From an uncultured Atopobiaceae bacterium (GTDB lineage: Bacteria; Actinomycetota; Coriobacteriia; Coriobacteriales; Atopobiaceae), in NCBI GenBank assembly GCA_947581665.1, contig CANPVI010000001.1:1-61792 (forward strand): a stretch of 61,792 nt of DNA, written 5' to 3'. Positions 1-61,792 of this stretch are shown here, piece after piece. Position 1 is the stretch's first letter. Every line of letters begins with the position of its first letter. The notes under the pieces were generated by a model. The model did no database searches. It saw nothing but the letters and a program-made list of their open reading frames with translations, and had not been told where the DNA came from. A program made the position numbers and the translations under genes.

Positions 1-980
1 TACGCGCGCTGCAGGGGGATCATGCGGTCGACGACGGACGTTCCGAAGAACGCCCCCGCGAGCTCGATGCACGTCTGCCGGATAAAGGGCAGGACACGTT
101 CGCCGCGGTCGCCGTTTTTGTAGGGCAGGGGCCCCTCATAGAGGAGCTTGTCCGCCGCTACGATCTCCAACCGGCCCTCGGGGTACGCCCCCGTGGGACG
201 GGTATACCGTTCGATGAGGATCTCTCTTCCCTCTTCGGCATGCCGGCCGTCGCCGTCGAAGGCGCGCTTCCAGCCGCTCGCAGAGGAATAGGGCGCGAGA
301 GGGAATTCGTCGATCGTGCGCCCCGCAAGTTCGACGCCGAAGCGCTCATAGATGTCCGAAACGGGCACGGCTTTGGCGTGAATGATACTCTTGACCTCGG
401 ACATGGTACTCGCGGAGAGGCTGTCCGGGTAAATTTCGAAGGGAGAGAGCGCCGCCACGTTGACATCTCCCTCGTGGAGCGCGTGCCCCGTCTCGTCGGT
501 GCCGATCACCTTGCCCTCGGCAAAGTTCCACACGACCTTGTAAAAGCTCGTGCCACAGACCTCCGACCAGAGCGTCGCCTCGGAGATGACGCGTCCGAGG
601 TCGATGCGGTTTTTGACCGACTTTAAGATGCTCGACGCGATGCGGGCGACGTGCATGTCCGCTTCCGTGTCCGAGAAGGCACGGACTTCGAGGGTGGGCC
701 GCACCTTTGCGAGGCGGGCGAGACGGGTATCGATCGTGGGCGCGATGTGATTGAATGTGCGCCGCGATTCCCACAGAAAGCGTGCGCTCTCCTCCTCAAG
801 CTCCCCCTCGGGCGAGACGTCGCAGTACTGGTTGCCGCTCACGAAGTTCATGTTGAGCTCCCAGCCCCGTTCGAGCTGCCGCCGCATCTCCCTGCGCCGC
901 GCAAAGTCGGCATGGATGTCCCCGACGAGGGCAGCCTTCCGCGCTTCCTCCCGTCTTGCTTCCCATTCTTGTTCGTTCAT
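1..980 (-). CDS. phage portal protein (SPP1 Gp6-like), N-terminal ~326 aa; 3' end lies beyond the left window edge; belongs to the GC-rich flanking prophage
   Basis: Not in the ORF track because no stop lies in the window. Hand translation from ATG 980..978 (AGGAGG 4 nt upstream, ATGA overlap with previous ORF) gives MNEQEWEARREEARKAALVGDIHADF..WELNMNFVSGNQYCDVSPEGELEEES..LWSEVCGTSFYKVVWNF. This is portal-like and lies directly downstream of terminase. Confidence 0.7.
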   Translation of the reverse strand, partial: MNEQEWEARREEARKAALVGDIHADFARRREMRRQLERGWELNMNFVSGNQYCDVSPEGELEEESARFLWESRRTFNHIAPTIDTRLARLAKVRPTLEVRAFSDTEADMHVARIASSILKSVKNRIDLGRVISEATLWSEVCGTSFYKVVWNFAEGKVIGTDETGHALHEGDVNVAALSPFEIYPDSLSASTMSEVKSIIHAKAVPVSDIYERFGVELAGRTIDEFPLAPYSSASGWKRAFDGDGRHAEEGREILIERYTRPTGAYPEGRLEIVAADKLLYEGPLPYKNGDRGERVLPFIRQTCIELAGAFFGTSVVDRMIPLQRA

Positions 981-1270
981 GGTTCCTCCTTTTCAATGCT
1001 TTTGTTTTCGCTTTGGGTAAGTTCCGCAAACCTTCGGAGCAGACGCACTCTCTCCGCTTCGAGCTCCTCGTCCGAAAGACGGGCAAGGTCGGCTCCATCC
1101 TCCATCAGAAGTTTTGCCGCCTTCAGGTCGGGCGGAACGTCCTTTTTGGTCTCCTTGCGCTTGACGAGGCGCAGCTCGCCGTCCTTGGCGTCATACTCCT
1201 CGGTGACCTCCTCGAGGGAGTACCCAAGCGCAACTTTTAAGATGGCTTCCTTGATTTTATCGCACCCCAT
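977..1270 (-). CDS. small phage protein of unknown function between terL and portal (97 aa)
   Basis: ORF 977..1357 trimmed to ATG 1270, just after the terL stop (1275). Sequence MGCDKIKEAILKVALGYSLEEVTEEYDAKDGELRLVKRKETKK.. The stop overlaps the portal ATG. Confidence 0.45.
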   Translation of the reverse strand: MGCDKIKEAILKVALGYSLEEVTEEYDAKDGELRLVKRKETKKDVPPDLKAAKLLMEDGADLARLSDEELEAERVRLLRRFAELTQSENKSIEKEEP

Positions 1271-1274
1271 GTCC

Positions 1275-1913
1275 TCAAAACCCCCTTCGGCGCAGTCTGC
1301 GGATGCGCCTCGATTTATCGCGCTCGATGGCCGATCTGCCGCCCGAAGGACGGGCATTCTGCACCCCGCGCATCAAATAATAACGGATGGCGTCAAGCCC
1401 GTGGTCGTTTTCCTTGACGGGCCGTTCGCCGCTTCCCCAGAAGTATCCCTTGAACTCGCGGATGAGGTTGGGACAGCTCGAAAAGATGTAGAGGTCGGAC
1501 ATGCCGTTGCCGCGCCGCAGATAGCGCTTGACCTCCGCGATGCCGGCAAACACGTCCTTGTTGACGCGCGGATCGGCGAGGATGCCGCACTCGTAAAAGA
1601 GTTCGGTGACGCTCCTGCGGCCGTTTAAGGTCTTTGCCTCGGCGGCGCGGTCGATGATGGCTTTGAGACGCCCCCTTTCGTCCCGCTTCCAACCGAGGGA
1701 ATCGGAGATGCGGGAGATGGCTTCGGCGTGCTCGTCCACCCCCATGCCCGCGGCATAGTGCTCCGCAACGACGTAGACGTTGCCGTCGTAATCGGCCGCG
1801 CACCAGAGCGCGGCGAGCGGATTTTTGAGCCCCGGGTCGATGGAGATGACGTCCTGCCACTCGGGCGGGACGGAGAACGCTCGACCTGTGAAAAGTCTGA
1901 CTTGAAATAACGG
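1275..1913 (-). pseudogene. terL: terminase large subunit, C-terminal (nuclease-domain) part, cut off from its 5' part by the ~59.8-kb insertion
   Basis: ORF 1275..1745 plus the open frame upstream reads ..PPLFQVRLFTGRAFSVPPEWQDVISIDPGLKNPLAALWCAADYDGNVYVVAEHYAAGMGVDEH..ENDHGLDAIRYYLM. No ATPase domain is present on this side. GC is much higher than in the insert. Confidence 0.8.
1909..1913. other. left junction (attL) candidate crossover core, AACGG on + (CCGTT on coding strand)
   Basis: The same pentamer occurs at the right junction (61718..61722) in the same codon phase of the split terL. GC content and coding change abruptly here. Confidence 0.5.
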
Positions 1914-1923
1914 CGGTTGCTTG

Positions 1924-1938
1924 GTGGCAAATTGCCAC
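1924..1938. repeat. perfect palindrome GTGGCAA-A-TTGCCAC, 11 nt inside the element from the crossover core (candidate recombinase half-site)
   Basis: Read directly: ggtGGCAAaTTGCCac. Confidence 0.5.
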
Positions 1939-1969
1939 TTCTTCGGTCTATAAAGTACAGGCGAAAGGG

Positions 1970-2003
1970 CAAAAAAATACCGACCGCTTTGCTTGCAGTC
2001 GGC
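1970..2003 (-). terminator. rho-independent terminator after the recombinase operon
   Basis: Minus strand reads CCGAC-13 nt-GTCGG followed by TATTTTTTT, 15 nt after the stop of 2019..3545. Confidence 0.6.
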
Positions 2004-2018
2004 TGATTTTTCTGTCGC

Positions 2019-3545
2019 CTATTCCTTTCTCCCCCATGTCTTTTCGTATATGATTTCATCGATTTCATCCTCCTTGCTGTGGTAGTAATAGGTCTTCACT
2101 TTGGCGACCATTCCGTTGGTCAATTCGAACTCAAAATTCTCTCTCCCGTAGACCGTTATCTTCTTCACGAGTCCCCGAAAGACCTCGGCATCGAACTCGA
2201 TCAACGGCTCCGTCCGCATGATGATTTTGTTGTATCGGCGGAGGTCGTTCTCCGCTTCGATGTTCATCGCATTCGTCCGTAGCAGTTCCTTGCGCTTGTC
2301 CTCCGCCCTCACGATTTGGTTCAGCACTCGGTTGTACTCGCCCTCGACAGGTCCCTCTAACAGCCCTTTGGCTTGCAGTTGTAGGTAGGTGCGCTCCTGT
2401 GCGAGTAGGTGGTCTATCTCGGCATTCAAGGCTACAAGTTCGTCCGACAGAGGCATCTCAATGAGCCGTTTCTTCTTCCCTCGTAACTCATTGAATATCC
2501 GTATGGTGATGTTCTCAAGGGTTTGCAAACGCACACTTGGACTGTCGCATTTGCGATAGCGTTCATCGTCATGACCACCGCATACGAACCGATATTGCTG
2601 TCCGTTGGTGAACCTGCGAGTGTAGGCGTGTCCGCACTTTCCGCATCGGATTGGCACTCCCTCAAGTGGGTTGTCCCCTTTCGGCTGAAAGCAGTCCGCT
2701 TTCGTCTGCCGCAATCTCACCAAGTTTGCTCTCTCCCAGAGTTCCCTGCTGACTATCGGCTCATGGTGGTTCTCGACATAGTATTGTGTTATCTGCCCTG
2801 TGTTCTTGACTTGCCGTCCGTTCAGCAGCACTCGCTTTTCCATAAGGCAGTCGCCCTTGTATTTTTCGTTCTTGATGTAGTACAGAATTGTGGACGGCTT
2901 GAAGGTCTTCCCTGTCGCCGTTCGGATTCCCTCTCGGTTCAGCTTTTGGCATATCAAGGTCGAGTGTCCTGTTTCCGCATACTCTTCGAAGATGCGCCGC
3001 ACGACCGCCGCCTGCTCTGGCACAGGTACGAGTTCACCATATTCCAATTTGTAGCCGTATGGGGTGTTCGGGTTTTGTATCATCATCCCCTTTTCATATC
3101 TCCGCTGAAACCCCCACCGCACGGATTCGGAGATGTCCTCTGCCTCTTCCTGCGCCACATGAGCCATTGTCACGAGGATGATATTATTCCTGTCCTTCAA
3201 GGTGTCGATGTTCTCCTGCTCGAAGTACACGGATATATTGAGTTCGGTCAGCCGTGCTATGGCTCGGACGATGTCCAAGGTGTTCCGTCCGAATCGCTTT
3301 ATGGACTTGCAGAGTATGCGGTCTATGCGTCCGAGTTCGCAGTCCGACAGCATCTGCAAGAATGCCTCTCGCCTGTTTAAGAACCTACCGCTTATGCCGT
3401 TGTCCACATAAATGCCGCAGTTGACCAAGTTTGGTGTCGTATCCATCACTTCATTGAAGTGTCGTATCTGTGAGTCCAAGCTCACGGTTTGGTCTGTCGT
3501 ACTCACCCTGACATACGCTACTGTTCGGTATCGCTGTTCGCTCAT
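2019..3545 (-). CDS. large serine recombinase (3rd in transcription order of three tandem copies)
   Basis: Resolvase catalytic motif YVRVSTTDQ, recombinase domain, Cys-rich zinc ribbon (RCGKCGH..FVCGG..KC) and coiled-coil tail. Start moved to ATG 3545 (GGAGG 5 nt upstream). Confidence 0.9.
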   Translation of the reverse strand: MSEQRYRTVAYVRVSTTDQTVSLDSQIRHFNEVMDTTPNLVNCGIYVDNGISGRFLNRREAFLQMLSDCELGRIDRILCKSIKRFGRNTLDIVRAIARLTELNISVYFEQENIDTLKDRNNIILVTMAHVAQEEAEDISESVRWGFQRRYEKGMMIQNPNTPYGYKLEYGELVPVPEQAAVVRRIFEEYAETGHSTLICQKLNREGIRTATGKTFKPSTILYYIKNEKYKGDCLMEKRVLLNGRQVKNTGQITQYYVENHHEPIVSRELWERANLVRLRQTKADCFQPKGDNPLEGVPIRCGKCGHAYTRRFTNGQQYRFVCGGHDDERYRKCDSPSVRLQTLENITIRIFNELRGKKKRLIEMPLSDELVALNAEIDHLLAQERTYLQLQAKGLLEGPVEGEYNRVLNQIVRAEDKRKELLRTNAMNIEAENDLRRYNKIIMRTEPLIEFDAEVFRGLVKKITVYGRENFEFELTNGMVAKVKTYYYHSKEDEIDEIIYEKTWGRKE

Positions 3546-3574
3546 AATTGCCTCCATATTTTTCGTTATCAACT

Positions 3575-3612
3575 ACCATACCACAAAATTCGTTTTGAGC
3601 CCAGCGAAACGG
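3575..3612 (-). promoter_or_regulatory. promoter module copy 1 (short form): GCTGGGCTC-16 nt-TATGGT
   Basis: Minus strand reads TTTCGCTGGGCTC then 16 nt then TATGGT, about 30 nt upstream of ATG 3545. Confidence 0.5.
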
Positions 3613-3666
3613 CTTGCCGAAAGAAAGAAGGGACAGCATTTCGCCGTCCGTCCTTTCGGTCGGTCT

Positions 3667-5274
3667 TTACTCTATGATGTCGGTGATGGTGATTCCGCAG
3701 CCGAAGTCATAGGTGAGTTCCTTGCCGTCCACCGTGATGCGGTTGACGACCTTTCGGAACATATCCCCATCGAACTCCGTCAGCTTGCCCTTTACGGCTA
3801 CCATGTCCCAGATGGCTTGGAATCTTTCGTTGGTGTGTTCGAGGTCCACTACTTGGAACGACCGCTTTTTCTGCTCCTGTTTAAGTGCTTCAATTTCGGC
3901 GATGAGCTGTTCCCTTTCTCTTTCTCCGCTGATGAGGTCTTCGGCGTTCTGCGCCGCTTTTACCGCCCTTACAAGCTGCCTTTCCTTTGCCGCTATCTTC
4001 TTGGCGAGTTCATCGTTTGCTTGGTCGGTCAGCCGTTCCGCAAGGGTTTCTTGGATGCTCTCGGTTATTCTTTGCACCATTCCGTCCTTGTCTTCTATCA
4101 GCATATTGACCACTCGGATAAAGGATGCGTGGATCTCCGATTCCTTGATGGCGAGCTGCGTGCAGGCATTGTTACCGTTCAGTTTGTGGTTCGAGCAAGT
4201 CCATGTCTTCACATAATTCTCGCCGCTGTAGTATCCGTGCCTGCGGAAGATGCATCCGCATTGGTAGCAGTACACTTTGCTCGACAGCGGATATTTTGAC
4301 GAGTATCCGCCCCTGCCCGACTTAGTGCAAGACCGCAGGCTGCGGCGGTATTCCATCTCTCGCTTCACCCTCTCGAACATTTCATCGCTGACGATTGCCT
4401 CATGGTCGTCCTCGACATAGTATTGCTGTGTGTCCGCCGATGCCGACCGCTTTTTCTTCACCCAAGGCTGATTGATGGTCTTTTGCAGAAGGGCATCGCC
4501 GATGTATTTTTCGTTCTTCAGCATACCCTCTATAGTGCTTTCATCCCACCGATCCAAGCCTGTCGGCGACTTGATTGCTCGGCTCTTCAGTTCTTCGCTT
4601 ATCATCCGATAACTGTACCCTGTAAGGTAGAGTTCGTAGATGAGCCGAACGACCTCGGCTTGCTCTTTGTTGATGACATACTCATGGTTGAGGACATCGT
4701 ATCCGTAGGTCTTTGCTTTCCGCACGAACCCCTGTTCATTGCGCCGCTGTATGCCCCAATTCACGCTGTCGCTCAGACTGTCCGATTCTTCCTGCGCTAT
4801 GGATGCGTACATGGTCAGCATGAAGTTCGTCCGCTTATCGTCCTGTAAGCTGTTCAGCTTCTCCTTCTCGAAGATTACAGGGATGCGCTTTTCTCGGAGT
4901 TGCTCGATGATGGTCAGGCTGTCCAAGACATTTCGGGCGAATCTTGATACCGACTTGACGAGTATCATGTCTATCTTGCCGTTCAGCGCATCGGCTATCA
5001 TCTCACGGAATCTCACCCTTTTCTTCATGCTCCGTCCTGAGATACCCTCATCGGCATAGACACCCACCATCTCCCAATCGGGGTTGGTCAGTATCAGCCG
5101 TGTGTAGTATTCCAACTGGGACTTGAAACTTGTCTGCTGTTCCTCTCTGCCCGTTGAGACTCTGGCATAAGCTGCCACCCTTTTCTTTTGGACAACGATT
5201 GGCGATTCGTCATCCACGAACAATCGTCTGGTGTCGGTCGCAGGGATCACCCTGATTTTTCTTTCTTCACTCAT
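3667..5274 (-). CDS. large serine recombinase (2nd of three; divergent from the other two)
   Basis: AAYARVSTGREEQQTSFKSQ catalytic region, recombinase domain and zinc ribbon (YCYQCGC..WTCSNH..NACTQ). Start set to ATG 5274 (MSEERK), overlapping the upstream stop (TGATG). Confidence 0.9.
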   Translation of the reverse strand: MSEERKIRVIPATDTRRLFVDDESPIVVQKKRVAAYARVSTGREEQQTSFKSQLEYYTRLILTNPDWEMVGVYADEGISGRSMKKRVRFREMIADALNGKIDMILVKSVSRFARNVLDSLTIIEQLREKRIPVIFEKEKLNSLQDDKRTNFMLTMYASIAQEESDSLSDSVNWGIQRRNEQGFVRKAKTYGYDVLNHEYVINKEQAEVVRLIYELYLTGYSYRMISEELKSRAIKSPTGLDRWDESTIEGMLKNEKYIGDALLQKTINQPWVKKKRSASADTQQYYVEDDHEAIVSDEMFERVKREMEYRRSLRSCTKSGRGGYSSKYPLSSKVYCYQCGCIFRRHGYYSGENYVKTWTCSNHKLNGNNACTQLAIKESEIHASFIRVVNMLIEDKDGMVQRITESIQETLAERLTDQANDELAKKIAAKERQLVRAVKAAQNAEDLISGEREREQLIAEIEALKQEQKKRSFQVVDLEHTNERFQAIWDMVAVKGKLTEFDGDMFRKVVNRITVDGKELTYDFGCGITITDIIE

Positions 5275-6806
5275 CAGCACACCTCCGTTACTGCCTTGAT
5301 ATCTATTGATTGTATTTCGTCTTCGCTTGTCGCCCAATACACGATGGTGACGTATGCCACCTCGCCTGATGTCAGGTGGTATGCGAAGTGTTCCCTGTCC
5401 ACAATTACAATTTTGCGGACGATTTGGTCGAACAGTTTGATGTCGAACTCTGCGATTTTCCCTGTTCGCGTGACCGCCGAGTTATATACTCGGAGGTCAT
5501 TCTGCGCCTTGACATTCTGCCCATTCGTTTCGAGCATATCCTTTTTCTGCTCTTCGGCTTTCACGATGCGGTTGAGCAGTTTCCTGTACTCGCCCTCAAT
5601 CTCTCCGTGTAGCAGTCCCCTTGCTTGGAGTTGCAGGTAGGTCTTTTCCTGATTGAGCATTTGGGTGATCTCTCGGTCGAGTTCCCTGACCGCATCCGTG
5701 ACTTGCATCTCCATAAGGGTTTTGCGCTTGCCTTGTATCATGTTGAAGATTTCCACGAATACCTTTTCGATGGTTTCCTTTTTTACATTTTCGCTTTTGC
5801 AAGCGTTCATCCCTCGGCTACCCTTGTAGTAGCACCCATACCGAACCCTTTTGTCTGTCCGCTTGATGCGGATATAGTTATGTCCGCATTTGCCGCAGAC
5901 GATTTTCCCCTTGAACGGATCGGGCTCTCGGTCTTCCTCTTTCACATACTCCGATGTCCTGTGCCGTAGCACCAACCGTTGGCAGTAGTCCCACATTTCT
6001 CGGCTCACTATCGGTTCGTGGTCATTCTCCACATAGTATTGCTGTGCCGCACCCATGTTTTTGATTTTCTTGCCGTCCGCCACCACGTACTTTTGGAGCA
6101 TGGCATCGCCCTTGTACTTTTCGTTCTTGATGATATATAGGACCGTGCTTGCCATGAACGGTCGCCCATGCGCCGAGGTATAGCCGTCTTTATTCAGTCG
6201 CCGTGCTATCTCCGCCGTGCCGTAGCCCTTGGCATACTCTTCGTATATCCGCTTGACGAGTTTCGCCTCTTCGGGGACGATTACGAGTTGCCCATCGTCA
6301 TTGAACTTGTAGCCGAGCGGGGTGTTCGGGTTCACGATGAGTTGTCCCTGCTCGAATCGCTTCTTGAATGTCCATTTGATGGCTTCGGACTTTTCCTCGT
6401 ATTCTTCCTGTGCTATCTGCGCCATCGTTACGAGCAGGATATTGTTGCGGTCCTTGATGGTGTGCAGATTCTCGGTTTCGAAGTACACAGGGATGTTGAG
6501 TTCCGTCAGTCGGCTGACCGCTCGTATCGTATCCAAGGTGCATCGCCCGAACCGCTTGATTGACTTGCACAGGATTAGGTCTATCTTATGCAATTCGGCA
6601 TCTTGCATCATCCGCTTGAAGTCCTTTCTTGCACCGATGAACCGACCGCTGATGCCATTGTCGATGTAGCACCCACAATTCACCATCTGCGGATCGGCAT
6701 CCATGACTTCGTTGAAGTGTCGTACCTGCGATTCGAGTGATACTTCCTGCCCATAGTTCTTGCTCACTCGGCAGTAGGCGACAGTTCGCAATTTTGTTTC
6801 GCTCAT
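5274..6806 (-). CDS. large serine recombinase (1st of three; paralogue-like to 2019..3545)
   Basis: VAYCRVSKNYGQEVSLESQ, ILCKSIKRFGRCTLD and CGKCGHNY..YGCYYKG..NACKS. Start set to ATG 6806 (GGAGG 8 nt upstream). The longer ORF-track N-terminus is a read-through of the promoter module. Confidence 0.9.
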   Translation of the reverse strand: MSETKLRTVAYCRVSKNYGQEVSLESQVRHFNEVMDADPQMVNCGCYIDNGISGRFIGARKDFKRMMQDAELHKIDLILCKSIKRFGRCTLDTIRAVSRLTELNIPVYFETENLHTIKDRNNILLVTMAQIAQEEYEEKSEAIKWTFKKRFEQGQLIVNPNTPLGYKFNDDGQLVIVPEEAKLVKRIYEEYAKGYGTAEIARRLNKDGYTSAHGRPFMASTVLYIIKNEKYKGDAMLQKYVVADGKKIKNMGAAQQYYVENDHEPIVSREMWDYCQRLVLRHRTSEYVKEEDREPDPFKGKIVCGKCGHNYIRIKRTDKRVRYGCYYKGSRGMNACKSENVKKETIEKVFVEIFNMIQGKRKTLMEMQVTDAVRELDREITQMLNQEKTYLQLQARGLLHGEIEGEYRKLLNRIVKAEEQKKDMLETNGQNVKAQNDLRVYNSAVTRTGKIAEFDIKLFDQIVRKIVIVDREHFAYHLTSGEVAYVTIVYWATSEDEIQSIDIKAVTEVC

Positions 6807-6838
6807 AAGCATTACCTCCATTTTCTTTGGTACGCCAA

Positions 6839-6920
6839 AGCATAGCGTAAAAGACAGAAAGAGCCCAGCGAAAACCGCCCCCAAATTAGACTTTTTACGG
6901 AATAATCGAAAGAATTTTAT
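6839..6920 (-). promoter_or_regulatory. promoter module copy 2, upstream of the recombinase operon
   Basis: Minus strand reads ..GGTTTTCGCTGGGCTC-16 nt-TATGCT, then leader hairpin CTTTGG-cgta-CCAAAG (6825..6840) before the SD. Confidence 0.55.
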
Positions 6921-6933
6921 GTGTCCCTCTGTC

Positions 6934-6968
6934 GTAAAAAAATAGATGTGCGGAGGTCAGTCCGCACA
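6934..6968 (-). terminator. rho-independent terminator ending the lysis/late operon
   Basis: Minus strand reads GTGCGGA-ctgacc-TCCGCAC followed by ATCTATTTTTTT. Confidence 0.7.
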
Positions 6969-7121
6969 CCCATTTTCAATGCCGTATTTTTTCTTCAATT
7001 TCAGCTCTATCGAGTCGTATTCCTCGGTGGTGATTACCCCTTTCCGCATGAGATTAAGGACGATCCCCAAGGCGCAGTTGAACTCGATGGTATTGACCGC
7101 CGCCCTTTCACTGTTTTCCAT
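6957..7121 (-). CDS. 54-aa ORF overlapping the holin 3' end (below ORF-track cutoff); unknown function, SHOCT-like GVITTEEY motif
   Basis: MENSERAAVNTIEFNCALGIVLNLMRKGVITTEEYDSIELKLKKKYGIENGCAD. GAGGA lies 5 nt before ATG 7121. The stop lies inside the terminator stem. Confidence 0.35.
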   Translation of the reverse strand: MENSERAAVNTIEFNCALGIVLNLMRKGVITTEEYDSIELKLKKKYGIENGCAD

Positions 7122-7413
7122 CGTTGTCCTCGCCATCCTTCTTTTCGAGTTGCTTGATGATTTGGTTTGCGCCCGTGGCGGTCAGTCCGCTTGCTCCGCC
7201 GATGACGATTGCCACGACCACGTTCGCCGCCGGGATGATGCTCGGCACGGCATAAAAGGCGACCACACCAAGCACCGCACCCAAGCCCGCCGCTATCAGC
7301 GGGATGAACCGCTTGAAGGTTTCGTTGCCCTTGACTGCGTACTTGATGATGTTGATTACCCAATAGACGATTGCCGCTATCGCGGGTACGCTGATTAACT
7401 CCAAATATTCCAT
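7108..7413 (-). CDS. phage holin (two hydrophobic helices, charged C-terminus)
   Basis: ..VPAIAAIVYWVINII..FIPLIAAGLGAVLGVVAFYAV..GGASGLTATGANQIIKQLEKKDGEDNDGKQ. Typical Firmicutes-phage holin architecture and position after the tail fibre. Confidence 0.8.
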   Translation of the reverse strand: MEYLELISVPAIAAIVYWVINIIKYAVKGNETFKRFIPLIAAGLGAVLGVVAFYAVPSIIPAANVVVAIVIGGASGLTATGANQIIKQLEKKDGEDNDGKQ

Positions 7414-7424
7414 GTTCCCCTCCG

Positions 7425-7721
7425 TTAATTTTTAGAATTTTGTTCAAGCAAGTATTCGTACATTTCCTGCTTGGTTTCGTTGTAGCTCTCCATTGCGTCA
7501 TGCATCTCGCCGTTGGTCTTTCCGTCCCTGATGGCTACCGCATTTGCGTATGTGAGCTTGCCGACCGCATCGATGGATTTGAGGATCAGATAATTCTCCC
7601 GCTCCTCCGCCTTGTCGCGCTCTTCGTCCCGCTTTGTCCGTTTCTTGAAAAACCGCTGCAAGAAAAAAAGCACCATCCCGCTGATGATGCTCCCCACTAT
7701 GCTTATGATTATCGCTACCAT
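7425..7721 (-). CDS. N-terminally membrane-anchored coiled-coil protein next to holin (function unknown)
   Basis: MVAIIISIVGSIISGMVLFFLQRFF followed by a charged helical region. Confidence 0.5.
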   Translation of the reverse strand: MVAIIISIVGSIISGMVLFFLQRFFKKRTKRDEERDKAEERENYLILKSIDAVGKLTYANAVAIRDGKTNGEMHDAMESYNETKQEMYEYLLEQNSKN

Positions 7722-7745
7722 TGTTTCCTCCTTCCCTCTCTCGAA

Positions 7746-8654
7746 TTACCAAATCGCCGAATATCCGCCGAGCTTGTACATAATGAGTTCCGTTGTGCAG
7801 GAGCCCGAATAGTTGCTGCTTGGAAAAGTAGTCGCCGATGATGACACTCGGAGATGGTATTTATTCGCCGTTGTGGTCACCGCTTCGCAGTATATCTGCA
7901 CGTTCTTCACCCCATCCAAATCCACGGTCGAGATGCCGCTGTACGATCCGCTTTTTGCATAAGTGCTGTTGCTCATCGTCCCCAAGCACGCGACACTCGT
8001 ATTGCCCGATGAGTTAGTCACTTTGAGAAAGCACAGGTAGATGCCCGTGCCGGGGATGTTGTATTGCTTTTCGAAACTGAATGTGGTTCTATCAAGCGTG
8101 AGTCCGGGGTTAAAGCTCGGTGTGTTTTTGAGGTCATAATAATCACCGCTCGTAGCCACCGCCGCAAGTCCCGTTATTTTGCCTACTCCGACCGAAGTGA
8201 CCTTTTCATCGGTGACCGCACCTGCGGCGAGTTTCTCCGTGGTTACTGCCCCATCCGCTATCTTGATTGTGGTCACGGCGAGGTCTTGCAGTTTGTCCGT
8301 CCGCACCGCTCCCGTGGCGATTTTTCCGTAGTTCACCGCATGGCTATCAATCTTGCCTTGCGTGATGGAGTTCGCCGCAATATCGTCCTTGTCAACGATG
8401 CTTTTGAAAGCCAATGTCCCGAAGTCCGCGAACCACTTTCGGAGTTTCCCGAATGCCACTTTCAGCGTGTCCCCGCTTGCGATGTTCTCTCTCGTACCGC
8501 TCTGGGTGCTTGTCACCGCCCCGTCTTGCACTTGCGACAAGGCGATTTTGATTTCGTTCAAGTAGCGTTCGTTCTCCGCAAGGATGTTGAAGATACTCGG
8601 TGTGACTTGGTCTTCGGCTTTGTAGTCATTTTTTGGATTCGTCCAAGTTGCCAT
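7746..8654 (-). CDS. tail fibre / receptor-binding protein
   Basis: Last structural gene before the lysis genes. Contains reiterated units ANSITQGKI, HAVNYGKI, GAVRTDKL, LAVTTIKI, GAVTTEKL and GAVTDEKV. Confidence 0.6.
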   Translation of the reverse strand: MATWTNPKNDYKAEDQVTPSIFNILAENERYLNEIKIALSQVQDGAVTSTQSGTRENIASGDTLKVAFGKLRKWFADFGTLAFKSIVDKDDIAANSITQGKIDSHAVNYGKIATGAVRTDKLQDLAVTTIKIADGAVTTEKLAAGAVTDEKVTSVGVGKITGLAAVATSGDYYDLKNTPSFNPGLTLDRTTFSFEKQYNIPGTGIYLCFLKVTNSSGNTSVACLGTMSNSTYAKSGSYSGISTVDLDGVKNVQIYCEAVTTTANKYHLRVSSSATTFPSSNYSGSCTTELIMYKLGGYSAIW

Positions 8655-8663
8655 GATTGCCTC

Positions 8664-10439
8664 CTATTGTTTTCTGCCCCGTGTTTCCTGTGTCAGCCCG
8701 CCATCGTAGTTGAATTTGTTGTACTCGCACACGAGCCGTTCTTTGTCCCCAAATCGGTCGGTGCAGTCGTAGGCGGCTCCTACTTCGAGTTCGGGGTTTC
8801 CTCGCCATGTGGCGGTCAAGCTGCCCTCTCCTGCGGACAAGCGTTTGAGCAGTAGGTTTGCCATGTATTCCGCCTGCTCGAACGACTGCACCAATTCGCT
8901 CGTGGGATGCACATAGGCGATTGCTCCATAGTTGGCGATGCTCTCTTCGTTCCTTGCCGTTACGGTCCGAGTGTTGATATTGATGGCATTGCCCGACACG
9001 GTGATTATCGCCGTCTGCTCTTCCCCAGAGTTATTCCTGATCGTACACTCGCATGAGTTCACACCGCTGTTGAAAGTTACGATTTGCACCATTGCATTGT
9101 CTATCTCCGCGAACGGATATGCAATCTCCGAGGTGTAGTCGATGGTCATGGTTTTCGTTTCGTTCGCTGCCAACCTTATCTCGGTTTCCGCCACATCGAT
9201 GATGTCATCCTCGATGGTCACTTCGCAATAATCCACCGATACCACATTCGAGAAGTCCGTCAGCGATATGTTCGACTTGTAGGAGAATGCGTTGCCGGGG
9301 TTGACGGCGATTGTGCTTGCAATCGGTGTGTCCGTTTCTCCCCTTATGACGATGCGATTGTTCCGATCCACATACATGCGGCAAAGTCCCGCATTGGCGA
9401 TTTCCTGTAAGGCATCCCAACCCGTGGTCTTCGGCAGGAGTGCTGTGTCCACCACAAAGTCTTTCAGCGTGTCCGAGATGCTGTATTCTTCGGGTTTGAA
9501 CCCCATCTTGACCATGATGTCTTCGGCTATCTCATAGAGGGAGATGTCCGTCAACAGCGGAAAGCCGACATAGCTCTTTATCTGCAAGCGCATCAGCCTG
9601 TCGGTCGCCGTGCATTTTACCCATTGGCTGTCCTGCGGTATATCCCACTCATCCGAGTAGAAACATCCGAGCGGCTGGTAGTCGATTTTCCCATCCTTCA
9701 TCTGCCCGATGAACGGGAAAAGTTTTCGGTCGAGCAACATCAGATTCCGCAAGTACCCCTTGTCGAATTTCCGATTTTCGTTGTAGATCGTCACGGTCAT
9801 GGAGTCCGAATTGATGTTGTATGTTCCCTCGGCGGAAGACAATTCCTCGCCGACTTCGAACGTCTGGAGCGCATCGCCCTCGTATATCTCATAGACACGC
9901 TCGAAATTCCGCAAGATTTTGGCACAGGCGTTCGGTTTGCTCCATTTGCTGATAGTCAGTCGCATGGAGGTGATATCGTCCACAACGGTCGAAAAAACGC
10001 GCTCTAAATCGGTGTTCCCCGTTACACTCTCCGTGTGGATCACAGTTCCGTTCCGTTTGTATTCGAGGGTGAAGTCCACGGGGTATTGGTTGAGCTTCGA
10101 GTCCCCTATAACTCGCCAATAGATAATCGGCCGCATCGTAAACGACAATTCGATGAAAGGCTTATTGGCAAACACCCCATTGACATCGGAGAGTCCCCCG
10201 CTCCACCATCCGACCACCAAGGTATCGTCTATCATCCTGAATGTTCCGTCCATCGTGGAGTGTCCGTCCATGGTGCAAGCCTTGACCGTGGGGACGCTCG
10301 GAAGATGATACACATCCTGTGGGTGGCTTATCTCCGAGTTTCCGCTTTCCACAGTCCTGACGTCATGGCTCAATTCTTCGTCCGCATAGACGATTTCCAC
10401 CTTCGCATAGATTTTCCGTGGGTTATCCGAATATGCCAT
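8664..10439 (-). CDS. tail-associated protein (Tal / prophage-tail baseplate hub family)
   Basis: 591 aa, located two genes downstream of the tape measure. The call rests on synteny and size. Confidence 0.6.
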   Translation of the reverse strand: MAYSDNPRKIYAKVEIVYADEELSHDVRTVESGNSEISHPQDVYHLPSVPTVKACTMDGHSTMDGTFRMIDDTLVVGWWSGGLSDVNGVFANKPFIELSFTMRPIIYWRVIGDSKLNQYPVDFTLEYKRNGTVIHTESVTGNTDLERVFSTVVDDITSMRLTISKWSKPNACAKILRNFERVYEIYEGDALQTFEVGEELSSAEGTYNINSDSMTVTIYNENRKFDKGYLRNLMLLDRKLFPFIGQMKDGKIDYQPLGCFYSDEWDIPQDSQWVKCTATDRLMRLQIKSYVGFPLLTDISLYEIAEDIMVKMGFKPEEYSISDTLKDFVVDTALLPKTTGWDALQEIANAGLCRMYVDRNNRIVIRGETDTPIASTIAVNPGNAFSYKSNISLTDFSNVVSVDYCEVTIEDDIIDVAETEIRLAANETKTMTIDYTSEIAYPFAEIDNAMVQIVTFNSGVNSCECTIRNNSGEEQTAIITVSGNAININTRTVTARNEESIANYGAIAYVHPTSELVQSFEQAEYMANLLLKRLSAGEGSLTATWRGNPELEVGAAYDCTDRFGDKERLVCEYNKFNYDGGLTQETRGRKQ

Positions 10440-10442
10440 AGG

Positions 10443-10799
10443 TCACCTCTCGGAGAAACTGACGGAGACGCTTTTCCACATCAGTCTGGACTTCGCCCAA
10501 TCGTAATGCGGCTGATAGGTCAGTCCCTCGGACCGTGCCGACATCGTCACGAGCTGTCCCGTTCCGTTGTCATGAAAGGAAATTTCGCAAAACTTATCGC
10601 TCTTCACGGCCGCCGTGAGCGTGGTCATATCTTCTTTCGAGAGATATTCCCAGCTCACATCGACCTTTCGCTTTGTCCCTATCACGTCCACTACCATCGT
10701 GCCGTCTACAGTCCGCTCCGCCTTGTCGAGAATTTCCTGCGAGAAAGACAGGTCGGTGGGTGCTTTGATTGTCTTCCCGTTTATCTTGAAAAAGTCCAT
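10443..10799 (-). CDS. short distal-tail (Dit-like) / phage tail family protein
   Basis: 118 aa, immediately after the tape measure. The call rests on synteny. Confidence 0.45.
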   Translation of the reverse strand: MDFFKINGKTIKAPTDLSFSQEILDKAERTVDGTMVVDVIGTKRKVDVSWEYLSKEDMTTLTAAVKSDKFCEISFHDNGTGQLVTMSARSEGLTYQPHYDWAKSRLMWKSVSVSFSER

Positions 10800-10800
10800 T

Positions 10801-13491
10801 TTACACCCCCTGTAGATTTACGCCATGCCGTTTGTATTCTTTGTTCAGCTTCGGCATCATCAGCCGTGCAAAGGTCTGCCCGTCGATTTCGAGGACGATT
10901 TCCTGTCCGCTGTCGCCGTTCATTCCTCGCATAGCCAACATCCCTTGCAGTAAGCCGTTTATAAGGTCACCATTCGGGTTGCTGCCCGTTCCGAGCATGG
11001 CTCGGTTTGGTGTGGCGGTCAAGTTGAGCGTACTCGCCACCTCCATTGCCGCTCTCTGCATCATCGGTAGATTTTCGTACATCCCCTCCGCCATCATGTC
11101 CATGAGGTTGGGGATCCACTCGTCCGCCGTATGCCCCGGACCTTTCTTGGTCGGCGAACCGAAACCGAGGAAGTCCGCGATTGCATTTCCGACCGACTTC
11201 ACTCCGTCCACCACCCAATTCCATGCTTTCTTGATGCCATCGCCGATGTTTTGAATAAGATTCTTGCCCCAATTGAATGCATCTTTGAAGAGGTTTTGGA
11301 AGAAGTCCCCGACCTTGCCGAACAGTCCTGTGATGGTGTCCCAGATCCACCCTGCGGCAGATTTGATGCCTTCCCAGATGTTCACGAAGAATCCGCTGAT
11401 GCCTTCCCATGCGCTTTTGAAGATGTTTCCGATGGTATCTCCGCAGTTTTTGAAGAAGTTGACCATGCTCTCCCCGAACCCTTTGATGAACTCCCAAATG
11501 CCGAGGAAGATGTTTTTTATCGCCGACCAAAGGCTGCCCGCGACATTCTTCATGTGTTCCCACGCTTCCGACCAGTCGCCACGCAGCACAGCGCAAACGA
11601 CTTGGATGATTTCGAGGATCGCCTGCGCCACGTCAATGACCGCTTCGATGAACGGTCCGAGCGCATCGATGATGCCCGAAAGAACGCTCGACACCACTCC
11701 CCATAATGTCATCACCAGTCCGCCTATCAGCTCGAAGACGGGTTTCAAGGTTTCGTAGAGCGACACGATGGTGTCCCAGAGCGATGCGAACAGGCTCTTT
11801 ATCTTTTCCCAAATCGGTCGCACATAGGAGAAGAATTTGCCGAGCGCATTCATGATGTTCGTAAAACAGGCGGACACGACTTGCCAAATTTTCGAGAAAA
11901 TGTCCTTCACGGTTTCCCATATTTTCTTGCCGTGTTTCTGCCAGAAGTTCTTTATCGCCGTAACAACGTCTATCACGACATCCTTCACGAAGTTCCAGAC
12001 CTTCTCGGCATACGGCTTGATTTTCCCGAAGATGGTTTTGATGCCTTTCCATAGGGTTTTGAGTGCGTTGAGTGCCGTGTTGATGATTTTCTCGCCGTTC
12101 TGTTCCCACCAAGCCTTTATCGCCCCCACCGCATTGAGTATCACGGATTTGATTTTCTCCCAAATCTTGGTTACCGCATTGCGGAATCCTTCGTTGGTTT
12201 TCCACAAATAGACGAGTACCCCGACCACCGCTGCGATGATGCCGATAATGAGCCCGACCTTGGAGAACAGCATCGATCCGACTTTGGCTATCGTTCCTAT
12301 GCTGCCGATGACCTTGCCAATCACGAGCAACAGCGGTCCGATTGCCGCCGCCAAAAGCGCGATGGTCACGATGTTCTTCTTCGTTCCCATCGACAGCCCC
12401 ATGAGTTTCTGCGTGAGTGGCGAAATGTATTTTTGAATGAACTGTCGGATTATCGGGATCAGCACATCGCCGAACGATATTGCTATTTCCTCGATCTCTG
12501 ACTTCAAGATTTTGACTTGCCCCTGTAATGTGTCAAGCTGTGTTGCCGCCATATCGGAGGCTTTGTTTGTCCCCGTTATCGACTCGGTCATCTCTCTGAC
12601 CGCATCTCCGCCCGCCGACATAAGGGCGAGCATACCGGGGCCCGCTCTCGCGCCGAACACTTTCATCGCTTGAGCGGTATCCATGCCTGCGGCACCGAGT
12701 CTGTCAATGATCGTGGCGAGGTCGTTGGTCGCAGGGTTGACCTCATCATAGGTCAGCCCCAATTCCTCGAACACACCGAGTGCCACAGAGGTCGGGTTCA
12801 TGAGCGATACGAGCGATTGACGGAGCGAAGTGCCTGCGGTCGAGCCGTCATATCCTGCGTTATACAGGACGGCAAGTGCGCCCGTTACTTCCTCTATCTC
12901 GTATCCAAGGCTGTGGGCGACTGGTCCGACATACCCCATTGAATTGGAGAGCTTGTCCATGGTTGCCATGGAGTTGCCTATCGCCGCCGCATACACATTG
13001 GTCACTCTCTCCGCTTGGTCTGCCTCCAAACCGAATTGGTTTAAGGCGGAGATTACGGTATCGGTCGTAAAGGCAAGGTCGCTTTGCGTTGCCGATGCAA
13101 GGTTCAAGGTCGCCTCGATGGACGCTGCCATTTGGTCTACCTTGTAGCCCGCCGATGCCATATAGTACAGCGCATCTGCCGCATCGGATGCCGAAAAGAC
13201 GGTTTTGCTACCCATCTCTCTCGCAAGGGCAGTCATCCTTGCCAATTCATCGCCCGTTGCACCCGCGACCGATGCCGCATTCGCCATGCTCTGCTCGAAT
13301 TGCTGTGAGACATTGACGGCGGCCGTTCCGAGTGCCACAAGCGGTGCTGTGATGCTTGCCGTGAGTTTCGTACCCGCCTTTGTGAATCCTGCGGATACCT
13401 TTTGGATCTGTTTTTGTGCAGTCTGTAACCCTTTGGAAAGCGAGGATATATCTGCCGCTATCTTTACGACAAGGTTACGAATTACAGCCAT
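10801..13491 (-). CDS. tail tape measure protein
   Basis: 896 aa. TP901-type core (..MASAGYKVDQMAASIEATLNLASAT..), a central hydrophobic segment, and a long W/F-periodic helical repeat region. Confidence 0.9.
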   Translation of the reverse strand: MAVIRNLVVKIAADISSLSKGLQTAQKQIQKVSAGFTKAGTKLTASITAPLVALGTAAVNVSQQFEQSMANAASVAGATGDELARMTALAREMGSKTVFSASDAADALYYMASAGYKVDQMAASIEATLNLASATQSDLAFTTDTVISALNQFGLEADQAERVTNVYAAAIGNSMATMDKLSNSMGYVGPVAHSLGYEIEEVTGALAVLYNAGYDGSTAGTSLRQSLVSLMNPTSVALGVFEELGLTYDEVNPATNDLATIIDRLGAAGMDTAQAMKVFGARAGPGMLALMSAGGDAVREMTESITGTNKASDMAATQLDTLQGQVKILKSEIEEIAISFGDVLIPIIRQFIQKYISPLTQKLMGLSMGTKKNIVTIALLAAAIGPLLLVIGKVIGSIGTIAKVGSMLFSKVGLIIGIIAAVVGVLVYLWKTNEGFRNAVTKIWEKIKSVILNAVGAIKAWWEQNGEKIINTALNALKTLWKGIKTIFGKIKPYAEKVWNFVKDVVIDVVTAIKNFWQKHGKKIWETVKDIFSKIWQVVSACFTNIMNALGKFFSYVRPIWEKIKSLFASLWDTIVSLYETLKPVFELIGGLVMTLWGVVSSVLSGIIDALGPFIEAVIDVAQAILEIIQVVCAVLRGDWSEAWEHMKNVAGSLWSAIKNIFLGIWEFIKGFGESMVNFFKNCGDTIGNIFKSAWEGISGFFVNIWEGIKSAAGWIWDTITGLFGKVGDFFQNLFKDAFNWGKNLIQNIGDGIKKAWNWVVDGVKSVGNAIADFLGFGSPTKKGPGHTADEWIPNLMDMMAEGMYENLPMMQRAAMEVASTLNLTATPNRAMLGTGSNPNGDLINGLLQGMLAMRGMNGDSGQEIVLEIDGQTFARLMMPKLNKEYKRHGVNLQGV

Positions 13492-13504
13492 ACCCTCACC
13501 TCCC

Positions 13505-13804
13505 TTATTTGATTATGACTCCCTTTTCCGCCGCCATCGCTTTCAGTATGGCATCACTTTTACTGCTTGCTCTCTGGTTCGGTTTCTTCCTTGATTCTCG
13601 GAGCAGTTTCTCAAGCCGTGGCAGTCTTTTCTGCCGTGCGAGTGCTTCGGTGTGCCATGCAAGGCACAGGAGATTTTCGAACTCCTTCTGCTCTTCATGC
13701 TTTCTTTGTTTGGCTATGAGTTGCAGTTCGTAGGGAGTGTACTCGCCCACAACGAGCGGATCCACACCCCACGCGACCACCGCTTGGTCGCAGAGAGCGT
13801 TCAA
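13505..13804 (-). CDS. tail assembly chaperone T-like segment (-1 frame relative to 13819..14136)
   Basis: This frame stays open upstream to 13921 and overlaps the end of the G-like ORF. The ORF-track start is TTG. Confidence 0.5.
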   Translation of the reverse strand: MNALCDQAVVAWGVDPLVVGEYTPYELQLIAKQRKHEEQKEFENLLCLAWHTEALARQKRLPRLEKLLRESRKKPNQRASSKSDAILKAMAAEKGVIIK

Positions 13805-13818
13805 GTCAAAAGCGGCGG

Positions 13819-14136
13819 TTACTTTTCCCCCGGCACTTCGGGGTTGCCCGCCTGCCCCTTGCCGAATGCCTCGGTCAATGCTTCGCCGAGCTTCTCGGCG
13901 ATTTCCGTGAGGTCGGAGAAGTCATCGATGAGTTCGCCGACCTTTTCGATGGTCAGCGTCTTGTCCTCATGGTAGAGTCCGCCGTACACGATGGCAAGCA
14001 AGTCTTTCACCCCGACGTTATTGAGGTCGAGTGTCAATATCGACTTGCCCGTGATGTCTTCGATGGTCGACAAGGCATTCATGCCGTAGCGGAGCGTTCT
14101 CGGTCTGTCGAGATTGATTGTTACACCTTTCTTCAT
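13819..14136 (-). CDS. tail assembly chaperone G-like
   Basis: 105 aa, acidic, located between major tail and tape measure. Ends ..CCG GGG GAA AAG TAA. Confidence 0.65.
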   Translation of the reverse strand: MKKGVTINLDRPRTLRYGMNALSTIEDITGKSILTLDLNNVGVKDLLAIVYGGLYHEDKTLTIEKVGELIDDFSDLTEIAEKLGEALTEAFGKGQAGNPEVPGEK

Positions 14137-14153
14137 AGTTATTTCCTCCCTAT

Positions 14154-14552
14154 TTATGCCGTTTCAAACGACAATGCGCCCGTGCCTGTGAATTCGACGC
14201 TGATGGACACCACATCGTCCACGGGGTCCTCTATCGACAGGCTGTTGATGAATGCCTCGCCCTTGTAGTAGTTCGTTTCGTCCACATAGAGCTTGACCGT
14301 TACCGTTGTCCCTTTCAGGAATGCGTCCTGAAGTGCGGACTGTCCGTCTTTGTCCGTGGGGACTGCATAGTCGCCCTCGCTCGATGCCGTCCACTCTTTC
14401 AGCCCCGTGATGTAGTTTTTCCAATCATCGCCGAGAGCCGTGGTTTCGAGCGTGTCCAAGGACAGTTCAAGCGACCAGTTCTTGATGCCGACCACTTTCT
14501 TGCCGCTTTCTGAACCGATTTCGACCTTTCCGTTCTTTCCTGCTACTGCCAT
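14154..14552 (-). CDS. major tail protein (phi13-family type)
   Basis: MAVAGKNGKVEIG..IKNWSLELSLDTLETTALGDDWKNYITGLKEWTASSEG..; size and position fit. Confidence 0.8.
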   Translation of the reverse strand: MAVAGKNGKVEIGSESGKKVVGIKNWSLELSLDTLETTALGDDWKNYITGLKEWTASSEGDYAVPTDKDGQSALQDAFLKGTTVTVKLYVDETNYYKGEAFINSLSIEDPVDDVVSISVEFTGTGALSFETA

Positions 14553-14561
14553 ATTTCCCTC

Positions 14562-14972
14562 CTATTTTTCGTTGAATAAAAATTCAAATTCGATGCTCGA
14601 CATATATTCCTCGATATCGAATTTCAATGCCGTGTTCCCGTTGTACTCGTAGTCCGACTTGATGAACACGGCTTGGATGTAAAGTCCGCTCATCTCCCCG
14701 TGATAATCTTGGAACAGCCGTTTCACCATGCGGGAAAGTTCCCTTGACTTCTTGTAAGTGTTATGGTGGCAGACGAATTGAATCGTTTGCCGCACGAACC
14801 CCGTGTCGCCTTGTAAGGCGGAGTCGTAGTTGGCGAGAACGGGAGCATAGACGATGGCGGGCAAGGGAGCGTCTTCGGGGAGGAGTATCGGATATATCCG
14901 CCCTTGCACGAGCCCATTGATCTCTGCATCTGCGCAAAGTTCTTCGTACACCGCTTGGCATATATCTTTCAT
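14562..14972 (-). CDS. tail terminator / DUF3168-like neck protein
   Basis: 136 aa; ..RIYPILLPEDAPLPAIVYAPV..; synteny supports the call. Confidence 0.6.
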   Translation of the reverse strand: MKDICQAVYEELCADAEINGLVQGRIYPILLPEDAPLPAIVYAPVLANYDSALQGDTGFVRQTIQFVCHHNTYKKSRELSRMVKRLFQDYHGEMSGLYIQAVFIKSDYEYNGNTALKFDIEEYMSSIEFEFLFNEK

Positions 14973-15370
14973 ATCGACCTCCCCACCGCTCTCGATATTT
15001 CGGCTACTATCGCCTCATTGATTTGTTCTTGGTTGTCATCGACCGCATTCCGCAGAAACGGATTCGCAGGTCTGCCCCTTGCTCCGAGTTCAACGTGCGT
15101 CCCATAGGTCAGCGACTTGTCATAGTCCACTTGCACGGTCGCCTTGGTCTTAGTGGATTTCCCCTCGGTCAGATGCAGACTTTGCTTGAGTGCGCCCGTG
15201 TCCACGGGGCAGTTTTGCTTTGCATCCGCCAAGGCGATTTGTCCGCCCGCTTTCGCACCTTTCATCAAGACCGATGCTGCGGCATCGTCCATCGCTTTGA
15301 GGTCCTTCGCCAATTTGTCTGCGCCCTCGACTCCGACTTTAACTTTCCGCTGCTTTGCGCTGTAACCCAT
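14969..15370 (-). CDS. HK97 gp10-family head-tail joining protein
   Basis: ..QNCPVDTGALKQSLHL..GTHVELGARGRPANPFLRNAV.. Confidence 0.75.
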   Translation of the reverse strand: MGYSAKQRKVKVGVEGADKLAKDLKAMDDAAASVLMKGAKAGGQIALADAKQNCPVDTGALKQSLHLTEGKSTKTKATVQVDYDKSLTYGTHVELGARGRPANPFLRNAVDDNQEQINEAIVAEISRAVGRSI

Positions 15371-15689
15371 AGCTCACCATTTCCTTGCAGTTGATGACCG
15401 TTGCCCTGTGAGCGGTATCGCTGTCGAGCGTCCCGACTATCTCATAGAGCTTGTCGCCGTACTGAATGCGGTGCAAGACCGTCAGCCAAGGCAAGTAGCG
15501 GATGGTTATCCGTACCACTTTCTCGGCTGTGACTTGCTGTGCGAACATCTGCTCCGTTCCGCTCACAGGCTCGATCTCTGCCCATACCTTTGCCACTTCT
15601 CTCCATTCCCCGACTTCGCCGCCGTAGGCATCGCGTTCCTTGAAGAGTTGCAAGATTTGCACCCTTCGGTTGAGATTGCCTATATCCAT
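15339..15689 (-). CDS. head-tail adaptor (head closure protein)
   Basis: MDIGNLNRRVQILQ..DAYGGEVGEWREVAKVWAEIEPVSGTEQ..ITIRY..; typical H-T-join pattern. Confidence 0.75.
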   Translation of the reverse strand: MDIGNLNRRVQILQLFKERDAYGGEVGEWREVAKVWAEIEPVSGTEQMFAQQVTAEKVVRITIRYLPWLTVLHRIQYGDKLYEIVGTLDSDTAHRATVINCKEMVSYGLQRKAAES

Positions 15690-15988
15690 CAGAATGCCTC
15701 CTTGCGGTATGCGAACAGCATTCGGCGAACGAGGTCGAGTGTTTCCTGTATGCTCACTCCCGATTTGTTATCCTTGGATACTTGCCGTTCCTCGAACAGG
15801 GTGGCGGTCAGGATCAAAGCGGCTTGATGGACGGGTTCGGGGACTTCTTGGAAGTCCGTGAGCCTGCGCCGCAGGACTTCCTCAGTCAACACCTCTGCTG
15901 TAACGATAAGCGAGGAAATGAGCGCATCTTCATCGTCCCCGTCCACGCGGAGAAACTCTTTCGTTTCTTGCAATGTCAACACGCTCAT
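15689..15988 (-). CDS. gp6-like head-tail connector
   Basis: MSVLTLQETKEFLRVDGDDEDALISSLIVTAE..; follows the capsid gene. Confidence 0.65.
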   Translation of the reverse strand: MSVLTLQETKEFLRVDGDDEDALISSLIVTAEVLTEEVLRRRLTDFQEVPEPVHQAALILTATLFEERQVSKDNKSGVSIQETLDLVRRMLFAYRKEAF

Positions 15989-15998
15989 TCACCCCCTA

Positions 15999-17288
15999 TC
16001 ATTCGCCGCTGCGCTTTGCGAGAGTGACGAAAGGCGACACCGTTGCGCTGCCCTTGTACGGCGTGAGCGGTTTGTTCCAGATGGGTTTGCCGTCCATGCG
16101 GTAGATGAAGCGGAACACATTTTCATCGTAGAGGAAGCGGACATGGATAGACGATGCCGCCTTTACACCGCCCTTGTCGATGAGCAGATACTGCCCGATA
16201 TCTGCAAGGATGATGTCGCCCTCTTCGCCCGCAGCACTGCATTGCTCCAAGGGAATAACGGGACGACCGAAGAGCGTTCCGTAGGGTTTCTCGGAGAGTC
16301 CGCCTGCGGGGATGTAGACGGGTTTGTCGCCGATTTTCAGCGTGTAGAGGTAGGGTTCGAGTTCTTGGTTGATGTACCAGACCGCATTGCCCCTCGATCT
16401 CGACCACAGGCGATTCCACATCTTGATAAGGTTCTCGACCGTGATTGTATCCGTCTGCTCCGTTTCCTTTTCGACCTTGACGATTGCCCCGCTCTTCAAG
16501 ATGCCGAGAGGTTCGCCCTCGCCGCTACCCGACAGAATTGCATCATCGATCTTGAAGCCGAACTCTTCGGCGAATGCCTGACGGATGACCGCTTCGAGTG
16601 CCGCCGCATCCTGCAAGAGTTCATCGGTGGCATAGCACAAGCCCGTGAGCTTCTTCAGCGAGAGTTCGAGCTGACGGAACTTCGGTTTGCTTGCCGTGAG
16701 TTCGTCCGCCTCGCCTTCCCAATAGGTCTGCACCCCACCCCAACGGCTGCCGTTGGCACGGCTGTCTTCGTCCACGGCATTGATCTTCATGCCGTTCGCA
16801 TTGGTGCTGATGGGGATTTTCTTGGCACGGCTTGCCAAGATGCCCGTCTCATAGGTGCGTTTCAGAAGTTCGGTCACGAAGTCCTGCTGAACGAGGAACC
16901 CGCCGTCCGAGGGGGTGGTTTCGTTCAGTCCGCTTGCCGCTCTGGTGGAAAGTCTTTCGTCTACCTTTCCGCCGGGTGCCGCCGCCCTGTATGCGGCAAG
17001 GAGCTGTTCGCCGAACGATGCGAACCGCTTTTCATCGCCCTTGGAGGGACTGGGTTTCACTTCGGGTTTCTCCTCGGACTGGGTTTCGGGTTCGATTGCG
17101 AGAAGTTTCTCGGCTCTCGAAATGCTCTCATCCCACGAGCGGATCTCCGCTTCGTAGTTGTCGATTTCCTTGGCTTCCTCATCGGTAAGGAAGCGGTCCT
17201 CGGCTTCCGCCTTGGAGAGAACAGCCATCGCTTTCAGCCTTGCATCCTCTCTTTTGGCTTTCATTTCCAACACTTTTTTCATTGTCAT
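15999..17288 (-). CDS. major capsid protein, HK97 family (with N-terminal delta/scaffold domain)
   Basis: Coiled-coil N-terminus, then ..GGFLVQQDFVTELL..DELLQDAAALEAVI..; 429 aa, located after the prohead protease. Confidence 0.9.
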   Translation of the reverse strand: MTMKKVLEMKAKREDARLKAMAVLSKAEAEDRFLTDEEAKEIDNYEAEIRSWDESISRAEKLLAIEPETQSEEKPEVKPSPSKGDEKRFASFGEQLLAAYRAAAPGGKVDERLSTRAASGLNETTPSDGGFLVQQDFVTELLKRTYETGILASRAKKIPISTNANGMKINAVDEDSRANGSRWGGVQTYWEGEADELTASKPKFRQLELSLKKLTGLCYATDELLQDAAALEAVIRQAFAEEFGFKIDDAILSGSGEGEPLGILKSGAIVKVEKETEQTDTITVENLIKMWNRLWSRSRGNAVWYINQELEPYLYTLKIGDKPVYIPAGGLSEKPYGTLFGRPVIPLEQCSAAGEEGDIILADIGQYLLIDKGGVKAASSIHVRFLYDENVFRFIYRMDGKPIWNKPLTPYKGSATVSPFVTLAKRSGE

Positions 17289-17305
17289 ATATTGATTTCC
17301 TCCAA

Positions 17306-17938
17306 TTAAAGATTTTTGAATTTTGTCTGCAAGCCTTTGAGCTTCGCTTGCTGTTTCGCTCTCTCGGCGGTCTGTTTCTCCGCCTGTTCCTTGCTCCGCT
17401 GTTCCGCCTTATACCCGTCATATTCCTGCATTGCACGAACACCGACATCGGTTGCCGTGTATGCGGGGAAAGTTACGGGACTGACATCGAACAGTTGCAC
17501 TTTTCGGATTTCCCGAACATCCATCGAGTCCTTGGTAGACCATTCGTCTTCCTCGACTATGAACCCTATGGACATCTGCGTGATGTCCCCTCGGCGGATG
17601 CTTGTCACGATATCCCTTGCCCAACCCGTATCAGGCGGCAGTATTCGGACTCGGAGTCCGACTTCGTCTTCAGCGAGTTCGAGCGTTCCCGCTCTGTTTC
17701 GACCAAGCACATAGTTGGGATCGTGGTTGAATAATGCTCGGATATCGTCTTTGCCGATGCTTTCGCTGAATGCGCCCTTTCGGACTATTTCCCGAAACGG
17801 AAAGATTCCGCCAAGGGTTTCGGACCACGAATCGAACACGGCTGCGTGTCCTTCTATGACCGCACTACCCTTTTCGCTTTCGTTTACCCGAAGTTCCGTC
17901 ATCGGGAGCATTCGCAGTTCCTTCTTGCCCTTCTCCAT
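17306..17938 (-). CDS. HK97-family prohead protease
   Basis: ..IEGHAAVFDSWSE..FNHDPNYVLGR..GDITQMSIGF.. Confidence 0.85.
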   Translation of the reverse strand: MEKGKKELRMLPMTELRVNESEKGSAVIEGHAAVFDSWSETLGGIFPFREIVRKGAFSESIGKDDIRALFNHDPNYVLGRNRAGTLELAEDEVGLRVRILPPDTGWARDIVTSIRRGDITQMSIGFIVEEDEWSTKDSMDVREIRKVQLFDVSPVTFPAYTATDVGVRAMQEYDGYKAEQRSKEQAEKQTAERAKQQAKLKGLQTKFKNL

Positions 17939-19184
17939 CGCTACCTCCTTCTTGTTTTTCTTCGCCGCCCGTGGATGCCGACTTCATGTTTCCGTTGACG
18001 AGGTAGGTGTCCCCACCGTCCTCTTTCGGAATAAGCGGCATATCCTCCAAACGGCGTATATCGTTAATGGACAGCCATCCGTTTTGCCTACCGACTGCAT
18101 AGCCCTCCATCCTCGATTTGTAGTCGCCACGCATCAAGCCGTCCACATTGAATTTCGGGAAATACAAAAGCCGTTCTTTCTCATCCAAGAGCGAACGGCT
18201 GATTTCCTGTTCCCACCGCACCAACCACGGTCGGATGGTGTGCTGAACAAATTCGATTGATTGGTGTTCAATGTTGCTGAATGTGGCTCTTTCCAAGTCG
18301 CCCACAAGGTGCGGCGGAACACGGAAGATACGGCAAATCTCATTGACTTGGTACTTGCGTGTTTCGAGGAATTGTGCATCCTCCGGGGCAATGCCGATTG
18401 TGTGGTATTTCATCCCCTCTTCGAGTACCGCCACCTTATGGCTGTTCCTTGTCCCTTGGTAGACCTTATTCCAAGACTCCCTTAACTTTTCGGGGTCCTT
18501 CAGTATGCCGGGGTGTTCGAGAACACCGCCGGGACGCGCTCCGTTTCCAAAGAACTTTGCTCCGTATTCCTCGGTCGCAAGCGACAGTCCGACCGCCTCC
18601 CTTGCCTGCGCTATGGGACTTAATCCCACCACCCCGTCAACCGACAAGCCCTTGATGTGGAAGACTTGGTCTGGGGTGTACACGATGGTTTGGTTGGTGA
18701 TATCGTCCGAGTACGTGTATTTGATCTTGCCTGTGTTCGTATCCCTCTCGACCGTCATGAGCTGCGGTTTCAAGTACCAAAGTTCCGTCACATGACCGTT
18801 TTTGCGGATTTTCCGTGCATAGGCATTGCCCCATAACAGGAGCGAGGTCATCATCGTTTCTCGGAACTCGAAACTGGTGCATTCCTCATTCGGCGAGTCA
18901 TGGAGACACGAAAAAAGCGGATGTTGCTCCGCCGTTTCGCTCTTTCCGTCTTTGCCTTTCTTGTATAAGTGCAACGGCAGACTTGCCACCGTTTCCGCAA
19001 GGATCTTGACGCAGGCATACACCGCCGAGGTCTGCAATGCCCGCATTTCGTCCACGCGCACACCGCTGTTGCTCCCGCCGTAGAAGTCCACGTCGACTCC
19101 CCTGATGAAGTCCTGCATTTCCTTGCTCGGTGCGGTCCGTTGCTCCTTCTTAGGGGCATCCCTACTTCGTCCGAAAATTCTCAT
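17865..19184 (-). CDS. portal protein, HK97 family
   Basis: ..SAVYACVKILAETVASLPLHLYKK.. Start trimmed to ATG 19184 (GGGAGGG 3 nt upstream). Confidence 0.9.
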   Translation of the reverse strand: MRIFGRSRDAPKKEQRTAPSKEMQDFIRGVDVDFYGGSNSGVRVDEMRALQTSAVYACVKILAETVASLPLHLYKKGKDGKSETAEQHPLFSCLHDSPNEECTSFEFRETMMTSLLLWGNAYARKIRKNGHVTELWYLKPQLMTVERDTNTGKIKYTYSDDITNQTIVYTPDQVFHIKGLSVDGVVGLSPIAQAREAVGLSLATEEYGAKFFGNGARPGGVLEHPGILKDPEKLRESWNKVYQGTRNSHKVAVLEEGMKYHTIGIAPEDAQFLETRKYQVNEICRIFRVPPHLVGDLERATFSNIEHQSIEFVQHTIRPWLVRWEQEISRSLLDEKERLLYFPKFNVDGLMRGDYKSRMEGYAVGRQNGWLSINDIRRLEDMPLIPKEDGGDTYLVNGNMKSASTGGEEKQEGGSDGEGQEGTANAPDDGTSGKRKRKG

Positions 19185-19249
19185 TTGCCCTCCCTTTTCC
19201 AAATAATTTGAGCCGTCCTTTCGGGCGGCTCGATCTGTCTTTTTTCCGT

Positions 19250-19543
19250 TTATTTTTTCAGCGGCTTGCTGTCTATCAGCGAGGCGCAGACGTTGTCGAT
19301 TGCTTTCCACTCAGCCGAGCATTTCAGCACCGCATATTTCCCTTGCATCTGCGCTCTGTACACCTTGGCTTGGTGCGCCGCGAACTCTTCGGCGATGATT
19401 TCGGGTGCGTGTTCTACATCGGCGAGGATGCGCTTTTTGAGTTCTTCGACCTTCGCATCGTAGGCTGCGTTTTCCTCTGCGGTCGCGTTGTCATGGAATC
19501 CGTGGCTGTAGTATTTAAGTGTTCTGAAGATGTCTTTTGCCAT
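19250..19543 (-). CDS. hypothetical 97-aa protein (accessory cassette)
   Basis: MAKDIFRTLKYYSHGFHDNATAEENAAYDAKVEELKK..; AGGGAGAG SD; preceded by promoter module 3. Confidence 0.6.
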   Translation of the reverse strand: MAKDIFRTLKYYSHGFHDNATAEENAAYDAKVEELKKRILADVEHAPEIIAEEFAAHQAKVYRAQMQGKYAVLKCSAEWKAIDNVCASLIDSKPLKK

Positions 19544-19592
19544 TTTTTTGCTCTCCCTTTGGGGTGCTGCCCCTCTTTGATTTTGTAACACA

Positions 19593-19690
19593 ACAATACC
19601 GTAAAAAGAGGAAAGAGCCCAGCGAAAAGCGGTCAAAAACACAACTTTTTTTCGGAAAATTCCAAGAATTTTTGGCACGAAAAAACCACC
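19593..19690 (-). promoter_or_regulatory. promoter module copy 3
   Basis: Minus strand reads AAAAAGTTGTGTTTTTGACCGCTTTTCGCTGGGCTC-16 nt-TATTGT. Leader hairpin GGGGCAGCACCCC lies at 19561..19573. Confidence 0.55.
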
Positions 19691-19727
19691 ATATTTCAGG
19701 TGGTTTTATGTGCTTTTCTCTCTTATT

Positions 19728-20114
19728 TTAACTCCCGAACAGGATCTTTCCCGTTTCGAGGGTTTCGCCGTGATGGAGGATCTCCACGATTGCGGTCAAG
19801 GTGTCGTAGTCCTCTTCGGGGTATTCGCTCACCGCATCCCACCATGCCGACCGCAGCACTTCTCTTCTCCCGACCTCACCGACCGAGCCGAGCCTGCTAT
19901 CGTATACCTTGGGATCGTAGGTCACCGCCTCAGCATTGAAGGCATCTTTGAGTTTCAGCCAGAGGCTGTGCGCTTTGCGGTAGGTTTCGGGATCCGCCGT
20001 TCCTGTGAGTTGCGCTATCGGGCAGATGGTGTTCTTCGCCCATTTGATGGGGGTGTTGATGTTTGCTACCACCTCTTCGGCGGTCATCCATTCGTAGTTG
20101 TATTCCTTTGCCAT
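19728..20114 (-). CDS. hypothetical 128-aa protein
   Basis: MAKEYNYEWMTAEEVVANINTPIKWAKNTICPIAQL..; GGGAGGG SD. Confidence 0.6.
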   Translation of the reverse strand: MAKEYNYEWMTAEEVVANINTPIKWAKNTICPIAQLTGTADPETYRKAHSLWLKLKDAFNAEAVTYDPKVYDSRLGSVGEVGRREVLRSAWWDAVSEYPEEDYDTLTAIVEILHHGETLETGKILFGS

Positions 20115-20115
20115 C

Positions 20116-20307
20116 TTATTTGCCCTCCCTACCAAGTTGGTATGCCTGTTCGAGCATCGCTTTGAGTCCCCACACCGAGATGTCGAGGAAGTCTTCTTCA
20201 TCGTTCCACCGTCTTTCGAGGTCGCTGCGTTCTTCGACCACCACGCTGTTCTCCATCGCTATCTTGAGCAGTTCTTTTGCTGTCTTTGCGCTGATTTTCT
20301 TTTCCAT
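20116..20307 (-). CDS. hypothetical 63-aa protein
   Basis: MEKKISAKTAKELLKIAMENSVVVEERSDLERRWNDEEDF..; AAGGAG SD; first gene after promoter module 4. Confidence 0.5.
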   Translation of the reverse strand: MEKKISAKTAKELLKIAMENSVVVEERSDLERRWNDEEDFLDISVWGLKAMLEQAYQLGREGK

Positions 20308-20354
20308 TTTTGGCTCCTTTTTCGGGGGTGTTCCCCTTTCGTTTGTGTAAGCCA

Positions 20355-20445
20355 AGTATAGCGTAAAGAACGGAAAGAGCCCAGCGAAATCGCGCTAAAA
20401 ACACAACTTTTTTCAAAGAAAAATCGGGGGATTTTTTCCTCCGAT
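20355..20445 (-). promoter_or_regulatory. promoter module copy 4
   Basis: AAAAAGTTGTGTTTTTAGCGCGATTTCGCTGGGCTC-16 nt-TATACT. Leader hairpin GGGGAACACCCC lies at 20324..20336. Confidence 0.55.
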
Positions 20446-20478
20446 TTTATGGTTTTCAGCGCATCCGTGACGGCATTT

Positions 20479-20853
20479 TTAGCCGATTTTTACCACGAGT
20501 GCCGGGCGGTATTCGGTGACTTCTTTGTCCGTTTCGGAGTCGTACCTTTTGAACTGAGTGGGGATCATCTTCATGCCGTCCACGCTGCATCCCCGCTTGC
20601 AGAGTTCCCACAGCACTTCGGTCAGGCTGCTGAATGTCGAGCTGATGGTGATGCGGTCGAGGCCTTCCAGTCTGCAGGTGGCAAGGATGCCTTCGATGTC
20701 TTCTTCCCAGATGATGTCCGAGAAGTTGAGGTCGTCCGTTCCTGCCTTTCTGCTGTCCCTGTATGCCTTGTACAGCGTCCAGTTCACATCCTTGGCTTCG
20801 TTGCGTTGCTTGGGATCGTTCATGAGGTCTTCGTAGGTCTTTATGATTTTCAT
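20479..20853 (-). CDS. hypothetical 124-aa protein
   Basis: MKIIKTYEDLMNDPKQRNEAKDVNWTLYKAYRDSRKAG..; GAAGGAG SD. Confidence 0.6.
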   Translation of the reverse strand: MKIIKTYEDLMNDPKQRNEAKDVNWTLYKAYRDSRKAGTDDLNFSDIIWEEDIEGILATCRLEGLDRITISSTFSSLTEVLWELCKRGCSVDGMKMIPTQFKRYDSETDKEVTEYRPALVVKIG

Positions 20854-20899
20854 TCTTTGCTCCTTCGGGCGGTTGCCCTTGCTTTGTTTTTGTAAGCAA

Positions 20900-20990
20900 A
20901 GTATAGCGTAAAGAACAGAAAGAGCCCAGTGAAAATCGGCTAAAAACACAACTTTTTTCGGGAAAAACGAAAGAATTTTCGGCACTCTAA
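20900..20990 (-). promoter_or_regulatory. promoter module copy 5
   Basis: AAAAAGTTGTGTTTTTAGCCGATTTTCACTGGGCTC-16 nt-TATACT. Leader hairpin GGGCAACCGCCC lies at 20867..20878. Confidence 0.55.
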
Positions 20991-21028
20991 CCGTACCGAT
21001 TTCGACACGGTTCGCCGTCCTTTTTGGG

Positions 21029-21060
21029 GGAAATGCGCACACAAATGTATGCGCATTTCC
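21029..21060. repeat. perfect 11-bp-arm inverted repeat GGAAATGCGCA-N10-TGCGCATTTCC
   Basis: Read directly. Lies between promoter module 5 and the repeat array. Confidence 0.6.
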
Positions 21061-21097
21061 GCTCCGTTCTTCCCCCTGATATTCCATATTTTCGGTG

Positions 21098-21600
21098 ATG
21101 GTTACCCCTCGCTACCCTTATAGTGAAAGGTCCTACACGGGCAGGGTACACACCATGCGCCGTAAGGTTGCAGGGAGACACCCTGCCCCCTTCCGCAGTA
21201 AGGTTGCAGGCGGCTTGTGTCCCCCTTGTTACTCTTTCAAAGGGGTTACCCCCTCCCACAGTAAGCGTGTGGACGGTTTGTAACCCCCTCGTTACTCTTT
21301 AAGTGAACGGACACCCCGCCCCCTCCCACAGTAAGGGTGAAGACGGGTTGCACTACCCCCGGCACTCTTAAAGTGTGAGAGCAGTCCCGCCAAGGTACTC
21401 CCCCGCTACTCTTTCAAAGGGGGTCACACCCCCTTGCGGTTTTAGTGAGCGGGTGTAGCCTGTCTCCCCCTTCTTACACTTAAAGGGGGAAGGGGTTACC
21501 CCTCACGACACTTTAAGTGCAGGCGGACACCTGTCCCCTGCGACTCTTTTCTCGACAGCACCTCGTAAGCCGAACGGCGGCGAGTGTTGAATATTTTTTA
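21098..21600. repeat. 0.5-kb non-coding array of degenerate, interleaved repeats with roughly 35-bp periodic C4-5 tracts
   Basis: Eight copies of AC(T/A)CTT(T)nAA(A)G(T/G)G near-palindromes start at about 21112, 21231, 21294, 21364, 21408, 21476, 21508 and 21543. Four copies of C(A/C)GTAAG(G/C)(G/T)TG lie at about 21161, 21196, 21259 and 21329. CCCC(C) runs recur about every 28-45 bp. Confidence 0.7.
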
Positions 21601-21614
21601 AGGAGTGTTTTGCT

Positions 21615-21974
21615 ATGCAAGACCCGATTGAAGCCCTGTTATCCCTTTACCGTGCCAAGATGCCCAAGACGGTGTATCTTATGCGCAACGAGCCCCGCTA
21701 CTCCGCTGTCAAGCACGAGATTGACGGATTTGTCAAGACCGTGCTTGCCGAGGATCCCGATGCCGAAGTGATGGTCGAACCCGATGAGCTGACTGGCTCA
21801 AGCATCTCTGTGTCGGTCATCACCGACTTGCTTGTCCTCTCCGACACGCACAGCCTTCTTCCCCTCTTCGCCCTTGCAGATAACATCGAAGTCTGCGCCC
21901 GCACGGATGGTCGGTTCTACTTCGACCTGTCCTTTCAGAACTGCTACAAGCCCGCACCCGCACACGTCAAATAA
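21615..21974 (+). CDS. hypothetical 119-aa protein (plus strand, opposite to the late genes)
   Basis: AAGGAG lies 8 nt before the ATG. MQDPIEALLSLYRAKMPKTVYLMRNEPRYSAVKHEIDGF.. Confidence 0.6.
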   Translation: MQDPIEALLSLYRAKMPKTVYLMRNEPRYSAVKHEIDGFVKTVLAEDPDAEVMVEPDELTGSSISVSVITDLLVLSDTHSLLPLFALADNIEVCARTDGRFYFDLSFQNCYKPAPAHVK

Positions 21975-21986
21975 GGAGAAAAAGCC

Positions 21987-22304
21987 ATGATAAAAGTCTA
22001 CTGCAAACCCACCGAAAAAGGTGTCCACTCTTTCTTCCTCTCGGTCGAGGGAAAGGACTACTTCCTGTTCCGTCAGCGGTACTCAACGAGTAACCGAAAC
22101 TTCTTCGGGAGCGGTGTCCCGCTCGACCGTGTCTTTTCTTTTCGGAATGTCCACAGCGTTGCCACGCAGCGCACCCTTGATAAAATTCAGACGGCGATCC
22201 CCCTTGCCGAACGGCGGTTCGGTATCGCCGTGACCAAGAAGCAACTCCGCAAAACCGACAGACGGTTCGAACGGTCTGCTCCCCGTTACTTGGAGGCGAT
22301 TTGA
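21987..22304 (+). CDS. hypothetical 105-aa basic protein
   Basis: AAGGAG SD. MIKVYCKPTEKGVHSFFLSVEGKDYFLFRQRY..KKQLRKTDRRFERSAPRYLEAI. Confidence 0.55.
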   Translation: MIKVYCKPTEKGVHSFFLSVEGKDYFLFRQRYSTSNRNFFGSGVPLDRVFSFRNVHSVATQRTLDKIQTAIPLAERRFGIAVTKKQLRKTDRRFERSAPRYLEAI

Positions 22305-22334
22305 GGTCAAAGGCATCGGATTCGAGTCCTTTGG

Positions 22335-23672
22335 TCAGTCGAAAATCTCCACTCCGTCCCTGATGTGCCTGACATCGGCATTCGGATTCTGCTCTCGGAA
22401 TCGGCGCACGATGACATCGCAGTATCTCGGTTCGAGTTCGATTGCACAACACTTTCGGTTGAGCTGCTCGGCGGCAATCAAGGTCGAACCACTCCCGCAG
22501 AACGGCTCCAAGACCATGTCCCCCTCATGGCTGCTGTTATAGATGAGCTTGGCGCATAAGGTAATGGGTTTCATGGTCGGGTGGTCTGGGGACTTGCTCG
22601 GTTTGTTGTCCCTGATCACCGTGGTCGGCTTGCCGAGGATGTCTTCGAGTAGGTCTGCGAGTTCCGCCTTGGACATTTTCTTGATGTTCTCTCGGATGTC
22701 TTCGTAGACGGTCGGTAGCGTCCTATCGTCTATGAAGTAATGCCCCGCTCCTTCTTTCCATCCGTACAGTATCGGTTCATGGATCCATTGGTAGTCCTGT
22801 CTGCCAATGGTGAAGTGGTTTTTATACCACACGAGCGTCTGGGCATATTTCAGCCCCGCATCGGTCATCGCCTTGGTGAAGTTGACCGTTTCCTTGGTGC
22901 TGTGGAAGACATATATCGGTGCGCCGTTCTTCAACCCCTTCTCCGCCGCCTTATAAAAGGCACTCAAGAACTGGTAGAACTCATCGTCCGAAAGGTTATC
23001 GTTGGCGATGTTGCTGTTTTGTCGGCTACTCGAATGGTTCTTCCCCCTTATGCTCGATCCGTAGTCCACGTTGTACGGAGGATCGGTCACCATGATGTCC
23101 GCTTGCTTGCCGTCCAAAACTCGGTTCACATCCTCGAACTGTGTGCTGTCGCCGCACAACAGCCGATGCGTCCCCAAGAGCCACAAATCGCCCGTTTTGG
23201 TCTTCGGTTCGGCTGTTTCTTCGAGGGCAGTTTCGGCATCGAAATCATCTTCATGCACGTTCTCCATACTGCCGCTGCCGAACAGTTCCTGCGCTTCGGC
23301 AAGGTCGAAACCCGTGAGGGTGATGTCAAATCCGCTCCCGTCCAAATCACGGAGTAGATTCGCCAAGAGGTCGGTATCCCACTCGCCGCTGATTTTGTTC
23401 AAGGCGATGTTGAGAGCCTTTTCCTTGCTCTCTTCGAGGTCCACCACCACGCAGTCCACCTCCGTGTAGCCGAGGTCCTTCATCACGGTCAGCCGTTGGT
23501 GTCCGCCTACTACCTTGCCTGTCCGTTTGTTCCAGATGATAGGCTCGACATAGCCGAACTCCAAAATGCTCCGTTTGAGCTTCTCGTACTCGGCATCGCC
23601 GGGTTTGAGTGCTTTCCTCGGATTGTACTCCGCCGCCTTAAGGTCGGCTACTTGCTTTTTCTCAATCTCCAT
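22335..23672 (-). CDS. ParB-like nuclease domain fused to an N6-adenine/N4-cytosine DNA methyltransferase
   Basis: N-terminus ..AEYNPRK..VVGGHQRL.. (ParB/Srx fold). TDPPY catalytic motif. C-terminal LEPFCGSGST SAM motif. Start is ATG 23672 (GGAGG). Confidence 0.85.
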   Translation of the reverse strand: MEIEKKQVADLKAAEYNPRKALKPGDAEYEKLKRSILEFGYVEPIIWNKRTGKVVGGHQRLTVMKDLGYTEVDCVVVDLEESKEKALNIALNKISGEWDTDLLANLLRDLDGSGFDITLTGFDLAEAQELFGSGSMENVHEDDFDAETALEETAEPKTKTGDLWLLGTHRLLCGDSTQFEDVNRVLDGKQADIMVTDPPYNVDYGSSIRGKNHSSSRQNSNIANDNLSDDEFYQFLSAFYKAAEKGLKNGAPIYVFHSTKETVNFTKAMTDAGLKYAQTLVWYKNHFTIGRQDYQWIHEPILYGWKEGAGHYFIDDRTLPTVYEDIRENIKKMSKAELADLLEDILGKPTTVIRDNKPSKSPDHPTMKPITLCAKLIYNSSHEGDMVLEPFCGSGSTLIAAEQLNRKCCAIELEPRYCDVIVRRFREQNPNADVRHIRDGVEIFD

Positions 23673-23731
23673 TTTTCCTCCAAAATAATGACCACACCGC
23701 ATCGGTGTGGCCGTTCGTTTTTGCTGTCCGC

Positions 23732-23935
23732 TTATCTGTGTTCGGGTAACTGCCCGTCATCGACCAAGATGGCATACAAGATTCCGCTGTAATTGAATCT
23801 CTCCATCGTTGCCTTCATTTTGTCGTAGATTTTCTGCATCTCGGCTTGGCTTGCCTTCGCCCTGATTGCCGTTTCGTATTCATACACGAGTTGCTCTTCG
23901 AGAGCGCAGTCTTCATCGATTATAATGTTCGCCAT
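23732..23935 (-). CDS. hypothetical 67-aa protein
   Basis: MANIIIDEDCALEEQLVYEYETAIRAKASQAEMQKIYDKMK..; internal ATG directly after the upstream stop. Confidence 0.45.
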   Translation of the reverse strand: MANIIIDEDCALEEQLVYEYETAIRAKASQAEMQKIYDKMKATMERFNYSGILYAILVDDGQLPEHR

Positions 23936-23942
23936 GACTCTC

Positions 23943-24248
23943 TCACCTTGCCTTTTTGATGATGCCTGTGGATCTCGCCCAAGTGTAGCCGTCAAGGTCC
24001 ACCACGATGCTGTATGACACGTCTTCGCTGTCGATGCGGATGCATCTCCGTTCGCCCTTCTCCGTTTCGCCGCTGATGTCCGCATTCGCTTTCAGGAACT
24101 CATAGTCGCCCATGAGGTCTTCGCTGAACTTTACGAACTCCGCTCGGTCAAGGATGATCCGCTTTTCTACTTTGACCGCTATCTTTTCGCCGTCTTCATG
24201 GAGGTAATGCTCGATTGACCTCGCCTTATGCACCATTTTGATTTTCAT
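23943..24248 (-). CDS. hypothetical 101-aa protein
   Basis: GAAGGAGAAC SD. MKIKMVHKARSIEHYLHEDGEKIAVKVEK.. Confidence 0.6.
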   Translation of the reverse strand: MKIKMVHKARSIEHYLHEDGEKIAVKVEKRIILDRAEFVKFSEDLMGDYEFLKANADISGETEKGERRCIRIDSEDVSYSIVVDLDGYTWARSTGIIKKAR

Positions 24249-24288
24249 GCCGTTCTCCTTCGGGCATCTGCCCTTGTTTTTTTATGCA

Positions 24289-24376
24289 ATTATAGCGTAA
24301 ACAACCGAAAGAGCCCAGAGAAATGCGGCCTAAAACACAGGTTTTTTACAAGAAAAACGCTCGGATTCCCAAGCGT
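24289..24376 (-). promoter_or_regulatory. promoter module copy 6
   Basis: AAAACCTGTGTTTTAGGCCGCATTTCTCTGGGCTC-16 nt-TATAAT. Leader hairpin GGGCAGATGCCC lies at 24262..24273. Confidence 0.55.
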
Positions 24377-25165
24377 TCAGTCTTCAATGACGATGCAATT
24401 TACTCTCTGCGAGTGCGCCGTGCAAGCGTCTATCGCTATAATACCCTTTCCGTAGTATGGCGTGAAGTCCGCATCATCCTCGAACTCCGTGCCTTTCCCC
24501 TCGATCTTGGCGTGTCCGTAGGAGCAATGCCAATGCCCGCACACGATGGTCTTCCCTTCCTCTATCACTCCGTCCTGCGCCGCCGCCATTCCGTTATACC
24601 AACGGGAGAGTGCGAACTCTTCTTTCGGCTGTTCCCGCCAATTCGGTATCGGCAAGTATCGTGCCGAGTATCGGTTGACGAGTATCTTTTGGCAAGGTAT
24701 CCATCCGTGGGTGAAGATGTAATTCGGGGTTTCGTAGTAGTCGAGCATTGCGGGGATGAGCTTCTTGAAGTATGGTGTGTTCTCCATCTTCCTTGCCGTC
24801 CGCTCTGGATACAAGCAAGCCTCCGCAAGCGATTGCCCCGTGAGTTGCAGAATCGTATCAATCGTTCCGTTGCTCCAATGGTGGGTGAAGAAGATGCTAC
24901 TGTCATCGGTCAGCCACTTCGTTGCGTTCTGCACCAGTTCCTCGGTGAGGTCTTCGTGGTTTCCCCGTATAAGGATGAGCTGTCCCTTGGCTTGCTCCCC
25001 CACCATGAATTCTTGGAGTGCCACCGCTTCCCTGCCACGGTCGAACAGATCCCCGCAGACAAGGAGTTTGTGCGGCTCCTTATCGTAAAAGTATCCTTTT
25101 TCTTTGAGTGCCGCCACCATCTCCGTGTAGAACCCGTGGGTGTCGGCTAAAACATAATATCTCAT
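24377..25165 (-). CDS. calcineurin-like metallophosphoesterase (Ser/Thr phosphatase / diadenosine-tetraphosphatase-like)
   Basis: Motifs VLADTHG, GDLFDRG, GNHE and ..GHWH.. in canonical order. Confidence 0.85.
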   Translation of the reverse strand: MRYYVLADTHGFYTEMVAALKEKGYFYDKEPHKLLVCGDLFDRGREAVALQEFMVGEQAKGQLILIRGNHEDLTEELVQNATKWLTDDSSIFFTHHWSNGTIDTILQLTGQSLAEACLYPERTARKMENTPYFKKLIPAMLDYYETPNYIFTHGWIPCQKILVNRYSARYLPIPNWREQPKEEFALSRWYNGMAAAQDGVIEEGKTIVCGHWHCSYGHAKIEGKGTEFEDDADFTPYYGKGIIAIDACTAHSQRVNCIVIED

Positions 25166-25174
25166 TTGCCTATC

Positions 25175-25203
25175 ATTATAGCGTTTTTTGGCTTATTTAT
25201 CAA
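25175..25203 (-). promoter_or_regulatory. sigma-A-type promoter TTGATA-17-TATAAT for the phosphoesterase gene
   Basis: Minus strand reads TTGATAaataagccaaaaaacgcTATAAT, directly after the terL stop. Confidence 0.55.
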
Positions 25204-25215
25204 CCATTTGGGCGG

Positions 25216-26766
25216 CTAAATGACGATTATCCCCCTTTCGTTATACACGCTGTCCGTGCCGCCTTGGTTGCGTATCGCACGGTCCAGAGCCATGACGAGT
25301 GCCACCGCTCCGTCTATGCGCTCCGTGGACTTCTCTTTGTCCATCTTGATGTTGCCCGCAGGATCCGTGCGGACGAAGACGTTGTCCATCATCCACCGCA
25401 AAGGCACATTCCCGCCGTGCGCGATTTTCTGCTCAAGCACGAGCTTCATGAGTTCCTTTGTCGGTGGCGACATATCCTTGAACCCCTGACCGAACGGCAC
25501 GACCGTGAACCCCATCCCTTCGAGATTCTGCGTCATCTGCACCGCTCCCCATCGGTCAAAGGCGATTTCCTTGATGTTGTACTTTGTGCCGAGGTCCTCT
25601 ATAAAGGTTTCGATGTATCCGTAGTGGATGACATTCCCCTCGGTGGTTATGACCTGCCCCTTTGCTTTCCATGTGTCGTATGGAACGTGGTCACGCCGCA
25701 CTCGGAGGTCTATGGTGTCTTCGGGGATCCAAAAGAACGGCAAGACCATGTATTTATCGTCTTCGTCCAAAGGCGGAAAGACCAACACAAAGGCGGTGAT
25801 GTCCGTGCTGCTTGATAGGTCGAGTCCACCGTAGCACTCCCGCCCTTTCAGCCGTTCCGCATCCACGGCGAAGTCGCACTTGTCCCATGCATCCATAGGC
25901 ATCCAACGAACGCTTTGCTTTACCCATTGGTTCAGTCGCAGTTGGCGGAAGAGGTTTTCCTCCGCCGGGTTCTCTTTGGCGGACTCGTATGCGGTCCGCA
26001 GTTTTTCTATGTCCACCGTCACTCCGAGAGACGGATTTGCTTTCCGCCACACCGATTCGTCCGACCAATCATCGTCATCCTCTGCTCCGTATATCACTGG
26101 GTAGAATGTTTTGTCATGCTTTCGCCCTTCGAGGATGTCCTTTGCTTTTTGGTGGACTTCCCAACAGATGCTGTTCCGATCCGTTCCCGCCGTGGTTATA
26201 AGGAAGAACAGGGGTTGCTTTCTCGCATCGCCAGAGCCGTGAGTCATGACATCGTATAGGGCTCGGTTCGGCTGCGCATGGAGTTCATCGAACACGACTC
26301 CGTGGACATTCAGTCCGTGCTTGGTGTACGATTCCGCCGACAGCACCTGATAAAACGAATTCAGCGGCAGATAGACGAGCCGTTTCTGGCTCATCACAGG
26401 CTTGATGCGCTTTTTGAGTGCCGGGCATTGCTCCACCATATTGCAGGCGACATCGAAGACGATGCTTGCCTGCTGTCTGTCCGCCGCACAGCCGTACACC
26501 TCCGCACCCCACTCTCCATCCCCTGCGAGGAGATAAAGGGCGACAGCGGCCGCAATTTCGCTCTTCCCTTGCTTTTTGGGTATCTCTACATAGGCGGTGT
26601 TGTATTGCCTATATCCGTTGTCCTTTACTGTTCCGAATATATCTCGGATGATTTTATCTTGCCAAGGCAAGAGTTCAAACGGTACGCCGTGCCAAGTGCC
26701 TTTTGTGTGTTTTAAGGAGTTGATAAAGGCAACGGCACGGTCCGCAAGCTGCTGATTGTATGCCAT
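25216..26766 (-). CDS. terL: terminase large subunit
   Basis: 516 aa. ..GTWHGVPFELLPWQDKII..VEIPKKQGKSEIAAAVALYLL.. (Walker A-like) and a C-terminal nuclease region. Confidence 0.9.
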   Translation of the reverse strand: MAYNQQLADRAVAFINSLKHTKGTWHGVPFELLPWQDKIIRDIFGTVKDNGYRQYNTAYVEIPKKQGKSEIAAAVALYLLAGDGEWGAEVYGCAADRQQASIVFDVACNMVEQCPALKKRIKPVMSQKRLVYLPLNSFYQVLSAESYTKHGLNVHGVVFDELHAQPNRALYDVMTHGSGDARKQPLFFLITTAGTDRNSICWEVHQKAKDILEGRKHDKTFYPVIYGAEDDDDWSDESVWRKANPSLGVTVDIEKLRTAYESAKENPAEENLFRQLRLNQWVKQSVRWMPMDAWDKCDFAVDAERLKGRECYGGLDLSSSTDITAFVLVFPPLDEDDKYMVLPFFWIPEDTIDLRVRRDHVPYDTWKAKGQVITTEGNVIHYGYIETFIEDLGTKYNIKEIAFDRWGAVQMTQNLEGMGFTVVPFGQGFKDMSPPTKELMKLVLEQKIAHGGNVPLRWMMDNVFVRTDPAGNIKMDKEKSTERIDGAVALVMALDRAIRNQGGTDSVYNERGIIVI

Positions 26767-26780
26767 TTACTCCCCTTTGC

Positions 26781-26811
26781 GCAAAAATAAGGAAGGGACG
26801 AATCCCTTCCT
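26781..26811 (-). terminator. rho-independent terminator immediately upstream of terL
   Basis: Minus strand reads GGAAGGGA-ttcg-TCCCTTCC followed by TTATTTTT, 15 nt before the terL ATG. Confidence 0.65.
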
Positions 26812-26839
26812 GTGAACACGCTATTTTTGGTTTTGTCGG

Positions 26840-27271
26840 TTAGGCTCTCATCCGCGACTGAGTGTCCTTGATAGCCAAGTCGAGGTATTTCGGATCGATG
26901 CCGACGTCATCGTATCCTTCGAGGATCGTATGGTAGTAGAACTCCATCGGCAGTTCGGGTTCGCCGCTGTTCATGATATACACCATCGCCTCCACCGTCT
27001 TCCCTTTGAGTTCGACCGACACCATTTCCTTTCGGTAAAGGTGCGGGTATCCCTCGTAGATGTCGAGTGCCTGTTCATCCGTCTTTGTGATCTCCCACAC
27101 TCCGACTGGTGTTTCCGCACCCTTTTTCTTTTCGATGGTAGCCACCCGTCTAAAGGTCAGTTGGTAGTCTTTCAGCATTCCGATTCCGACCACTTTGGCG
27201 GTGGGACAGCGTCTTGCCATCTGCGCCAAGTTGAGGTTGCTCCCGTATGCTACATACAGTTTCGTTGCCAT
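26840..27271 (-). CDS. gamma-glutamylcyclotransferase (AIG2/GGCT-like)
   Basis: MATKLYVAYGSNLNLAQMARRCP..VWEI..LDIYEGYP..Y.. Start is ATG 27271 (AGGAGAA). Confidence 0.8.
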   Translation of the reverse strand: MATKLYVAYGSNLNLAQMARRCPTAKVVGIGMLKDYQLTFRRVATIEKKKGAETPVGVWEITKTDEQALDIYEGYPHLYRKEMVSVELKGKTVEAMVYIMNSGEPELPMEFYYHTILEGYDDVGIDPKYLDLAIKDTQSRMRA

Positions 27272-27312
27272 TGTCTTGTTCTCCTGTGGATTTTTTATTT
27301 CCTCGGTGGCGG

Positions 27313-28233
27313 TTATGCCGCCACCGTAGGTCTGCCATTCCTGAACGCGATGTCGCCTTCGAGGTTTTCGAGTAGGAACTTTCTTGCCGTTTCGAACTCT
27401 TCGCCTATCATCCCCATGCGGAGTAGCCATGTGCGGAAGGTGTATTTTTCGTTCGCCGTTTCCGTCTTCTTGGCGGTCGCTCCGCGTTGCGTGAGTGCTT
27501 GGTGGCTGATGGCGAGGCACAGTTGGATGTAGGTTTTTATCTTGCCTGCGTGAGTCGTGCCGTTGAAGCATCTGAACTCGATGCCCTTGCCCTGCCATAA
27601 GCTGTGCAGGTTGAGTGCATGGTAGCGGCTTGCGTTGTAGTGGTCAGTCCTTGACCTATAGCCATCGTCACAGTCTTCGTACCATAATCTCTGGACTGTC
27701 CGAGTGCTTGTCGGCTTGGAGCGGTTCATCGCCGCTACGAACTCTTGCTCACTCTTTTTGCACCATCTCCCTGCCCTGTCTGTGCTTACTCCGAGTGCCT
27801 TGAAAAGCAGGTCTTCTTTGCTGTTCATGATGTTGACGAGGTTTCGGAGGGTTTTGGCGGTGTATTGCTCCGCTCCGACGTGGACGTGGATCCCGCAGCT
27901 TGCGTTGGCGATTGCACCTTTGTGGCGGAGCTGCCTGACAATCTCTTGGATGTCTTCGATGTCATCCCATCCGCATATCGGTGTTACGACTTCGCACCTG
28001 TAGTTGTCCTGTTCGTCAACTGGGATGTCTGCGTGGTCTTTCCGCTCAGCCTTGATGCTCGAATCGTACATGATTGTCCATTTCCGTCCTTGGCGGTCGA
28101 TGGCTTTGTACTTTCCGTAGAACCCTCCGTCATAGTGCCATGTGCCGTTGTAGTAGTCGGCGATGACCTTTGCGGCTTGCTCTCTGGTGATGCCTGTGAG
28201 TTCGATTTCGACTCCGAATTTTTGTGTTTTCAT
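27313..28233 (-). CDS. putative amidoligase (Amidoligase_2 / glutamine-synthetase-like fold)
   Basis: MKTQKFGVEIELTGITREQAAKVIADYY..CGIHVHVGA..; family-typical N-terminal G-x-E-x-E and H-x-H. Start is ATG 28233. Confidence 0.7.
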   Translation of the reverse strand: MKTQKFGVEIELTGITREQAAKVIADYYNGTWHYDGGFYGKYKAIDRQGRKWTIMYDSSIKAERKDHADIPVDEQDNYRCEVVTPICGWDDIEDIQEIVRQLRHKGAIANASCGIHVHVGAEQYTAKTLRNLVNIMNSKEDLLFKALGVSTDRAGRWCKKSEQEFVAAMNRSKPTSTRTVQRLWYEDCDDGYRSRTDHYNASRYHALNLHSLWQGKGIEFRCFNGTTHAGKIKTYIQLCLAISHQALTQRGATAKKTETANEKYTFRTWLLRMGMIGEEFETARKFLLENLEGDIAFRNGRPTVAA

Positions 28234-28282
28234 AGCGTGTTCTCCTTTTTGGGGTTCTTTCCGTCCCCCGTTTTGCAAGCAA

Positions 28283-28372
28283 ACAATACCGTAAAAACAC
28301 ACAAGAGCCCAGCGAAAATCGGCCGAAATTCGAAAGTTTTTGAAAGAATTTTTCGGGAATTTTTACGGCTTG
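28283..28372 (-). promoter_or_regulatory. promoter module copy 7
   Basis: ..CGGCCGATTTTCGCTGGGCTC-16 nt-TATTGT. Leader stem GGGG..CCCC lies at 28251..28268. Confidence 0.55.
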
Positions 28373-28575
28373 TAGCCAATCCCCTTGAAGTTCCTTTCAC
28401 CCCTCTTCACAGCCTCCATTTCGGCTTTCTGCGCCGCTTGGTAGGCGGGGTTTTCCTGCTCTTTCGCTTTGCATTCCAGACAGATGCAGTCTTCGTTGAA
28501 CATAGACATCGTCCGTCCACCCGTCAATTCCTTGCCGCAGCGGTCGCAATATTTTTGGCTGAAGAATTTGTCCAT
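28363..28575 (-). CDS. 70-aa zinc-ribbon protein
   Basis: CDRCGK..17 aa..CICLEC; start abuts the upstream stop. Confidence 0.55.
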   Translation of the reverse strand: MDKFFSQKYCDRCGKELTGGRTMSMFNEDCICLECKAKEQENPAYQAAQKAEMEAVKRGERNFKGIGYKP

Positions 28576-29280
28576 TTATATCTCCGTCACTTCCGTTATA
28601 TTTTTCAATTTGTAGGGGTTCAGCACGACCTCCGATTCGTTTCTTCCCATGAAGAATGCCAAGATGTCCTGCTTGCCGATCTCCGCTTTGTACACCGTAC
28701 CGCTTTGTCCGAATCGGTTGGCGAACCACTTCGCTTTCGCTTTATCCAAGGTCCACGAGAGAGCTTTCACATTCCTCGCATTATAGGGTGTTACCCCTCG
28801 GTAGACCGTCACACTTTCTCCGAGTTCGGCGAGTCGCTTGCTTTCCTCGGCATCCATCATGACCGCCTTGTCCGCTTCCTTGAACATAGACACCAATTCC
28901 TTCTTGCTGACGTTGGTATCCATGTTCGGGTTCTCGGCTTGCATCCATGCATCTGCGAGGATCAGCGACAGGTCTTTTGCCGATAGATGCTCTTTCGCAT
29001 ATTTCAGGAACGTAAGCGCATAGGTCTTATTCAGCAACATGAATATCCCGTATGCGTCTTCCGCCCTATCTATCTGCTTGCCGATAAATTCCCGCCATGC
29101 AGTTAGGTCTTCGGTGCTTGCGGTGATGTCCACGATCCGCTTGATGCCGGGGAGCATCGTCACCCCCGATGAGGCGAATGGGTGTTGCACGATCATTGGC
29201 GAATATTCCGTCTTATGGACTTCGATATTCAAGAGCCAATGCGCAACTGCCTTTACCTGACTCAGATCCGTCTTTTCCAC
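28576..29280 (-). CDS. hypothetical protein with a C-terminal R-S-E (ADP-ribosyltransferase-like) motif set
   Basis: ..VTVYRGV..ALSWTL..RNESEVVLNP.. Start set to GTG 29280 (GAAGGAGAAC 4-6 nt upstream, same SD context as sister cassettes). Confidence 0.45.
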   Translation of the reverse strand: MEKTDLSQVKAVAHWLLNIEVHKTEYSPMIVQHPFASSGVTMLPGIKRIVDITASTEDLTAWREFIGKQIDRAEDAYGIFMLLNKTYALTFLKYAKEHLSAKDLSLILADAWMQAENPNMDTNVSKKELVSMFKEADKAVMMDAEESKRLAELGESVTVYRGVTPYNARNVKALSWTLDKAKAKWFANRFGQSGTVYKAEIGKQDILAFFMGRNESEVVLNPYKLKNITEVTEI

Positions 29281-29322
29281 TTCGTTCTCCTTCGGACAGT
29301 CCTTTCCTGTCCATTTGCCCAA

Positions 29323-29364
29323 ACAATAGCGTAATCGGCGGACGAAGTCCAGTGATTTTCGACC
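29323..29364 (-). promoter_or_regulatory. promoter module copy 8 (degenerate: CACTGGACTT-16 nt-TATTGT)
   Basis: Same 16-nt spacing as the other copies. Leader hairpin GGACAG-gaaagga-CTGTCC lies at 29294..29312. Confidence 0.45.
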
Positions 29365-29403
29365 GAAAAAACAAAGAACCGACAGGATTTTCCTTATCGG
29401 TTC
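29365..29403 (-). terminator. rho-independent terminator after 29471..29695
   Basis: Minus strand reads GAACCGA-14 nt-TCGGTTC followed by TTTGTTTTTT. Confidence 0.55.
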
Positions 29404-29470
29404 ATTGTTTCTTTTTTATAATTAAATGTAGCCTATCCAACCGCCTTTTCCGTTCGGGCGGTTTTCGTTT

Positions 29471-29695
29471 TTAGTTCGGTTGCGCTGCCACTACTTCCCC
29501 TATGACACAGCGGAATTGCTGTCCGTTTGAGAAGTTCAGTATCAATGTGAGGCCCTGCTCTTCATAGGTCGCATTGAACAGATCCTCCAAAGCCACTCGG
29601 ATATCGGTGACCAATTCTTCGGGGGTTACATGGTAGTCATCGAACAGGCTTGCCGTCCTTTCTACCTTGGCTGATTCAGTTGCTGTGTTTTTCAT
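29471..29695 (-). CDS. hypothetical 74-aa protein
   Basis: MKNTATESAKVERTASLFDDYHVTPEEL..; own consensus promoter upstream. Confidence 0.55.
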   Translation of the reverse strand: MKNTATESAKVERTASLFDDYHVTPEELVTDIRVALEDLFNATYEEQGLTLILNFSNGQQFRCVIGEVVAAQPN

Positions 29696-29750
29696 ACAAT
29701 ACTCCTTTTTATTGATTTCCGAGGAGTTCGCGCGTCATCCTTGTAGTTAT

Positions 29751-29794
29751 ATTATACCCTTTGCGGACAGGACTGTCAATACAAAAGTCCTGTC
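29751..29794 (-). promoter_or_regulatory. consensus promoter TTGACA-17-TATAAT with a 9-bp inverted repeat bracketing the -35
   Basis: -10 at 29756..29751 and -35 at 29779..29774. The repeat is GACAGGACT (29766..29774) / AGTCCTGTC (29786..29794). Confidence 0.6.
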
Positions 29795-29834
29795 TATGGA
29801 GGATAATAAATTGTCGAAAGGAGGCTTTTATTGT

Positions 29835-30275
29835 ATGAATTTGTCGATTTTCTCGGAAAGGCTTTCCGACCTCATTTTTGACGGCAAGATTAAGACCGAG
29901 GATTTTGCGAAAGCCATCGGTTGTAGCCGTTCTTCTGCATTCGAGCTGAAGTCCGGGGATAGAGAACCCACCCTTGACACGCTTGTCCGCATCGCCGATT
30001 TTTTCCATTGCACGACCGATTATCTGGTTGGGCTCGATGAGGTCATGTATCAGTCAATGACTTTCACGCCGTGTCCGCCCTTTGCCGAACGGATCCCCGC
30101 CATCTGCGCACACTTCAAAATCTCGCGTTATCGCCTACAGCAGATGACCAAAATACCCGAATCAACTCTCTATGCTTGGGCGCACGGAAAGACTGTCCCC
30201 TCCGTTGAAAACCTTGTCAAGATGGCACAGGCTCTCGACTGTTCGCTTGATTTTATCATCGGTCGCGCTATGTAG
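29835..30275 (+). CDS. XRE-family regulator with two tandem HTH domains
   Basis: AGGAGG SD. HTH1 is ..KTEDFAKAIGCSRSSAFELKSGDREPTLDTLVRIADFF.. and HTH2 is ..RYRLQQMTKIPESTLYAWAHGKTVPSVENLVKMAQAL.. Confidence 0.75.
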   Translation: MNLSIFSERLSDLIFDGKIKTEDFAKAIGCSRSSAFELKSGDREPTLDTLVRIADFFHCTTDYLVGLDEVMYQSMTFTPCPPFAERIPAICAHFKISRYRLQQMTKIPESTLYAWAHGKTVPSVENLVKMAQALDCSLDFIIGRAM

Positions 30276-30280
30276 CCCCC

Positions 30281-31399
30281 TCAGATTCTGAGGGCATCTT
30301 TGAGTGCTTCCGCCTTATCCGTCAGTTCCCAAGCAAGGTATTCCTTGCCGAAGTGACCGCCGACTGCGGTCTGCCCGAACACGGCACAGCGGAGGTCGAG
30401 CTTCTCTATCGCTCCGCCGACCGAGAGGTCAAAGACCTTTTCGACCGCATCCTTGATGAGCTTTTCGTTGACCTTGCCCGTGTAAAAGGTATTGATGTCG
30501 ATGGTGGTCGGTCTGGGGACTCCGATGGCATACGAGAGTGCCACTTCGCACTTCTCGGCGAGTTTTGCGGCGACTATGTTCTTGGCAATGTATCTTGCAA
30601 GGTATGCACCGCTGCGGTCCACCTTGCTTGCATCCTTTCCGCTCATCGCTCCACCGCCGTGATGGGCGATGCCGCCGTAGGTGTCCACCATGAGTTTCCG
30701 TCCCGTGAGTCCCGTGTCCGCTTCGAACCCGCCGAGGACAAACCGCCCAGACGGATTGATGAGAATCTCCGCATCGGTGAGGTCGTACTCTCCAAGCACC
30801 TTGCCGATGACCTTTGTCCGTATCTCTTCGGTCAGCTCTGCGAGGTCCTTTTCCTCGGTGTGCTGCGCCGACACCACCACCGATGTGATGTGGTCGAACC
30901 TGTCGCCGTTGTATTGGATAGACACTTGGCTCTTCCCATCGGGACGGAGTCCGTTGATGATCCCATCTCTGCGGCACTCTTCGAGTCGGTCCGTCAGTCG
31001 GTGTGCGAGTTCTATCGGGAGCGGCATATAGTTCATCGTTTCATCGGTCGCATAACCATAAACGATGCCCTGATCACCTGCGCCGAGTTCCGCTCTTCCC
31101 ACCGCCTGTGAGATGTCCGGGGACTGCTCATGAATTCGAACTTCGACTTCGATGCCCGTGGTATCGTAGCCGACCTGCGCCATGACCGACCTTGCTATGT
31201 ATTCGTAGTCGATGTCCGCCGCCGTGGTGATCTCGCCGCTGATGAAACACTTATTGTGGGCAAGCATGACTTCGCAAGCCACTCTGCTGTATTTGTCCTG
31301 CTCCAAGCATTCATCGAGGATGCTGTCGGCTATGAGGTCGGCGAGTTTGTCAGGATGCCCGTTCGTAACCGATTCCGCCGTGTAGATTCGTTTCGTCAT
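30281..31399 (-). CDS. metK: S-adenosylmethionine synthetase
   Basis: TAESVTNGHPDKLADLIADSILD, GAGDQGIVYGYA, GGGAMSGKD(ASKVDRS). Confidence 0.9.
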   Translation of the reverse strand: MTKRIYTAESVTNGHPDKLADLIADSILDECLEQDKYSRVACEVMLAHNKCFISGEITTAADIDYEYIARSVMAQVGYDTTGIEVEVRIHEQSPDISQAVGRAELGAGDQGIVYGYATDETMNYMPLPIELAHRLTDRLEECRRDGIINGLRPDGKSQVSIQYNGDRFDHITSVVVSAQHTEEKDLAELTEEIRTKVIGKVLGEYDLTDAEILINPSGRFVLGGFEADTGLTGRKLMVDTYGGIAHHGGGAMSGKDASKVDRSGAYLARYIAKNIVAAKLAEKCEVALSYAIGVPRPTTIDINTFYTGKVNEKLIKDAVEKVFDLSVGGAIEKLDLRCAVFGQTAVGGHFGKEYLAWELTDKAEALKDALRI

Positions 31400-33264
31400 A
31401 TTTGTTCCTCCGTTAAAAATAAAGCCTTGAAGATTTCCTCCAAGACCTGCACAACTATGCCGTTGCCCGCTTGCCGATATTGCTGTGTTCCGCTGATTTT
31501 TGCGGCATCAATTCGGTCGATTTGTTCATCCTTCCACCCCATAAGGCGAAGGCATTCTCTCGGTGTGAGCTTGCGGATTCGGATGTTCTCCGTTACCACC
31601 GCATTCCCATCGCCGCAGGTCAGTGTGTGCGCCACTCCCTTGCCTACCCGTCCGCGTTTCGTTTTACTGCCGGGGTAGGTCAGATTGATGAAGTCACCCC
31701 TTTCGGCCTCTTCGTAGCCTTGCTTGGTCGCCACTTTGACCTGCACGGGTTCTTCGAGCATTAAGACTGCCGAACTCCCACTGGGACAAGAGCATTGCCC
31801 AGTGAGAGTCGGCGCAACATCGCCGACTTCTTGCTTATTGTAGGCTACAAAGTTTTCGGGTATGTACCCATTCTCGGCTATAAATTCCTTATAGCGGCGA
31901 GCCACATATTGTTTCGAGCCCCTTTTCTTCTGGACGACAAGGTTGTCCTTTTGCACCGAGGTCAGCGTGTTGCACAAGCCTTTTTCGTTGATCTCCAACC
32001 GCTGTTCCGTGGGTATCCCTGCGGTGCGGTCGGAGGGGTTTTCGGGGTTTCTCCCTCGCATTGCCCCTATGAGCGGAGAATCTTCGTCCCCCTCTACTAT
32101 CGGCAATATCGCTGTTTTGAACCCCTCTGGACGAGTGGTTATCGTAGGACAGATACCGCTTTTGTTGACCTTTTTGTTGAAAGCGTCCACGGTGTCGCCC
32201 ACTTCGCAGTCATTTTCAAGCACCGTTTCCACGGCTTGCTTGAAAAATCGTTCGTCCTTTCCCTCTTTCGTATCGATGATGATGGGAGTTTGTCCGCCAC
32301 CCTTGCCCATCGCCTCCGTGAGCGCCGGGCTGATGCCGTCCGTTCTCGGTGTTTGATGCGCTTGGAGTCCGCCGATGACAAAGTTCTCCGCTATCTTTAA
32401 CTCCGTATTGCCGCCCTGCGCACAATGCACGGTCGGCGCAATGCCGTTCGGTTCATAGACTCTGCGGCTGATGTCATGCATCTTGTCCCACTTCTCGCCT
32501 ACCACTTCGCCGACCTGAACACATTGCGGGCCTTTGTAGTCCCTTTGCAGAATGGTGTTCGCCACTTCGTCCCCACGCTTTATGCTGTCCCTGCGAGAGT
32601 TGAAAGACGATGTCACGATGCTCCGAATGGTGCTTTCCTTGAGGTAGAACTTTTCGTCCACTTCATCGTCTATCATGTCCCGCAATCGCAGTTTCAGTTC
32701 TTGCTTTTCGGGAAAGACGAACGGCTTATGTTCGCCTCTTATGGATACGCAGAACACCCTTTCCCTGTTTTGCGGTATACCGTAGTCCTTGGCATTGAGT
32801 ATCTGCCAATAGTTCGTATAACCGAGCGAAGACAAAAAATAAAGCCAACGGTCAAAGTCGGCTTTGAATCTTTTGCTCACAAGGTTCTTCACGTTTTCGA
32901 GCAGTAGGTATTTTGGGAGGGTTCCCTCTTCGTTCGCCGTGGTCAAGAGCCGTTCGACTTCGAAGAGCAGTCCGCTCCGAGTTCCCTCTCGGATGCCTGC
33001 CCCTCGCCCTGCCACGGAGATGTCCTGACAAGGGAACGAGTATGTCCAAAGGTCTGCTTTCGGCAATGCCCTGATTTTTCGGATGTCGCCGAAGTTATGT
33101 ACCTTGCCGTGCAGAGCCTCGTAGGACTTGATTGCATACTTGTCTATCTCCGAAATGCCGACTATCGTATGCGGCACTCCGATGTTCGTCAAGGCTTGCG
33201 TTTGGCTGCCTATCCCTGCGAATAACTCTATGAGTTTCAACGGATTTTCGTCCGTGTATTCCAT
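31396..33264 (-). CDS. DNA (cytosine-5)-methyltransferase with an unusually long variable (target-recognition) region
   Basis: Motif I is LFAGIGS, motif IV SFPCQDIS, motif VI ENVKNL. Motifs IX/X lie about 350 aa later (..TPRECLRLMGW.., QAGNGIVV). 622 aa. The ATG overlaps the terS stop. Confidence 0.9.
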   Translation of the reverse strand: MEYTDENPLKLIELFAGIGSQTQALTNIGVPHTIVGISEIDKYAIKSYEALHGKVHNFGDIRKIRALPKADLWTYSFPCQDISVAGRGAGIREGTRSGLLFEVERLLTTANEEGTLPKYLLLENVKNLVSKRFKADFDRWLYFLSSLGYTNYWQILNAKDYGIPQNRERVFCVSIRGEHKPFVFPEKQELKLRLRDMIDDEVDEKFYLKESTIRSIVTSSFNSRRDSIKRGDEVANTILQRDYKGPQCVQVGEVVGEKWDKMHDISRRVYEPNGIAPTVHCAQGGNTELKIAENFVIGGLQAHQTPRTDGISPALTEAMGKGGGQTPIIIDTKEGKDERFFKQAVETVLENDCEVGDTVDAFNKKVNKSGICPTITTRPEGFKTAILPIVEGDEDSPLIGAMRGRNPENPSDRTAGIPTEQRLEINEKGLCNTLTSVQKDNLVVQKKRGSKQYVARRYKEFIAENGYIPENFVAYNKQEVGDVAPTLTGQCSCPSGSSAVLMLEEPVQVKVATKQGYEEAERGDFINLTYPGSKTKRGRVGKGVAHTLTCGDGNAVVTENIRIRKLTPRECLRLMGWKDEQIDRIDAAKISGTQQYRQAGNGIVVQVLEEIFKALFLTEEQI

Positions 33265-33761
33265 CAGCTTCCCCCTCCCAATAGTTTTTCCATGATGTCG
33301 TCATTGGGATTTTTGTCATCCCATTTCGACAATTTGCTTTCTCGCACCACGACATATATCTTTGCCCACACTTCGTTGGTCTGTTTGAGGTATTGCTGCG
33401 CCATCGCCACGAACGGAGACGGCATCGCCTTTCCGTTGGTGGGATCTTTCACGAGCAAGCCGTGCTTGGTGTTCATGTCTTCGCACTCCAACCACCGAGC
33501 CTTGCAAAAGGCATATTCTTCGAGGTTGTATGGCAGTATGCCCTTGGTGCATCCGATTCCTTTCAACCACGCATAGACCGTTTTGTATATCTCTTTCGCC
33601 TTGGCGGAGAGATATGCCGGGGGTTCGCTCGGCAATTCCATAGCGTCCTGTCCGAAGTCCACTATTTCGATTGTCCGTCTGCCGGGGTTGCCCTCTAATA
33701 TCTTTTGAGTGGCTGCCTTTTTCGGTCGCCCTGCGCCGGGGCGTCTTCCTCCACTTGCCAT
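33264..33761 (-). CDS. terS: terminase small subunit (P27 family)
   Basis: MASGGRRPGAGRPKKAATQKILEGNPGRR..; family-typical N-terminus; follows HNH and the cos-like region. Confidence 0.85.
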   Translation of the reverse strand: MASGGRRPGAGRPKKAATQKILEGNPGRRTIEIVDFGQDAMELPSEPPAYLSAKAKEIYKTVYAWLKGIGCTKGILPYNLEEYAFCKARWLECEDMNTKHGLLVKDPTNGKAMPSPFVAMAQQYLKQTNEVWAKIYVVVRESKLSKWDDKNPNDDIMEKLLGGGS

Positions 33762-34159
33762 ATTCCCTCCCTTTTTCGATTGATTTTTGCCCTATGAAAT
33801 GCTATAATGTTTCCATCGAGCATATTGCCGAGCCACGTCGAGTATCCGATGCCTTCGGTTGAACACTATGCTTGAAGAAGACAATCCGCCAGTCACCTTT
33901 GGATACTCAATGCACTTGGTTGAACGGTCAATCTTCGGGGCAGCCCTTTTGCGGACTGCCCTTTTGATTTTTCCTGATAAATTGATATTTTTGATTTTCC
34001 CGCGAAATCAAAAAGGGACGTTTCCGTCCCCTTTTACCTTCGGTAAAGATTTTCCGATTTTGATTTTTTGCTTTGATTTTTGATTATGCGAAAATTCGCG
34101 TTTGATTGCGGCCCCGCTGTCTGTGTTGATTTCGGTAGAGATTTGACCTCCCCCTGCCC
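33762..34159. other. non-coding cos-like region between HNH and terS
   Basis: At least 8 copies of TTGAT(T/A) lie within 33960..34135. Also a duplicated GCCCTTTTG and the hairpin GGGACG-tttc-CGTCCC (34016..34031). The position is as in HK97-type cos phages. Confidence 0.5.
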
Positions 34160-34546
34160 TCACGACTTCGGATAGTCATGCGGTCGAGTTCCCCACCGAG
34201 AACCCTCTTCGGCTGACTTGCGTGAGTGGCAAGCCCAACAAAGACTTTGGAGATTGCTCGGTGCGAACTTCTCGCCACCGTCCTTGATGGGGACGATGTG
34301 ATCCACCATTGTGGCTTTCGTTCTTTTTCCCGCTTTCAGACAGTCCTCGCAAAACGGATGCTGTTCGAGCTGCCGATTCCTTGCGTATAACCATTCGGGG
34401 GATTTGTAGAAGTTCTTGGTGAAGTCATCTCGCCCGTAAAGATTATACTGTTTATCCGTAAGCCGTTTGTGTTCCTCACAGTATTGTCCCTCTACCAGTC
34501 GGGGACAGCCGGGGTAGCTACACGGTCGTTTCGGTTTTCTTGGCAT
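34160..34546 (-). CDS. phage HNH endonuclease (terminase-associated)
   Basis: ..CSYPGC..C..H.. plus ..DHIVPIKDGG..NLQSLCWACHSRK. Confidence 0.9.
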   Translation of the reverse strand: MPRKPKRPCSYPGCPRLVEGQYCEEHKRLTDKQYNLYGRDDFTKNFYKSPEWLYARNRQLEQHPFCEDCLKAGKRTKATMVDHIVPIKDGGEKFAPSNLQSLCWACHSRKSAEEGSRWGTRPHDYPKS

Positions 34547-34574
34547 TTTTTATTCGCTCCTTCGCCTGTCGATT

Positions 34575-34632
34575 TCATTATACACCCGTCAACCGAGCTT
34601 TTCGTCAACTTTTGTCAACCGTCCGTCAACCA
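34575..34632 (-). promoter_or_regulatory. promoter region with four direct GTTGAC repeats and a TATAAT box upstream of HNH
   Basis: Minus strand reads GGTTGACGGACGGTTGACAAAAGTTGACGAAAAGCTCGGTTGACGGGTGTATAATG. On the + strand GTCAAC lies at 34588, 34604, 34614 and 34625. Confidence 0.55.
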
Positions 34633-34648
34633 ATCGTCTATTCTTTTT

Positions 34649-35368
34649 TCAGACTCGGTCGGCGAATAGGATTTCAAGTATTGACATCGCCCTGTTGCGC
34701 TTTTTATGAACAGCCTGTTTGGAGTATCCCAACCATCTCCCAATGGTACTCATGGATTCCCCTTGCACATAAAGGTGGACGATTATTGCTTTCGCCTCAT
34801 CATCGAGTTGGTCAATGCACCTGTCGAGATATTCCATATCCGCTTTCAGCTCGGCTACTTCCTTGCTGTTGCCGACTGCGATCCTCGCCTTGTTTATTTT
34901 GTAGTTGTCCAATAATTCCTTTATGCCGGGCATCATGCTTTCTTCCTTTTCTCCAAATTCTTCGGCTATTTCCTGCCTATGTTTTTCTTGCTGTATCCGC
35001 AAGTCCCACACCCAATCGGTCGTTTCGTTCGGTTCTAATGACGTGTTCAGCCACAATCGGACTTGTCCGCTGTCTTCGAGTTCTTCCGACCAATCGTCCG
35101 CTTGGCATATCCCTCGGAGTTCCCATATCTGCATTTTTCCAAAGGTTTTGCCCTTGTAGAAGAATAACATCAGCATTCGGTCGGTGGTTTCGTCCAGATA
35201 CTTGGCTCGGAAGTAGTAACCGCCAAAGCGTTGCAGATTGCCGTTTATATAGTCCTCGGTTTCCCGCTTTATATCGGTTTTCGGCATTGGGCTGTCCGTT
35301 TCGCTTGCATAGTCGAACTCCGCCTCCGCCGTTATGACCACTTTGTTGATTACCGATTCCGTTTTCAT
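34649..35368 (-). CDS. ArpU/RinA-like (sigma-70 region-4-like HTH) transcriptional activator with a ~150-aa N-terminal extension
   Basis: C-terminus ..LDDEAKAIIVHLYVQGESMSTIGRWLGYSKQAVHKKRNRAMSILE... Located directly upstream of the packaging genes. Confidence 0.6.
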   Translation of the reverse strand: MKTESVINKVVITAEAEFDYASETDSPMPKTDIKRETEDYINGNLQRFGGYYFRAKYLDETTDRMLMLFFYKGKTFGKMQIWELRGICQADDWSEELEDSGQVRLWLNTSLEPNETTDWVWDLRIQQEKHRQEIAEEFGEKEESMMPGIKELLDNYKINKARIAVGNSKEVAELKADMEYLDRCIDQLDDEAKAIIVHLYVQGESMSTIGRWLGYSKQAVHKKRNRAMSILEILFADRV

Positions 35369-35369
35369 G

Positions 35370-35657
35370 TTACTCCTTCTCGAATGCAGAAATTGTCTTT
35401 CTCACCTCATCTACCGTCCGTACTACCACCGCATATCCGCCTGCGGCAATGATTTGTCCGATGGTTATCGCTTGGAGAGCGGTCGGCTTATTTTTTCCGA
35501 CTTTGCACTCGAATGCGATAAATCGTCCCTTGTAACAGACTATCAAATCTGGAACACCCGCCGTTCCGTACATCCCTCCGTGTTCTTTCCAAAAGAAGAG
35601 ATTGGGAATGGTTTTGAGGTATTCACTTATCTTCCTTATCAAATCGCTCTCTTTCAT
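35370..35657 (-). CDS. VRR-NUC domain nuclease
   Basis: ..GVPDLIVCYKGRFIAFECKVGKNKPTALQ.. (PD-(D/E)xK). Confidence 0.8.
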   Translation of the reverse strand: MKESDLIRKISEYLKTIPNLFFWKEHGGMYGTAGVPDLIVCYKGRFIAFECKVGKNKPTALQAITIGQIIAAGGYAVVVRTVDEVRKTISAFEKE

Positions 35658-35678
35658 TTCCCCTCTTTTCAGACACTA

Positions 35679-35797
35679 CCTGTCATAACCGTCATTCCGT
35701 CATTATGACGAATTTCAAAAATGACACAAACCCCGTCTTGTGGATTTCGGTCTATTTTTTTGCGTTACAAGGATGACGGAATGACAGGAGTGACGGG
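35679..35797. repeat. GTCAT/ATGAC iteron cluster with a 13-bp inverted repeat and an AT-rich centre (candidate origin or operator)
   Basis: GTCAT at 35682, 35691 and 35699. ATGAC at 35705, 35721, 35773 and 35781. GTCATTCCGTCAT (35691..35703) pairs with ATGACGGAATGAC (35773..35785). Confidence 0.5.
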
Positions 35798-35815
35798 TGC
35801 TGTTCATAGAAGTGG

Positions 35816-37792
35816 TTATTCGTCATTGTCCGTGCGGTCGTAGATCGTTGCTTGATAGCCATAGGGCTGTTGGGGCAATTTTCTCACAAAGCAATGTTTC
35901 CTTGCAGACGAAGTGCGTGTTACTTTATGCTCTATGTCATCGCAATAGAGTCGGTACTCGAACTTCTCGATTGCCTTGCCCACGGCTGCATTGGTATCTG
36001 CGATTTGCTTGCCCGTGATGTCGTATATCTCTTTTTTGAGGTCGTCCACCGTTCCACACCATCCCTTGAGCGGATTCCGCTTGACCAATTCCTTGATTGT
36101 CTGGACGATAGTGCTGTTTTCGTATTCTTCCCGCTCTTTGCGGTACTCCACTTCCTCGGCTGTGCCTTCTACCACCCACTTGTAGTCCAAGGTCGTAAAC
36201 GCTATGACCAAGTCGCTTTGCTGTATGTCGCGTCCCACCATGGACAAGGTCGCATTTTGGTCATTGCGCTTTTTCTTCGAGATGATGAAGATGGAGTCGG
36301 CGGCACCCATGAGTGCCGTGCTGCCCGATATCATGTTGAAGACATCCGCCTCATCCAACATTTTCCGAAGGTGATGCACGAACAGCATACAGACTTTGTG
36401 CTTGTCCGCATATTCCTTGAACATCGCCATCTCTCGGTAGTCGCCGCTGTAGACCGACTCATTGCGCATCGCCCTCCCTCGCACCTTTTGCAAGGTGTCG
36501 ATGATGATGAGTTTGATGCCGGGGAAAGTCCGAAGTTCTTCGTCTATCTTGTCCAAGAGTCCCCTGTCCACGGGATCCGCCTCCGTCACAAAGCGAAGAG
36601 CGGTCGGTGCTTTCCTCCCTTTGAGCATTTTGTTGAGTCGGTCTTTCAGCCTTGACTTGCTGTCTTCGAGCGCATAATACAGCACACCGCTCTGGTTGGT
36701 TTTGAAGTCCAAGAATTCCTTGCCCTCCGCCACCGCCAAGCCGAGTTGCAACATCATCCACGACTTGCCTATCTTGGACGGCGCACACAATATGGCGAGT
36801 CCCGTCGGCAGTACATCTCGGACTATCCATATCGGCGGCTCCACGTTTTCGCCTTGGAGTTCAAGGGCGTCGAAACTGTCCTTTGCAGTCGCATACTGTT
36901 TCCGCAGTTTGAGCTTCGCCGCCTTGACCGCATCTTCGAGCTTCTTGGGGTTCGCCATGAGCTGTTCGTTCGGATCCTTGCACTCGCCTGCGATGTTGTA
37001 TGCGATGACCTGAACACCCAAAGCCACGAGTTCCGCCATCATCGCTCCGCTTGCTTTCTGCCCTGCATCATCGTTGTCGAAACAGAGAATAAAGCCACCG
37101 AGCGGACGCTTTTTCTTAACTTCCTCGATCACCTTTTTCCATCCGCCCGTGCCGCAGGTCGCAATGCAATTTCCACCGCTTTGATAGACGCTCATGGCGC
37201 ATATCGGACTTTCGACTACAAATATCGGCTCTTTGGAACGGTGCCTCAACCCCTCGATGTTGAACACAGGCTCTGGACCTGCGTCTTCGGTTTTCGGCTT
37301 GAAAAAGGCTTTCTCTTCGATGCTCCGCGTTTGATAGTAGGTCAGCTTGGACGAGTACGGAATGACCACAGATTTATGGTACTCATCGTACCCCAAACAA
37401 AATTTCCGTATTGTCGCACGGCTCAACTCCCTCTTTTCAAAGTAGTTGGTTTTGCCGATGTCGGCGATGCACCGTTTGAGGTAGTCGGTGATGGTTGCCG
37501 TTTTGCTCGGCTTGGATTCCCCCACTTCGATGTGGTATCTTTCCGCAAGTTCCCTCGCCGCCTCGATGGGCTCTATCCCTTTGAGCTTCGCCACAAAGGT
37601 TATCGCATCGCCCGACTCGCCGCACCCAAAGCACTTGAAAATATTGTCTTCACGCTTGACCGAGAACGATGGAGTCTTCTCTTTATGGAACGGACATAAT
37701 CCTTGCCCTTGGTAGTTGAGATGTACGCCATAGTCTTCGACTACCTCCGCTATCTTGATATTCCTTTTTACCGTTTCAAAAATGTCGCTCAT
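35816..37792 (-). CDS. bifunctional DNA primase (CHC2 zinc finger + Toprim) / RepA-like helicase ATPase
   Basis: CPFHKEKTPSFSV..FKCFGCG; Toprim region; Walker A ..CAPSKIGKSW.. Confidence 0.85.
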   Translation of the reverse strand: MSDIFETVKRNIKIAEVVEDYGVHLNYQGQGLCPFHKEKTPSFSVKREDNIFKCFGCGESGDAITFVAKLKGIEPIEAARELAERYHIEVGESKPSKTATITDYLKRCIADIGKTNYFEKRELSRATIRKFCLGYDEYHKSVVIPYSSKLTYYQTRSIEEKAFFKPKTEDAGPEPVFNIEGLRHRSKEPIFVVESPICAMSVYQSGGNCIATCGTGGWKKVIEEVKKKRPLGGFILCFDNDDAGQKASGAMMAELVALGVQVIAYNIAGECKDPNEQLMANPKKLEDAVKAAKLKLRKQYATAKDSFDALELQGENVEPPIWIVRDVLPTGLAILCAPSKIGKSWMMLQLGLAVAEGKEFLDFKTNQSGVLYYALEDSKSRLKDRLNKMLKGRKAPTALRFVTEADPVDRGLLDKIDEELRTFPGIKLIIIDTLQKVRGRAMRNESVYSGDYREMAMFKEYADKHKVCMLFVHHLRKMLDEADVFNMISGSTALMGAADSIFIISKKKRNDQNATLSMVGRDIQQSDLVIAFTTLDYKWVVEGTAEEVEYRKEREEYENSTIVQTIKELVKRNPLKGWCGTVDDLKKEIYDITGKQIADTNAAVGKAIEKFEYRLYCDDIEHKVTRTSSARKHCFVRKLPQQPYGYQATIYDRTDNDE

Positions 37793-38115
37793 TATTCGTC
37801 CAAGTCCTCATCGATGTATAGTGTGGGTTTGCCGAGTTTTCGGGCAAGTTCGATTTCCGCTTTCATGCCCTCGCTGATGCACGGTCCGAATACCCACACT
37901 TCATCGCATAACTCCAACAGTTGTAACCCCATCGCCATTCCCACTCTTCGCTCGGACTTATTTTCGTCATCGAGGAACTGAGGGAAGATGGCGTGTGGTG
38001 CTATGGGCAGACAGCCTTTCTCGTAGGCATATCTCGAAAAGAGGTTCGCTTTGATGATGTTCCGCTCGTAGCTGCGCCGCAAGGGAGAGCAGATATAAAC
38101 AATCTTTCTTTTCAT
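37792..38115 (-). CDS. DUF4406 / nucleoside 2-deoxyribosyltransferase-like protein
   Basis: MKRKIVYICSPLR..PIAPH..DEVWVFG..SEGMKAEIELA.. Confidence 0.5.
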   Translation of the reverse strand: MKRKIVYICSPLRRSYERNIIKANLFSRYAYEKGCLPIAPHAIFPQFLDDENKSERRVGMAMGLQLLELCDEVWVFGPCISEGMKAEIELARKLGKPTLYIDEDLDE

Positions 38116-38171
38116 ACTCCACCTTTGCCGGGGACGGCAGCCTATGCCACCGTCCCCTTGCCCCTTGATTG

Positions 38172-38870
38172 TTACTCTTCGTCCAACTCCACGACCTTTG
38201 TCGCCATCGCCTTGACCTGTTCGCTCAACACCTTGATGTTTGCGAACTCCGCATCCGTCAAGTCCCTGTCCACCGCAAAGACCGCCTGCGAATAGTTGAT
38301 ACCGCCGCTGTTCTGCGCTTTCTTCAGCGTGAACTTCGTCACCACGCCGTTGGTCTTTTTGCCCTTGGAAAGCAGGCGCATCACATATTTCGAGAACTCG
38401 CCGAGACTACCCGTGGGGAGCGACAAGAGCGTCGGCAGAGCCTCGCCCTCACGGAGCAGATAGATTCTGCGCTTCTGCTTGCAAGCCTTTGCGCCGTTCT
38501 TGCCCGATCCGAACTTGTTGAACTCGCACTCGGCGCAGTTCTTCACCACTCCCGTTTCCGCCTCGATGCCGATGTGTCCGTCCATCGATCCGCAGTCCGG
38601 GGGATTGTTGCCGCCCGTGTACTCTTCCTTGTAGTAGCAGTTGATGGGATGGTGGTACAGGATCACCGCCTTGAATTCCTTGACAGAATCGGGACTGTCG
38701 GGATCGTCCCCCGGCACTTCGTATGCGAGTCCGCCACCCGCCGGGATTCTGATCCTCTCGAAAGAGGGGGTAAGTCCGTCAAGCTCTTCTGCGAGGATTT
38801 CGCCGAGGTTCGCACCCGTGCCGTACTCCGCTACTTCCTGTTCGTTCGCTTTCACTACTTCGTTTGCCAT
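38172..38870 (-). CDS. replication-module protein of unknown function (Cys cluster)
   Basis: MANEVVKANEQEVAEYG..PPDCGS..KNCAECEFNKFGSGKNGAKACK.. Start is ATG 38870 (GGAGG). Confidence 0.6.
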   Translation of the reverse strand: MANEVVKANEQEVAEYGTGANLGEILAEELDGLTPSFERIRIPAGGGLAYEVPGDDPDSPDSVKEFKAVILYHHPINCYYKEEYTGGNNPPDCGSMDGHIGIEAETGVVKNCAECEFNKFGSGKNGAKACKQKRRIYLLREGEALPTLLSLPTGSLGEFSKYVMRLLSKGKKTNGVVTKFTLKKAQNSGGINYSQAVFAVDRDLTDAEFANIKVLSEQVKAMATKVVELDEE

Positions 38871-38887
38871 TGTTTTATCCTCCAAAT

Positions 38888-39913
38888 TTAATATTTTTTC
38901 TGTTTTGCCACGCGGATCGTATTCTTCTCCGCTACTTTGATGAGCCCTTCCAACCACGTCGGGAGTACCCCACCGTTTTCCGAAATGAGTTCCTTGACCG
39001 TTGCCGAGAGCGTCTGGGAGTTGATGGTGAAGAGGTCTTCAAAGCCGTTCGCTTTCATCGCCTCCCACAGTTCCCCTTTCCTTTCGGGTTCGGGTGACGG
39101 ATACTCCGTTGTCACCAACGAGAACGTTGTCCCGTTGCGATTGAACGATGTCAATTCCTCGGTGGTCATGATGCCTATCATTTCCGCCGTGACACCATCA
39201 ATCTCTTCATTGATACCTTTCGCCTGTGCCTCCAACTCGCTCTTTTCAAGTCGTAACTCTTTGAGCCTGTCGGAGAGTTCCAATAACCTGTTGTCCAAAT
39301 TTGACCTCCCATTTTTTAGTGCAGTTTGCAAGTCCATTCCCTTTTTCAAGCGGCTGTCCACGGTACTCCGTGCTTGTCCGTAGATGCGGCAAAGTTCCGT
39401 CAGAGTGAACTCTTTCCCTTGAACTATGTATCGCCTGTTTCTGCGGGTGTTCCTTTGCTGCCGATTCGCAGGAATCCACCTACAGTTTTCGGGACAATAG
39501 TTCCCATCATTATCTTTGCGCTCTATCGTCAAGCCGTCCTTGTATCCATTGGACATCGCCCAATAAAAGAACTGCTCGAAACTGTCTGCCCATTCCTCGC
39601 ACACGGCGATTCCCCGTCCGCCGTAGTTCGGATAGTCTTTGCTTTTCGGATTGCCGCACCGCTGTTTCATATTCGCCCAGATTCGGTGCAGGCGCATCTC
39701 GCCGTTCGGCATCGCTTTTTGCATTCTGCGGTAGCATCCGCAGCTCATCGTATGTCCGTTCACAAGGTCCGTTCCTCGCACGATGGCTGTTCCGCCGCAC
39801 TCGCACTTGCACACCCAAAGGAGTGCTTTGTTCTTGCCGTGGGACTGCATCGGCTCTATTGCCGTCAGCCGTCCGAACTGTTTGCCCGTTAAATCGTTAT
39901 ACTTTTTAGCCAT
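38888..39913 (-). CDS. two-part protein: N-terminal Zn-ribbon + AP2-like DNA-binding (homing-endonuclease-associated) module, C-terminal coiled-coil domain
   Basis: ..GRLTAI..CKCECGG..SCGC..RLHRIWANMKQRCGNPKSKDYPNYGGRGIAVCEEW..ENCRWIP.., then ..RLKELRLEKSELEAQAK.. Confidence 0.55.
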   Translation of the reverse strand: MAKKYNDLTGKQFGRLTAIEPMQSHGKNKALLWVCKCECGGTAIVRGTDLVNGHTMSCGCYRRMQKAMPNGEMRLHRIWANMKQRCGNPKSKDYPNYGGRGIAVCEEWADSFEQFFYWAMSNGYKDGLTIERKDNDGNYCPENCRWIPANRQQRNTRRNRRYIVQGKEFTLTELCRIYGQARSTVDSRLKKGMDLQTALKNGRSNLDNRLLELSDRLKELRLEKSELEAQAKGINEEIDGVTAEMIGIMTTEELTSFNRNGTTFSLVTTEYPSPEPERKGELWEAMKANGFEDLFTINSQTLSATVKELISENGGVLPTWLEGLIKVAEKNTIRVAKQKKY

Positions 39914-41531
39914 TGAGTAGCGTCCTCCAATCGTCTACCATGATTTTCGCTATATCGCCTTTGTGCTTGAGCGCATTGAGGATTTTTTCGTCCACCGTTC
40001 CCTTGCACACAAGATGGATATACAAGCATTTTTGCTTTTGCCCTATGCGGTGGATCCTTGCTCGGCTTTGGTCGTAGTTTGCATACGAGAAGTCGAGCGA
40101 GTAGAACACCGCCACGTTTGCCGCCGTCAAAGTCAGCCCCATGCCCGTGGTTTGCAGTTGTCCGATGAATACCTTGACATCGGAGTTTTCTTGGAATGCC
40201 TTGACTTGCTCCGCTCGGTCGGTGGTCGCTCCGTAGATGAGACTGTATCCGATTTTCTTCGCTTTCAGCATCGCCGCTATCGCCTCGATCTCTGGGACGA
40301 ACCGAGCGAAGACCACCACCTTCTTCCCTTCGTCCAAGCAAGTATCGACCACGTCTTCGAGCGCATCGAGCTTTGCGGCGCTCACTTGGCTTGCCTCGGT
40401 ATTCACATCCCCTCGGATGAATCCGCCCGTGCATTGCGACAGTCGCAGGAGTTGAGTCAACACGTTCCGCACCGTCACTTCGCCGTTGGCGAGTTCCGCA
40501 TAGCAGTCTTTCTCCAAAGCCCTGTATATCGTCTGCGCTTTCGATTCGAGGTTAATCGTCCGTGTTTCGTCCATGAACGGCGGAAGATCCACGGCATCCT
40601 CTATCTTGATGCGGTATGCTATGCTGTGGACTTTCGACACCAATTCGTCCATGTGTCGGTAGCCGACCACCATGCGGTTTTGGTATCCGCCCATTATCGC
40701 ATAGCGGTTGCGGAAGAGATAAAAACTGCCGCCGAAGATGCTCTCGTCCAAGAACTTGTACTGCGAGAAGATGTCTAACGGACTCCCCGTTATCGGCGTC
40801 CCCGTCAGTATCATGTTGTACTTGCTGATTCTGCCAAGGCGGTGCATCGCTTTGGACTGCGTTGCGCTCGGTGTCTTTATCTTTGAGGACTCATCGCAGA
40901 CAATGAGGTCTGGCTGCCACTTCGTTATTTCCTTTTCGAGCCTCCATGCCGATTCGTAGTTGACTACTATAACTTGGAGTGCCTTGCCCTGCATATATCC
41001 GAATGCCGCTTTCTTTTTGTCCATCGTTCCGTCAAGCACAGTTAGTGCGTATGGATAGTCGGCGAACTTTCGGAACTCGTCATCCCACACACCCACGATG
41101 GATTTCGGACAGACCACGAGCATTTTCCGTATGCCCTTTTCCGCTTCGAGCGTCCCCGTGATGGCAATGGTCATCATCGATTTTCCCGTACCCATGTCCG
41201 CGAGGAGTGCCACCGCTTTGCTGTTTTCAAAGGTTTCGAGTGCGAAGTCGTATGCATCTTGCTGATGTTTGAAGAGCTTCGCTTTGACTCTCGGCTCACG
41301 ATGCTCACACGCACTCACAAATGCGCCACGGGCAGTTTTCGCTTTCTCTTTGAGTTCTTCATCGAGTGTCGCTCCGAGAAGTCCCAAAGTGCTTGCATTT
41401 TGGGCGGACAGCGGAATCACCCAACATTTATCATCGGCATCGTAGAACCGACCTTCGATTTCCTTGATGCTCTCTCGGTAGAGGTAGCTGTCGTATATCC
41501 TTATCGTTTCACCCTGCTGTACGGCATACAT
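39906..41531 (-). CDS. SNF2-family helicase
   Basis: LLADMGTGKS (motif I), IVCDESSKIK (motif II), and C-terminal helicase motifs ..QSRARIHRIGQ.. Confidence 0.9.
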   Translation of the reverse strand: MYAVQQGETIRIYDSYLYRESIKEIEGRFYDADDKCWVIPLSAQNASTLGLLGATLDEELKEKAKTARGAFVSACEHREPRVKAKLFKHQQDAYDFALETFENSKAVALLADMGTGKSMMTIAITGTLEAEKGIRKMLVVCPKSIVGVWDDEFRKFADYPYALTVLDGTMDKKKAAFGYMQGKALQVIVVNYESAWRLEKEITKWQPDLIVCDESSKIKTPSATQSKAMHRLGRISKYNMILTGTPITGSPLDIFSQYKFLDESIFGGSFYLFRNRYAIMGGYQNRMVVGYRHMDELVSKVHSIAYRIKIEDAVDLPPFMDETRTINLESKAQTIYRALEKDCYAELANGEVTVRNVLTQLLRLSQCTGGFIRGDVNTEASQVSAAKLDALEDVVDTCLDEGKKVVVFARFVPEIEAIAAMLKAKKIGYSLIYGATTDRAEQVKAFQENSDVKVFIGQLQTTGMGLTLTAANVAVFYSLDFSYANYDQSRARIHRIGQKQKCLYIHLVCKGTVDEKILNALKHKGDIAKIMVDDWRTLLNG

Positions 41532-41739
41532 TGACTCCCCTCCAATCGATGACTGGGAGCATCGCCTCCGCTCCGAACATCGCCATTAAGAGTCGGCTCT
41601 CTTCGTAGGTGAAGATTTCACCGTTGACGAGTTGCTTTCTCAATCGCTCCGCCGTCATCCCCAATTCCCTTGCTATGAACGCAAGCGTCACTCCGTTTGC
41701 GTGTGCCATGCGCACAAAGCGTTTTGCTATTACCTTCAT
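41509..41739 (-). CDS. small HTH-like protein
   Basis: ..GVTLAFIARELGMTAERLRKQL.. Confidence 0.5.
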   Translation of the reverse strand: MKVIAKRFVRMAHANGVTLAFIARELGMTAERLRKQLVNGEIFTYEESRLLMAMFGAEAMLPVIDWRGVNVCRTAG

Positions 41740-42071
41740 TTGTCCTTTCTCCTTGGCTCTTTGAAATTCTTGATTATTTCCTGCATGATTTGGAAGTCAT
41801 TGCCCGTGAGCTTGGCTGCCAATCTTTCCAATAACTCGGTTTGCTTGTCCGACATATATTTGCGACCGAGTCTGTATCCGTCTACCACATGAACGCCGCC
41901 TCCTGTTCCCTTTGTCGTATAGAGAGGGTAGGATATGCTCAACACTTCAATGTCCCTGCGGATCGTCCGCCTATCGACACCGAATTCGAAAGCCAGATTG
42001 TCGATGGTTTCGTGCCTGCGCTCACACATCAATTCCAAAATCGACTGCCGTCTTTCGACCGCTGATTGCAT
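41736..42071 (-). CDS. HTH (DeoR/HTH_11-type) regulator
   Basis: ..RRQSILELMCERRHETIDNLAFEFGVDRRTIRRDIEVL.. Confidence 0.65.
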   Translation of the reverse strand: MQSAVERRQSILELMCERRHETIDNLAFEFGVDRRTIRRDIEVLSISYPLYTTKGTGGGVHVVDGYRLGRKYMSDKQTELLERLAAKLTGNDFQIMQEIIKNFKEPRRKDK

Positions 42072-42115
42072 ATCCTCACCTCCTTTCTGCGTTTTCGTGG
42101 CTTGATTTTATTTGC

Positions 42116-42142
42116 CCAATGGGACACCTGATGTCCCATTGG
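42116..42142. promoter_or_regulatory. perfect 11-bp-arm palindrome CCAATGGGACA-N5-TGTCCCATTGG upstream of the HTH gene (candidate operator)
   Basis: Read directly, 45 nt upstream of ATG 42071. Confidence 0.55.
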
Positions 42143-42171
42143 AAAAATTTCCTGAAATTTTTTTTGAGAAC

Positions 42172-42223
42172 GAAAAAAGGCCACCGATCAACGATCCCGC
42201 TGTGGGATCATCATCGGTGGCCT
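42172..42223 (-). terminator. long-stem rho-independent terminator
   Basis: Minus strand reads AGGCCACCGAT..GATCCC-acagc-GGGATC..ATCGGTGGCCT followed by TTTTTTCG. Confidence 0.7.
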
Positions 42224-42336
42224 CTCAATACTGGATTAACCTATCCGCCTTGCCGCATAGTTTTCTCTGGCTTTACCATGGCCCTGTTTCAGCCCGACCA
42301 GAGTGCTTGCTACGACGTTCTATTTAGTTGTCCTGC

Positions 42337-42537
42337 TCAATCTATCAATTGTTGCCCGTTCGGTGCGAATACATCATATTGCACATGGCGTCTGCTCATT
42401 ACCTTCGAGACTGTTACCGTGCCGCATCTGGGGCATTTCGACTTCGTCAGTCCCTCTTCGTCCCGCCAAGCATTTATCATGCTGTGGCAGTTCAAGCACA
42501 GCACTTTGACTGGCTTGCCTCCATACTTGCTGTCCAT
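42337..42537 (-). CDS. 66-aa zinc-ribbon protein
   Basis: CLNC..18 aa..CPRC. Confidence 0.5.
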   Translation of the reverse strand: MDSKYGGKPVKVLCLNCHSMINAWRDEEGLTKSKCPRCGTVTVSKVMSRRHVQYDVFAPNGQQLID

Positions 42538-42677
42538 TGAATACTACCCTCCTTTCCCGTCAATACAAGCGTTGTTTTCGTCAAACTTCATTTGTGAGGT
42601 CGGGAATTCCGTCACCAAAGTAAGACCGCTTGTATCTCCAAAAATCTTCTCGGCATCGGGGCAGTATGCCGTTTCGA

Positions 42678-42863
42678 TTACTTATTGACAAGCAATGCCG
42701 CTTGCTTCGGCGTAAGGATGGGTACTCTTATCGGTCGCCTGAACTTCGGGATCTCTCCCTCGTATTGGCACTTCTCGCAGATGTACCTACCCTCGGTTTC
42801 GTATAGAAACAGGTCTTTGTTTTTGTGTCCGCACTTCGGGCATTTCACATCATACTGCTCCAT
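42678..42863 (-). CDS. 61-aa zinc-ribbon protein
   Basis: CPKC..17 aa..CEKC. Confidence 0.5.
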   Translation of the reverse strand: MEQYDVKCPKCGHKNKDLFLYETEGRYICEKCQYEGEIPKFRRPIRVPILTPKQAALLVNK

Positions 42864-43086
42864 CTCTCTGCGCCTCCGCCCTTGCTACTATGTCTTTGAG
42901 CTTCTCTTCGCCTACATAGAGGTCTTCGAGGTCCTCGGTGTTGTACTTGAAGGTATAATCCGTTTCGTCCTCCGCCTTGTACTTAAATTCTACTCCGCAC
43001 TTTGCGCATTTGTGGGTTTTCCACCGCTTGTCGAAGTCTAACTCCGCCGGGCATCCGCATCTCATGCAATAAATCGTCTTTTTCAC
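42850..43086 (-). CDS. 78-aa zinc-ribbon protein
   Basis: CMRCGC..14 aa..CAKC. Confidence 0.5.
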   Translation of the reverse strand: MKKTIYCMRCGCPAELDFDKRWKTHKCAKCGVEFKYKAEDETDYTFKYNTEDLEDLYVGEEKLKDIVARAEAQRDGAV

Positions 43087-43100
43087 TATATCACCTCCAG

Positions 43101-43475
43101 TTACATTTCCAAAATTTTAATGTCATAAATGTTCGAGAAAAATATTTTCATCTCGTCCAATATCAGATATTTGTACGCATAGTCTATCCGTTGCACCTTG
43201 CCGCAGGACTCCACGTCATGGCAGGCTCGGTAATGCTCGATCCGTACTTTCATCCCTGTTTCAAGCATAGCCAATGTTTCGGAGATTTCCTCGATGGTAT
43301 CATCGGAGAGGTCCCGTTTTTCCACTCGGCTGCGCCGTTCCTCTCGCACCGCCAAGGCTTCTTTCAAGCCCTTCATCGCATCGAACGGCATAAACTGTTT
43401 AGCCCTTTGTTCCCTTGTCATCGTACCCTGCTCTGTGTCCGCCGATGAAACCATTCCGTTCTCTCTGCGTGGCAC
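43101..43475 (-). CDS. YolD-like protein (start uncertain: GTG 43475, ATG 43454 or ATG 43421)
   Basis: ..REQRAKQFMPFDAMKGLKEAL..; downstream partner of the Y-family polymerase, as in SPbeta yolD-uvrX. Confidence 0.7.
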   Translation of the reverse strand: MPRRENGMVSSADTEQGTMTREQRAKQFMPFDAMKGLKEALAVREERRSRVEKRDLSDDTIEEISETLAMLETGMKVRIEHYRACHDVESCGKVQRIDYAYKYLILDEMKIFFSNIYDIKILEM

Positions 43476-44685
43476 CCTCCATATAGTTGATTCCTCGGAG
43501 CAAGGAGTTCTTGCCGAACTTGTCCGTTATGGCAAGCACCGTCTGCTCCCTCCGCTTTTCTCTCTCCACTTCGCCAAAGTCTGTGAAGAGGTCGTAGCCT
43601 TCGCACGACTCATCGCATACGTCCGCGAAGTCGATTCCGAGTCGCCTGATCTCCGCTCCCTTGTCCGTGGTCTGCTCGAAGATTTCCATAACATACGGTA
43701 TCACCATCGAATACAGGTTAGTGGTCACCGTCATCCGCTTTGTCCCGCCCGTCGGTTCATGACCGCCGAACGTGTATCCCACGAAAATTCCCACTTTGTT
43801 GGTTATGACGTGCCGCCGCATCATCTCATGACAGCCGTTCAGCACCATCTCCGTCATCACGAGCTTCGCTTCATCGTAGTTGTAGTTTCTCGGTAGCACC
43901 TGTGAGAACGACACCGACTTCGACTTGCTGTGGTAGTTCTTGATGTCTTTTATCAGGCAAGGCTCTCTACCCCACGCATGGTCAATCAACAATTCTCCGT
44001 TAATCCCAAACACTTTATACAGGAGTTCCTGCGGTGCTTTCGCTATACCCTCCATGTCATAGATGCCGTATCGGGCAAGCCGTGATGCTGTGCCATGCGC
44101 TATCTGCCAGAAGTCCTCTATCGGTCGGTGATTCCACAGCGTCTTGATATAGGTTTCTTCGGTCAGATAGCCGATGTGGTCCTTGCTGTGCTTGGCGGTG
44201 ATATCCAAGGCTATCTTGGCGAGGTATAGGTTCGTCCCTATCCCTGCGGTCGATGGGATGTGCATTTTGTCGGCGATTTCGTTCATGAGCTTCTTCGCCA
44301 AGGCGACTGCATCCATCTTGAAGAGCGGCAAGTATTCCGTCACGTCGATGAACGACTCGTCTATCGAGTAGACGTGAATGTCCTGCGGATCGAAGTAGTT
44401 TAGATATAGGTCGTATATGTCGGCTGCGTACTCAATGTAGAGCTGCATCCGTGGCAGGGCTCGTATGAAATTTATCGACTTGGGAATCTCCGACATTCGG
44501 CATCGGTTTTTTATCCCCTGCGCCTTCATTTTGGGTGTGATAGCAAGACACAAGGCATTCTTGCCTCGCATTTCATCGACCACGGCAAGGTTCGTTTCGA
44601 AAGGATTTAACCCTCGCTCCGCACACTCGACCGATGCGTAAAAGGTCTTCATGTCTATGCAGAAGTATGTTCTCTGCGCTGCCAT
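43399..44685 (-). CDS. Y-family (DinB/UmuC-like) translesion DNA polymerase
   Basis: ..YFCIDMKTFYASVECAERG..VYSIDESFIDVT.. Confidence 0.9.
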   Translation of the reverse strand: MAAQRTYFCIDMKTFYASVECAERGLNPFETNLAVVDEMRGKNALCLAITPKMKAQGIKNRCRMSEIPKSINFIRALPRMQLYIEYAADIYDLYLNYFDPQDIHVYSIDESFIDVTEYLPLFKMDAVALAKKLMNEIADKMHIPSTAGIGTNLYLAKIALDITAKHSKDHIGYLTEETYIKTLWNHRPIEDFWQIAHGTASRLARYGIYDMEGIAKAPQELLYKVFGINGELLIDHAWGREPCLIKDIKNYHSKSKSVSFSQVLPRNYNYDEAKLVMTEMVLNGCHEMMRRHVITNKVGIFVGYTFGGHEPTGGTKRMTVTTNLYSMVIPYVMEIFEQTTDKGAEIRRLGIDFADVCDESCEGYDLFTDFGEVEREKRREQTVLAITDKFGKNSLLRGINYMEGATQRERNGFIGGHRAGYDDKGTKG

Positions 44686-44701
44686 CAGCCACCGCCTGTC
44701 T

Positions 44702-45304
44702 CTAATTCAAGTCCTTGATTACCTTTACCGCCACACCTTGCACCATGATTTGGTCAACGAAAATGTCATCCATATTCGGGTTTTCGGGATGCAGATAGTA
44801 GACATCTTCCTCCGAGTCGTATTCGAGCCGTTTCAGCGTGACTTCGTTCTCCACGAGTGCCACCACGATGTCGCCCACCTCTGCGGTTTCTTGCTGCCGT
44901 ATCAGCACAAGGTCTTCGTCATTGATGCCTGCGCCAATCATCGAATCGCCGCTTGCTTTCAAGATGAAGAATTTTCCTTGCCCTATCAACGACTCTGGCA
45001 GACGAACATATCCCTCGATATATTCCTCTACTTCGGTCAGCGGTCCGCAAGGGACTGCGCCGAGGATCGCCACCGACCGCATCGGTGAGTCGCTCTGGGC
45101 GAGTGATTTAGAGATGTAGCCGTTCCTGCCCTTGCAGAGCAGTCCGTCTTTCTCTAATCTCGCAAGGTATTTGTATGCTCCGCCAACACTCAAGCCGTAT
45201 TCTTCGGCTACTTCCCTGACTGTCGGTCCGTAGCCTTGCTTGTCGCATTGCTCTTCTACATACTCCTGTATTTGTTTCAAAAGGTTTTGGTCGGGACTGC
45301 GCAT
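44702..45304 (-). CDS. lexA: LexA-type repressor (winged HTH + S24 autopeptidase)
   Basis: ..GYGPTVREVAEEYGLS..; the cleavage region lies between the DNA-binding and S24 domains (exact scissile bond not identified); ..ASGDSMIGAGI..VTLKRL.. Confidence 0.9.
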   Translation of the reverse strand: MRSPDQNLLKQIQEYVEEQCDKQGYGPTVREVAEEYGLSVGGAYKYLARLEKDGLLCKGRNGYISKSLAQSDSPMRSVAILGAVPCGPLTEVEEYIEGYVRLPESLIGQGKFFILKASGDSMIGAGINDEDLVLIRQQETAEVGDIVVALVENEVTLKRLEYDSEEDVYYLHPENPNMDDIFVDQIMVQGVAVKVIKDLN

Positions 45305-45333
45305 ATCTCTCTTCCCCTTTTTTATTCTATCGT

Positions 45334-45415
45334 AAACGGCTGTTCACGATAGGTGCTTTTATTATAGCGATTCTCTTTGCCCTTGTCAATAGTTTTCTGT
45401 CGTACTTTTGCGACA
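45334..45415 (-). promoter_or_regulatory. lexA promoter: palindrome TGTCGCA-aaag-TACGACA, 8 nt, TTGACA-17-TATAAT, then a Cheo-type LexA box GAAC-N4-GTTT
   Basis: Palindrome 45398..45415, -35 at 45384..45389, -10 at 45361..45366, LexA box at 45334..45345 (inside CTATCGT..ACGATAG). Confidence 0.65.
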
Positions 45416-45439
45416 CCCAAAAGTTTTTTTCGGCGGCGC

Positions 45440-45745
45440 TCATTTTTTCTTGTAGTCGGCGAAGGCATATATCGGTGCCGGGTGCTTGCTCTGTCTTCTT
45501 GCCATGTAGCCGTACATACTCACATTGTAGAGCTTGCCGTCTGCGTGGATGGCAAGCGTGAAGAAGTCCGTCCCCTTGCTCGGATCGATCTCTTCTCCGT
45601 TCATCCATACGCAGCCGAGGTCCTTCGCCCATTGGAGAAAGGCTCTCCCCTCTCTCTTCATATCCTTTACAGTGAACCATACCATCTGCTCATTCCCACA
45701 CATATCCTTGTAGGTCAATTCGGTTGTCTTCGTTACTTTTCGCAT
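45440..45745 (-). CDS. hypothetical 101-aa protein
   Basis: MRKVTKTTELTYKDMCGNEQMVWFTVKDMKREGRAFLQWAKDLG..; GAGAGG SD. Start is ATG 45745. Confidence 0.6.
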   Translation of the reverse strand: MRKVTKTTELTYKDMCGNEQMVWFTVKDMKREGRAFLQWAKDLGCVWMNGEEIDPSKGTDFFTLAIHADGKLYNVSMYGYMARRQSKHPAPIYAFADYKKK

Positions 45746-45749
45746 AAAA

Positions 45750-45911
45750 ATACCTCTCTGTTGGATTCCACAAAGAGGTATGAGAAAACCCATCGTCCGA
45801 TGGGTTCTTCCTTTCGTTATATCCCATCGTTCAGCCTTTAGCACCTTGCCGTTCGGTAGGTTGCTGTGCGGTCATTGGGGCTGTCCCTAACGCACTCTTT
45901 ATGGTACTTTT
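45750..45911 (-). promoter_or_regulatory. ~160-nt attenuator-like leader of 45440..45745
   Basis: On the RNA, CGATGGG (45829..45823), CCCATCG (45804..45798) and CGATGGG (45795..45789) are followed by UUUUCUC. An SD-sequestering hairpin follows at 45750..45781. Confidence 0.5.
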
Positions 45912-45940
45912 ATTATAATGCCTGTTTGCCCACAAGTCAA
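45912..45940 (-). promoter_or_regulatory. consensus promoter TTGACT-17-TATAAT (leftward)
   Basis: -35 at 45940..45935 and -10 at 45917..45912. Confidence 0.65.
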
Positions 45941-45966
45941 TGTTATGTGCCACTTTATTTTTGGGA

Positions 45967-45984
45967 TGTCGCACTTATGCGACA
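45967..45984. promoter_or_regulatory. palindrome TGTCGCA-ctta-TGCGACA between divergent promoters (candidate operator)
   Basis: Perfect 7-bp arms. Same motif as at 45398, 48861 and 61360. Confidence 0.6.
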
Positions 45985-46016
45985 ACAAAAATTTTCCCCA
46001 CACACCCCGTTTGGCA

Positions 46017-46045
46017 TTGACTTCTCTCGGCGGTTCGAGTATAAT
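46017..46045 (+). promoter_or_regulatory. consensus promoter TTGACT-17-TATAAT (rightward)
   Basis: -35 at 46017..46022 and -10 at 46040..46045. Confidence 0.7.
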
Positions 46046-46051
46046 ATCATC

Positions 46052-46375
46052 GTAAGCCATTGGTATTTGAAGACCGTGCTATGTCGCCCTACAAGGGTTT
46101 GACGAGGAAACCCCCAAGGCTTTGAGACATTTTGGGATTGATGATAGCGCACCGTACCAGTGACCCCCTTCCGTAACCCATCGGCACTAACGTGGTCTTT
46201 GAAAATTCTCGTTATACCACGGACAGAGCAAGTGAGCTTCTTGCGTGCTTCTGCGTTACACCAACAAATCGAGCAATGGGCATTGCCCACTTGCTTGTTT
46301 TGCGTTGTGTGTAACGATGGGAGCGACCGAGTCAGTTTCTTTCCCCTACACACAGCGTGTGGGGGTTTATTTTTG
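46052..46375 (+). ncRNA. ~320-nt structured leader / ncRNA ending in an intrinsic terminator, upstream of the mini-HNH gene; class not recognised
   Basis: 10-bp closing helix 46066..46075 / 46194..46203. Terminator CCCCTACACAC-agc-GTGTGGGGG+TTTATTTTT (46343..46375). Competing pairings are GTGTGTA (46307) with TACACAC (46347), and CGTTACAC (46254) with GTGTAACG (46309). Confidence 0.5.
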
Positions 46376-46397
46376 GCTCGGAAAGGAGGTGTTATCT

Positions 46398-46739
46398 ATG
46401 AAAATCAATCGCTCTACTGCCATGATGCTCTGGGAGGAACAATTCGGTGATGCGGAGTTCGCCGAAGATTTCCATGGGAACTTGATGCGCCGTTCCGCCT
46501 ATGGCGATGCCGACTACTGCACTCGGTATCATGGGGAACTCATCTATTGCGGATGGAATATTCACCATATTCTCCCCCGCACCCACGGCGGCACCAATGC
46601 CTTTGAAAACCTCATCTGCACCAATGTGGCGACCAATGAGGCGGCGGCGGACAAGATCACCTATTGGATTGATGACTCGCTCTACCAAGTGCGCCGCATA
46701 TTCGGCACGAGTCAACACGAAATAGTCAGGATCACTTAA
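46398..46739 (+). CDS. minimal HNH endonuclease (113 aa)
   Basis: AGGAGG SD. ..YCGWNIHHILPRTHGGTNAFENLICTNVATNEAAADK.. Confidence 0.75.
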   Translation: MKINRSTAMMLWEEQFGDAEFAEDFHGNLMRRSAYGDADYCTRYHGELIYCGWNIHHILPRTHGGTNAFENLICTNVATNEAAADKITYWIDDSLYQVRRIFGTSQHEIVRIT

Positions 46740-46744
46740 AAGAC

Positions 46745-46787
46745 GAACACCCCAAAGCCTCGGCTCTGGGGTGTTCCTTTATGTTTT
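46745..46787. terminator. bidirectional rho-independent terminator between convergent genes
   Basis: GAACACCCCAAAGCC-tcg-GCTCTGGGGTGTTC, flanked by an A-run and a T-run. Confidence 0.7.
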
Positions 46788-46793
46788 ATCCAA

Positions 46794-47351
46794 TTATCCT
46801 GCTCTGGGGTATCCGCGCTTTGCCAAGTCATCATACACTTCGCTTACTGCCGCATAGAAGTTTTCGCCATACTGCGCTGGCGGTTTAATGTACGACACAT
46901 CCCCATACTTGTATCTCATGACCGCCGTTGAGAAGACAAATGCATCGAACTCCATTCCCTGCTCGAAATATTGCTTGTTCTGGCTCCCATCTGCGTTTAT
47001 CGGGCCGTGGTATTGTTCGGTTTCCTCCACCCACTTCTTCAATGTGCCGGGGGAGATAACTGTTTCCCTACCGCTCTCCATGTCATCAATCTGTGAGTAT
47101 TGGAAGATATGGCGGATTTCGTGAAGTAAAAAATATTCTATCTGTAATGGTTCGTTCTTTTCAAATGCCGTGACAACCGAGGCTATATTGAGCTGCAATA
47201 CATCTTCCTTTCGGCTGTATGCGCCAAAAACTGCAGGACGTTCATTAAAGAAAAATGTCCAACGTACCTGTTTTTTGAGTGCGAAAAAACACATATCACT
47301 CCGAATGATATTGCTGATTAACGGCGCATATTGCTCATAGATTCTCTGCAT
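46794..47351 (-). CDS. putative zinc metallopeptidase (HExxH)
   Basis: ..IEYFLLHEIRHIFQYSQ.. Start set to ATG 47351; the SD is weak. Confidence 0.5.
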   Translation of the reverse strand: MQRIYEQYAPLISNIIRSDMCFFALKKQVRWTFFFNERPAVFGAYSRKEDVLQLNIASVVTAFEKNEPLQIEYFLLHEIRHIFQYSQIDDMESGRETVISPGTLKKWVEETEQYHGPINADGSQNKQYFEQGMEFDAFVFSTAVMRYKYGDVSYIKPPAQYGENFYAAVSEVYDDLAKRGYPRAG

Positions 47352-47401
47352 TATTTTATGTTTCCCTGTTGGTCTTTCATTGATGCCGGGGTATCCGCCT
47401 G

Positions 47402-47635
47402 TCAGTCCCAATATACTGCCCAATGCATCTGCTCTGGTGTCATCCTTCTTCCTTCTTGAGCATATTTCAGGAACATCATCCTGCAATACGAATCGATGGG
47501 ATCCTTGGAGAGTACCTTCTGGGCGAGATGTTCACCCCAGACCTTGTCTTCGTCCAAGCAATTCGAGAGTATATAATCGTGGACGAGCTTCTCTTCTTCG
47601 GCTGTGAGCTCCCGCTCTTCCTCGAATTCATCCAT
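47402..47635 (-). CDS. hypothetical 77-aa acidic protein
   Basis: MDEFEEERELTAEEEKLVHDYILSN..; GGAGGG SD. Confidence 0.45.
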   Translation of the reverse strand: MDEFEEERELTAEEEKLVHDYILSNCLDEDKVWGEHLAQKVLSKDPIDSYCRMMFLKYAQEGRRMTPEQMHWAVYWD

Positions 47636-47651
47636 CCCAATTATCCCTCCG

Positions 47652-48815
47652 TCAATCGTCTTCGTCCGCCAAGGATTCCTTGTATTCTTCAATGTCCTTT
47701 TCCCATTTGACCATCCGTTTGTCGAGGATTGGATTTTTCAGTTCCTTTAATCTGGGGAGTATAAAGGAAACGAATGCGTCCATCCCGCCCGTCTCGGTGT
47801 CGGTATAGCATAAGTCCAAAAGGTCGCTCACCATGTCCGCCTTGTCGCCCAATTTTATCTTGGCATCGTCAAGCAGTCCCTGTAATAACTGAACGGCGAG
47901 TGTGCCATTATTCCTCTTCAAAGCCATAAAAATAAACTGTTCGTAGCCGTACAGCACGCTGTCGCGTTCCCTGATTATGGAGAGGAAAAATTCTGTATTG
48001 GCGGCAATGTAGTCGTAGACCTTTTCTGCAAATCCTTTGGGCATATCGTCTGGATAACCAAGGGAGAATGTGGTAATATCCTGCACCCCTTCTTCGTCAT
48101 AGCAAGCATACGGAGTGAATTCCTTTACGAGCCATGCCCAAATTTCAACGGCGAGATCTACATTGTACTCCGCTATTTTTCTCATGAGGTCGCACAGGAT
48201 GTCATCCGTTGAATAGTAGTCGGTGAACTCCTTGGGGAGCCCATGCCCATGCACGACCGCATCGACAAGCTCAAAGCCGTATAACTCATCGCAATACTGT
48301 GCGGCGATACAGTTTTGGGAAAGGATGAACTCACAGCGGCGCATCCGCAAACGATCTTGTTCGTCCAATTCTCTGCACGATTTTAAGTAAGGGAGAGTGC
48401 CTTCCGCCTCTTCCCTCCGTGATGTGACTCCCCCATCAGCACTCGGTTTTCTTGTCGATACGGAAATGGAGAGTTCTATGGATATACCGCTGTCCGACTC
48501 GCCCGCATCGTCCACTTCGTCTATGTCGTCCAAGTCGTCATCGCCGTCATCGTTGCACAGCATTTTGGTGTGCGGGTTCTCAAAATCGCCTTCGTCTATA
48601 TCGTCATCAAGCTCGTCCGAAAAATCATCCTCGTCATCATCACCAAAGTCGGTGGTCACCTTTTCTTGGGACTTTTCATAGGCTTCCCGCATCTCGCGTT
48701 CTTCCTCGTCGACAACCGCCCGCTCAAAGAAGTCATAGTGACCATCCTTGTCTTTGTCATGGATCCCAAGCGGATCCATCATTTTATAAAATTCGTCAAG
48801 AAAATCTTTCCCCAT
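47652..48815 (-). CDS. 387-aa protein with an extremely acidic N-terminal third; unknown function; apparently leaderless mRNA
   Basis: ..DFGDDDEDDFSDELDDDIDEGDFENP..DDGDDDLDDIDEVDDAGESD.. ATG 48815 lies 8 nt after the -10 box and no SD is present. Confidence 0.6.
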   Translation of the reverse strand: MGKDFLDEFYKMMDPLGIHDKDKDGHYDFFERAVVDEEEREMREAYEKSQEKVTTDFGDDDEDDFSDELDDDIDEGDFENPHTKMLCNDDGDDDLDDIDEVDDAGESDSGISIELSISVSTRKPSADGGVTSRREEAEGTLPYLKSCRELDEQDRLRMRRCEFILSQNCIAAQYCDELYGFELVDAVVHGHGLPKEFTDYYSTDDILCDLMRKIAEYNVDLAVEIWAWLVKEFTPYACYDEEGVQDITTFSLGYPDDMPKGFAEKVYDYIAANTEFFLSIIRERDSVLYGYEQFIFMALKRNNGTLAVQLLQGLLDDAKIKLGDKADMVSDLLDLCYTDTETGGMDAFVSFILPRLKELKNPILDKRMVKWEKDIEEYKESLADEDD

Positions 48816-48823
48816 ACACACCT

Positions 48824-48878
48824 ATTATAACATTCTGCGTTCCCCATGTCAATAATGACCTGTCGCAAAAGTGCGACT
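48824..48878 (-). promoter_or_regulatory. palindrome AGTCGCA-cttt-TGCGACA, 8 nt, TTGACA-17-TGtTATAAT
   Basis: -10 at 48824..48829, -35 at 48847..48852, palindrome at 48861..48878. Confidence 0.7.
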
Positions 48879-48889
48879 TTTAATTTCCC

Positions 48890-49189
48890 CTATCTCTCGG
48901 CTTCGGTTCGGACATACAGCATGATGCAGTCCACATATTTTTGTTCATATCGGTAAAGCGTCCGAGAGGTGCAATATCTCTCAATCGCCACTCCGTCTAT
49001 GGTCTTTCTGCGGTTCGGTCCTTCGCCAAATATGCTTTTTATGATCTCGGTATGGTTTGTCTGTTCGATTGCGTCATACACCGCAAAAAACTCTACCGCC
49101 TTTCGGTAGGCTGCTATGTAAATCGGATCCCGTTCATCAATTTGCCGTACTATCATTTTCGCTGTTCGGCTATAAGAGTAACTGCCCAT
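48890..49189 (-). CDS. 99-aa putative HTH protein (sigma region-4/DUF1492-like C-terminus)
   Basis: ..IERYCTSRTLYRYEQKYVDCIM.. Confidence 0.45.
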   Translation of the reverse strand: MGSYSYSRTAKMIVRQIDERDPIYIAAYRKAVEFFAVYDAIEQTNHTEIIKSIFGEGPNRRKTIDGVAIERYCTSRTLYRYEQKYVDCIMLYVRTEAER

Positions 49190-49339
49190 AGATGTTATCG
49201 CATACTGCTATTTTTCTTTCATTATTTCCCTTTTACTCGCCCAATCGGGCGGCATTACTTGTCCCCATTTTTCGACAAAAAATGGCGAAATTCGACTTTC
49301 CGTCCTGATACACTTATCTCATACAAGGAGGTCGTTGCT

Positions 49340-49561
49340 ATGAGAAAACTTGATTCAGAACAGACGCTTATTCAGTTGGTTCATTTGCTTCTGGAATTCC
49401 TTGATGAGATAAATGACCCAATTGACACTTTCGAAAACTCGGACTTCGTTCTTGGCGAGAAAACTGCCTATGTCGAATGTCTGGAACTGATACAGGAACG
49501 GTGGTCCAAAGGTTCGGAGTACGGCATCCCTCAGAACATCGAAAAACTTTATCCCGTCTGA
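49340..49561 (+). CDS. hypothetical 73-aa protein
   Basis: AAGGAGG SD. MRKLDSEQTLIQLVHLLLEFLDEINDPIDTF.. Confidence 0.5.
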   Translation: MRKLDSEQTLIQLVHLLLEFLDEINDPIDTFENSDFVLGEKTAYVECLELIQERWSKGSEYGIPQNIEKLYPV

Positions 49562-49584
49562 CCGTATTCTCCCCACAAAAGACA

Positions 49585-49620
49585 AGCACCCCAAAGCGTT
49601 TCGCTTTGAGGTGCTTTTTC
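49585..49620. terminator. bidirectional rho-independent terminator
   Basis: AGCACCCCAAAGCG-ttt-CGCTTTGAGGTGCT followed by TTTTT. Confidence 0.7.
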
Positions 49621-49642
49621 TGTCCTTCTATTCCAGACGCTT

Positions 49643-49876
49643 TTATTCGTTCACATCGTCAAATATAGGATCATCGAAAAACTCTTTCATGGTCACTCCC
49701 ATTGTCGAAAGGATGTCGTACAATAGGTTCAAACTGACCTTTTCTTGCTTATGGTTGAACAGCTGTGAAAGCGTGGACTTGGCAATGCCGCCCTCTCGGT
49801 TCAGGCTGTACAGCGTTGCGCCCTTCTGCTGCATAAGCACACGCAATCGCGCTATAACGGCATCTACCAATTTCAT
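49643..49876 (-). CDS. XRE/Cro-CI-type HTH regulator
   Basis: ..LMQQKGATLYSLNREGGIAKSTLSQLFNHKQEKVSLNLLYDI.. Start is ATG 49876 (AGGAGGG). Confidence 0.75.
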   Translation of the reverse strand: MKLVDAVIARLRVLMQQKGATLYSLNREGGIAKSTLSQLFNHKQEKVSLNLLYDILSTMGVTMKEFFDDPIFDDVNE

Positions 49877-49964
49877 GAGCCCCACCCTCCTTTGGTTCTT
49901 TCTACTGAACCCTTTTATTATATTTTATGGTGCATAAAAAAGTGGTTCTACCCATAGAAATCCG

Positions 49965-49994
49965 TTTTACTTTCGGGAGGGTTTATGTTACAAT
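49965..49994 (+). promoter_or_regulatory. promoter TTTACT-18-TGtTACAAT for the SLOG gene
   Basis: Read directly. Divergent from the XRE gene. Confidence 0.5.
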
Positions 49995-50018
49995 AAAGGG
50001 TATCCGTTGGAGGGTTTT

Positions 50019-50537
50019 ATGGGCAACATTTGCTGTGTCACTGGGCATCGGCCGAGTAGCTTCCCTTGGAATTTTTGGGATCCTGACAGTGTTCCTCGCC
50101 AAAAATATTTGCAAGTCATGGCATCTGCCATTGACCATGCTATCCGCGAAGACGGCGTTGACCGCTTCATCGCCGGGGGTGCAATCGGTGCTGATACCGA
50201 CTTTGCCGAAACCGTGCTACACTACAGAGACTGCATTCACGAACACATCCGCTTGGAAATCGCCGTCCCCTGCCCCAATCAAAACCTTAAATGGACCGAG
50301 CAAGACAAGGAACGGTATCAGCGGATCCTTGACTCCGCCGATTTGGTCACTACCGTTTCGGACCGCTACACTCGGTTTTGTATGCAAAAGCGAAACGAAT
50401 ACATGGTCGATAACTCCGACATCGTCTTCGCCTTTTGGAATAATACCATCGCCAAGGGCGGCACTTGGAACACCATTCAATATGCGAAGAAAAAGCAAAA
50501 GCGCATAGAATTATTTGTCCTCAACGATTATATTTGA
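50019..50537 (+). CDS. SLOG-family (DUF1273 / YpsA-like) protein
   Basis: MGNICCVTGHRPSSF..FIAGGAIGADTDFAE..; family-typical GHRP and GGAxGxD motifs. Confidence 0.75.
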   Translation: MGNICCVTGHRPSSFPWNFWDPDSVPRQKYLQVMASAIDHAIREDGVDRFIAGGAIGADTDFAETVLHYRDCIHEHIRLEIAVPCPNQNLKWTEQDKERYQRILDSADLVTTVSDRYTRFCMQKRNEYMVDNSDIVFAFWNNTIAKGGTWNTIQYAKKKQKRIELFVLNDYI

Positions 50538-50623
50538 CTGACCGCTTCCCTCTTTGCTCTGTGGTCTATCGGTTATTTCGCAAGGACAATTCTCATTTTA
50601 TTGCGCACCACTTGATTGGCATT

Positions 50624-50653
50624 GAGAGCAGCACGATCTGCTCTCTTTTTTTT
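50624..50653 (+). terminator. rho-independent terminator
   Basis: GAGAGCAG-cacgat-CTGCTCTC followed by TTTTTTTT. Confidence 0.75.
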
Positions 50654-50715
50654 GTCAATGGTTCTTTCGCCCCGACCGTTCTCGGTCACTTTATGGGCAA
50701 AAAGGAGGTGAACTT

Positions 50716-51843
50716 ATGGAAGAAAAAAGAACCGCTCTCGTATCCCGCAAGTCATCGAAGACAGGTATCGGTCAGCGGAATCGAGAGCAAATTCGCGAGG
50801 CTTATGCCACGGCAAATCCCAACCTTGAAGTCATACCCGTGAAGGAGACGGTTCAAGCTGCCGGGGTGCCTCGCAAGTTGCGTGTGTGTGGCTATTGCCG
50901 TGTCAGCACGGAAACCGAACAACAGCAGGGTAGCTTTGAGCTACAAGTCCAAGACCAAGAACGGGTGATAAAGGCTAACCCTGCGTGGGAGTTCGCTGGC
51001 ATCTATGCTGACGAGGGCATCTCTGCGACTGGTGTTGAAAAGCGCAAGGAATTCTTGCGGATGATTGACGACTGCAAGAACGGACAAATCGATCTCATTA
51101 TCACGAAGTCCGTTAGCCGTTTCGCTCGTAACCTTGTCGACTGCATTACTTATATCCGCTTGCTGAAAAATCTCTCCCCTCCTGTGGGCATTTACTTTCA
51201 GAACGACAATCTAAATACCCTCGACCAATCGTCCGAGATGATGATTGCCTTCATGTCCTGCATGGCGCAGGAAGAGTCCGCCAAGAAGTCCGAGGCGGTC
51301 AAGTATGGTGTGCGGAAGAAGTTTGCGGTCGGCATTCCTCGGTGTCCGCGTCTGCTCGGCTACGACAAAGACAAGGACGGGAACTACTTCATTGTGGATG
51401 ATGAGGCAAGGGTTGTCAAGTATATTTTCCATTACTACTTGGAGGGGTACTCCTCCATCGCCATTGCCGATTCGCTCACAAGGGCGGGTATCCCCACCAT
51501 CACAGGACAGAGTCCGATTTGGTGTCCGGGGGTGGTTTTAAGTATTCTCCGCAACGAGAAATATTGCGGCGACATCGCCATGCAGAAAACCTTTACCAAG
51601 GACTACCTCACACACAAAGCCGTCAAGAACACGGGACAGGTGCAAGCATACCTGTTGCACAACCACCATCCCCCTATCGTTTCAAAGACTGACTGGCAGC
51701 GTGTCCAAGAGCTGCTCGAAAGTTGGCGGACGAGAGCAAGGCGCAAAACTCGGAAACAGCGGAAGGTCTTTTTGGTCAAGAAAGGTCGGTTCGCCGGGTA
51801 TCTCATCATTGACCCCTCTTGGACAGAAAATTATTTTGAATAA
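50716..51843 (+). CDS. serine recombinase (4th in window) lacking the zinc-ribbon/coiled-coil C-terminal domain
   Basis: ..VCGYCRVSTETEQQQGSFELQ.. catalytic domain plus recombinase domain (..LRNEKYCGD..HHPPIVS..). Ends about 30 aa later at 375 aa. Confidence 0.85.
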   Translation: MEEKRTALVSRKSSKTGIGQRNREQIREAYATANPNLEVIPVKETVQAAGVPRKLRVCGYCRVSTETEQQQGSFELQVQDQERVIKANPAWEFAGIYADEGISATGVEKRKEFLRMIDDCKNGQIDLIITKSVSRFARNLVDCITYIRLLKNLSPPVGIYFQNDNLNTLDQSSEMMIAFMSCMAQEESAKKSEAVKYGVRKKFAVGIPRCPRLLGYDKDKDGNYFIVDDEARVVKYIFHYYLEGYSSIAIADSLTRAGIPTITGQSPIWCPGVVLSILRNEKYCGDIAMQKTFTKDYLTHKAVKNTGQVQAYLLHNHHPPIVSKTDWQRVQELLESWRTRARRKTRKQRKVFLVKKGRFAGYLIIDPSWTENYFE

Positions 51844-51858
51844 GGAGAATTTAACACT

Positions 51859-52290
51859 ATGGCACTCAAAAATTTCCAAGTCATCGAACTCATTTCGAGC
51901 AAGACCAAGGCGGCGATGACCGTCTATTTCGACAGGTTGAAGTTTAACACTCACACGGCTCCCGATCTCGACTACACTCTCTATGTGCAGTTGCTGATGG
52001 ACACCAACGGCAAGAATTTCGCCATCCAAGCCTGCGACAAGGATTCGGTCAATGCCGTTCCCTTCTCGCGTCCCAAGGATTCCAAGCCCTATCCCATCGT
52101 TGTCCGCACCCCGCAAGCCCTCAAGCAGATTCGCACTGCTATGGGATGGGACGATCCGCAAAAATACTATGTCGTGCCGGGACAGAAATTCTATGACGAA
52201 CGGGCAATCGTCTTCAACCTGAACGATGCCGAGGAATATCATGTCACCAAGCGCAAGGGACGGGATTCCGATGGCGAGTCCGAAGACTGA
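51859..52290 (+). CDS. hypothetical 143-aa protein tightly following recombinase 4
   Basis: AAGGAG SD 15 nt after the recombinase stop. MALKNFQVIELISSKTKAAMTVYFDRLKFNTHTAPDL.. Confidence 0.55.
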   Translation: MALKNFQVIELISSKTKAAMTVYFDRLKFNTHTAPDLDYTLYVQLLMDTNGKNFAIQACDKDSVNAVPFSRPKDSKPYPIVVRTPQALKQIRTAMGWDDPQKYYVVPGQKFYDERAIVFNLNDAEEYHVTKRKGRDSDGESED

Positions 52291-52385
52291 GCGCACCAAA
52301 ATGCGGTGACGTGTCCCGCCACCGCTAACCCAACAGGGAGTCGAAGCAATTCGGCTCTCTTATTCATAATGGCTCCGTTGCTCGG

Positions 52386-52414
52386 TAAAGAGAAAAGCGA
52401 CCTTGTCGGTCGCT
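52386..52414 (-). terminator. rho-independent terminator ending the methylase/GHKL/helicase operon
   Basis: Minus strand reads GAGCGACC-gacaa-GGTCGCT followed by TTTTCTCTTT. Confidence 0.65.
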
Positions 52415-52418
52415 CATC

Positions 52419-52991
52419 TTATGCGTTGATTATTACGATTTTGACATCGACAAGCCCCAAGGTTTTTCGTAAATTCTCCCTCTCGCTGTCCGTCAATAGC
52501 CTACCCGTATTTGACAAAAATAGATACATCTTAACTTGCATCGTTTCTTGTTCGGTGTCAATCAAGGCTCTTTTTTCTAACACTTTCCTCAATGCTGATT
52601 CCCATTTTAACACCGTTCCCTTTGCGGCAAATATAATCACCCCATCTGTTTCCGTAATGAAGGTTACGACTTGGTTCTTATCCGTTTGCAAGAGCAATGG
52701 TCCCTCTCGTCTTTCGAGCTCATATTGAACCTTTTCTGTAGAAAGCAATTCACCATTTTTCTTTTTTGCATACTTCCCTATAATGCAGTCTTTAATGTAT
52801 GTGCGAACCTTGTCCTTTCTCATATATTGAGCAAGGACTCCGCCTATTTGCGGATCTGCCGCCATCTCATCAAGCATTACTGTGCTATTAAAAAGGCCTT
52901 GGGAAAAGTATCCCTCCTCTTCCAATTGCTCCCTAATTCTGCTAACCAACTGCGCCTTAACTGCAGGGGGTATAACCACACGATTGCCCAT
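52419..52991 (-). CDS. hypothetical 190-aa protein, 4th gene of the methylase/GHKL/helicase operon
   Basis: The ATG overlaps the helicase stop (TAATG). No motif recognised. Confidence 0.6.
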   Translation of the reverse strand: MGNRVVIPPAVKAQLVSRIREQLEEEGYFSQGLFNSTVMLDEMAADPQIGGVLAQYMRKDKVRTYIKDCIIGKYAKKKNGELLSTEKVQYELERREGPLLLQTDKNQVVTFITETDGVIIFAAKGTVLKWESALRKVLEKRALIDTEQETMQVKMYLFLSNTGRLLTDSERENLRKTLGLVDVKIVIINA

Positions 52992-54649
52992 TAAAAATCC
53001 TCCGGGAACGATAATTTTTCGTTTTCATCGCAGTTCGCCACATCAGCGATGTCTGCCAACCATTCCATCATAAAGCTGCCTACTTTTTGGTCACTAAACG
53101 AAACAAGTCCGTTGCGAATATACATTGTTTCTGAGTCCAAGCACTTCTCCCTTGCCTCTTTATCCATTTGGATGACCTCTGCAATTCGTCTTATATCGGA
53201 TACAAAGTCGAGGACGATCACGCTCTTTTTTGTAGGACTTATTCTCAATCCGCGGCCTAACTGTTGTACAAAAATTCTTCTTGAATGTGTCGCCCGAAGA
53301 AAAACCAAAATGTTCACATCGGGGACATCTATCCCTTCATTTAAGACGTCGACTGCAGTAACGGCTTGGATTTTCCCTGCTGAAAAATCCATAAGGTTTT
53401 TTCTGCGGGTAAATTTATCCATTCCCGACAAGGAAGCACACGGGATGCCTGATACGGTCAAGAGTTTGGCAAACTTCTCCCCATGTTCAATGGATGGCGT
53501 AAAAATAATAATGCGTGGATTCGCTACTTCCTTGCAGGTCTGATGGATTTGAGAAATTATTGCCTCATCTCGCTGCGGAAGGAAAAGTCGCTTATTGAGG
53601 TCGCGTATACTATGCTTTTTGCTCGATGTTTCGTGAACGAAGTTCCAGTCTATATTGTCACAAAAAAGTCGATAGTCGATATCCGCAAGGTACTTGTCGC
53701 GCATTCCATCGACCAAGGAAACGGTGGCAATAGGCTCACCGAATATATCGCTCATCGACTTACCATCTCCCCGCCATGGGGTTGCAGTCATGCCAATTAA
53801 AAAATTCGGACTTAACGCCGAAAGGCACGATGCAAAACCATTAGCCAATGCGTGATGAGCTTCATCCACAATTACGACATCAAAGTCTTTTTCCTCTATG
53901 CCATTCAAGTAATTTGTGAATGTTTGATACAGCCCAAAATTGATGCCATCATAAATTAGCGGGGGATGTCCGCCAAAAAATGTCCGCGTTGGCACGTCTT
54001 TTGATATTTCCTTCCAAAAACTTTGCTCCAACTGCAATGCCAAATCTTGCGCATGGCATAAAACCAAGAACTTTCTGTTGCCCATTGACCATAGATAATT
54101 CGTCATACGGGCTGCTATCACCGTCTTCCCCAACCCTGTAGCAACAATATATAATGCCCGTTTGCCATGGTTCTCGTAAATGCTTTTGGCTTTGTTAACT
54201 ATATCTTCTTGATACGGACGCAACGGCCTCAATGCCTTAAATTCTGGCAACTGCGCAAGAAAATCCAACAAAAATCTGCCATTCCAGAGCTTCAATTCAA
54301 ATCCTTGCGCCTGCAACTCTCTTTGTCTTTTCCGTGCGCTTTCGGTGAAATCCACATTTGTGGCCACTACCGCTACACTCGCTCCGTAAACAGACATGGC
54401 AGTCATAACTTCCCTAACCGCTGTTGCGCCAACCATTTCGCCCATTGTCTTGGCTTTTACTTGGACCACCCATGTTTGTTTTCGCCCATTGAGTTTGCGC
54501 ACTCCTATGATGTCGGCTCCCATGTCACCCGTCTCACCAACGACTTCGACATTATCCCATCCAGCCAATATCATAAGCCGAGCGACCGCTCTTTCAAGCG
54601 CACGCCAATCGGTCCCTTTCATTATATTGTCAGTTAAAAAATATGCCAT
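52991..54649 (-). CDS. Mrr-type restriction endonuclease domain fused to a DEAD/DEAH-box (ResIII-like) SF2 helicase
   Basis: N-terminus ..GDMGADIIGV..WVVQVKAK.. (PD-(D/E)xK). Motif I is ATGLGKT, motif II VIVDEAHH, motif III TATPWR, plus a helicase-C region. Confidence 0.85.
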   Translation of the reverse strand: MAYFLTDNIMKGTDWRALERAVARLMILAGWDNVEVVGETGDMGADIIGVRKLNGRKQTWVVQVKAKTMGEMVGATAVREVMTAMSVYGASVAVVATNVDFTESARKRQRELQAQGFELKLWNGRFLLDFLAQLPEFKALRPLRPYQEDIVNKAKSIYENHGKRALYIVATGLGKTVIAARMTNYLWSMGNRKFLVLCHAQDLALQLEQSFWKEISKDVPTRTFFGGHPPLIYDGINFGLYQTFTNYLNGIEEKDFDVVIVDEAHHALANGFASCLSALSPNFLIGMTATPWRGDGKSMSDIFGEPIATVSLVDGMRDKYLADIDYRLFCDNIDWNFVHETSSKKHSIRDLNKRLFLPQRDEAIISQIHQTCKEVANPRIIIFTPSIEHGEKFAKLLTVSGIPCASLSGMDKFTRRKNLMDFSAGKIQAVTAVDVLNEGIDVPDVNILVFLRATHSRRIFVQQLGRGLRISPTKKSVIVLDFVSDIRRIAEVIQMDKEAREKCLDSETMYIRNGLVSFSDQKVGSFMMEWLADIADVANCDENEKLSFPEDF

Positions 54650-56991
54650 TATATCAACTCCCCTTTAAGGGTTGCAATGCTCCAAGCGCATTTCGTCATT
54701 TCATTTTTTGATAATCGCGCACTTTTTTCGCCTTGAACCAAAAGTGCATCTTTAAGCATTGATATGATCCTTTCTTTAGATTCGGCCTTGATGCGCTCCA
54801 TCGAATCTGCATTGCCCGTATTCGGCAAGGTGTTGTACTTCGCTCTGAACACTTTGCCATCAAACACATCGTCGGGGAACCTATCAACAAGCCTGATTAG
54901 TGTATTCAAGGGGACATATTGAATAATTCCGATAGATTCTGCCGTCCCTTCGTTATATGCCGTCAACAAATCTGGCTCCGTCAATAAAGCCGTTATTGTC
55001 GCCTCTTCTTCCCCTACGGATTCTTTGAGACAAGCAATAACTTCCTCATATTTATGCGCAAGAGCTGCCCCAAGACGTTCTTTGAATTCATCAAAAAACA
55101 TGGTCGCTTGCTCATTCAGCGAACTCTTATCGACTCTCATGTCTTTTAACTCTGATACGGTCAGTGCGCTATAGATGGATACAATATCCCCCACGCTATC
55201 CCGTGCTGCGAACTTGTTGGCGAGATATATCATCAGCAGGCTTTCGGGGTTGCACGACGGGAACTGAGCCAAAAGTTCATGTCGAGGATCGTAGAAGAAA
55301 TCGCATTCTATGCCATCGGAGAAAAACGCCGCTGGCACACGCTTCCCATTGTACCGAATAATCTCCGTTTTCATCTTATGAGCTCTAACATTCAATGGGT
55401 AGGGGTTGTATGCATATTGACGGGAGAGGAGAGCATTTTCCTCAGACCCTCTCAACAACTCATCACAAGTTGAAGAAGCCGTTTGTGACGGAACGGCTTT
55501 GTGGTGTTCTTCTTCGGGTGCAGCTTGAGGCTCTACATCTGCGCCCTCTTCGCCAAAGTAAGAACTCACATCATCAGAGGGAGCGTCGCCGACATCAACA
55601 TCGCCTGCATCTCCTGCGCCGAATGTCCCTATCTCTCGGTCTGCCTCCCTTACTGCTTGATACCATTTTTCATCGGAAATATAGTCGGCATCACCCTTAT
55701 AGAACCTGTCGGCAAACGCTTTTGCCACATCCTTAGGCAATACCAAATTCTTACTCCCTTTGTCTGGACGGCGATATGCTGTCGCAAGGATACCAACGGG
55801 GGATTCATTTTTATCCGCATAGCCGTATGCTTTTCTTGCTGTCGGGAGAATAGGACCTTGTCCGCGAATCGCCTCCATGGTCTGTATCCATGACAAATCC
55901 GTTCTTACGAAATCATTTTTTTGATATGTCGGCAAAAGGTAGTCGACCTCTACGACGCCCACTATTCTACCGCCAACCGTTGAACCCAATTCCACAGGAT
56001 ACTGAATGGTCGAGCTTCCCGTTGCACCATCTTCAAAATAAAATGCATCCTTGTTCGCAATCAGAATTTTCCGTCCATTTCGCACGAAATCTATGCCATA
56101 ATCATTTGTCGAAAAATAGCGTTGTATCCCAACCCATCCTTTGAGACGCTTTTGTCTTTTTACTATATTGGGCGGCAACGGCTCACCCCTTGACACGGCG
56201 ATTTCTATCTCATCCTCTTGCTCAGGCGAAAGATACCTGTTCCGCTCCATATCAAAATAGGTTTCGCCTAAAACCCTATCAATTTTTTGAACGGCATAAA
56301 CCCTTTGTCCATCCCTTATGACATACCGCTCAGGGGACCATACGCAATATTTTTTGGGTACGAGCCTTCTGCCCTGCACATAAATTTCGATATTGTGTTT
56401 CTCAAGCAGAAGTGAATATACATTTTCGAGCTGCCTGCGAATAGCAGCCGTCTTTGTCGAAATATCGTTATAAATACCGTTGTTGAGTTTTGAGATGATT
56501 ATTTTGGTCCCGTGTTCGGAAATGTCGTCTTTTTCCTTATAAACCACGGGAGTCTTAAATGATTTTTGCGATATCAATTGACTGAAATCTATCTCGACTC
56601 CTACCCATTTATCATCCCCTGCTCTGGTAGTAAATATTGTAGATTTATCTCCCAAGCGGGCTGTCGCAATATTATAGCCCATCCCAAAAAGACCCAAATT
56701 ATTGATTGGATCGTTGCCAGAATACCCTGCTTTGACAGCATTCGTCATTTGTTCAAGTGTCATCCCGCAGGCATTATCTATTATTTCAATGGTTCTCTCT
56801 TTGAGCCCCACTCGTTCGGGCGACCAAATAATTTGGATCCTACGATCATCCCTGTCTGCATCATTTGCAAGGAACGCATCCACGGAATTATCAATGAGTT
56901 CAGCAAAGCATTGCCACGGCGAGAAGGGGATCTCTCCCAACATCCTTAACGTTCTGGGGGTAGGTGTAATATCTACAAACGAATCAGCCAT
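54649..56991 (-). CDS. GHKL-superfamily ATPase (HATPase_c_3 / MORC-MutL-like) with a long uncharacterised C-terminal region
   Basis: N box ..FAELIDNSVDA.., G1 ..IDNACGM.., G2 ..GLFGMGYN... 780 aa. The stop overlaps the helicase ATG. Confidence 0.8.
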   Translation of the reverse strand: MADSFVDITPTPRTLRMLGEIPFSPWQCFAELIDNSVDAFLANDADRDDRRIQIIWSPERVGLKERTIEIIDNACGMTLEQMTNAVKAGYSGNDPINNLGLFGMGYNIATARLGDKSTIFTTRAGDDKWVGVEIDFSQLISQKSFKTPVVYKEKDDISEHGTKIIISKLNNGIYNDISTKTAAIRRQLENVYSLLLEKHNIEIYVQGRRLVPKKYCVWSPERYVIRDGQRVYAVQKIDRVLGETYFDMERNRYLSPEQEDEIEIAVSRGEPLPPNIVKRQKRLKGWVGIQRYFSTNDYGIDFVRNGRKILIANKDAFYFEDGATGSSTIQYPVELGSTVGGRIVGVVEVDYLLPTYQKNDFVRTDLSWIQTMEAIRGQGPILPTARKAYGYADKNESPVGILATAYRRPDKGSKNLVLPKDVAKAFADRFYKGDADYISDEKWYQAVREADREIGTFGAGDAGDVDVGDAPSDDVSSYFGEEGADVEPQAAPEEEHHKAVPSQTASSTCDELLRGSEENALLSRQYAYNPYPLNVRAHKMKTEIIRYNGKRVPAAFFSDGIECDFFYDPRHELLAQFPSCNPESLLMIYLANKFAARDSVGDIVSIYSALTVSELKDMRVDKSSLNEQATMFFDEFKERLGAALAHKYEEVIACLKESVGEEEATITALLTEPDLLTAYNEGTAESIGIIQYVPLNTLIRLVDRFPDDVFDGKVFRAKYNTLPNTGNADSMERIKAESKERIISMLKDALLVQGEKSARLSKNEMTKCAWSIATLKGELI

Positions 56992-57009
56992 ATTGATATC
57001 TCCTTTCGG

Positions 57010-57966
57010 TTATGCCTTAAAATATTCTTCGATTGAACAGCCCACTTTATATGCCAATAGCGGAGGGACCGCATTCCCAATCTGTCGCATATTTCGCGTT
57101 AAGCTATGGCGAAAAACGAATGTGTCTGGAAATGTTTGAATCCTTGCGCACTCTCTTACGGTCAGTCGGCGTGGCAACTCATAATGAAACTGTATATGAG
57201 AGCGCGAATTGGCTCTGACAGTATAGGCGGGCTCATCTCGCTTACTCACCTCATCGCCTTGGACACCGATGCCGGGGGTTTTGTTTGCCTTGAAATATTG
57301 GCTCTGATTCGGTATGCTTTCATCGGTCACATCGATCAAGTCGCCAATTGCCCATTCGATTGATTTGACATCCTCGCTTTCTGCAGGGCGAACGGGAAAA
57401 CCTTTTTTCTCAAATATGTCATCCCTAACGCCAATTATAATAATCCTCATTCGCATTTGTGGAACACCGAACTTTTTACAAGGCATTTGCCATATCGTAA
57501 AATGATATCCTTCGGCCTCAAAGTCGGACAGGATTTGTTTAAGGACTTCACCCTTCTTCATGTTCAATAAATTATATACATTTTCACCAATAACCATTTT
57601 AGGTTTGTGAAATTGCATATACCGCTTCATCGCCAGATAAAGTCTTCCGCGTTCTGAATTCAGTCCCAAAAGTGGACCGCATAACGAGAAGTCTTGGCAA
57701 GGAAAACCGCCTGCTAAGATATCCGCATACGGCATCTTGGAAACATCTGCGATGCCTAAATCCTTTTGTTCCGCCACCTTATGTATGTTGTCATTATATG
57801 TCTGCACACACAGCGGATCAAAATCATAGGCGGCAATGACATTAAAAGGCAACTTACTGTAGGTTTCGCCCTTATATTCAAATCCGCCTTGGAAGCCGAG
57901 GTCGAATCCACCGCACCCGCAGAAAAATGAAATTACAGAATATTCGGTCTGTTTCTTTTGAGCCAT
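57010..57966 (-). CDS. DNA (cytosine-5)-methyltransferase
   Basis: FFCGCGGFDLG (I), GFPCQDFS (IV), ENV (VI), QMRMR (VIII), LTVRECARIQTFPD (IX), GNAVPP (X). Confidence 0.9.
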   Translation of the reverse strand: MAQKKQTEYSVISFFCGCGGFDLGFQGGFEYKGETYSKLPFNVIAAYDFDPLCVQTYNDNIHKVAEQKDLGIADVSKMPYADILAGGFPCQDFSLCGPLLGLNSERGRLYLAMKRYMQFHKPKMVIGENVYNLLNMKKGEVLKQILSDFEAEGYHFTIWQMPCKKFGVPQMRMRIIIIGVRDDIFEKKGFPVRPAESEDVKSIEWAIGDLIDVTDESIPNQSQYFKANKTPGIGVQGDEVSKRDEPAYTVRANSRSHIQFHYELPRRLTVRECARIQTFPDTFVFRHSLTRNMRQIGNAVPPLLAYKVGCSIEEYFKA

Positions 57967-58155
57967 GTTTACCTCATTTAATTCGGTAGTATCATAATTG
58001 CGATGAATACTCCCTTGATTATGCTGAAAGCATACGAGTTTATTTTACCATAAAAACGCCGAAATAGCAATAGATTAGCCCCTGTCAAATGGAATTTAGC
58101 ACCCATTTTCTCCGATAAAGGTCTTGCTCATCAGCGCATGATTACTCCTATGCTC

Positions 58156-58812
58156 TCAAAATGCTTGTCCCCTTGGCAAAGACATAATGTATTTTCTCAC
58201 GGCCTCACTCATTATATTGGTTACCGTGACCGCAGTTCTATTGTTTACTATAATGGCTGCTGTGGTTTTGTCATCATCGGATCCGACCGCAATTTTCCCA
58301 TGTATAACCATGGGTTCTCCTGCCTTTAGCGTGGCAAGTTGGTCAAAATTCGAGAAATGGATCCCATTGCAAGCCCAATCGTAAAATTCATCAAACTTCT
58401 CAAAGTCCTCTGCGACCTTCTTTTTTACGGCTCCATCCCTCAGAGATTCTCCGCTTTCTGCATTACCATAATTCAATTTTTGTTTCCTCAGTACACGCAA
58501 TAAGAACTGGTCTGCGCCCAACAATTTCACTCTATATGCCGTCATGGGAAGGTCGGCGAGCATCCGCATAAGAGCGGTTTGAACAATTATATTCCCCTTT
58601 TTTGCGGCATCAGCGATTGCATCCAAAATGTTTACGGCTCGGTTAAAAAGCATAAGTATTGTAAAAGTCCGAGCATAAATTGTAAACCCATCTGCTACAG
58701 CAATTTGCGCAAATTGACCAATTATGTCCTTTTTCCTCTCTTCAATTTTATCGATGGAATCGGCAAGCGCAAGCTGCAATTTTTGGGACACATCCCTATC
58801 ATTCTCTGCCAT
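58156..58812 (-). CDS. hypothetical 218-aa protein (last gene of the WYL-headed operon)
   Basis: Starts 14 nt after the upstream stop. Composition suggests a mostly helical protein. No motif recognised. Confidence 0.6.
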   Translation of the reverse strand: MAENDRDVSQKLQLALADSIDKIEERKKDIIGQFAQIAVADGFTIYARTFTILMLFNRAVNILDAIADAAKKGNIIVQTALMRMLADLPMTAYRVKLLGADQFLLRVLRKQKLNYGNAESGESLRDGAVKKKVAEDFEKFDEFYDWACNGIHFSNFDQLATLKAGEPMVIHGKIAVGSDDDKTTAAIIVNNRTAVTVTNIMSEAVRKYIMSLPRGQAF

Positions 58813-58825
58813 TCAGTCCACCCTC

Positions 58826-59617
58826 TCAATCCAAATGACCATGATACTTTACCTTGTCTGCGCCAAGATCCCTTAACGCCTTCTCTATTATCCGTGACTT
58901 GACATCCATTATATACTTGGTTGTCCCAAGCGTGTCTGGGGTGAGAACATACCACTTGCCGTCAAACTTGAATGTAAAATATACATCGTCGACCTCATAT
59001 TCTTGCTCCATTTCCAACCCATAGAACGCATCGGCAAGCGTTTGCAAGGCCTCCCCAACGGCATTGGGCAAGACGGTCCCGTCCTGAATAACAATGAGTC
59101 CGTCATCTTCATCCGATTCCACGGCTTGTGGGACATAGAGCTTTGTGCTGAACATCTCGCCCAAAACACCATAAAAATTCAAAAATTCAGTCAGCGAATC
59201 TATGAATTGAGGATAATCCTTGGGTAGTTCGGTTTCGTTAAAATGGCCGCTGACTTTTCGTTCGCTTCCATCATCGAATAGCACAGTCACTTTGTACTTA
59301 CGGATATCTTGCGAGTCGCCATCGTCCGCTGCTTTGAAGTCGGCATCCATTGCAAAGAGGGTTTTAGCGTCAAAGCGGTCAAGAAAATCTGACACAGCTT
59401 CTGCCGAATGATACTTTAAGGTCAGCCCACACTCTTCTGCCATTTTTCGAGATATCGTTACCACTTCGGTCTGGCGGTCAATGACGATTTTTTCCTTGTT
59501 ATCCCAACGGATAATCATCGGCCCCTCTTGATTGGGAATCGGATTATCCTCTCTCACGATGGTAACCGTGTGCTTGAAATTAAAGGTGATTTTTTGTATA
59601 ATTCTCTTTTTTCTCAT
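58826..59617 (-). CDS. hypothetical 263-aa protein
   Basis: ATGA overlap with the upstream gene. No motif recognised. Confidence 0.6.
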   Translation of the reverse strand: MRKKRIIQKITFNFKHTVTIVREDNPIPNQEGPMIIRWDNKEKIVIDRQTEVVTISRKMAEECGLTLKYHSAEAVSDFLDRFDAKTLFAMDADFKAADDGDSQDIRKYKVTVLFDDGSERKVSGHFNETELPKDYPQFIDSLTEFLNFYGVLGEMFSTKLYVPQAVESDEDDGLIVIQDGTVLPNAVGEALQTLADAFYGLEMEQEYEVDDVYFTFKFDGKWYVLTPDTLGTTKYIMDVKSRIIEKALRDLGADKVKYHGHLD

Positions 59618-59916
59618 CCTTTTTCCCTTGTTCTCGCTTCGGCAAGCAGTATATCAAGCCGTGCTGCGATGCGATTTTCCTTTTCATTCAGCTTTTCAAT
59701 ATCAAATTCAAGGGCCTTGCGCTCATTCTGCAAAGCCTTGTATTGTTTGCCGCCGGGGGTTGCAAGGATCGTATCCACTATCCTGCCCTGCTTTTTCAAA
59801 AGTGTTTCCCTTTGGCGGCTGACAGCCAACCGTTGTGCAAGGAGATCGTCAGTCCTCTCTCCTAACTGTTTGTCGGTCCACCGACGCATTCTCTTTTTAT
59901 AAAGCCACTTTATCAT
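59614..59916 (-). CDS. hypothetical 100-aa basic coiled-coil protein
   Basis: MIKWLYKKRMRRWTDKQLGERTDDLLAQRLAVSRQRETLLKK.. Confidence 0.55.
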   Translation of the reverse strand: MIKWLYKKRMRRWTDKQLGERTDDLLAQRLAVSRQRETLLKKQGRIVDTILATPGGKQYKALQNERKALEFDIEKLNEKENRIAARLDILLAEARTREKG

Positions 59917-59925
59917 CTGCGCAAA

Positions 59926-60276
59926 CTACTCTTCGACTCTCTCGTAGCCGTTTGTCAAGAGTTCTTCTACCCATTCCTCAAAGGTAGAGAAGTCCTTCTT
60001 GCTCCACTCGTACTCAATGGTAACCGTTTGGTTCTTTGCCACGAGTTTCCACTTATTGGCGGTTTCCCTTGCTTGGAAGAGAATATCGCCCATTTTGAAC
60101 GTGCCTCTGTCCGAGTTGGTTGTCTTTACGACTACTTCTACTTTTGTCATCTCTTTATCCTCCATATATTTGTCATATTGTTTTGCGGTCATGCAGACTG
60201 GCCCTTTCTCCGTTTCCACTCGCATAATGAAGTCATCATCGGACACGGTGTCTGGCTCTAAAAATTCATGTTTCAT
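59926..60276 (-). CDS. hypothetical 116-aa protein
   Basis: Start set to ATG 60276 (AAGGGGTGGAG SD), 11 nt after the WYL gene stop. MKHEFLEPDTVSDDDFIMRVETEKGPVCMTAKQY.. Confidence 0.6.
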   Translation of the reverse strand: MKHEFLEPDTVSDDDFIMRVETEKGPVCMTAKQYDKYMEDKEMTKVEVVVKTTNSDRGTFKMGDILFQARETANKWKLVAKNQTVTIEYEWSKKDFSTFEEWVEELLTNGYERVEE

Positions 60277-60287
60277 CGCTCCACCCC

Positions 60288-61295
60288 TTATTCCGAATAG
60301 TTTTTGAGTGCTTGCTGTATGTGTTCCTTGATGCGGTCCACCACGGTCTGCGGTGCTGTCACTTTTAGCGTTTCTCCAAACCCACACACCCACGAAAGGA
60401 ACGGATTGCTTATCTGGACTTCGACCGAAAATTCTATCTTGCCATCGCCTTTCTCACGGATTTTGATGCCATCTCCAAACTTGTCGTACACGGCGTCCAG
60501 AATGCCCACAGAACCCTCAAAGGTTACTTCCTCGGTTTCCCCTCCGAACATACTCATGAGGCTCCTCTGGTGGCGTTTAAGGTCGAAGTCTGCCTTCTCT
60601 TTACTTGGTGTGATTTTCTCGTCAAGCATCCGTACTTCGTCCATCTTGTCCACTCGATATTGCACCACGTTGCCGTGGTAGTCATTGTAGCAAAACAGGT
60701 AGTATTTATCGTCCTTGAACACGGTTGCTATGGGGTTCACCACATACCACCTTTTCTCGCCGGGGACAGATGTCCGCATCCGATATTGCCGTTGGTGCTT
60801 GGCATCGTAGTCGAAGTAATAAAAGCCGACTTTGTGTTTGTTGGTAATCGCTTGTGCTATTTCGCTGACCGAATAATAAATGCTTTCGTTCGTCCCCTTG
60901 ACCGTTCCGAACTGCACGATATTGTGTTTCAGCACCTCCGCTTTCTGCGTCCCCGCGAGTTGCGCTATCTTGTCTATCAGCACTGGGGTTTTCTTCTCGG
61001 TGATGAAACTTGCCGCCTGCACAGCGTCCATAAGGATTTGTAATTCGGGCAAGTCAAAGCTGCGATCCACGACATAGTATTCGTTGGTGCGTCCTCGGTT
61101 GCTCAATATCTCATAGCCGAATTGGTTAAGTTCTTCGATGTTGCGGTAGAGGGTACGGCGGTCGCACGAGATGCCGCACTCCGCCAATCTTGCTATAAGG
61201 TCAGCGGTACTCATCGGGTGGTCTTCGTCCGTTTCCCGATTGAGGATTTCCCAAATTTTCAGATACTTGATTTTTGAAATGCTGTCCGTTACCAA
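60288..61295 (-). CDS. WYL-domain transcriptional regulator (HTH-WYL-WCX; BrxR/CapW/YafY type)
   Basis: N-terminal HTH ..YLKIWEILNRETDEDHPMSTADLIARLAECGISCDRRTLYRNIEEL.. WYL core ..HKVGFYYFDYD..RWYVVNPIATVFKDDKYYLFCY.. TTG start with GGAGGG SD. Confidence 0.8.
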   Translation of the reverse strand: MVTDSISKIKYLKIWEILNRETDEDHPMSTADLIARLAECGISCDRRTLYRNIEELNQFGYEILSNRGRTNEYYVVDRSFDLPELQILMDAVQAASFITEKKTPVLIDKIAQLAGTQKAEVLKHNIVQFGTVKGTNESIYYSVSEIAQAITNKHKVGFYYFDYDAKHQRQYRMRTSVPGEKRWYVVNPIATVFKDDKYYLFCYNDYHGNVVQYRVDKMDEVRMLDEKITPSKEKADFDLKRHQRSLMSMFGGETEEVTFEGSVGILDAVYDKFGDGIKIREKGDGKIEFSVEVQISNPFLSWVCGFGETLKVTAPQTVVDRIKEHIQQALKNYSE

Positions 61296-61321
61296 GGTCT
61301 ATCCCTCCATTATGCTCTCCT

Positions 61322-61377
61322 ATTATATCATATCAGTCACCCTTTTGTAAAGGGCGAGATGTCGCAAAAGTGCGACA
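61322..61377 (-). promoter_or_regulatory. WYL-operon promoter: palindrome TGTCGCA-cttt-TGCGACA, 8 nt, TTTACA-18-TGaTATAAT
   Basis: -10 at 61322..61327, -35 at 61346..61351 (inside CCCTTT-aca-AAAGGG), palindrome at 61360..61377. Confidence 0.65.
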
Positions 61378-61508
61378 ATTTATTGTTTCCTTTGCTCATA
61401 AAAAATAGCCGAGAGCTGCCCCACCCTCGGCTTAAAAAGGCGGCATCTATTATCGGATTTGCCCGCTTGTTTTTGGCTATATTTTATGTCGATTTGAGCG
61501 TGTTTTTT

Positions 61509-61708
61509 AGACTTTTCATCGGTCGTAAAATTGCCCAAATCAGACTTTTCATAGAGTACACGCTCACTTCAAACCCCCAAAACTGCTTGTTCCTTTGTGG
61601 CAGAGAAATCAAATCGTTGTTCCTATGAAAAGTCTGCACCCCGTCAAAACCCCATATTTTGGGGCAAAACTGCCCCCAAAATGGCATATTTAGTGTTAGA
61701 CTTTTTCC
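61509..61708. repeat. four copies of AGACTTTT(T)C(A/C) near the right end of the element
   Basis: Direct copies at 61509..61519, 61542..61552 and 61698..61708. Inverted copy ATGAAAAGTCT at 61625..61635. Also CAAAACTGC twice (about 61579 and 61665). Confidence 0.6.
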
Positions 61709-61717
61709 GCTCAAACA

Positions 61718-61722
61718 AACGG
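61718..61722. other. right junction (attR) candidate crossover core AACGG
   Basis: Identical pentamer and codon phase as at 1909..1913. GC jumps immediately to the right. Confidence 0.5.
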
Positions 61723-61792
61723 GGGGATAACGTGCAGCGTTTCCTCGAATTCGGGGTAGACGAGCCCCTCCCGCACCCCGAATTTGCCGTAC
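61718..61792 (-). pseudogene. terL: terminase large subunit, upstream fragment (continues beyond the right window edge)
   Basis: The reverse complement reads YGKFGVREGLVYPEFEETLHVIPP, then enters element DNA and hits a stop (..PPFV*). Confidence 0.6.

Follow-up and report, generated by a model that had tools for sequence, protein, structure and literature searches.

Paired genes for an Amidoligase_2 enzyme and a gamma-glutamyl cyclotransferase of the AIG2/GGCT type occur in Firmicutes phages; Iyer, Abhiman, Burroughs and Aravind reportedly predicted such pairs there in 2009. They have since been noted in prophage modules of C. clostridioforme, Terrisporobacter and C. difficile Tn6164, and the pairing is catalogued, in agreement with an earlier note on this DNA, both in PHROGs and in prophage papers citing the 2009 work. 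The 61,792-nucleotide stretch analysed here (the window) carries a pair of the same families (PHROG 2443 and 2520), in the same order and equally adjacent. It does not differ in kind from the Firmicutes phage pairs, but adds promoter modules and a Zn-ribbon protein encoded by a separate gene. Alongside a carboxylate-amine ligase and a GGCT, the 'peptidoglycan modification' cassette of phiEco32-type podoviruses encodes another ligase, an ATP-grasp ligase and a glutamine amidotransferase. The first two are shared with the window, but the podovirus cassette sits among replication genes whereas the window pair (cassette b) lies beside the terminase genes. Neither an ATP-grasp ligase nor a glutamine amidotransferase domain turned up among the scanned proteins of the terS-terL interval or among the Pfam matches listed for related loci.

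Enzymes that add and remove gamma-glutamyl groups are also known from butirosin biosynthesis (BtrJ/BtrG) and from the gamma-glutamyl cycle (GCL and GGCT), where ATP-dependent addition is followed by removal as 5-oxoproline. The logic proposed here, a ligase that adds and a GGCT-fold enzyme that removes, is the same. BtrJ is an ATP-grasp enzyme, whereas the window ligase is glutamine-synthetase-like, and the substrates of both systems are small molecules, free or attached to a carrier, within a larger pathway of a kind absent from the window. LysW/LysX resembles the locus in that a small Zn-ribbon gene adjoins an amide ligase gene. The T4 ADP-ribosyltransferases (ARTs) Alt, ModA and ModB resemble X234, a 234-residue protein encoded upstream of the Zn-ribbon protein in cassette a, in being phage-encoded and in the motif order R ... 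S ... ExE. The amidoligase/GGCT pairing is already known, and X234 looks like an unannotated, miniature ART.

Layout of the terS-terL interval

ORF calling recovered the reading frames of X234, the Zn-ribbon protein, the amidoligase and the GGCT, all four on the minus strand (Table 1). Matches to phrog_83 and to the TerL Pfam families confirmed the position of this block between terS and terL. The interval also holds a C5 methylase, MetK, a plus-strand HTH gene and a 74-amino acid ORF (orf74). MetK, the methylase and both cassettes share the minus strand, and the HTH/orf74 pair is an insertion. The counterpart of the 622-residue methylase in related prophages (L054-L057) carries the Pfam domain DNA_methylase (PF00145). 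The double-HTH gene is a lineage-specific insertion: a counterpart was not found in L001/L002, and L084-L088 gave 23-41% matches. Its PADLOC matches, to HTH, RmrA and CapH, were weak. No family match was found for orf74 in Pfam, PHROG, NCBIfam or PADLOC. Besides the C5 methylase and MetK, a ParB-N6/N4 methylase also occurs among the neighbours.

Table 1. Features in and around the accessory interval, numbered from the first letter of the window
Feature	Position	Strand	Evidence or remark
Terminase large subunit (terL)	25216..26766	-	TerL_ATPase 5.7e-21, TerL_nuclease 2.3e-51; downstream boundary
Terminator-like hairpin	26790..26811	-	9-bp stem with 5 GC pairs, then T-run TATTTTTG; ends cassette b ahead of terL
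Gamma-glutamyl cyclotransferase (AIG2/GGCT fold), 143 aa	26840..27271	-	GGACT 2.1e-12, AIG2_2 3.5e-9, phrog_2520 1.2e-40
Amidoligase_2 (glutamine-synthetase-like carboxylate-amine ligase), 306 aa	27313..28233	-	Pfam PF12224 1.9e-70; phrog_2443 2.7e-97
Promoter-like module of cassette b	28234..28345	-	Core motif 28286-28312, then ribosome-binding site AAAGGAGAAC
Zn-ribbon protein, 70 aa	28363..28575	-	Invariant CxxC...CxCxxC; ATG directly after X234 stop codon
X234, 234 aa, GTG start	28576..29280	-	N-terminal alpha/beta domain and C-terminal ART-like domain (residues about 150-234)
Promoter-like module of cassette a	29281..29385	-	Core motif 29326-29352, then ribosome-binding site GAAGGAGAAC
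orf74, 74 aa, own consensus sigma-70 promoter	29471..29695	-	ORF
Double-HTH (Xre-type) regulator	29667..30275	+	HTH_3 1.5e-19, two stretches; opposite strand
S-adenosylmethionine synthetase (MetK)	30281..31399	-	Three S-AdoMet_synt Pfam domains: 1.8e-57, 1.2e-40, 8.6e-31
DNA methylase, 622 aa	31396..33264	-	ORF; assigned via 85%-identical counterpart in related prophages (L145)
Terminase small subunit (terS)	33264..33761	-	phrog_83 5.4e-32; upstream boundary of accessory interval
Phage protein with sigma-70 region 4 domain	34649..35368	-	Sigma70_r4_2 5.2e-6; PHROG sigma-factor and regulator families

The element in the window is a gut Clostridia prophage, a temperate Christensenellales siphovirus. 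Searches at the DNA level returned only short matches of 66-80% identity, located in Christensenellales phages and in three unannotated faecal phage records. Comparison with L001 showed that the four block genes (64-74% identical) diverge faster than their flanks; TerS, TerL, the methylase and MetK are 87-95% identical, with TerS at 94.5%.

The four genes had been taken for a single module, and this part of the earlier note was not supported, since X234 relatives mostly occur without amidoligase and GGCT and the pair mostly without X234. Among 80 genomic loci of X234 relatives, only three had amidoligase, GGCT and TerL, whereas DUF4314 was present in 38, a C5 methylase in 30 and ArdA/LPD28-like genes in 36. 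Most relatives reside in conjugative elements, which carry TrbL/TraG/sortase genes for conjugation, and have DNA methylases and ArdA-like genes as neighbours. We rejected a single four-gene system because of these co-occurrence counts, and the best reading of the locus is that cassettes a and b are two separately mobile modules.

The ART-like domain of X234

X234 matched a PHROG family of unknown function (phrog_4776, 6.6e-34) and nothing in Pfam (E up to 0.1), NCBIfam or PADLOC. Its family is large (clustering at 50% identity leaves about 7,600 representatives) and has no informative annotation; it lies both in phages and in anti-restriction islands of conjugative elements. The ordered YRG / SWT / ExE pattern from which the earlier note had suspected an ART (Y160-R161-G162, S175-W176-T177 and E215-x-E217) is more than chance, being invariant in 29 close and 30 diverse homologs. 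In the diverse set, R161, S175, R189, R213, E215 and E217 were fixed down to an identity of about 28%. AF2 modelling reached a pLDDT of 90.6 over the full length and of 89.8 in the C-terminal domain, and gave that domain the order beta1(R)-helix-beta2(SWT)-helix-beta3-beta4-loop-beta5(ExE)-beta6. R161 falls within strand 156-163, S175-W-T177 makes up strand 175-177 with helix 180-187 after it, and E217 immediately precedes strand 218-220. The R, S and ExE residues, all invariant in the 30 diverse homologs, are thereby modelled on the strands expected for R-S-E ARTs.

Foldseek searches with the C-terminal domain returned ART-fold proteins as all of the first 25 PDB hits (TM 0.39-0.57), with a best E of 0.019. 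KptA/Tpt1 came first (probability 0.99, E 0.019, TM 0.54, rmsd 3.9 Å over 98 columns), followed by the CNFy ART-like domain, TreTu, IcmQ, PltA and PARPs. ART matches were weaker when the whole protein was used, no match reached E 1e-3, and the classical toxin ARTs C3, iota and VIP2 did not appear in the lists. At the level of sequence, profiles did not link the family to any known ART. No ART family emerged from Pfam scans of 10 longer relatives or of 10 distant ones, the latter with a threshold of E 1; the only matches were weak ones to HD domains and what look like chimeras (a MobL/Sel1 fusion, an amidoligase fragment). PDB sequence searches with X234 alone or as a profile gave no ART among the matches, and those to ClpP (E 1.3), the aveugle SAM domain (E 0.045) and the T4 capsid (E 1.4) were set aside as chance. 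When the C-terminal profile was compared with T4 ModA/ModB in hhalign, neither the global alignment (probability 0.1%) nor the local one (P 0.07) reached significance. Permissive settings lined up YRG, the SWT-helix and ExE of X234 with WRG, the SAS-helix and EQE of ModA, again not significantly (P 0.07, probability 0.8%). The earlier assignment thus stands in part: fold matches and motifs agree with an ART, and the model-based case suggests that X234 may be one, but the statistics are weak and the sequence profiles gave no link to ARTs.

The short R-to-S spacing that had been pointed out relative to classical ARTs is real. R161 and S175 are 14 residues apart and many relatives have them closer, compared with roughly 40 residues in ModA, and the stretch linking beta1 to beta2 is much shorter than that of T4 ModA/ModB. 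The N-terminal domain is unrelated to the T4 enzymes. This short connection would also fit a protein that is not a protein ADP-ribosyltransferase. X234 would then be an ART-like scaffold, either NAD-binding or devoid of catalysis, or else an enzyme resembling Tpt1/KptA or DarT that acts on nucleic-acid ends or bases. ART-like folds without catalysis are known, and two of them, CNFy domain 4 and IcmQ, are among the best structural matches, together with KptA/Tpt1, which acts on RNA and DNA phosphates; the missing C3, iota and VIP2 matches point the same way. The steady neighbours of the family, DNA methylases and ArdA-like proteins, suggest involvement in nucleic-acid conflicts. We nevertheless consider this explanation somewhat unlikely. 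The match to Tpt1/KptA covers the NAD lobe alone at 10-17% sequence identity, and what X234 keeps invariant is R, S and ExE, not the R-H-R-R tetrad of Tpt1. The ExE is followed by a hydrophobic strand, as in protein-arginine ARTs, and a non-catalytic scaffold would not be expected to hold every active-site-like residue fixed to 28% identity. If X234 is an active ADP-ribosyltransferase, a widespread effector would be added to the counter-defence tools of the mobile elements of gut Firmicutes.

Cassette b, the Zn-ribbon protein and possible roles

Pfam and PHROG matches bore out the Amidoligase_2 and GGCT domain calls. The amidoligase scored 238 bits against PF12224 (cutoff 22) over profile positions 1-244 of 245, and the GGCT scored 48.1 bits against PF06094 (cutoff 22.8) and 37.4 against PF13772 (cutoff 27). 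Residues E9, E11, H116, H118, E219 and R221 of the amidoligase are invariant in 16 homologs and in 80/80 viral loci; judging from the fold family, they would form a glutamine-synthetase-like active site. Human GGCT was the best solved relative of the window GGCT (4.3e-6), with Y9-G10-S11-N12 and E73 aligned to human Y22-G23-S24-N25 and E98, and these residues are conserved in 79/79 loci. From their residues, both enzymes look catalytically intact. The amidoligase gene was directly followed by the GGCT gene in 79 of 80 related IMG/VR loci (amidoligase identity 51-76%), in all cases beside terS/terL. Prophages with P0029 (445 blocks of the collection are indexed for it) show the same order, as does module B of C. 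difficile Tn6164. The two genes form a truly conserved unit, and more than 7,000 homologs of the amidoligase were found. None of the four block proteins matched a PADLOC defence model at E up to 0.01, and a literature search for experiments on X234, the Zn-ribbon protein, Amidoligase_2 or GGCT found none, consistent with the earlier statement that no phage role has been shown for the pair. Very common in Clostridia phages, in near-perfect synteny beside the terminase genes and with no experimental function found in the literature searched, the pair is a well-defined target.

The Zn-ribbon protein, although encoded directly behind X234, is linked to the ligase and GGCT genes and not to the ART-like gene. 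Positions 141-206 of phrog_27033 match it and positions 2-131 match the window GGCT, and natural GGCT-Zn-ribbon fusions occur in L099 and L100. In L082 the Zn-ribbon gene lies upstream of the amidoligase gene without X234, and in L224 it overlaps the end of a degenerate amidoligase paralog gene. Residues C10, C13, C30, C32 and C35 were invariant in six homologs, and the match to Pfam DZR (14.6 bits) fell below the cutoff of 27.3. A wider search found 1599 homologs. LysW has an acidic C-terminal tail with Glu at its end, whereas the window protein ends in GIGYKP and relatives in GIGLDAPKNS, GVGLPNKK, GIKG or GIRG, which speaks against a LysW-type amino-group carrier. Because the Zn-ribbon can be fused to GGCT, a role as an adaptor fits better. 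A profile match to polyubiquitin (E 2e-18) was rejected because it summed one 16-residue motif (GKxLxDGRTxSxYN) across nine ubiquitin repeats; the single matches had E values of about 110 each. As a lead only, the protein resembles TraR/DksA-type zinc fingers (E 0.54).

We favour, at about even chances, an explanation with two separately mobile covalent-modification cassettes, each under a phage-specific promoter module and serving host takeover or counter-defence. Domain identities, the fixed active-site residues, the linkage of the genes and the repeated promoter motif are observed here; substrates, timing of expression and biological role we infer, the last from the neighbouring genes. Cassette b would be an obligate two-enzyme unit. 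Its Amidoligase_2, as predicted from sequence, would spend ATP on coupling an amine to a carboxylate (most likely the glutamate gamma-carboxyl), and GGCT would then take off the gamma-glutamyl group as 5-oxoproline, so that a gamma-glutamyl-type tag or protecting group could be put on and taken off a protein, peptide or amine. As an optional adaptor, the Zn-ribbon protein would assist this unit. In cassette a, the X234 model predicts a minimal R-S-ExE effector of ART fold for the NAD+-dependent modification of a host macromolecule, from a family that conjugative elements also carry amid anti-restriction genes. With the neighbouring methylases and MetK, both cassettes may act in host takeover or counter-defence. 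Two bolder readings, which we regard as unlikely, are that the X234 family is an undescribed minimal R-S-ExE ART clade and a general establishment or anti-defence effector of phages and conjugative elements, and that the amidoligase, GGCT and Zn-ribbon proteins provide phage reversible gamma-glutamyl-type tagging of a packaging, virion or host-defence protein.

A ligase and a cyclotransferase could equally form a small-molecule pathway. The ligase would make a gamma-glutamyl amide (gamma-Glu-amino acid, gamma-glutamyl-polyamine or similar) and GGCT would split it into 5-oxoproline and the amine, with the net effect of shifting glutamate, polyamine or thiol pools, or of burning ATP, during infection. 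The known biochemistry fits: glutamine-synthetase-like ligases include gamma-glutamylcysteine ligase and PuuA, the substrates of GGCT/GGACT enzymes are free gamma-glutamyl amino acids and amines, and human GGCT, the closest solved relative, is a small-molecule enzyme. The fixed place beside packaging genes would be in keeping with a connection to counter-ions that are packaged along with DNA. On a free metabolite, however, the two activities amount to a futile cycle of unclear benefit, and a transporter or other metabolic gene was not found accompanying the pair in related loci. The fusion of the Zn-ribbon to GGCT and the retention of a catalytically dead amidoligase paralog adjoining the pair in related loci suggest a macromolecular target, and we judge this pathway improbable.

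Still less probable is the alteration of cell-wall peptides (peptidoglycan stem or teichoic-acid-linked), by which the lysogen or infected cell would exclude other phages. This role was proposed for the phiEco32-type cassette and is repeated for phage amidoligase/GGCT genes in the literature, each time citing Iyer et al. (2009). The phiEco32-type cassette combines two ligases with an ATP-grasp enzyme and a glutamine amidotransferase, whereas the window has only one active ligase and GGCT, and the window ligase belongs to another PHROG family (phrog_2443, 2.7e-97, against phrog_7469, 3.4e-10). The module ahead of cassette b is moreover the same as that upstream of the portal gene, and cassette b is without a consensus host promoter of the orf74 type. 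That amidoligase, GGCT, methylases and MetK form a DNA-modification pathway adding an amino-acid-derived group to a base is highly improbable: the C5 methylase, MetK and ParB-N6/N4 methylase are neighbours and the pair adjoins methylases in several lineages, but a hydroxymethylase, thymidylate-synthase homolog, base-kinase, glycosyltransferase or TET/JBP-type enzyme was not found among the 20 larger window proteins scanned outside the block, and in the examined flanks of L101, L106 and L121 the pair stands without a detected methylase or MetK.

Promoter-like modules

The bipartite motif CTGGRCT-N10-20-TACGSTAT was found in seven copies, every one on the coding strand, against a chance expectation of 0. 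Two lie directly upstream of cassettes a and b, so the view of two promoter-module cassettes proved correct. The cassette a module can be aligned with the other window copies and with related phages, and L054, L066 and L082 retain the cassette b module ahead of their amidoligase genes. In addition to the copy at the portal gene, one lies ahead of a serine recombinase gene (core 6842-6868). An Rfam scan of 24000-36000 found no known RNA family, so the repeated module is not a described RNA element. The phage protein with a sigma-70 region 4 domain is a candidate reader of the modules, and in related phages a sigma-like ORF lies directly upstream of the amidoligase cassette. The seven-copy module offers a way into how accessory cassettes are wired to the phage transcription programme. 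The promoter of orf74 (29779-29751) is TTGACA-17-TATAAT, matching the consensus at 12/12 positions.

Two modules between terS and terL

The window is a prophage, since it carries a large serine recombinase and portal, protease, capsid and tape-measure genes, together with a primase-helicase, an SNF2 helicase, a Y-family polymerase and a LexA-like repressor. Its closest relatives are Christensenellales genomes and phages. ORF calling places the genes of the terS-terL region on the minus strand, with a double-HTH gene alone on the plus strand; the table lists them in the direction of transcription. Because the mapped gene order and domain matches agree with them, the coordinates, motifs and domain calls of the earlier note are correct for its four-gene block, which is real and was well described: X234 (a 234-aa protein) and a Zn-ribbon protein, followed by an Amidoligase_2 enzyme and a gamma-glutamylcyclotransferase (GGCT).

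Features of the terS-terL region in transcription order, with promoter-like modules and a ligase-like paralog
Feature	Position	Strand	Remark
HNH endonuclease	34160-34546	minus	ORF
terS	33264-33761	minus	phrog_83, 5e-32
DNA methylase, 622 aa	31396-33264	minus	ORF
MetK, 372 aa	30281-31399	minus	domain match
Double-HTH gene	29667-30275	plus	between MetK and 74-aa ORF
74-aa ORF	29471-29695	minus	ORF
X234, 234 aa	28576-29280	minus	GTG start
Zn-ribbon protein, 70 aa	28363-28575	minus	ATG directly after X234 stop codon
Amidoligase_2	27313-28233	minus	Pfam, 1.9e-70
GGCT	26840-27271	minus	Pfam GGACT, AIG2_2
Hairpin with T-run	26811-26790	minus	between GGCT and terL
terL	25216-26766	minus	domain match
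Promoter-like module cores	6842-6868, 19596-19622, 20358-20384, 20903-20929, 24292-24318, 28286-28312, 29326-29352	minus	seven copies
Degenerate amidoligase paralog, 255-257 aa	4763-5536 (related locus L113); 4241-5008 (related locus L224)		accompanies active pair in many phages

The earlier note had treated the four genes as a single module, which co-occurrence refutes. Amidoligase, GGCT and Zn-ribbon genes were present in only 2 of 53 viral loci with X234 relatives, the two closest, and in only 3 of 80 genomic X234 loci, all of them Christensenellales prophages. Conversely, X234 occurs in only 1 of 80 amidoligase loci; in the others, the position upstream of the ligase is taken by a sigma-like gene and small ORFs. 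The four genes are therefore two modules. In the 80 genomic loci X234 keeps company with DUF4314 (38/80), ArdA/LPD28-like (36/80) and C5 methylase (30/80) genes, on elements that carry TrbL, TraG and sortase. These counts identify X234 as a mobile effector that two kinds of mobile element carry, in both cases in the company of DNA methylases and anti-restriction genes. The four genes share 64-74% identity with their counterparts in the closest relatives (loci L001 and L002), versus 85-95% for the flanking TerS, TerL, methylase and MetK; for L001 taken singly, the flanking range is 87-95%. The block either evolves faster or was exchanged, and this divergence is what one would see in genes that are often exchanged or are under selection driven by conflict.

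Accessory enzymes have a hotspot in the packaging region: the stretch from terL to the portal gene (22335-25165) holds two further modification enzymes, a ParB_N-N6/N4 DNA methylase (22335-23702) and a NinI-like metallophosphatase (24377-25165). Inserted between MetK and X234 (29471-30275), the 74-aa ORF and the divergent double-HTH gene have no match in L001 or L002; the ORF has a perfect sigma-70 promoter (TTGACA-17-TATAAT, 29779-29751), and the two look like a separately acquired, host-promoter-driven unit. In prophages of a widespread type marked by protein P0029, which shares the amidoligase/GGCT gene order, MetK has 624 aa (L054-L057, 6032-7906), and the extra ~250 aa have no Pfam match. 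Elsewhere, a Y-family DNA polymerase with IMS domains adjoins the LexA-like S24 peptidase repressor inside the prophage (43399-45304). At 52991-57966, three consecutive genes encode an Mrr_cat-helicase fusion (552 aa), a GHKL-type ATPase protein (780 aa) and a C5 DNA methylase (318 aa); they resemble a restriction or defence island that lies at the prophage edge or outside it.

The amidoligase, the cyclotransferase and the Zn-ribbon

The domain calls for both enzymes were borne out. For the ligase, the Pfam Amidoligase_2 match (1.9e-70) runs from end to end, and residues E9, E11, H116, H118, E219 and R221 never vary in 80 related viral loci. The cyclotransferase matches GGACT, AIG2_2 and human GGCT (4.3e-6), with its YGSN and E73 aligned to the human YGSN and catalytic E98; Y9, G10, S11, N12 and E73 are likewise invariant in the viral loci. 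GGCT lies directly 3' of the ligase in 79 of those 80 loci, whose amidoligase identity is 51-76%, and the pair is always just upstream of terL or terS-terL. Together the two form a strongly selected enzyme unit. Many lineages encode a second ligase-like gene upstream of the active pair. Profile comparison makes it a true homolog of the ligase (probability 98.4%); it has no Pfam match in L113 or L224. This paralog looks catalytically dead because unrelated sequence stands opposite the CGIHVHV and IEFRCFN motifs; it still shares with that ligase a helical stretch of ~50 aa at the C-terminus (NEKYxxRxWLLRLG...AFR), outside the Pfam model.

The pairing itself is known and uncharacterised, not new. 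PHROGs names both families, published descriptions of C. clostridioforme and Terrisporobacter prophages list the genes, and module B of C. difficile Tn6164 has the order MetK, methylase, ~230-aa 'virulence-related' protein, amidoligase, AIG2/GGCT, terminase. A literature search for experiments on the pair found none; the papers that offer a function all go back to what was predicted in 2009, modification of the cell wall or of peptides.

The Zn-ribbon protein has an invariant CxxC...CxCxxC and a conserved N[FY]xG[IV]G near the C-terminal end; its family has 1,599 members. Nearly all of the best 120 are standalone proteins of 68-78 aa, some labelled 'gamma-glutamylcyclotransferase' by NCBI. One half of phrog_27033 is matched by the window GGCT and the other by the Zn-ribbon, the two are a single protein in loci L099 and L100, the Zn-ribbon gene lies upstream of the amidoligase without X234 in locus L082, and it overlaps the end of the dead paralog's gene in a Sutcliffiella prophage. 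It therefore belongs with the ligase and GGCT genes, and its most plausible role is that of a docking adaptor; unlike LysW-type carriers, it has no acidic tail. Residues 13-28 of its profile (window CGKELTGGRTMSMFNE) resemble ubiquitin's AGKQLEDGRTLSDYNI. A relation to polyubiquitin was rejected because this short likeness, summed over repeats, yields spurious E-values.

Around these enzyme families, intact catalytic residues and linkage patterns, we propose that the ligase would activate a carboxylate with ATP and form a gamma-glutamyl-type amide on its target, and that GGCT would release the gamma-glutamyl group as 5-oxoproline. This would be a write/erase or protecting-group logic by analogy with BtrJ/BtrG, with the Zn-ribbon docking the enzymes on a macromolecule. 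Alternatively, the pair could serve a small-molecule gamma-glutamyl pathway or cell-wall modification, the latter named in the 2009 prediction; DNA hypermodification is a further candidate.

X234 and a probable ADP-ribosyltransferase fold

X234 has no match in Pfam, NCBIfam or PADLOC, and phrog_4776 (unknown function) is the sole family that it matches; its own relatives, 7,659 representative clusters at E up to 1e-3, make up a very large family. The earlier note had tentatively called it an ADP-ribosyltransferase (ART). The whole protein gave a confident AlphaFold2 model (pLDDT 90.6) for which no Foldseek match fell below E 0.77, but ART-fold proteins abounded among the weak matches. When residues 143-234 were modelled alone (pLDDT 89.8), the first 25 PDB matches were all ART-superfamily structures, led by KptA/Tpt1 (probability 0.99, E 0.019, TM 0.54) and including CNFy domain 4, TreTu, IcmQ, PltA and PARP1. 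The predicted domain has the canonical ART order of secondary-structure elements: R161 lies in beta1, S175-W-T177 forms beta2 and is followed by a helix, and E215-x-E217 leads into beta5, placing the conserved residues as in an R-S-E enzyme. R161, G162, S175, W185, F186, R189, E215 and E217 were invariant in 30 of 30 homologs (to ~28% identity), and R213 in 29; the R-to-S segment is shorter still in many of them. Against the call, no sequence-profile link to a described ART was found in Pfam or the PDB, and hhalign against T4 ModA/ModB was not significant, although all three motifs line up when the alignment is permissive. On balance an ART fold is likely, and X234 is plausibly a new, divergent member of the superfamily. 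That it ADP-ribosylates some target, which in our proposal would be a host component, we consider an evenly balanced question, the alternative being a non-catalytic protein or one directed at nucleic acid.

The ART-like domain also occurs alone or within proteins that NCBI annotates as HD-domain proteins. The latter (~400 aa) are found on Bacillus-group plasmids (matches H63, H65, H67 and H68) and in some phages (loci L023, 7587-8768, and L028, 7521-8735); their Pfam HD matches are weak (E 0.02-0.04).

A repeated upstream module

The earlier note had spoken of two promoter-module cassettes, and two of seven copies do precede X234 and the amidoligase. Searched as CTGGRCT-N10-20-TACGSTAT, the ~100-nt module occurs seven times on the coding strand versus 0 expected. 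In it, an A-rich stretch and TTTTCGCTGGGCTCTT are followed after ~10 nt by TTTACGSTAT, then by a small hairpin and an AAGGAG ribosome-binding site. The other copies precede the portal gene, the serine recombinase and three small cassettes between terL and portal, and related phages keep the module upstream of the same genes. Its downstream half resembles a sigma-70 -10 element while the upstream half is unlike a -35 element. Among the phage's own products is a sigma-70 region 4 protein (34649-35368), and in relatives a gene for a sigma-like protein adjoins the amidoligase cassette. These features suggest that the module directs phage-controlled transcription, and the seven copies are probably read with the sigma-region-4 protein.

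What the first reader, a model, noticed from the sequence alone, without database searches (positions are those of the whole stretch)
45398..61377. Four-site regulon: palindrome TGTCGCA-N4-TGCGACA, placed exactly 8 nt upstream of the -35 of three near-consensus promoters
Copies lie at 45398..45415 (TGTCGTA cttt TGCGACA), 45967..45984 (perfect arms), 48861..48878 (one mismatch) and 61360..61377 (perfect arms). At P-lexA, at P-47652..48815 and at the WYL-operon promoter, the palindrome ends exactly 8 nt from the -35 hexamer, so its centre is near -53. The fourth copy sits between the divergent consensus promoters at 45912..45940 and 46017..46045. Identical geometry at three promoters up to about 16 kb apart cannot be chance. 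One dimeric regulator apparently coordinates the SOS cassette, the acidic-protein/HExxH operon, the two attenuator-leader transcripts and the WYL-headed defence-like operon. The WYL protein itself is the prime candidate because BrxR/CapW-type regulators autoregulate through inverted repeats. The XRE 49643..49876 and the 99-aa HTH 48890..49189 are alternatives. Because the site lies upstream of -35, activation or alpha-CTD/UP-element occlusion is more likely than simple steric repression.
Basis: seen in the sequence. Interest (0 to 1): 0.8.

Follow-up and report, generated by a model that had tools for sequence, protein, structure and literature searches.

The report
Prophage WYL regulator's fixed-position operator regulon
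A prophage of a gut-type Clostridia bacterium carries four copies of one 18-bp palindrome next to its strongest promoters, and comparison with related phages points to the phage's own WYL-domain regulator as the binder, linking an anti-phage defence operon to a phage-borne DNA-damage cassette.

Summary
Four TGTCGCA-N4-TGCGACA sites exist, against 0.27 expected by chance. Three of them end exactly 8 nt before the -35 of near-consensus promoters.

The window is one siphovirus-type prophage inserted into another element's terminase gene. The WYL operon sits at its right end.

Comparative evidence points to the WYL protein (60288-61295) as the binder.
- In 16 lineages of WYL homologues (35-100% identity), an 18-mer [T/A]GT-N12-AC[A/T] lies 7-9 nt upstream of the -35 of the WYL-operon promoter. 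In 12 of the 16 the gap is exactly 8 nt. The downstream defence cargo differs between lineages.
- The operator sequence changes together with the WYL recognition helix.
- In two diverged relatives, the lineage-specific operator also sits 8 nt from the -35 of the lexA-like promoter. In both it also lies next to the SAM-riboswitch gene promoter.
- The XRE and 99-aa candidates are absent from the stretches held for these relatives.

The protein resembles the ssDNA-sensing activators DriD and PafBC more than the repressors BrxR and CapW. The site centre (-52.5) matches the activator DdaA.

The direction of regulation (activation or repression) is inferred, not shown.

Verdict: a solid new member or variant of a known kind (WYL regulators coupling DNA-damage and defence genes). 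It is moderately interesting.

The parts
61360..61377 (.). Operator site 4, TGTCGCAAAAGTGCGACA (perfect arms), 8 nt upstream of the -35 of the WYL-operon promoter
   Evidence: Position and GTC...GAC core are conserved in 16 WYL lineages.
61322..61351 (-). Promoter of the WYL operon (TTTACA-18-TATAAT, with a TG-extended -10)
   Evidence: The same architecture is seen in homologous loci.
60288..61295 (-). wHTH-WYL-WCX regulator (335 aa, TTG start), the proposed binder of the four sites
   Evidence: Pfam WYL 2.4e-10, WCX 5.4e-9, HTH_11 4.9e-4. Homologues keep the N-terminal helix. Foldseek gives DriD 2e-13 and PafBC 9e-12, against BrxR 2e-6.
52419..60393 (-). Cargo of the WYL operon: four small ORFs (59926-60393, 59614-59916, 58826-59617, 58156-58812), a C5 DNA methyltransferase (57010-57966), a MORC-like GHKL ATPase (54649-56991), an Mrr-nuclease/ResIII helicase (52991-54649) and a 190-aa ORF (52419-52991)
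   Evidence: The same MTase-GHKL-helicase-190aa block (80-91% identity) follows a WYL that is only 57% identical in L154. Other WYL heads carry McrBC, LlaJI or Pycsar-like cargo. Related phages found through the lexA-like gene carry BREX or type I R-M genes at the same end.
48861..48878 (.). Operator site 3, TGTCGCAAAAGTGCGACT, 8 nt upstream of -35
   Evidence: The equivalent site is present in L180.
48824..48852 (-). Consensus promoter (TTGACA-17-TATAAT, TG-extended) of the acidic 387/389-aa gene
46794..48821 (-). Genes downstream of site 3: an acidic 389-aa protein (47652-48821), a small ORF, and an HExxH-containing ORF (46794-47486). None has a known family.
45967..45984 (.). Operator site 2, TGTCGCACTTATGCGACA (perfect arms), 26 nt from the -35 of the SAM-riboswitch promoter and 32 nt from the -35 of the plus-strand promoter
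   Evidence: The 26-28-nt offset to a SAM-riboswitch promoter recurs in L180 and L121. In contig A the offset is 8 nt.
45912..45940 (-). Promoter (TTGACT-17-TATAAT) driving the SAM riboswitch and a 101-aa ORF
45440..45907 (-). SAM riboswitch (45821-45907) followed by a 101-aa ORF of unknown function (45440-45745)
   Evidence: RF00162, 51.9 bits against a gathering score of 44.4. A counterpart is found in L147 at 9165-9257.
46017..46045 (+). Divergent promoter (TTGACT-17-TATAAT) with a leader of about 200 nt and an ORF with a weak HNH match (46245-46739). Its membership of the regulon is doubtful.
   Evidence: No Rfam hit. L180 has no divergent gene here.
45398..45415 (.). Operator site 1, TGTCGTACTTTTGCGACA, 8 nt upstream of the -35 of the lexA-like promoter
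   Evidence: It is conserved at lexA-like promoters of L180, L182 and L186-188, and with variant sequence in contig A and L121.
45361..45389 (-). Consensus promoter (TTGACA-17-TATAAT) of the lexA-like/umuC-like operon
45329..45350 (.). Second operator, a Cheo-like palindrome ATCGTGAAC-AGCC-GTTTACGAT (read on the minus strand) at about +5 to +26. It is probably bound by the LexA-like protein or by host LexA, not by WYL.
   Evidence: The position is conserved but the sequence varies by lineage in contig A, L164, L180, L182, L184, L186 and L121.
43399..45304 (-). LexA-like S24 peptidase repressor (44702-45304) and a Y-family polymerase of the UmuC/IMS family (43399-44685)
   Evidence: Pfam Peptidase_S24 1.4e-26, LexA_DNA_bind 8.7e-6, IMS 1.6e-25.

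Best explanation
The 18-bp palindrome is the operator of the prophage's own wHTH-WYL-WCX regulator (60288-61295). A dimer reads the two outer GTC/GAC cores (GTC-N10-GAC).

At three promoters the operator sits at one fixed place, -61 to -44 (centre -52.5). From there the bound dimer would touch RNA polymerase, most likely through the alpha C-terminal domain, rather than block it. These three promoters belong to the WYL defence operon itself, the lexA-like/umuC-like cassette and the acidic-protein operon.

A fourth site lies about two helical turns further upstream (centre about -70.5) of the promoter of a SAM-riboswitch gene.

By analogy with DriD, PafBC, DdaA and CapW, the WYL domain probably senses single-stranded DNA made during DNA damage or phage attack. 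The regulon would then couple that signal to the defence operon and to the phage-borne damage-tolerance genes.

I judge activation somewhat more likely than repression. The lexA-like promoter is additionally gated by a separate LexA-type box near +10.

Shown here: the sites, their geometry, their conservation, and their co-variation with the WYL protein.
Inferred: binding, the ligand, the RNA polymerase contact, and the sign of regulation.

The confidence given (0.55) is for the whole statement, including activation. Confidence that WYL is the binder, whatever the sign, is about 0.85.
For: (a) The sites and their geometry are far beyond chance.

(b) Offsets were counted among 196 non-identical promoter-like sites in the window and 23 related loci. 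[T/A]GT-N12-AC[A/T] 18-mers occur at offset 8 (21 times), 7 (4 times), 9 (twice) and 26 (4 times). Every other offset from 0 to 30 has at most one.

(c) All 16 WYL lineages (35-100% identity) have such an 18-mer 7-9 nt upstream of the -35 of the WYL-operon promoter. The downstream cargo differs between them: McrBC, LlaJI, Pycsar-like or the MORC-like block. An alignment of nine of these promoters keeps only GTC, AC, one -35 base, the TG extension and the -10 invariant.

(d) The operator co-varies with the recognition helix:
- CDRRTLYR goes with TGTC...
- S/C-HRTT-I/L-Y goes with TGTAGCG
- SERKFIYR goes with AGTTCCA

(e) The regulon is conserved with a lineage-specific operator.
- In contig A (WYL 54%) the operators are TGTAGCGGTAAACCGACA (WYL operon), AGTAACGGGAAACCGACA (SAM-riboswitch gene) and TGATGCGGAAAAATGACA (lexA-like). 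Each is 8 nt from a -35.
- In L121 (WYL 53%) TGTCGCGG... sits at both the WYL operon and the lexA-like promoter.
- L182 has a 98%-identical WYL fragment and TGTCGTAATAGTGCGACA-8-TTGACA at its lexA-like gene.

(f) WYL and lexA-like genes are direct neighbours in L164-168.

(g) Family membership and relatives.
- Pfam finds WYL and WCX domains.
- phmmer against the PDB finds only DriD and PafC.
- Foldseek gives DriD 2e-13 and PafBC 9e-12, against BrxR 2e-6 and CapW 9e-6.
- The invariant YYL and YRVD residues align with DriD residues Y192 and R207, which contact ssDNA (PMC10853764).

(h) Literature.
- The DdaA motif lies about 50 bp upstream of transcription start sites, and DdaA controls both DNA-damage and defence genes (PMC12392091).
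- At the Caulobacter recA promoter, DriD acts from upstream of -35 alongside a LexA box (PMC9186387).
- The DriD/DdaA half-site core CGWC shares the GTC seen here (PMC10853764, PMC12392091).

(i) The second discrete offset (26-28 nt, about two helical turns further) at SAM-riboswitch promoters fits a flexible alpha-CTD-type contact.
Against: - No binding or expression data exist.
- The regulated promoters are near-consensus (12/12 at two of them). They should be strong without an activator, which fits a repressor better.
- The N-terminal wHTH has no significant sequence match to DriD or any other solved regulator, so equivalence of recognition residues is unproven.
- The co-variation falls into only about three classes and is not perfectly regular. 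L164 and L170 change helix residues but keep GTC.
- The core spacing (GTC-N10-GAC) differs from DriD and DdaA (GWC-N7-GWC).
- Most related loci cover only about 6-10 kb either side, so a co-inherited second regulator elsewhere in those phages cannot be excluded.
- The structure model is of moderate quality (pLDDT 72, pTM 0.36).
- L132, a Clostridia MAG, has the identical palindrome and geometry in front of an unrelated gene, with no WYL gene in the 8 kb held.
Confidence: 0.55

Rival explanations
1. The binder is the same WYL dimer, but it acts as a repressor like BrxR or CapW. In the unperturbed lysogen it keeps these intrinsically strong promoters down from -52.5. It could do this by occupying the UP-element/alpha-CTD zone, or by holding RNA polymerase at the promoter, as phage phi29 protein p4 does at the strong A2c promoter (recalled from memory, not checked here). 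ssDNA would release it and de-repress the regulon.
For: - Two of the promoters match the consensus 12/12 and the others 11/12, several with a TG extension. Such promoters seldom need activators.
- WYL regulators that head defence operons and have been studied (BrxR, CapW) are ligand-released repressors (PMC9122601, PMC11662680).
- Autoregulation of a first-gene regulator is usually negative.
- The operator covers the region where an UP element would lie.
Against: - BrxR operators lie downstream of the promoter, where they can block RNA polymerase (PMC9122601). Here the operator never overlaps the -35 or -10 in any of the 16 lineages.
- A steric repressor would not need a gap fixed to within 1 nt across proteins only 35% identical.
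- The protein is closer to the activators DriD and PafBC than to BrxR and CapW.
- Most WYL-operon promoters keep a sub-optimal -35 (TTTACA, TAGACA, TTGCGG), as activator-assisted promoters do.
Confidence: 0.3
2. Another DNA-binding protein recognises the palindrome. Candidates are the XRE protein (49643-49885), the 99-aa protein (48890-49189), the LexA-like protein, or a host factor. On this view its presence at WYL promoters only reflects shared ancestry of the promoter region.
For: - The same palindrome serves as the operator of XRE-S24 CI/Cro switches in unrelated low-GC phages (L090 and others). So HTH proteins of other families can read it.
- An XRE homologue (61-67% identity) accompanies the lexA-like gene in L184-188.
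- L132 shows the exact site and geometry without a WYL gene in the 8 kb held.
Against: - XRE and 99-aa homologues are absent from contig A, L121 and L182 and from all WYL loci except a weak 28% hit in L161, although the operator geometry is kept there.
- The operator sequence changes with the WYL recognition helix, while the WYL gene is the only constant gene of those operons.
- The lexA-like promoters have their own, separately varying GAAC-N4-GTTC-type box. The 40%-identical lexA-like gene in L164 lacks the operator at -52.5.
- A host factor would not explain lineage-specific operator variants within similar hosts.
Confidence: 0.08
3. The palindromes are not protein operators. They would be RNA hairpins or terminators, or chance repeats.
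For: The scan flags sites 3 and 4 as weak terminator-like hairpins on the plus strand.
Against: - Genes here run on the minus strand, where no U-run follows the hairpin.
- A strong terminator already lies just upstream of site 4, at 61407-61432.
- The chance expectation is 0.27 sites.
- The offset to the -35 is conserved while the stem sequence changes between lineages. This is a DNA-level constraint, not an RNA-level one.
Confidence: 0.01

Closest known systems
DdaA, the WYL-family activator of Acinetobacter/Moraxellaceae (PMC12392091; also PMC13010146)
   Same: - It is a wHTH-WYL regulator with a palindromic motif about 50 bp upstream of transcription start sites.
- One regulator controls both DNA-damage genes (in some lineages including umuD) and anti-phage defence loci (CRISPR-Cas, R-M).
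- Its half-site core contains G-W-C.
   Different: - DdaA is chromosomal, is found in Gammaproteobacteria, and replaces the SOS system.
- Its motif is CGWCA-N5-TGWCG (GWC-N7-GWC), whereas here it is GTC-N10-GAC.
- The regulator here is phage-encoded, in a Clostridia-type prophage.
- It heads a swappable defence cargo and coexists with a LexA-like repressor.
DriD (Caulobacter) and PafBC (Actinobacteria), ssDNA-activated WYL transcription activators
   Same: - They are the best sequence and fold matches.
- Domain order is the same: wHTH, helical linker, WYL, WCX.
- The YYL and R residues align with residues of DriD that contact ssDNA.
- DriD acts upstream of -35 together with a LexA box at recA (PMC9186387).
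- The DriD half-site CGTC shares the GTC core (PMC10853764).
   Different: - Identity is only 16-17%, and the wHTH is not alignable by sequence.
- The DriD site abuts or overlaps -35 (PMC9186387, PMC13004042), and PafBC replaces -35 recognition. Here there is an 8-nt gap and intact -35 hexamers.
- The half-site spacing is 3 bp longer here.
- Those regulators are chromosomal.
BrxR and CapW, WYL repressors at the head of defence islands (PMC9122601, PMC11662680)
   Same: - The regulator is the first gene of a defence operon and autoregulates through an inverted repeat.
- It is associated with varied and swappable defence systems.
- CapW senses ssDNA.
   Different: [quoted passage not shown] Here the site is always upstream of -35 at a fixed distance.
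- Similarity is weaker (Foldseek 2e-6 to 1e-5, 9% identity, and no phmmer hit).
- No multi-operon regulon that includes DNA-damage genes is described for BrxR or CapW in the passages read.
CI/Cro operators of low-GC temperate phages (for example locus L090 from IMG/VR)
   Same: The DNA consensus is identical, TGTCGCA-N4-TGCGACA, and is used in several copies.
   Different: There, two or three copies overlap the divergent cI/cro promoters, spaced about 100 and 244 bp apart, next to an XRE-S24 repressor. No WYL protein and no 8-nt geometry are seen. The resemblance appears to be coincidental.

Membership tests
wHTH-WYL-WCX transcription regulators | WYL domain followed by a WCX domain | tested here: met
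   PF13280 2.4e-10 (residues 144-223) and PF25583 5.4e-9 (residues 255-330). The PADLOC WYL model scores 2.4e-26.
wHTH-WYL-WCX transcription regulators | [quoted passage not shown] | tested here: met
   HTH_11 scores 4.9e-4, below the Pfam cut-off. The model shows three helices and then two strands at residues 2-74 with pLDDT 78-90. Full-length Foldseek alignments to DriD, PafBC and BrxR cover it.
wHTH-WYL-WCX transcription regulators | Dimer binds a palindromic operator in its own promoter region | tested here: inconclusive
   Binding cannot be tested with these tools. Indirect support: a (pseudo)palindrome at the WYL-operon promoter in 16 of 16 lineages, co-varying with the recognition helix.
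wHTH-WYL-WCX transcription regulators | Ligand (ssDNA) pocket residues in the WYL domain | tested here: inconclusive
   Invariant Y198/Y199/L200 and Y213/R214/D216 align with DriD N-Y-L and W-R-L-D in the phmmer alignment. DriD Y192 and R207 contact ssDNA (PMC10853764). The ligand itself was not tested.
Activator subgroup (DriD / PafBC / DdaA) | Closer in sequence and fold to the activators than to the repressors | tested here: met
   phmmer against the PDB hits only DriD (3e-4) and PafC (0.013). Foldseek gives DriD 2.4e-13 and PafBC 8.8e-12, against BrxR 2.4e-6 and CapW 8.8e-6. TM-scores are low (about 0.28) because the domain arrangement in the model is uncertain.
Activator subgroup (DriD / PafBC / DdaA) | Operator upstream of, or abutting, the -35, in a position to contact RNA polymerase | tested here: met
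   The centre is at -52.5 at three window promoters and throughout the family. [quoted passage not shown]
Activator subgroup (DriD / PafBC / DdaA) | Operator of the form CGWC-N7-GWCG | tested here: not met
   The conserved cores here are GTC-N10-GAC. The trinucleotide is the same but the spacing is 3 bp longer.
Activator subgroup (DriD / PafBC / DdaA) | ssDNA-dependent stimulation of transcription | not testable with these tools
   This needs in vitro transcription or reporter assays.
Repressor subgroup (BrxR / CapW) | Heads a defence operon or island | tested here: met
   The WYL gene is the first gene of the operon with the MTase, the MORC-like GHKL ATPase and the Mrr-ResIII helicase. Homologues head McrBC, LlaJI and Pycsar-like cargo.
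Repressor subgroup (BrxR / CapW) | Operator overlaps or follows the core promoter (steric block) | tested here: not met
   The operator is always 7-9 nt upstream of the -35. The BrxR R-BOX1 lies downstream of the -10.
LexA / SOS (Cheo) box | GAAC-N4-GTTC palindrome overlapping or downstream of the promoter | tested here: not met
   The TGTCGCA palindrome does not match this pattern. A separate Cheo-like box lies at 45329-45350 and is conserved in position in relatives.

The most novel reading that the evidence does not exclude
A family of Clostridia-type temperate phages carries its own DriD/PafBC-like ssDNA-sensing WYL activator. It uses a promoter architecture not described for WYL regulators in the papers read here: a GTC-N10-GAC operator locked at -52.5, with a second allowed position about two helical turns further upstream. 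With it the phage would run a phage-encoded, SOS-parallel damage and infection regulon. That regulon would switch on a swappable defence hotspot, a phage LexA-like/translesion-polymerase cassette and a SAM-riboswitch-gated gene together. The prophage would then sense host DNA damage or superinfection independently of host LexA/RecA.
Probability: 0.4. Interest if true: 0.6.

Novelty: new member of a known kind. Interest (0 to 1): 0.5.

Why it matters
WYL regulators are emerging as the link between DNA-damage sensing and anti-phage immunity, but the characterised examples met in the literature read here are chromosomal or plasmid-borne and come from Proteobacteria and Actinobacteria.

This case offers a phage-encoded example from gut-type Clostridia with three useful properties:
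- a clearly readable operator code;
- a rigid promoter geometry that can be tested by simple spacing mutants;
- a small regulon that joins a defence hotspot to a LexA-like/UmuC cassette.

If confirmed, it would allow three things:
- predicting WYL regulons in prophages from sequence alone (operator, 8 nt, then -35);
- explaining how prophage-borne defence cargo is switched on;
- asking whether one WYL scaffold activates or represses depending on promoter strength.

Tried and rejected
- **Generic palindrome scan of IMG/VR.** It did reveal unrelated low-GC phages that use the same palindrome as CI/Cro operators.
- **Exact 18-mer scan of IMG/VR.** Two unrelated hits only.
- **Geometry pattern (palindrome, 8 nt, TTKACA) in genome contigs.** Eight hits, about the number expected by chance. 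L136 is the same WYL promoter region with the gene replaced. L132, L129 and L134 are intriguing but unlinked to WYL in the DNA held.
- **Geometry pattern in JGI metagenomes.** Ten chance-like environmental hits.
- **Megablast of 44.6-49.3 kb against phages and plasmids.** No match.
- **IMG/VR search with the 389-aa protein.** No relatives.
- **Pfam and PHROGs on the regulated small genes.** Mostly no family.
- **PDB search with the wHTH and linker alone.** No meaningful hit, so I could not verify that the RRT..R motif of the recognition helix is equivalent to DriD R36/R37/T38/R41. I leave that as a lead only.
- **Exact-protein look-ups for the window's WYL, lexA-like and 389-aa proteins.** They returned only near-identical short contigs and gave no information on co-variation.
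- **LexA-like protein as the binder.** Rejected because of the separate, co-varying Cheo-like box.
- **Terminator reading.** Rejected on strand and U-run grounds.

Full report
**1. The observation**

The pattern TGTCGCANNNNTGCGACA occurs four times with at most one mismatch, at 45398, 45967, 48861 and 61360. There are no further matches at two mismatches. The chance expectation is 0.27, and no shuffle out of 100 reaches four. Three mismatches add only two background-level hits.

A consensus promoter scan of 43-61.8 kb ranks five sites on top, and these are exactly the five promoters flanking the palindromes. Reading the sequence gives these geometries:

| Site | Promoter | Gap to -35 | Promoter sequence |
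|---|---|---|---|
| 1 | lexA-like | 8 nt | TTGACA-17-TATAAT |
| 3 | 389-aa gene | 8 nt | TTGACA-17-TATAAT, TG-extended |
| 4 | WYL operon | 8 nt | TTTACA-18-TATAAT, TG-extended |
| 2 | minus-strand promoter | 26 nt | TTGACT-17-TATAAT |
| 2 | plus-strand promoter | 32 nt | TTGACT-17-TATAAT |

An 8-nt gap places the operator at -61..-44, with its centre at -52.5. Outside the palindrome and the hexamers the regions are unrelated, so these are independent sites and not duplicated cassettes.

**2. Context**

The window is a siphovirus-type prophage read on the minus strand. It encodes a tape-measure protein, major head protein, portal, large terminase, primase/helicase and methyltransferases, with three large serine recombinases at 2.0-6.9 kb.

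The whole element lies inside a split large-terminase gene of a GC-richer element.
- The N-terminal part ends at about 61.73 kb. Compare the 280-aa TerL fragment next to the same WYL promoter in L136.
- The C-terminal part is at 1275-1745.

The WYL operon is therefore the right-end module of the same prophage, not a neighbouring island.

Genes near the sites:
- a LexA-like S24 repressor plus a UmuC-type polymerase (43399-45304);
- a SAM riboswitch with a 101-aa ORF;
- an ORF with a weak HNH match;
- an acidic 389-aa protein and an HExxH ORF;
- a 99-aa ORF;
- an XRE protein;
- a YpsA-like protein;
- a 375-aa serine recombinase;
- the WYL-headed operon, with a C5 methyltransferase, a MORC-like GHKL ATPase and an Mrr-nuclease/ResIII helicase.

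**3. Who binds? Comparative evidence**

Searching by DNA pattern was unproductive. Searching by protein worked.

WYL homologues were found in the large protein collection and in IMG/VR. Their contigs were fetched. In every lineage examined the promoter of the WYL operon has an 18-mer of the form [T/A]GT-N12-AC[A/T], usually a 7-N4-7 palindrome, 7-9 nt upstream of the -35:

| Locus | WYL identity | Operator | Gap |
|---|---|---|---|
| window | 100% | TGTCGCACTTTTGCGACA | 8 |
| L148 | 90% | TGTCGCAAAAATATGACA | 8 |
| L149 | 70% | TGTCATATTTTTGCGACA | 8 |
| L150 | 72% | TGTCATACTTTTGCGACA | 7 |
| L152 | 62% | TGTCGCAATAATTGCACA | 8 |
| L153/L154 | 57-58% | AGTCATACTTTTGCGACT | 7 |
| L122 (contig A) | 54% | TGTAGCGGTAAACCGACA | 8 |
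| L121 | 53% | TGTCGCGGATTTTGTACA | 7 |
| L123-126 | 50% | TGTAGCGTAATAGCTACA | 8 |
| L160 | 49% | TGTCGCTTAACTTGTACA | 8 |
| L163 | 48% | TGTCGCATAAATTGTACA | 8 |
| L162 | 46% | TGTCCGCAAATGCGGACA | 8 |
| L164-168 | 43% | TGTCGTGAAATTGCGACA | 8 |
| L170 | 39% | TGTCACATTTTTGTGACA | 8 |
| L171 | 36% | AGTCCGTAAAATTGTACT | 8-9 |
| L172 | 35% | AGTTCCAAAATTGGTACT | 8 |

(Sources.)

Offsets were counted over 196 non-identical promoter-like sites in the window and 23 related loci. Such 18-mers occur at offset 8 (21 times), 7 (4), 9 (2) and 26 (4). Every other offset from 0 to 30 has at most one.

An alignment of nine of these promoter regions keeps only GTC, AC, one -35 base, the TG of an extended -10, and the -10 itself invariant.

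The cargo behind the WYL gene differs between lineages. The WYL-headed operons fetched carry McrBC with a methyltransferase, LlaJI, or a Pycsar-like cyclase. Related phages found through the lexA-like gene carry BREX or type I R-M genes at the same end. The window's own cargo block is 80-91% identical behind a WYL that is only 57% identical, in L154. So the WYL gene is the only constant partner of the operator.

The operator sequence changes together with the predicted recognition helix:
- CDRRTLYR goes with TGTC...
- S/C-HRTT-I/L-Y-D/E goes with TGTAGCG.
- SERKFIYR goes with AGTTCCA.

**4. Is it a regulon?**

Yes, and the regulon is older than this phage.

Contig A (L122+L147) has WYL at 54% and the lexA-like protein at 66% identity. 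Its own operator variant lies 8 nt from the -35 of three promoters:
- the WYL operon, with two copies 31 bp apart;
- a consensus promoter driving a SAM riboswitch plus a small ORF;
- the lexA-like/umuC promoter.

In L121 (WYL 53%, lexA-like 48%), TGTCGCGG... heads both the WYL operon and the lexA-like promoter. The lexA-like site also lies 28 nt from a divergent SAM-riboswitch promoter.

Loci found through lexA-like homologues show the same picture:
- L180 (97%) has all three sites, including site 2 at 26 nt.
- L182 (73%) has a 98%-identical WYL fragment at its contig start and TGTCGTAATAGTGCGACA-8-TTGACA.
- L186-188 (68%) have AGTCGCAAAAGTGTGACA-8-TTGACA.
- L184 is ambiguous.
- In L164-168 the lexA-like gene is the divergent neighbour of the WYL gene, but its own promoter lacks the operator at -52.5.

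The conserved core of the regulon is therefore the WYL operon, the lexA-like/umuC cassette and the SAM-riboswitch gene. The acidic-protein operon is added in the window and in L180. Regulation of the plus-strand HNH-like promoter by site 2 is not supported, because L180 has no divergent gene there.

**5. Rival binders**

The XRE and 99-aa proteins have no homologue in contig A, L121 or L182, or in the WYL loci (only a 28% XRE hit in L161).

The lexA-like promoters carry a second palindrome near +10 of the GAAC-N4-GTTC type. Its sequence varies by lineage:
- GTGAAC-N4-GTTTAC in the window;
- TTGAAC-N4-GTTCAA in contig A;
- GAAAC-N4-GTTTC in L182;
- GGAC-N4-GTCC in L186;
- a canonical box inside the spacer in L164.

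(Sources.) This is the natural target of a LexA-type protein, and it leaves the TGTC palindrome to another factor.

The palindromes are not terminators. The strand is wrong, no U-run follows them, and the constraint is on distance to the -35.

It is the linkage and co-variation that point to WYL.

**6. What kind of WYL regulator, and how might it work?**

Pfam finds WYL and WCX domains and a weak HTH. By sequence, only DriD and PafC among solved structures match. A model of moderate quality (pLDDT 72) matches as follows by Foldseek:

| Structure | Role | E-value |
|---|---|---|
| DriD | activator | 2e-13 |
| PafBC | activator | 9e-12 |
| BrxR | repressor | 2e-6 |
| CapW | repressor | 9e-6 |

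Family-invariant YYL and YRVD residues align with DriD residues that contact ssDNA (PMC10853764).

Published facts that bear on the mechanism:
- DriD and PafBC are ssDNA-activated activators, while CapW and BrxR are repressors released by ligand (PMC11662680).
- The DriD site abuts or overlaps the -35. At recA it lies 17 nt upstream and coexists with a LexA box (PMC9186387, PMC13004042).
- The DdaA motif CGWCA-N5-TGWCG lies about 50 bp upstream of transcription start sites, and DdaA controls both DNA-damage and defence genes (PMC12392091).
- BrxR boxes lie downstream of the promoter (PMC9122601).

The present operator shares the GTC core with DriD and DdaA, but the cores are 10 bp apart instead of 7.

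My inference is as follows. A spacing fixed to within 1 nt across proteins only 35% identical, plus a second allowed position about two turns upstream, is the signature of a stereospecific contact with RNA polymerase, most likely with the alpha-CTD. It is not the signature of steric occlusion.

On whether that contact activates or represses:
- For activation: the affinity to the activator subgroup, the DdaA-like position, and the sub-optimal TTTACA/TAGACA/TTGCGG -35 elements at WYL promoters.
- For repression: the 12/12 consensus promoters at the lexA-like and 389-aa genes, and the precedent of defence-island WYL repressors. Over-stabilising RNA polymerase in the way of phi29 protein p4, or excluding alpha-CTD from the UP zone, would be the mechanism.

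I put these at about 0.55 and 0.3. Either way the expected output is induction on DNA damage or phage attack. The lexA-like operon would be doubly gated by its own +10 box.

**7. Comparison and novelty**

The thing is a member of the wHTH-WYL-WCX regulators. It works most like DdaA: one WYL factor at about -50 that couples damage and defence genes. It looks most like DriD and PafBC.

It fails the DriD/DdaA operator-spacing criterion and the BrxR/CapW operator-position criterion.

What is new is the setting and the architecture:
- a temperate phage of Clostridia;
- a defence hotspot at the prophage end;
- a rigid operator-8-nt-(-35) architecture;
- a phage regulon that includes a LexA-like/UmuC cassette and a SAM-riboswitch gene.

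My searches of the paper library found no description of this. I rate it a new member, bordering on a new variant, of a known kind, with interest 0.5.

**8. Limits**

- There are no binding or expression data.
- Most related loci are fragments of 12-20 kb.
- The co-variation rests on few classes.
- The wHTH could not be aligned to solved structures by sequence.
- The host was not identified beyond Clostridia-type MAG relatives.

Noticed in passing
window 45821-45907 (-), ORF 45440-45745 (-); L147 9165-9257 (+), ORF 9279-9626: A SAM (S-box) riboswitch is encoded in the prophage, upstream of a roughly 100-aa ORF with no family or PDB match. A counterpart in the related phage contig A also precedes a small ORF, but the two ORFs are not detectably similar by BLASTP. 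L121 and L180 have the same riboswitch leader. Why a phage gates a small gene on SAM is unexplained. The methyltransferase and defence context is suggestive.
   Followed up: partly
window 1275-1745 (-) and 61487-61792 (-); L136 3799-4641: The whole ~59.7-kb prophage sits inside a split large-terminase gene of a GC-richer (61%) element. The ATPase part is on the right flank and the C-terminal part on the left. Three tandem large serine recombinases (2019-6884) lie at the left end. L136, L127 and L150 show the same truncated-TerL/WYL-promoter junction. This is a phage inserted into another phage's, or phage-like element's, packaging gene.
   Followed up: partly
window 45329-45350; L147 ~9955-9975; L164 ~5740-5760; L182, L184, L186 upstream of the lexA-like gene: The lexA-like promoters carry a second palindrome of the GAAC-N4-GTTC type near +10, or inside the spacer in L164. 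Its arms differ between phage lineages (GTGAAC, TTGAAC, GAAAC, GGAC). This suggests that each phage's LexA-like protein has its own slightly shifted SOS-box specificity.
   Followed up: partly
window 52419-57966 vs L154 7202-12760; L148, L149, L150, L152, L182, L184, L186: There is a defence-cargo hotspot behind the WYL gene. The MTase, MORC-like GHKL ATPase, Mrr/ResIII helicase and 190-aa block is 80-91% identical in L154, where the WYL is only 57% identical. Other WYL heads carry McrBC with an MTase, LlaJI or a Pycsar-like cyclase; related phages found through the lexA-like gene carry BREX or type I R-M genes at the same end. The MORC-like GHKL plus Mrr-helicase pair has no PADLOC system assignment.
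   Followed up: partly
L090 1679-2042; also L028, L031, L002, L047, L063, L078 (IMG/VR): Unrelated low-GC phages use the very same TGTCGCA-N4-TGCGACA palindrome as two or three operators, spaced about 244 and 102 bp apart, in the divergent cI (XRE-S24)/cro switch region.
   Followed up: partly
window 50716-52290 (+); contig A 471-2017; L153, L160, L162, L163: A 375-aa serine recombinase and a 143-aa ORF lie immediately upstream of the WYL-operon promoter, on the same strand, in several relatives. In the window they sit at the far end of the operon in convergent orientation. This suggests inversion or cassette shuffling of the defence module.
   Followed up: no
L132 7795-7826 (Clostridia MAG JAZNLR010000094.1): An identical palindrome, including the AAAG spacer, followed by 8 nt and TTGACA-17-TAAAAT, lies in front of an unrelated 232-aa gene that has a paralogue. 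No WYL gene is seen in the 8 kb held. It could be a host or other-prophage member of the same regulon, or chance.
   Followed up: no
window 48815-48830 (-): The ATG of the acidic 387-aa protein lies only 8 nt downstream of the -10 hexamer of its consensus promoter, so the mRNA may be leaderless or nearly so.
   Followed up: no
window 45416-45435; L182, L184, L186, L121 and contig A upstream of the lexA-like operator: An A-tract/T-tract (AAAAAWTTTTT-like) lies directly upstream of the operator (about -62 to -80) at the lexA-like promoters of all lineages. It may be a bend or an alpha-CTD site.
   Followed up: no
L121 1-420: A tRNA gene is followed by six tandem ~19-bp repeats (TAATCGTGCAAAAGTAGGG-like) at the end of a related phage contig. 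They may be recombinase or replication-protein binding sites.
   Followed up: no
window 46046-46245 (+); L147 9680-9860 (+): Leaders of about 200 nt, which look structured by eye (not folded here), follow consensus promoters and have no Rfam match even at a relaxed threshold. The two are not obviously homologous to each other.
   Followed up: partly
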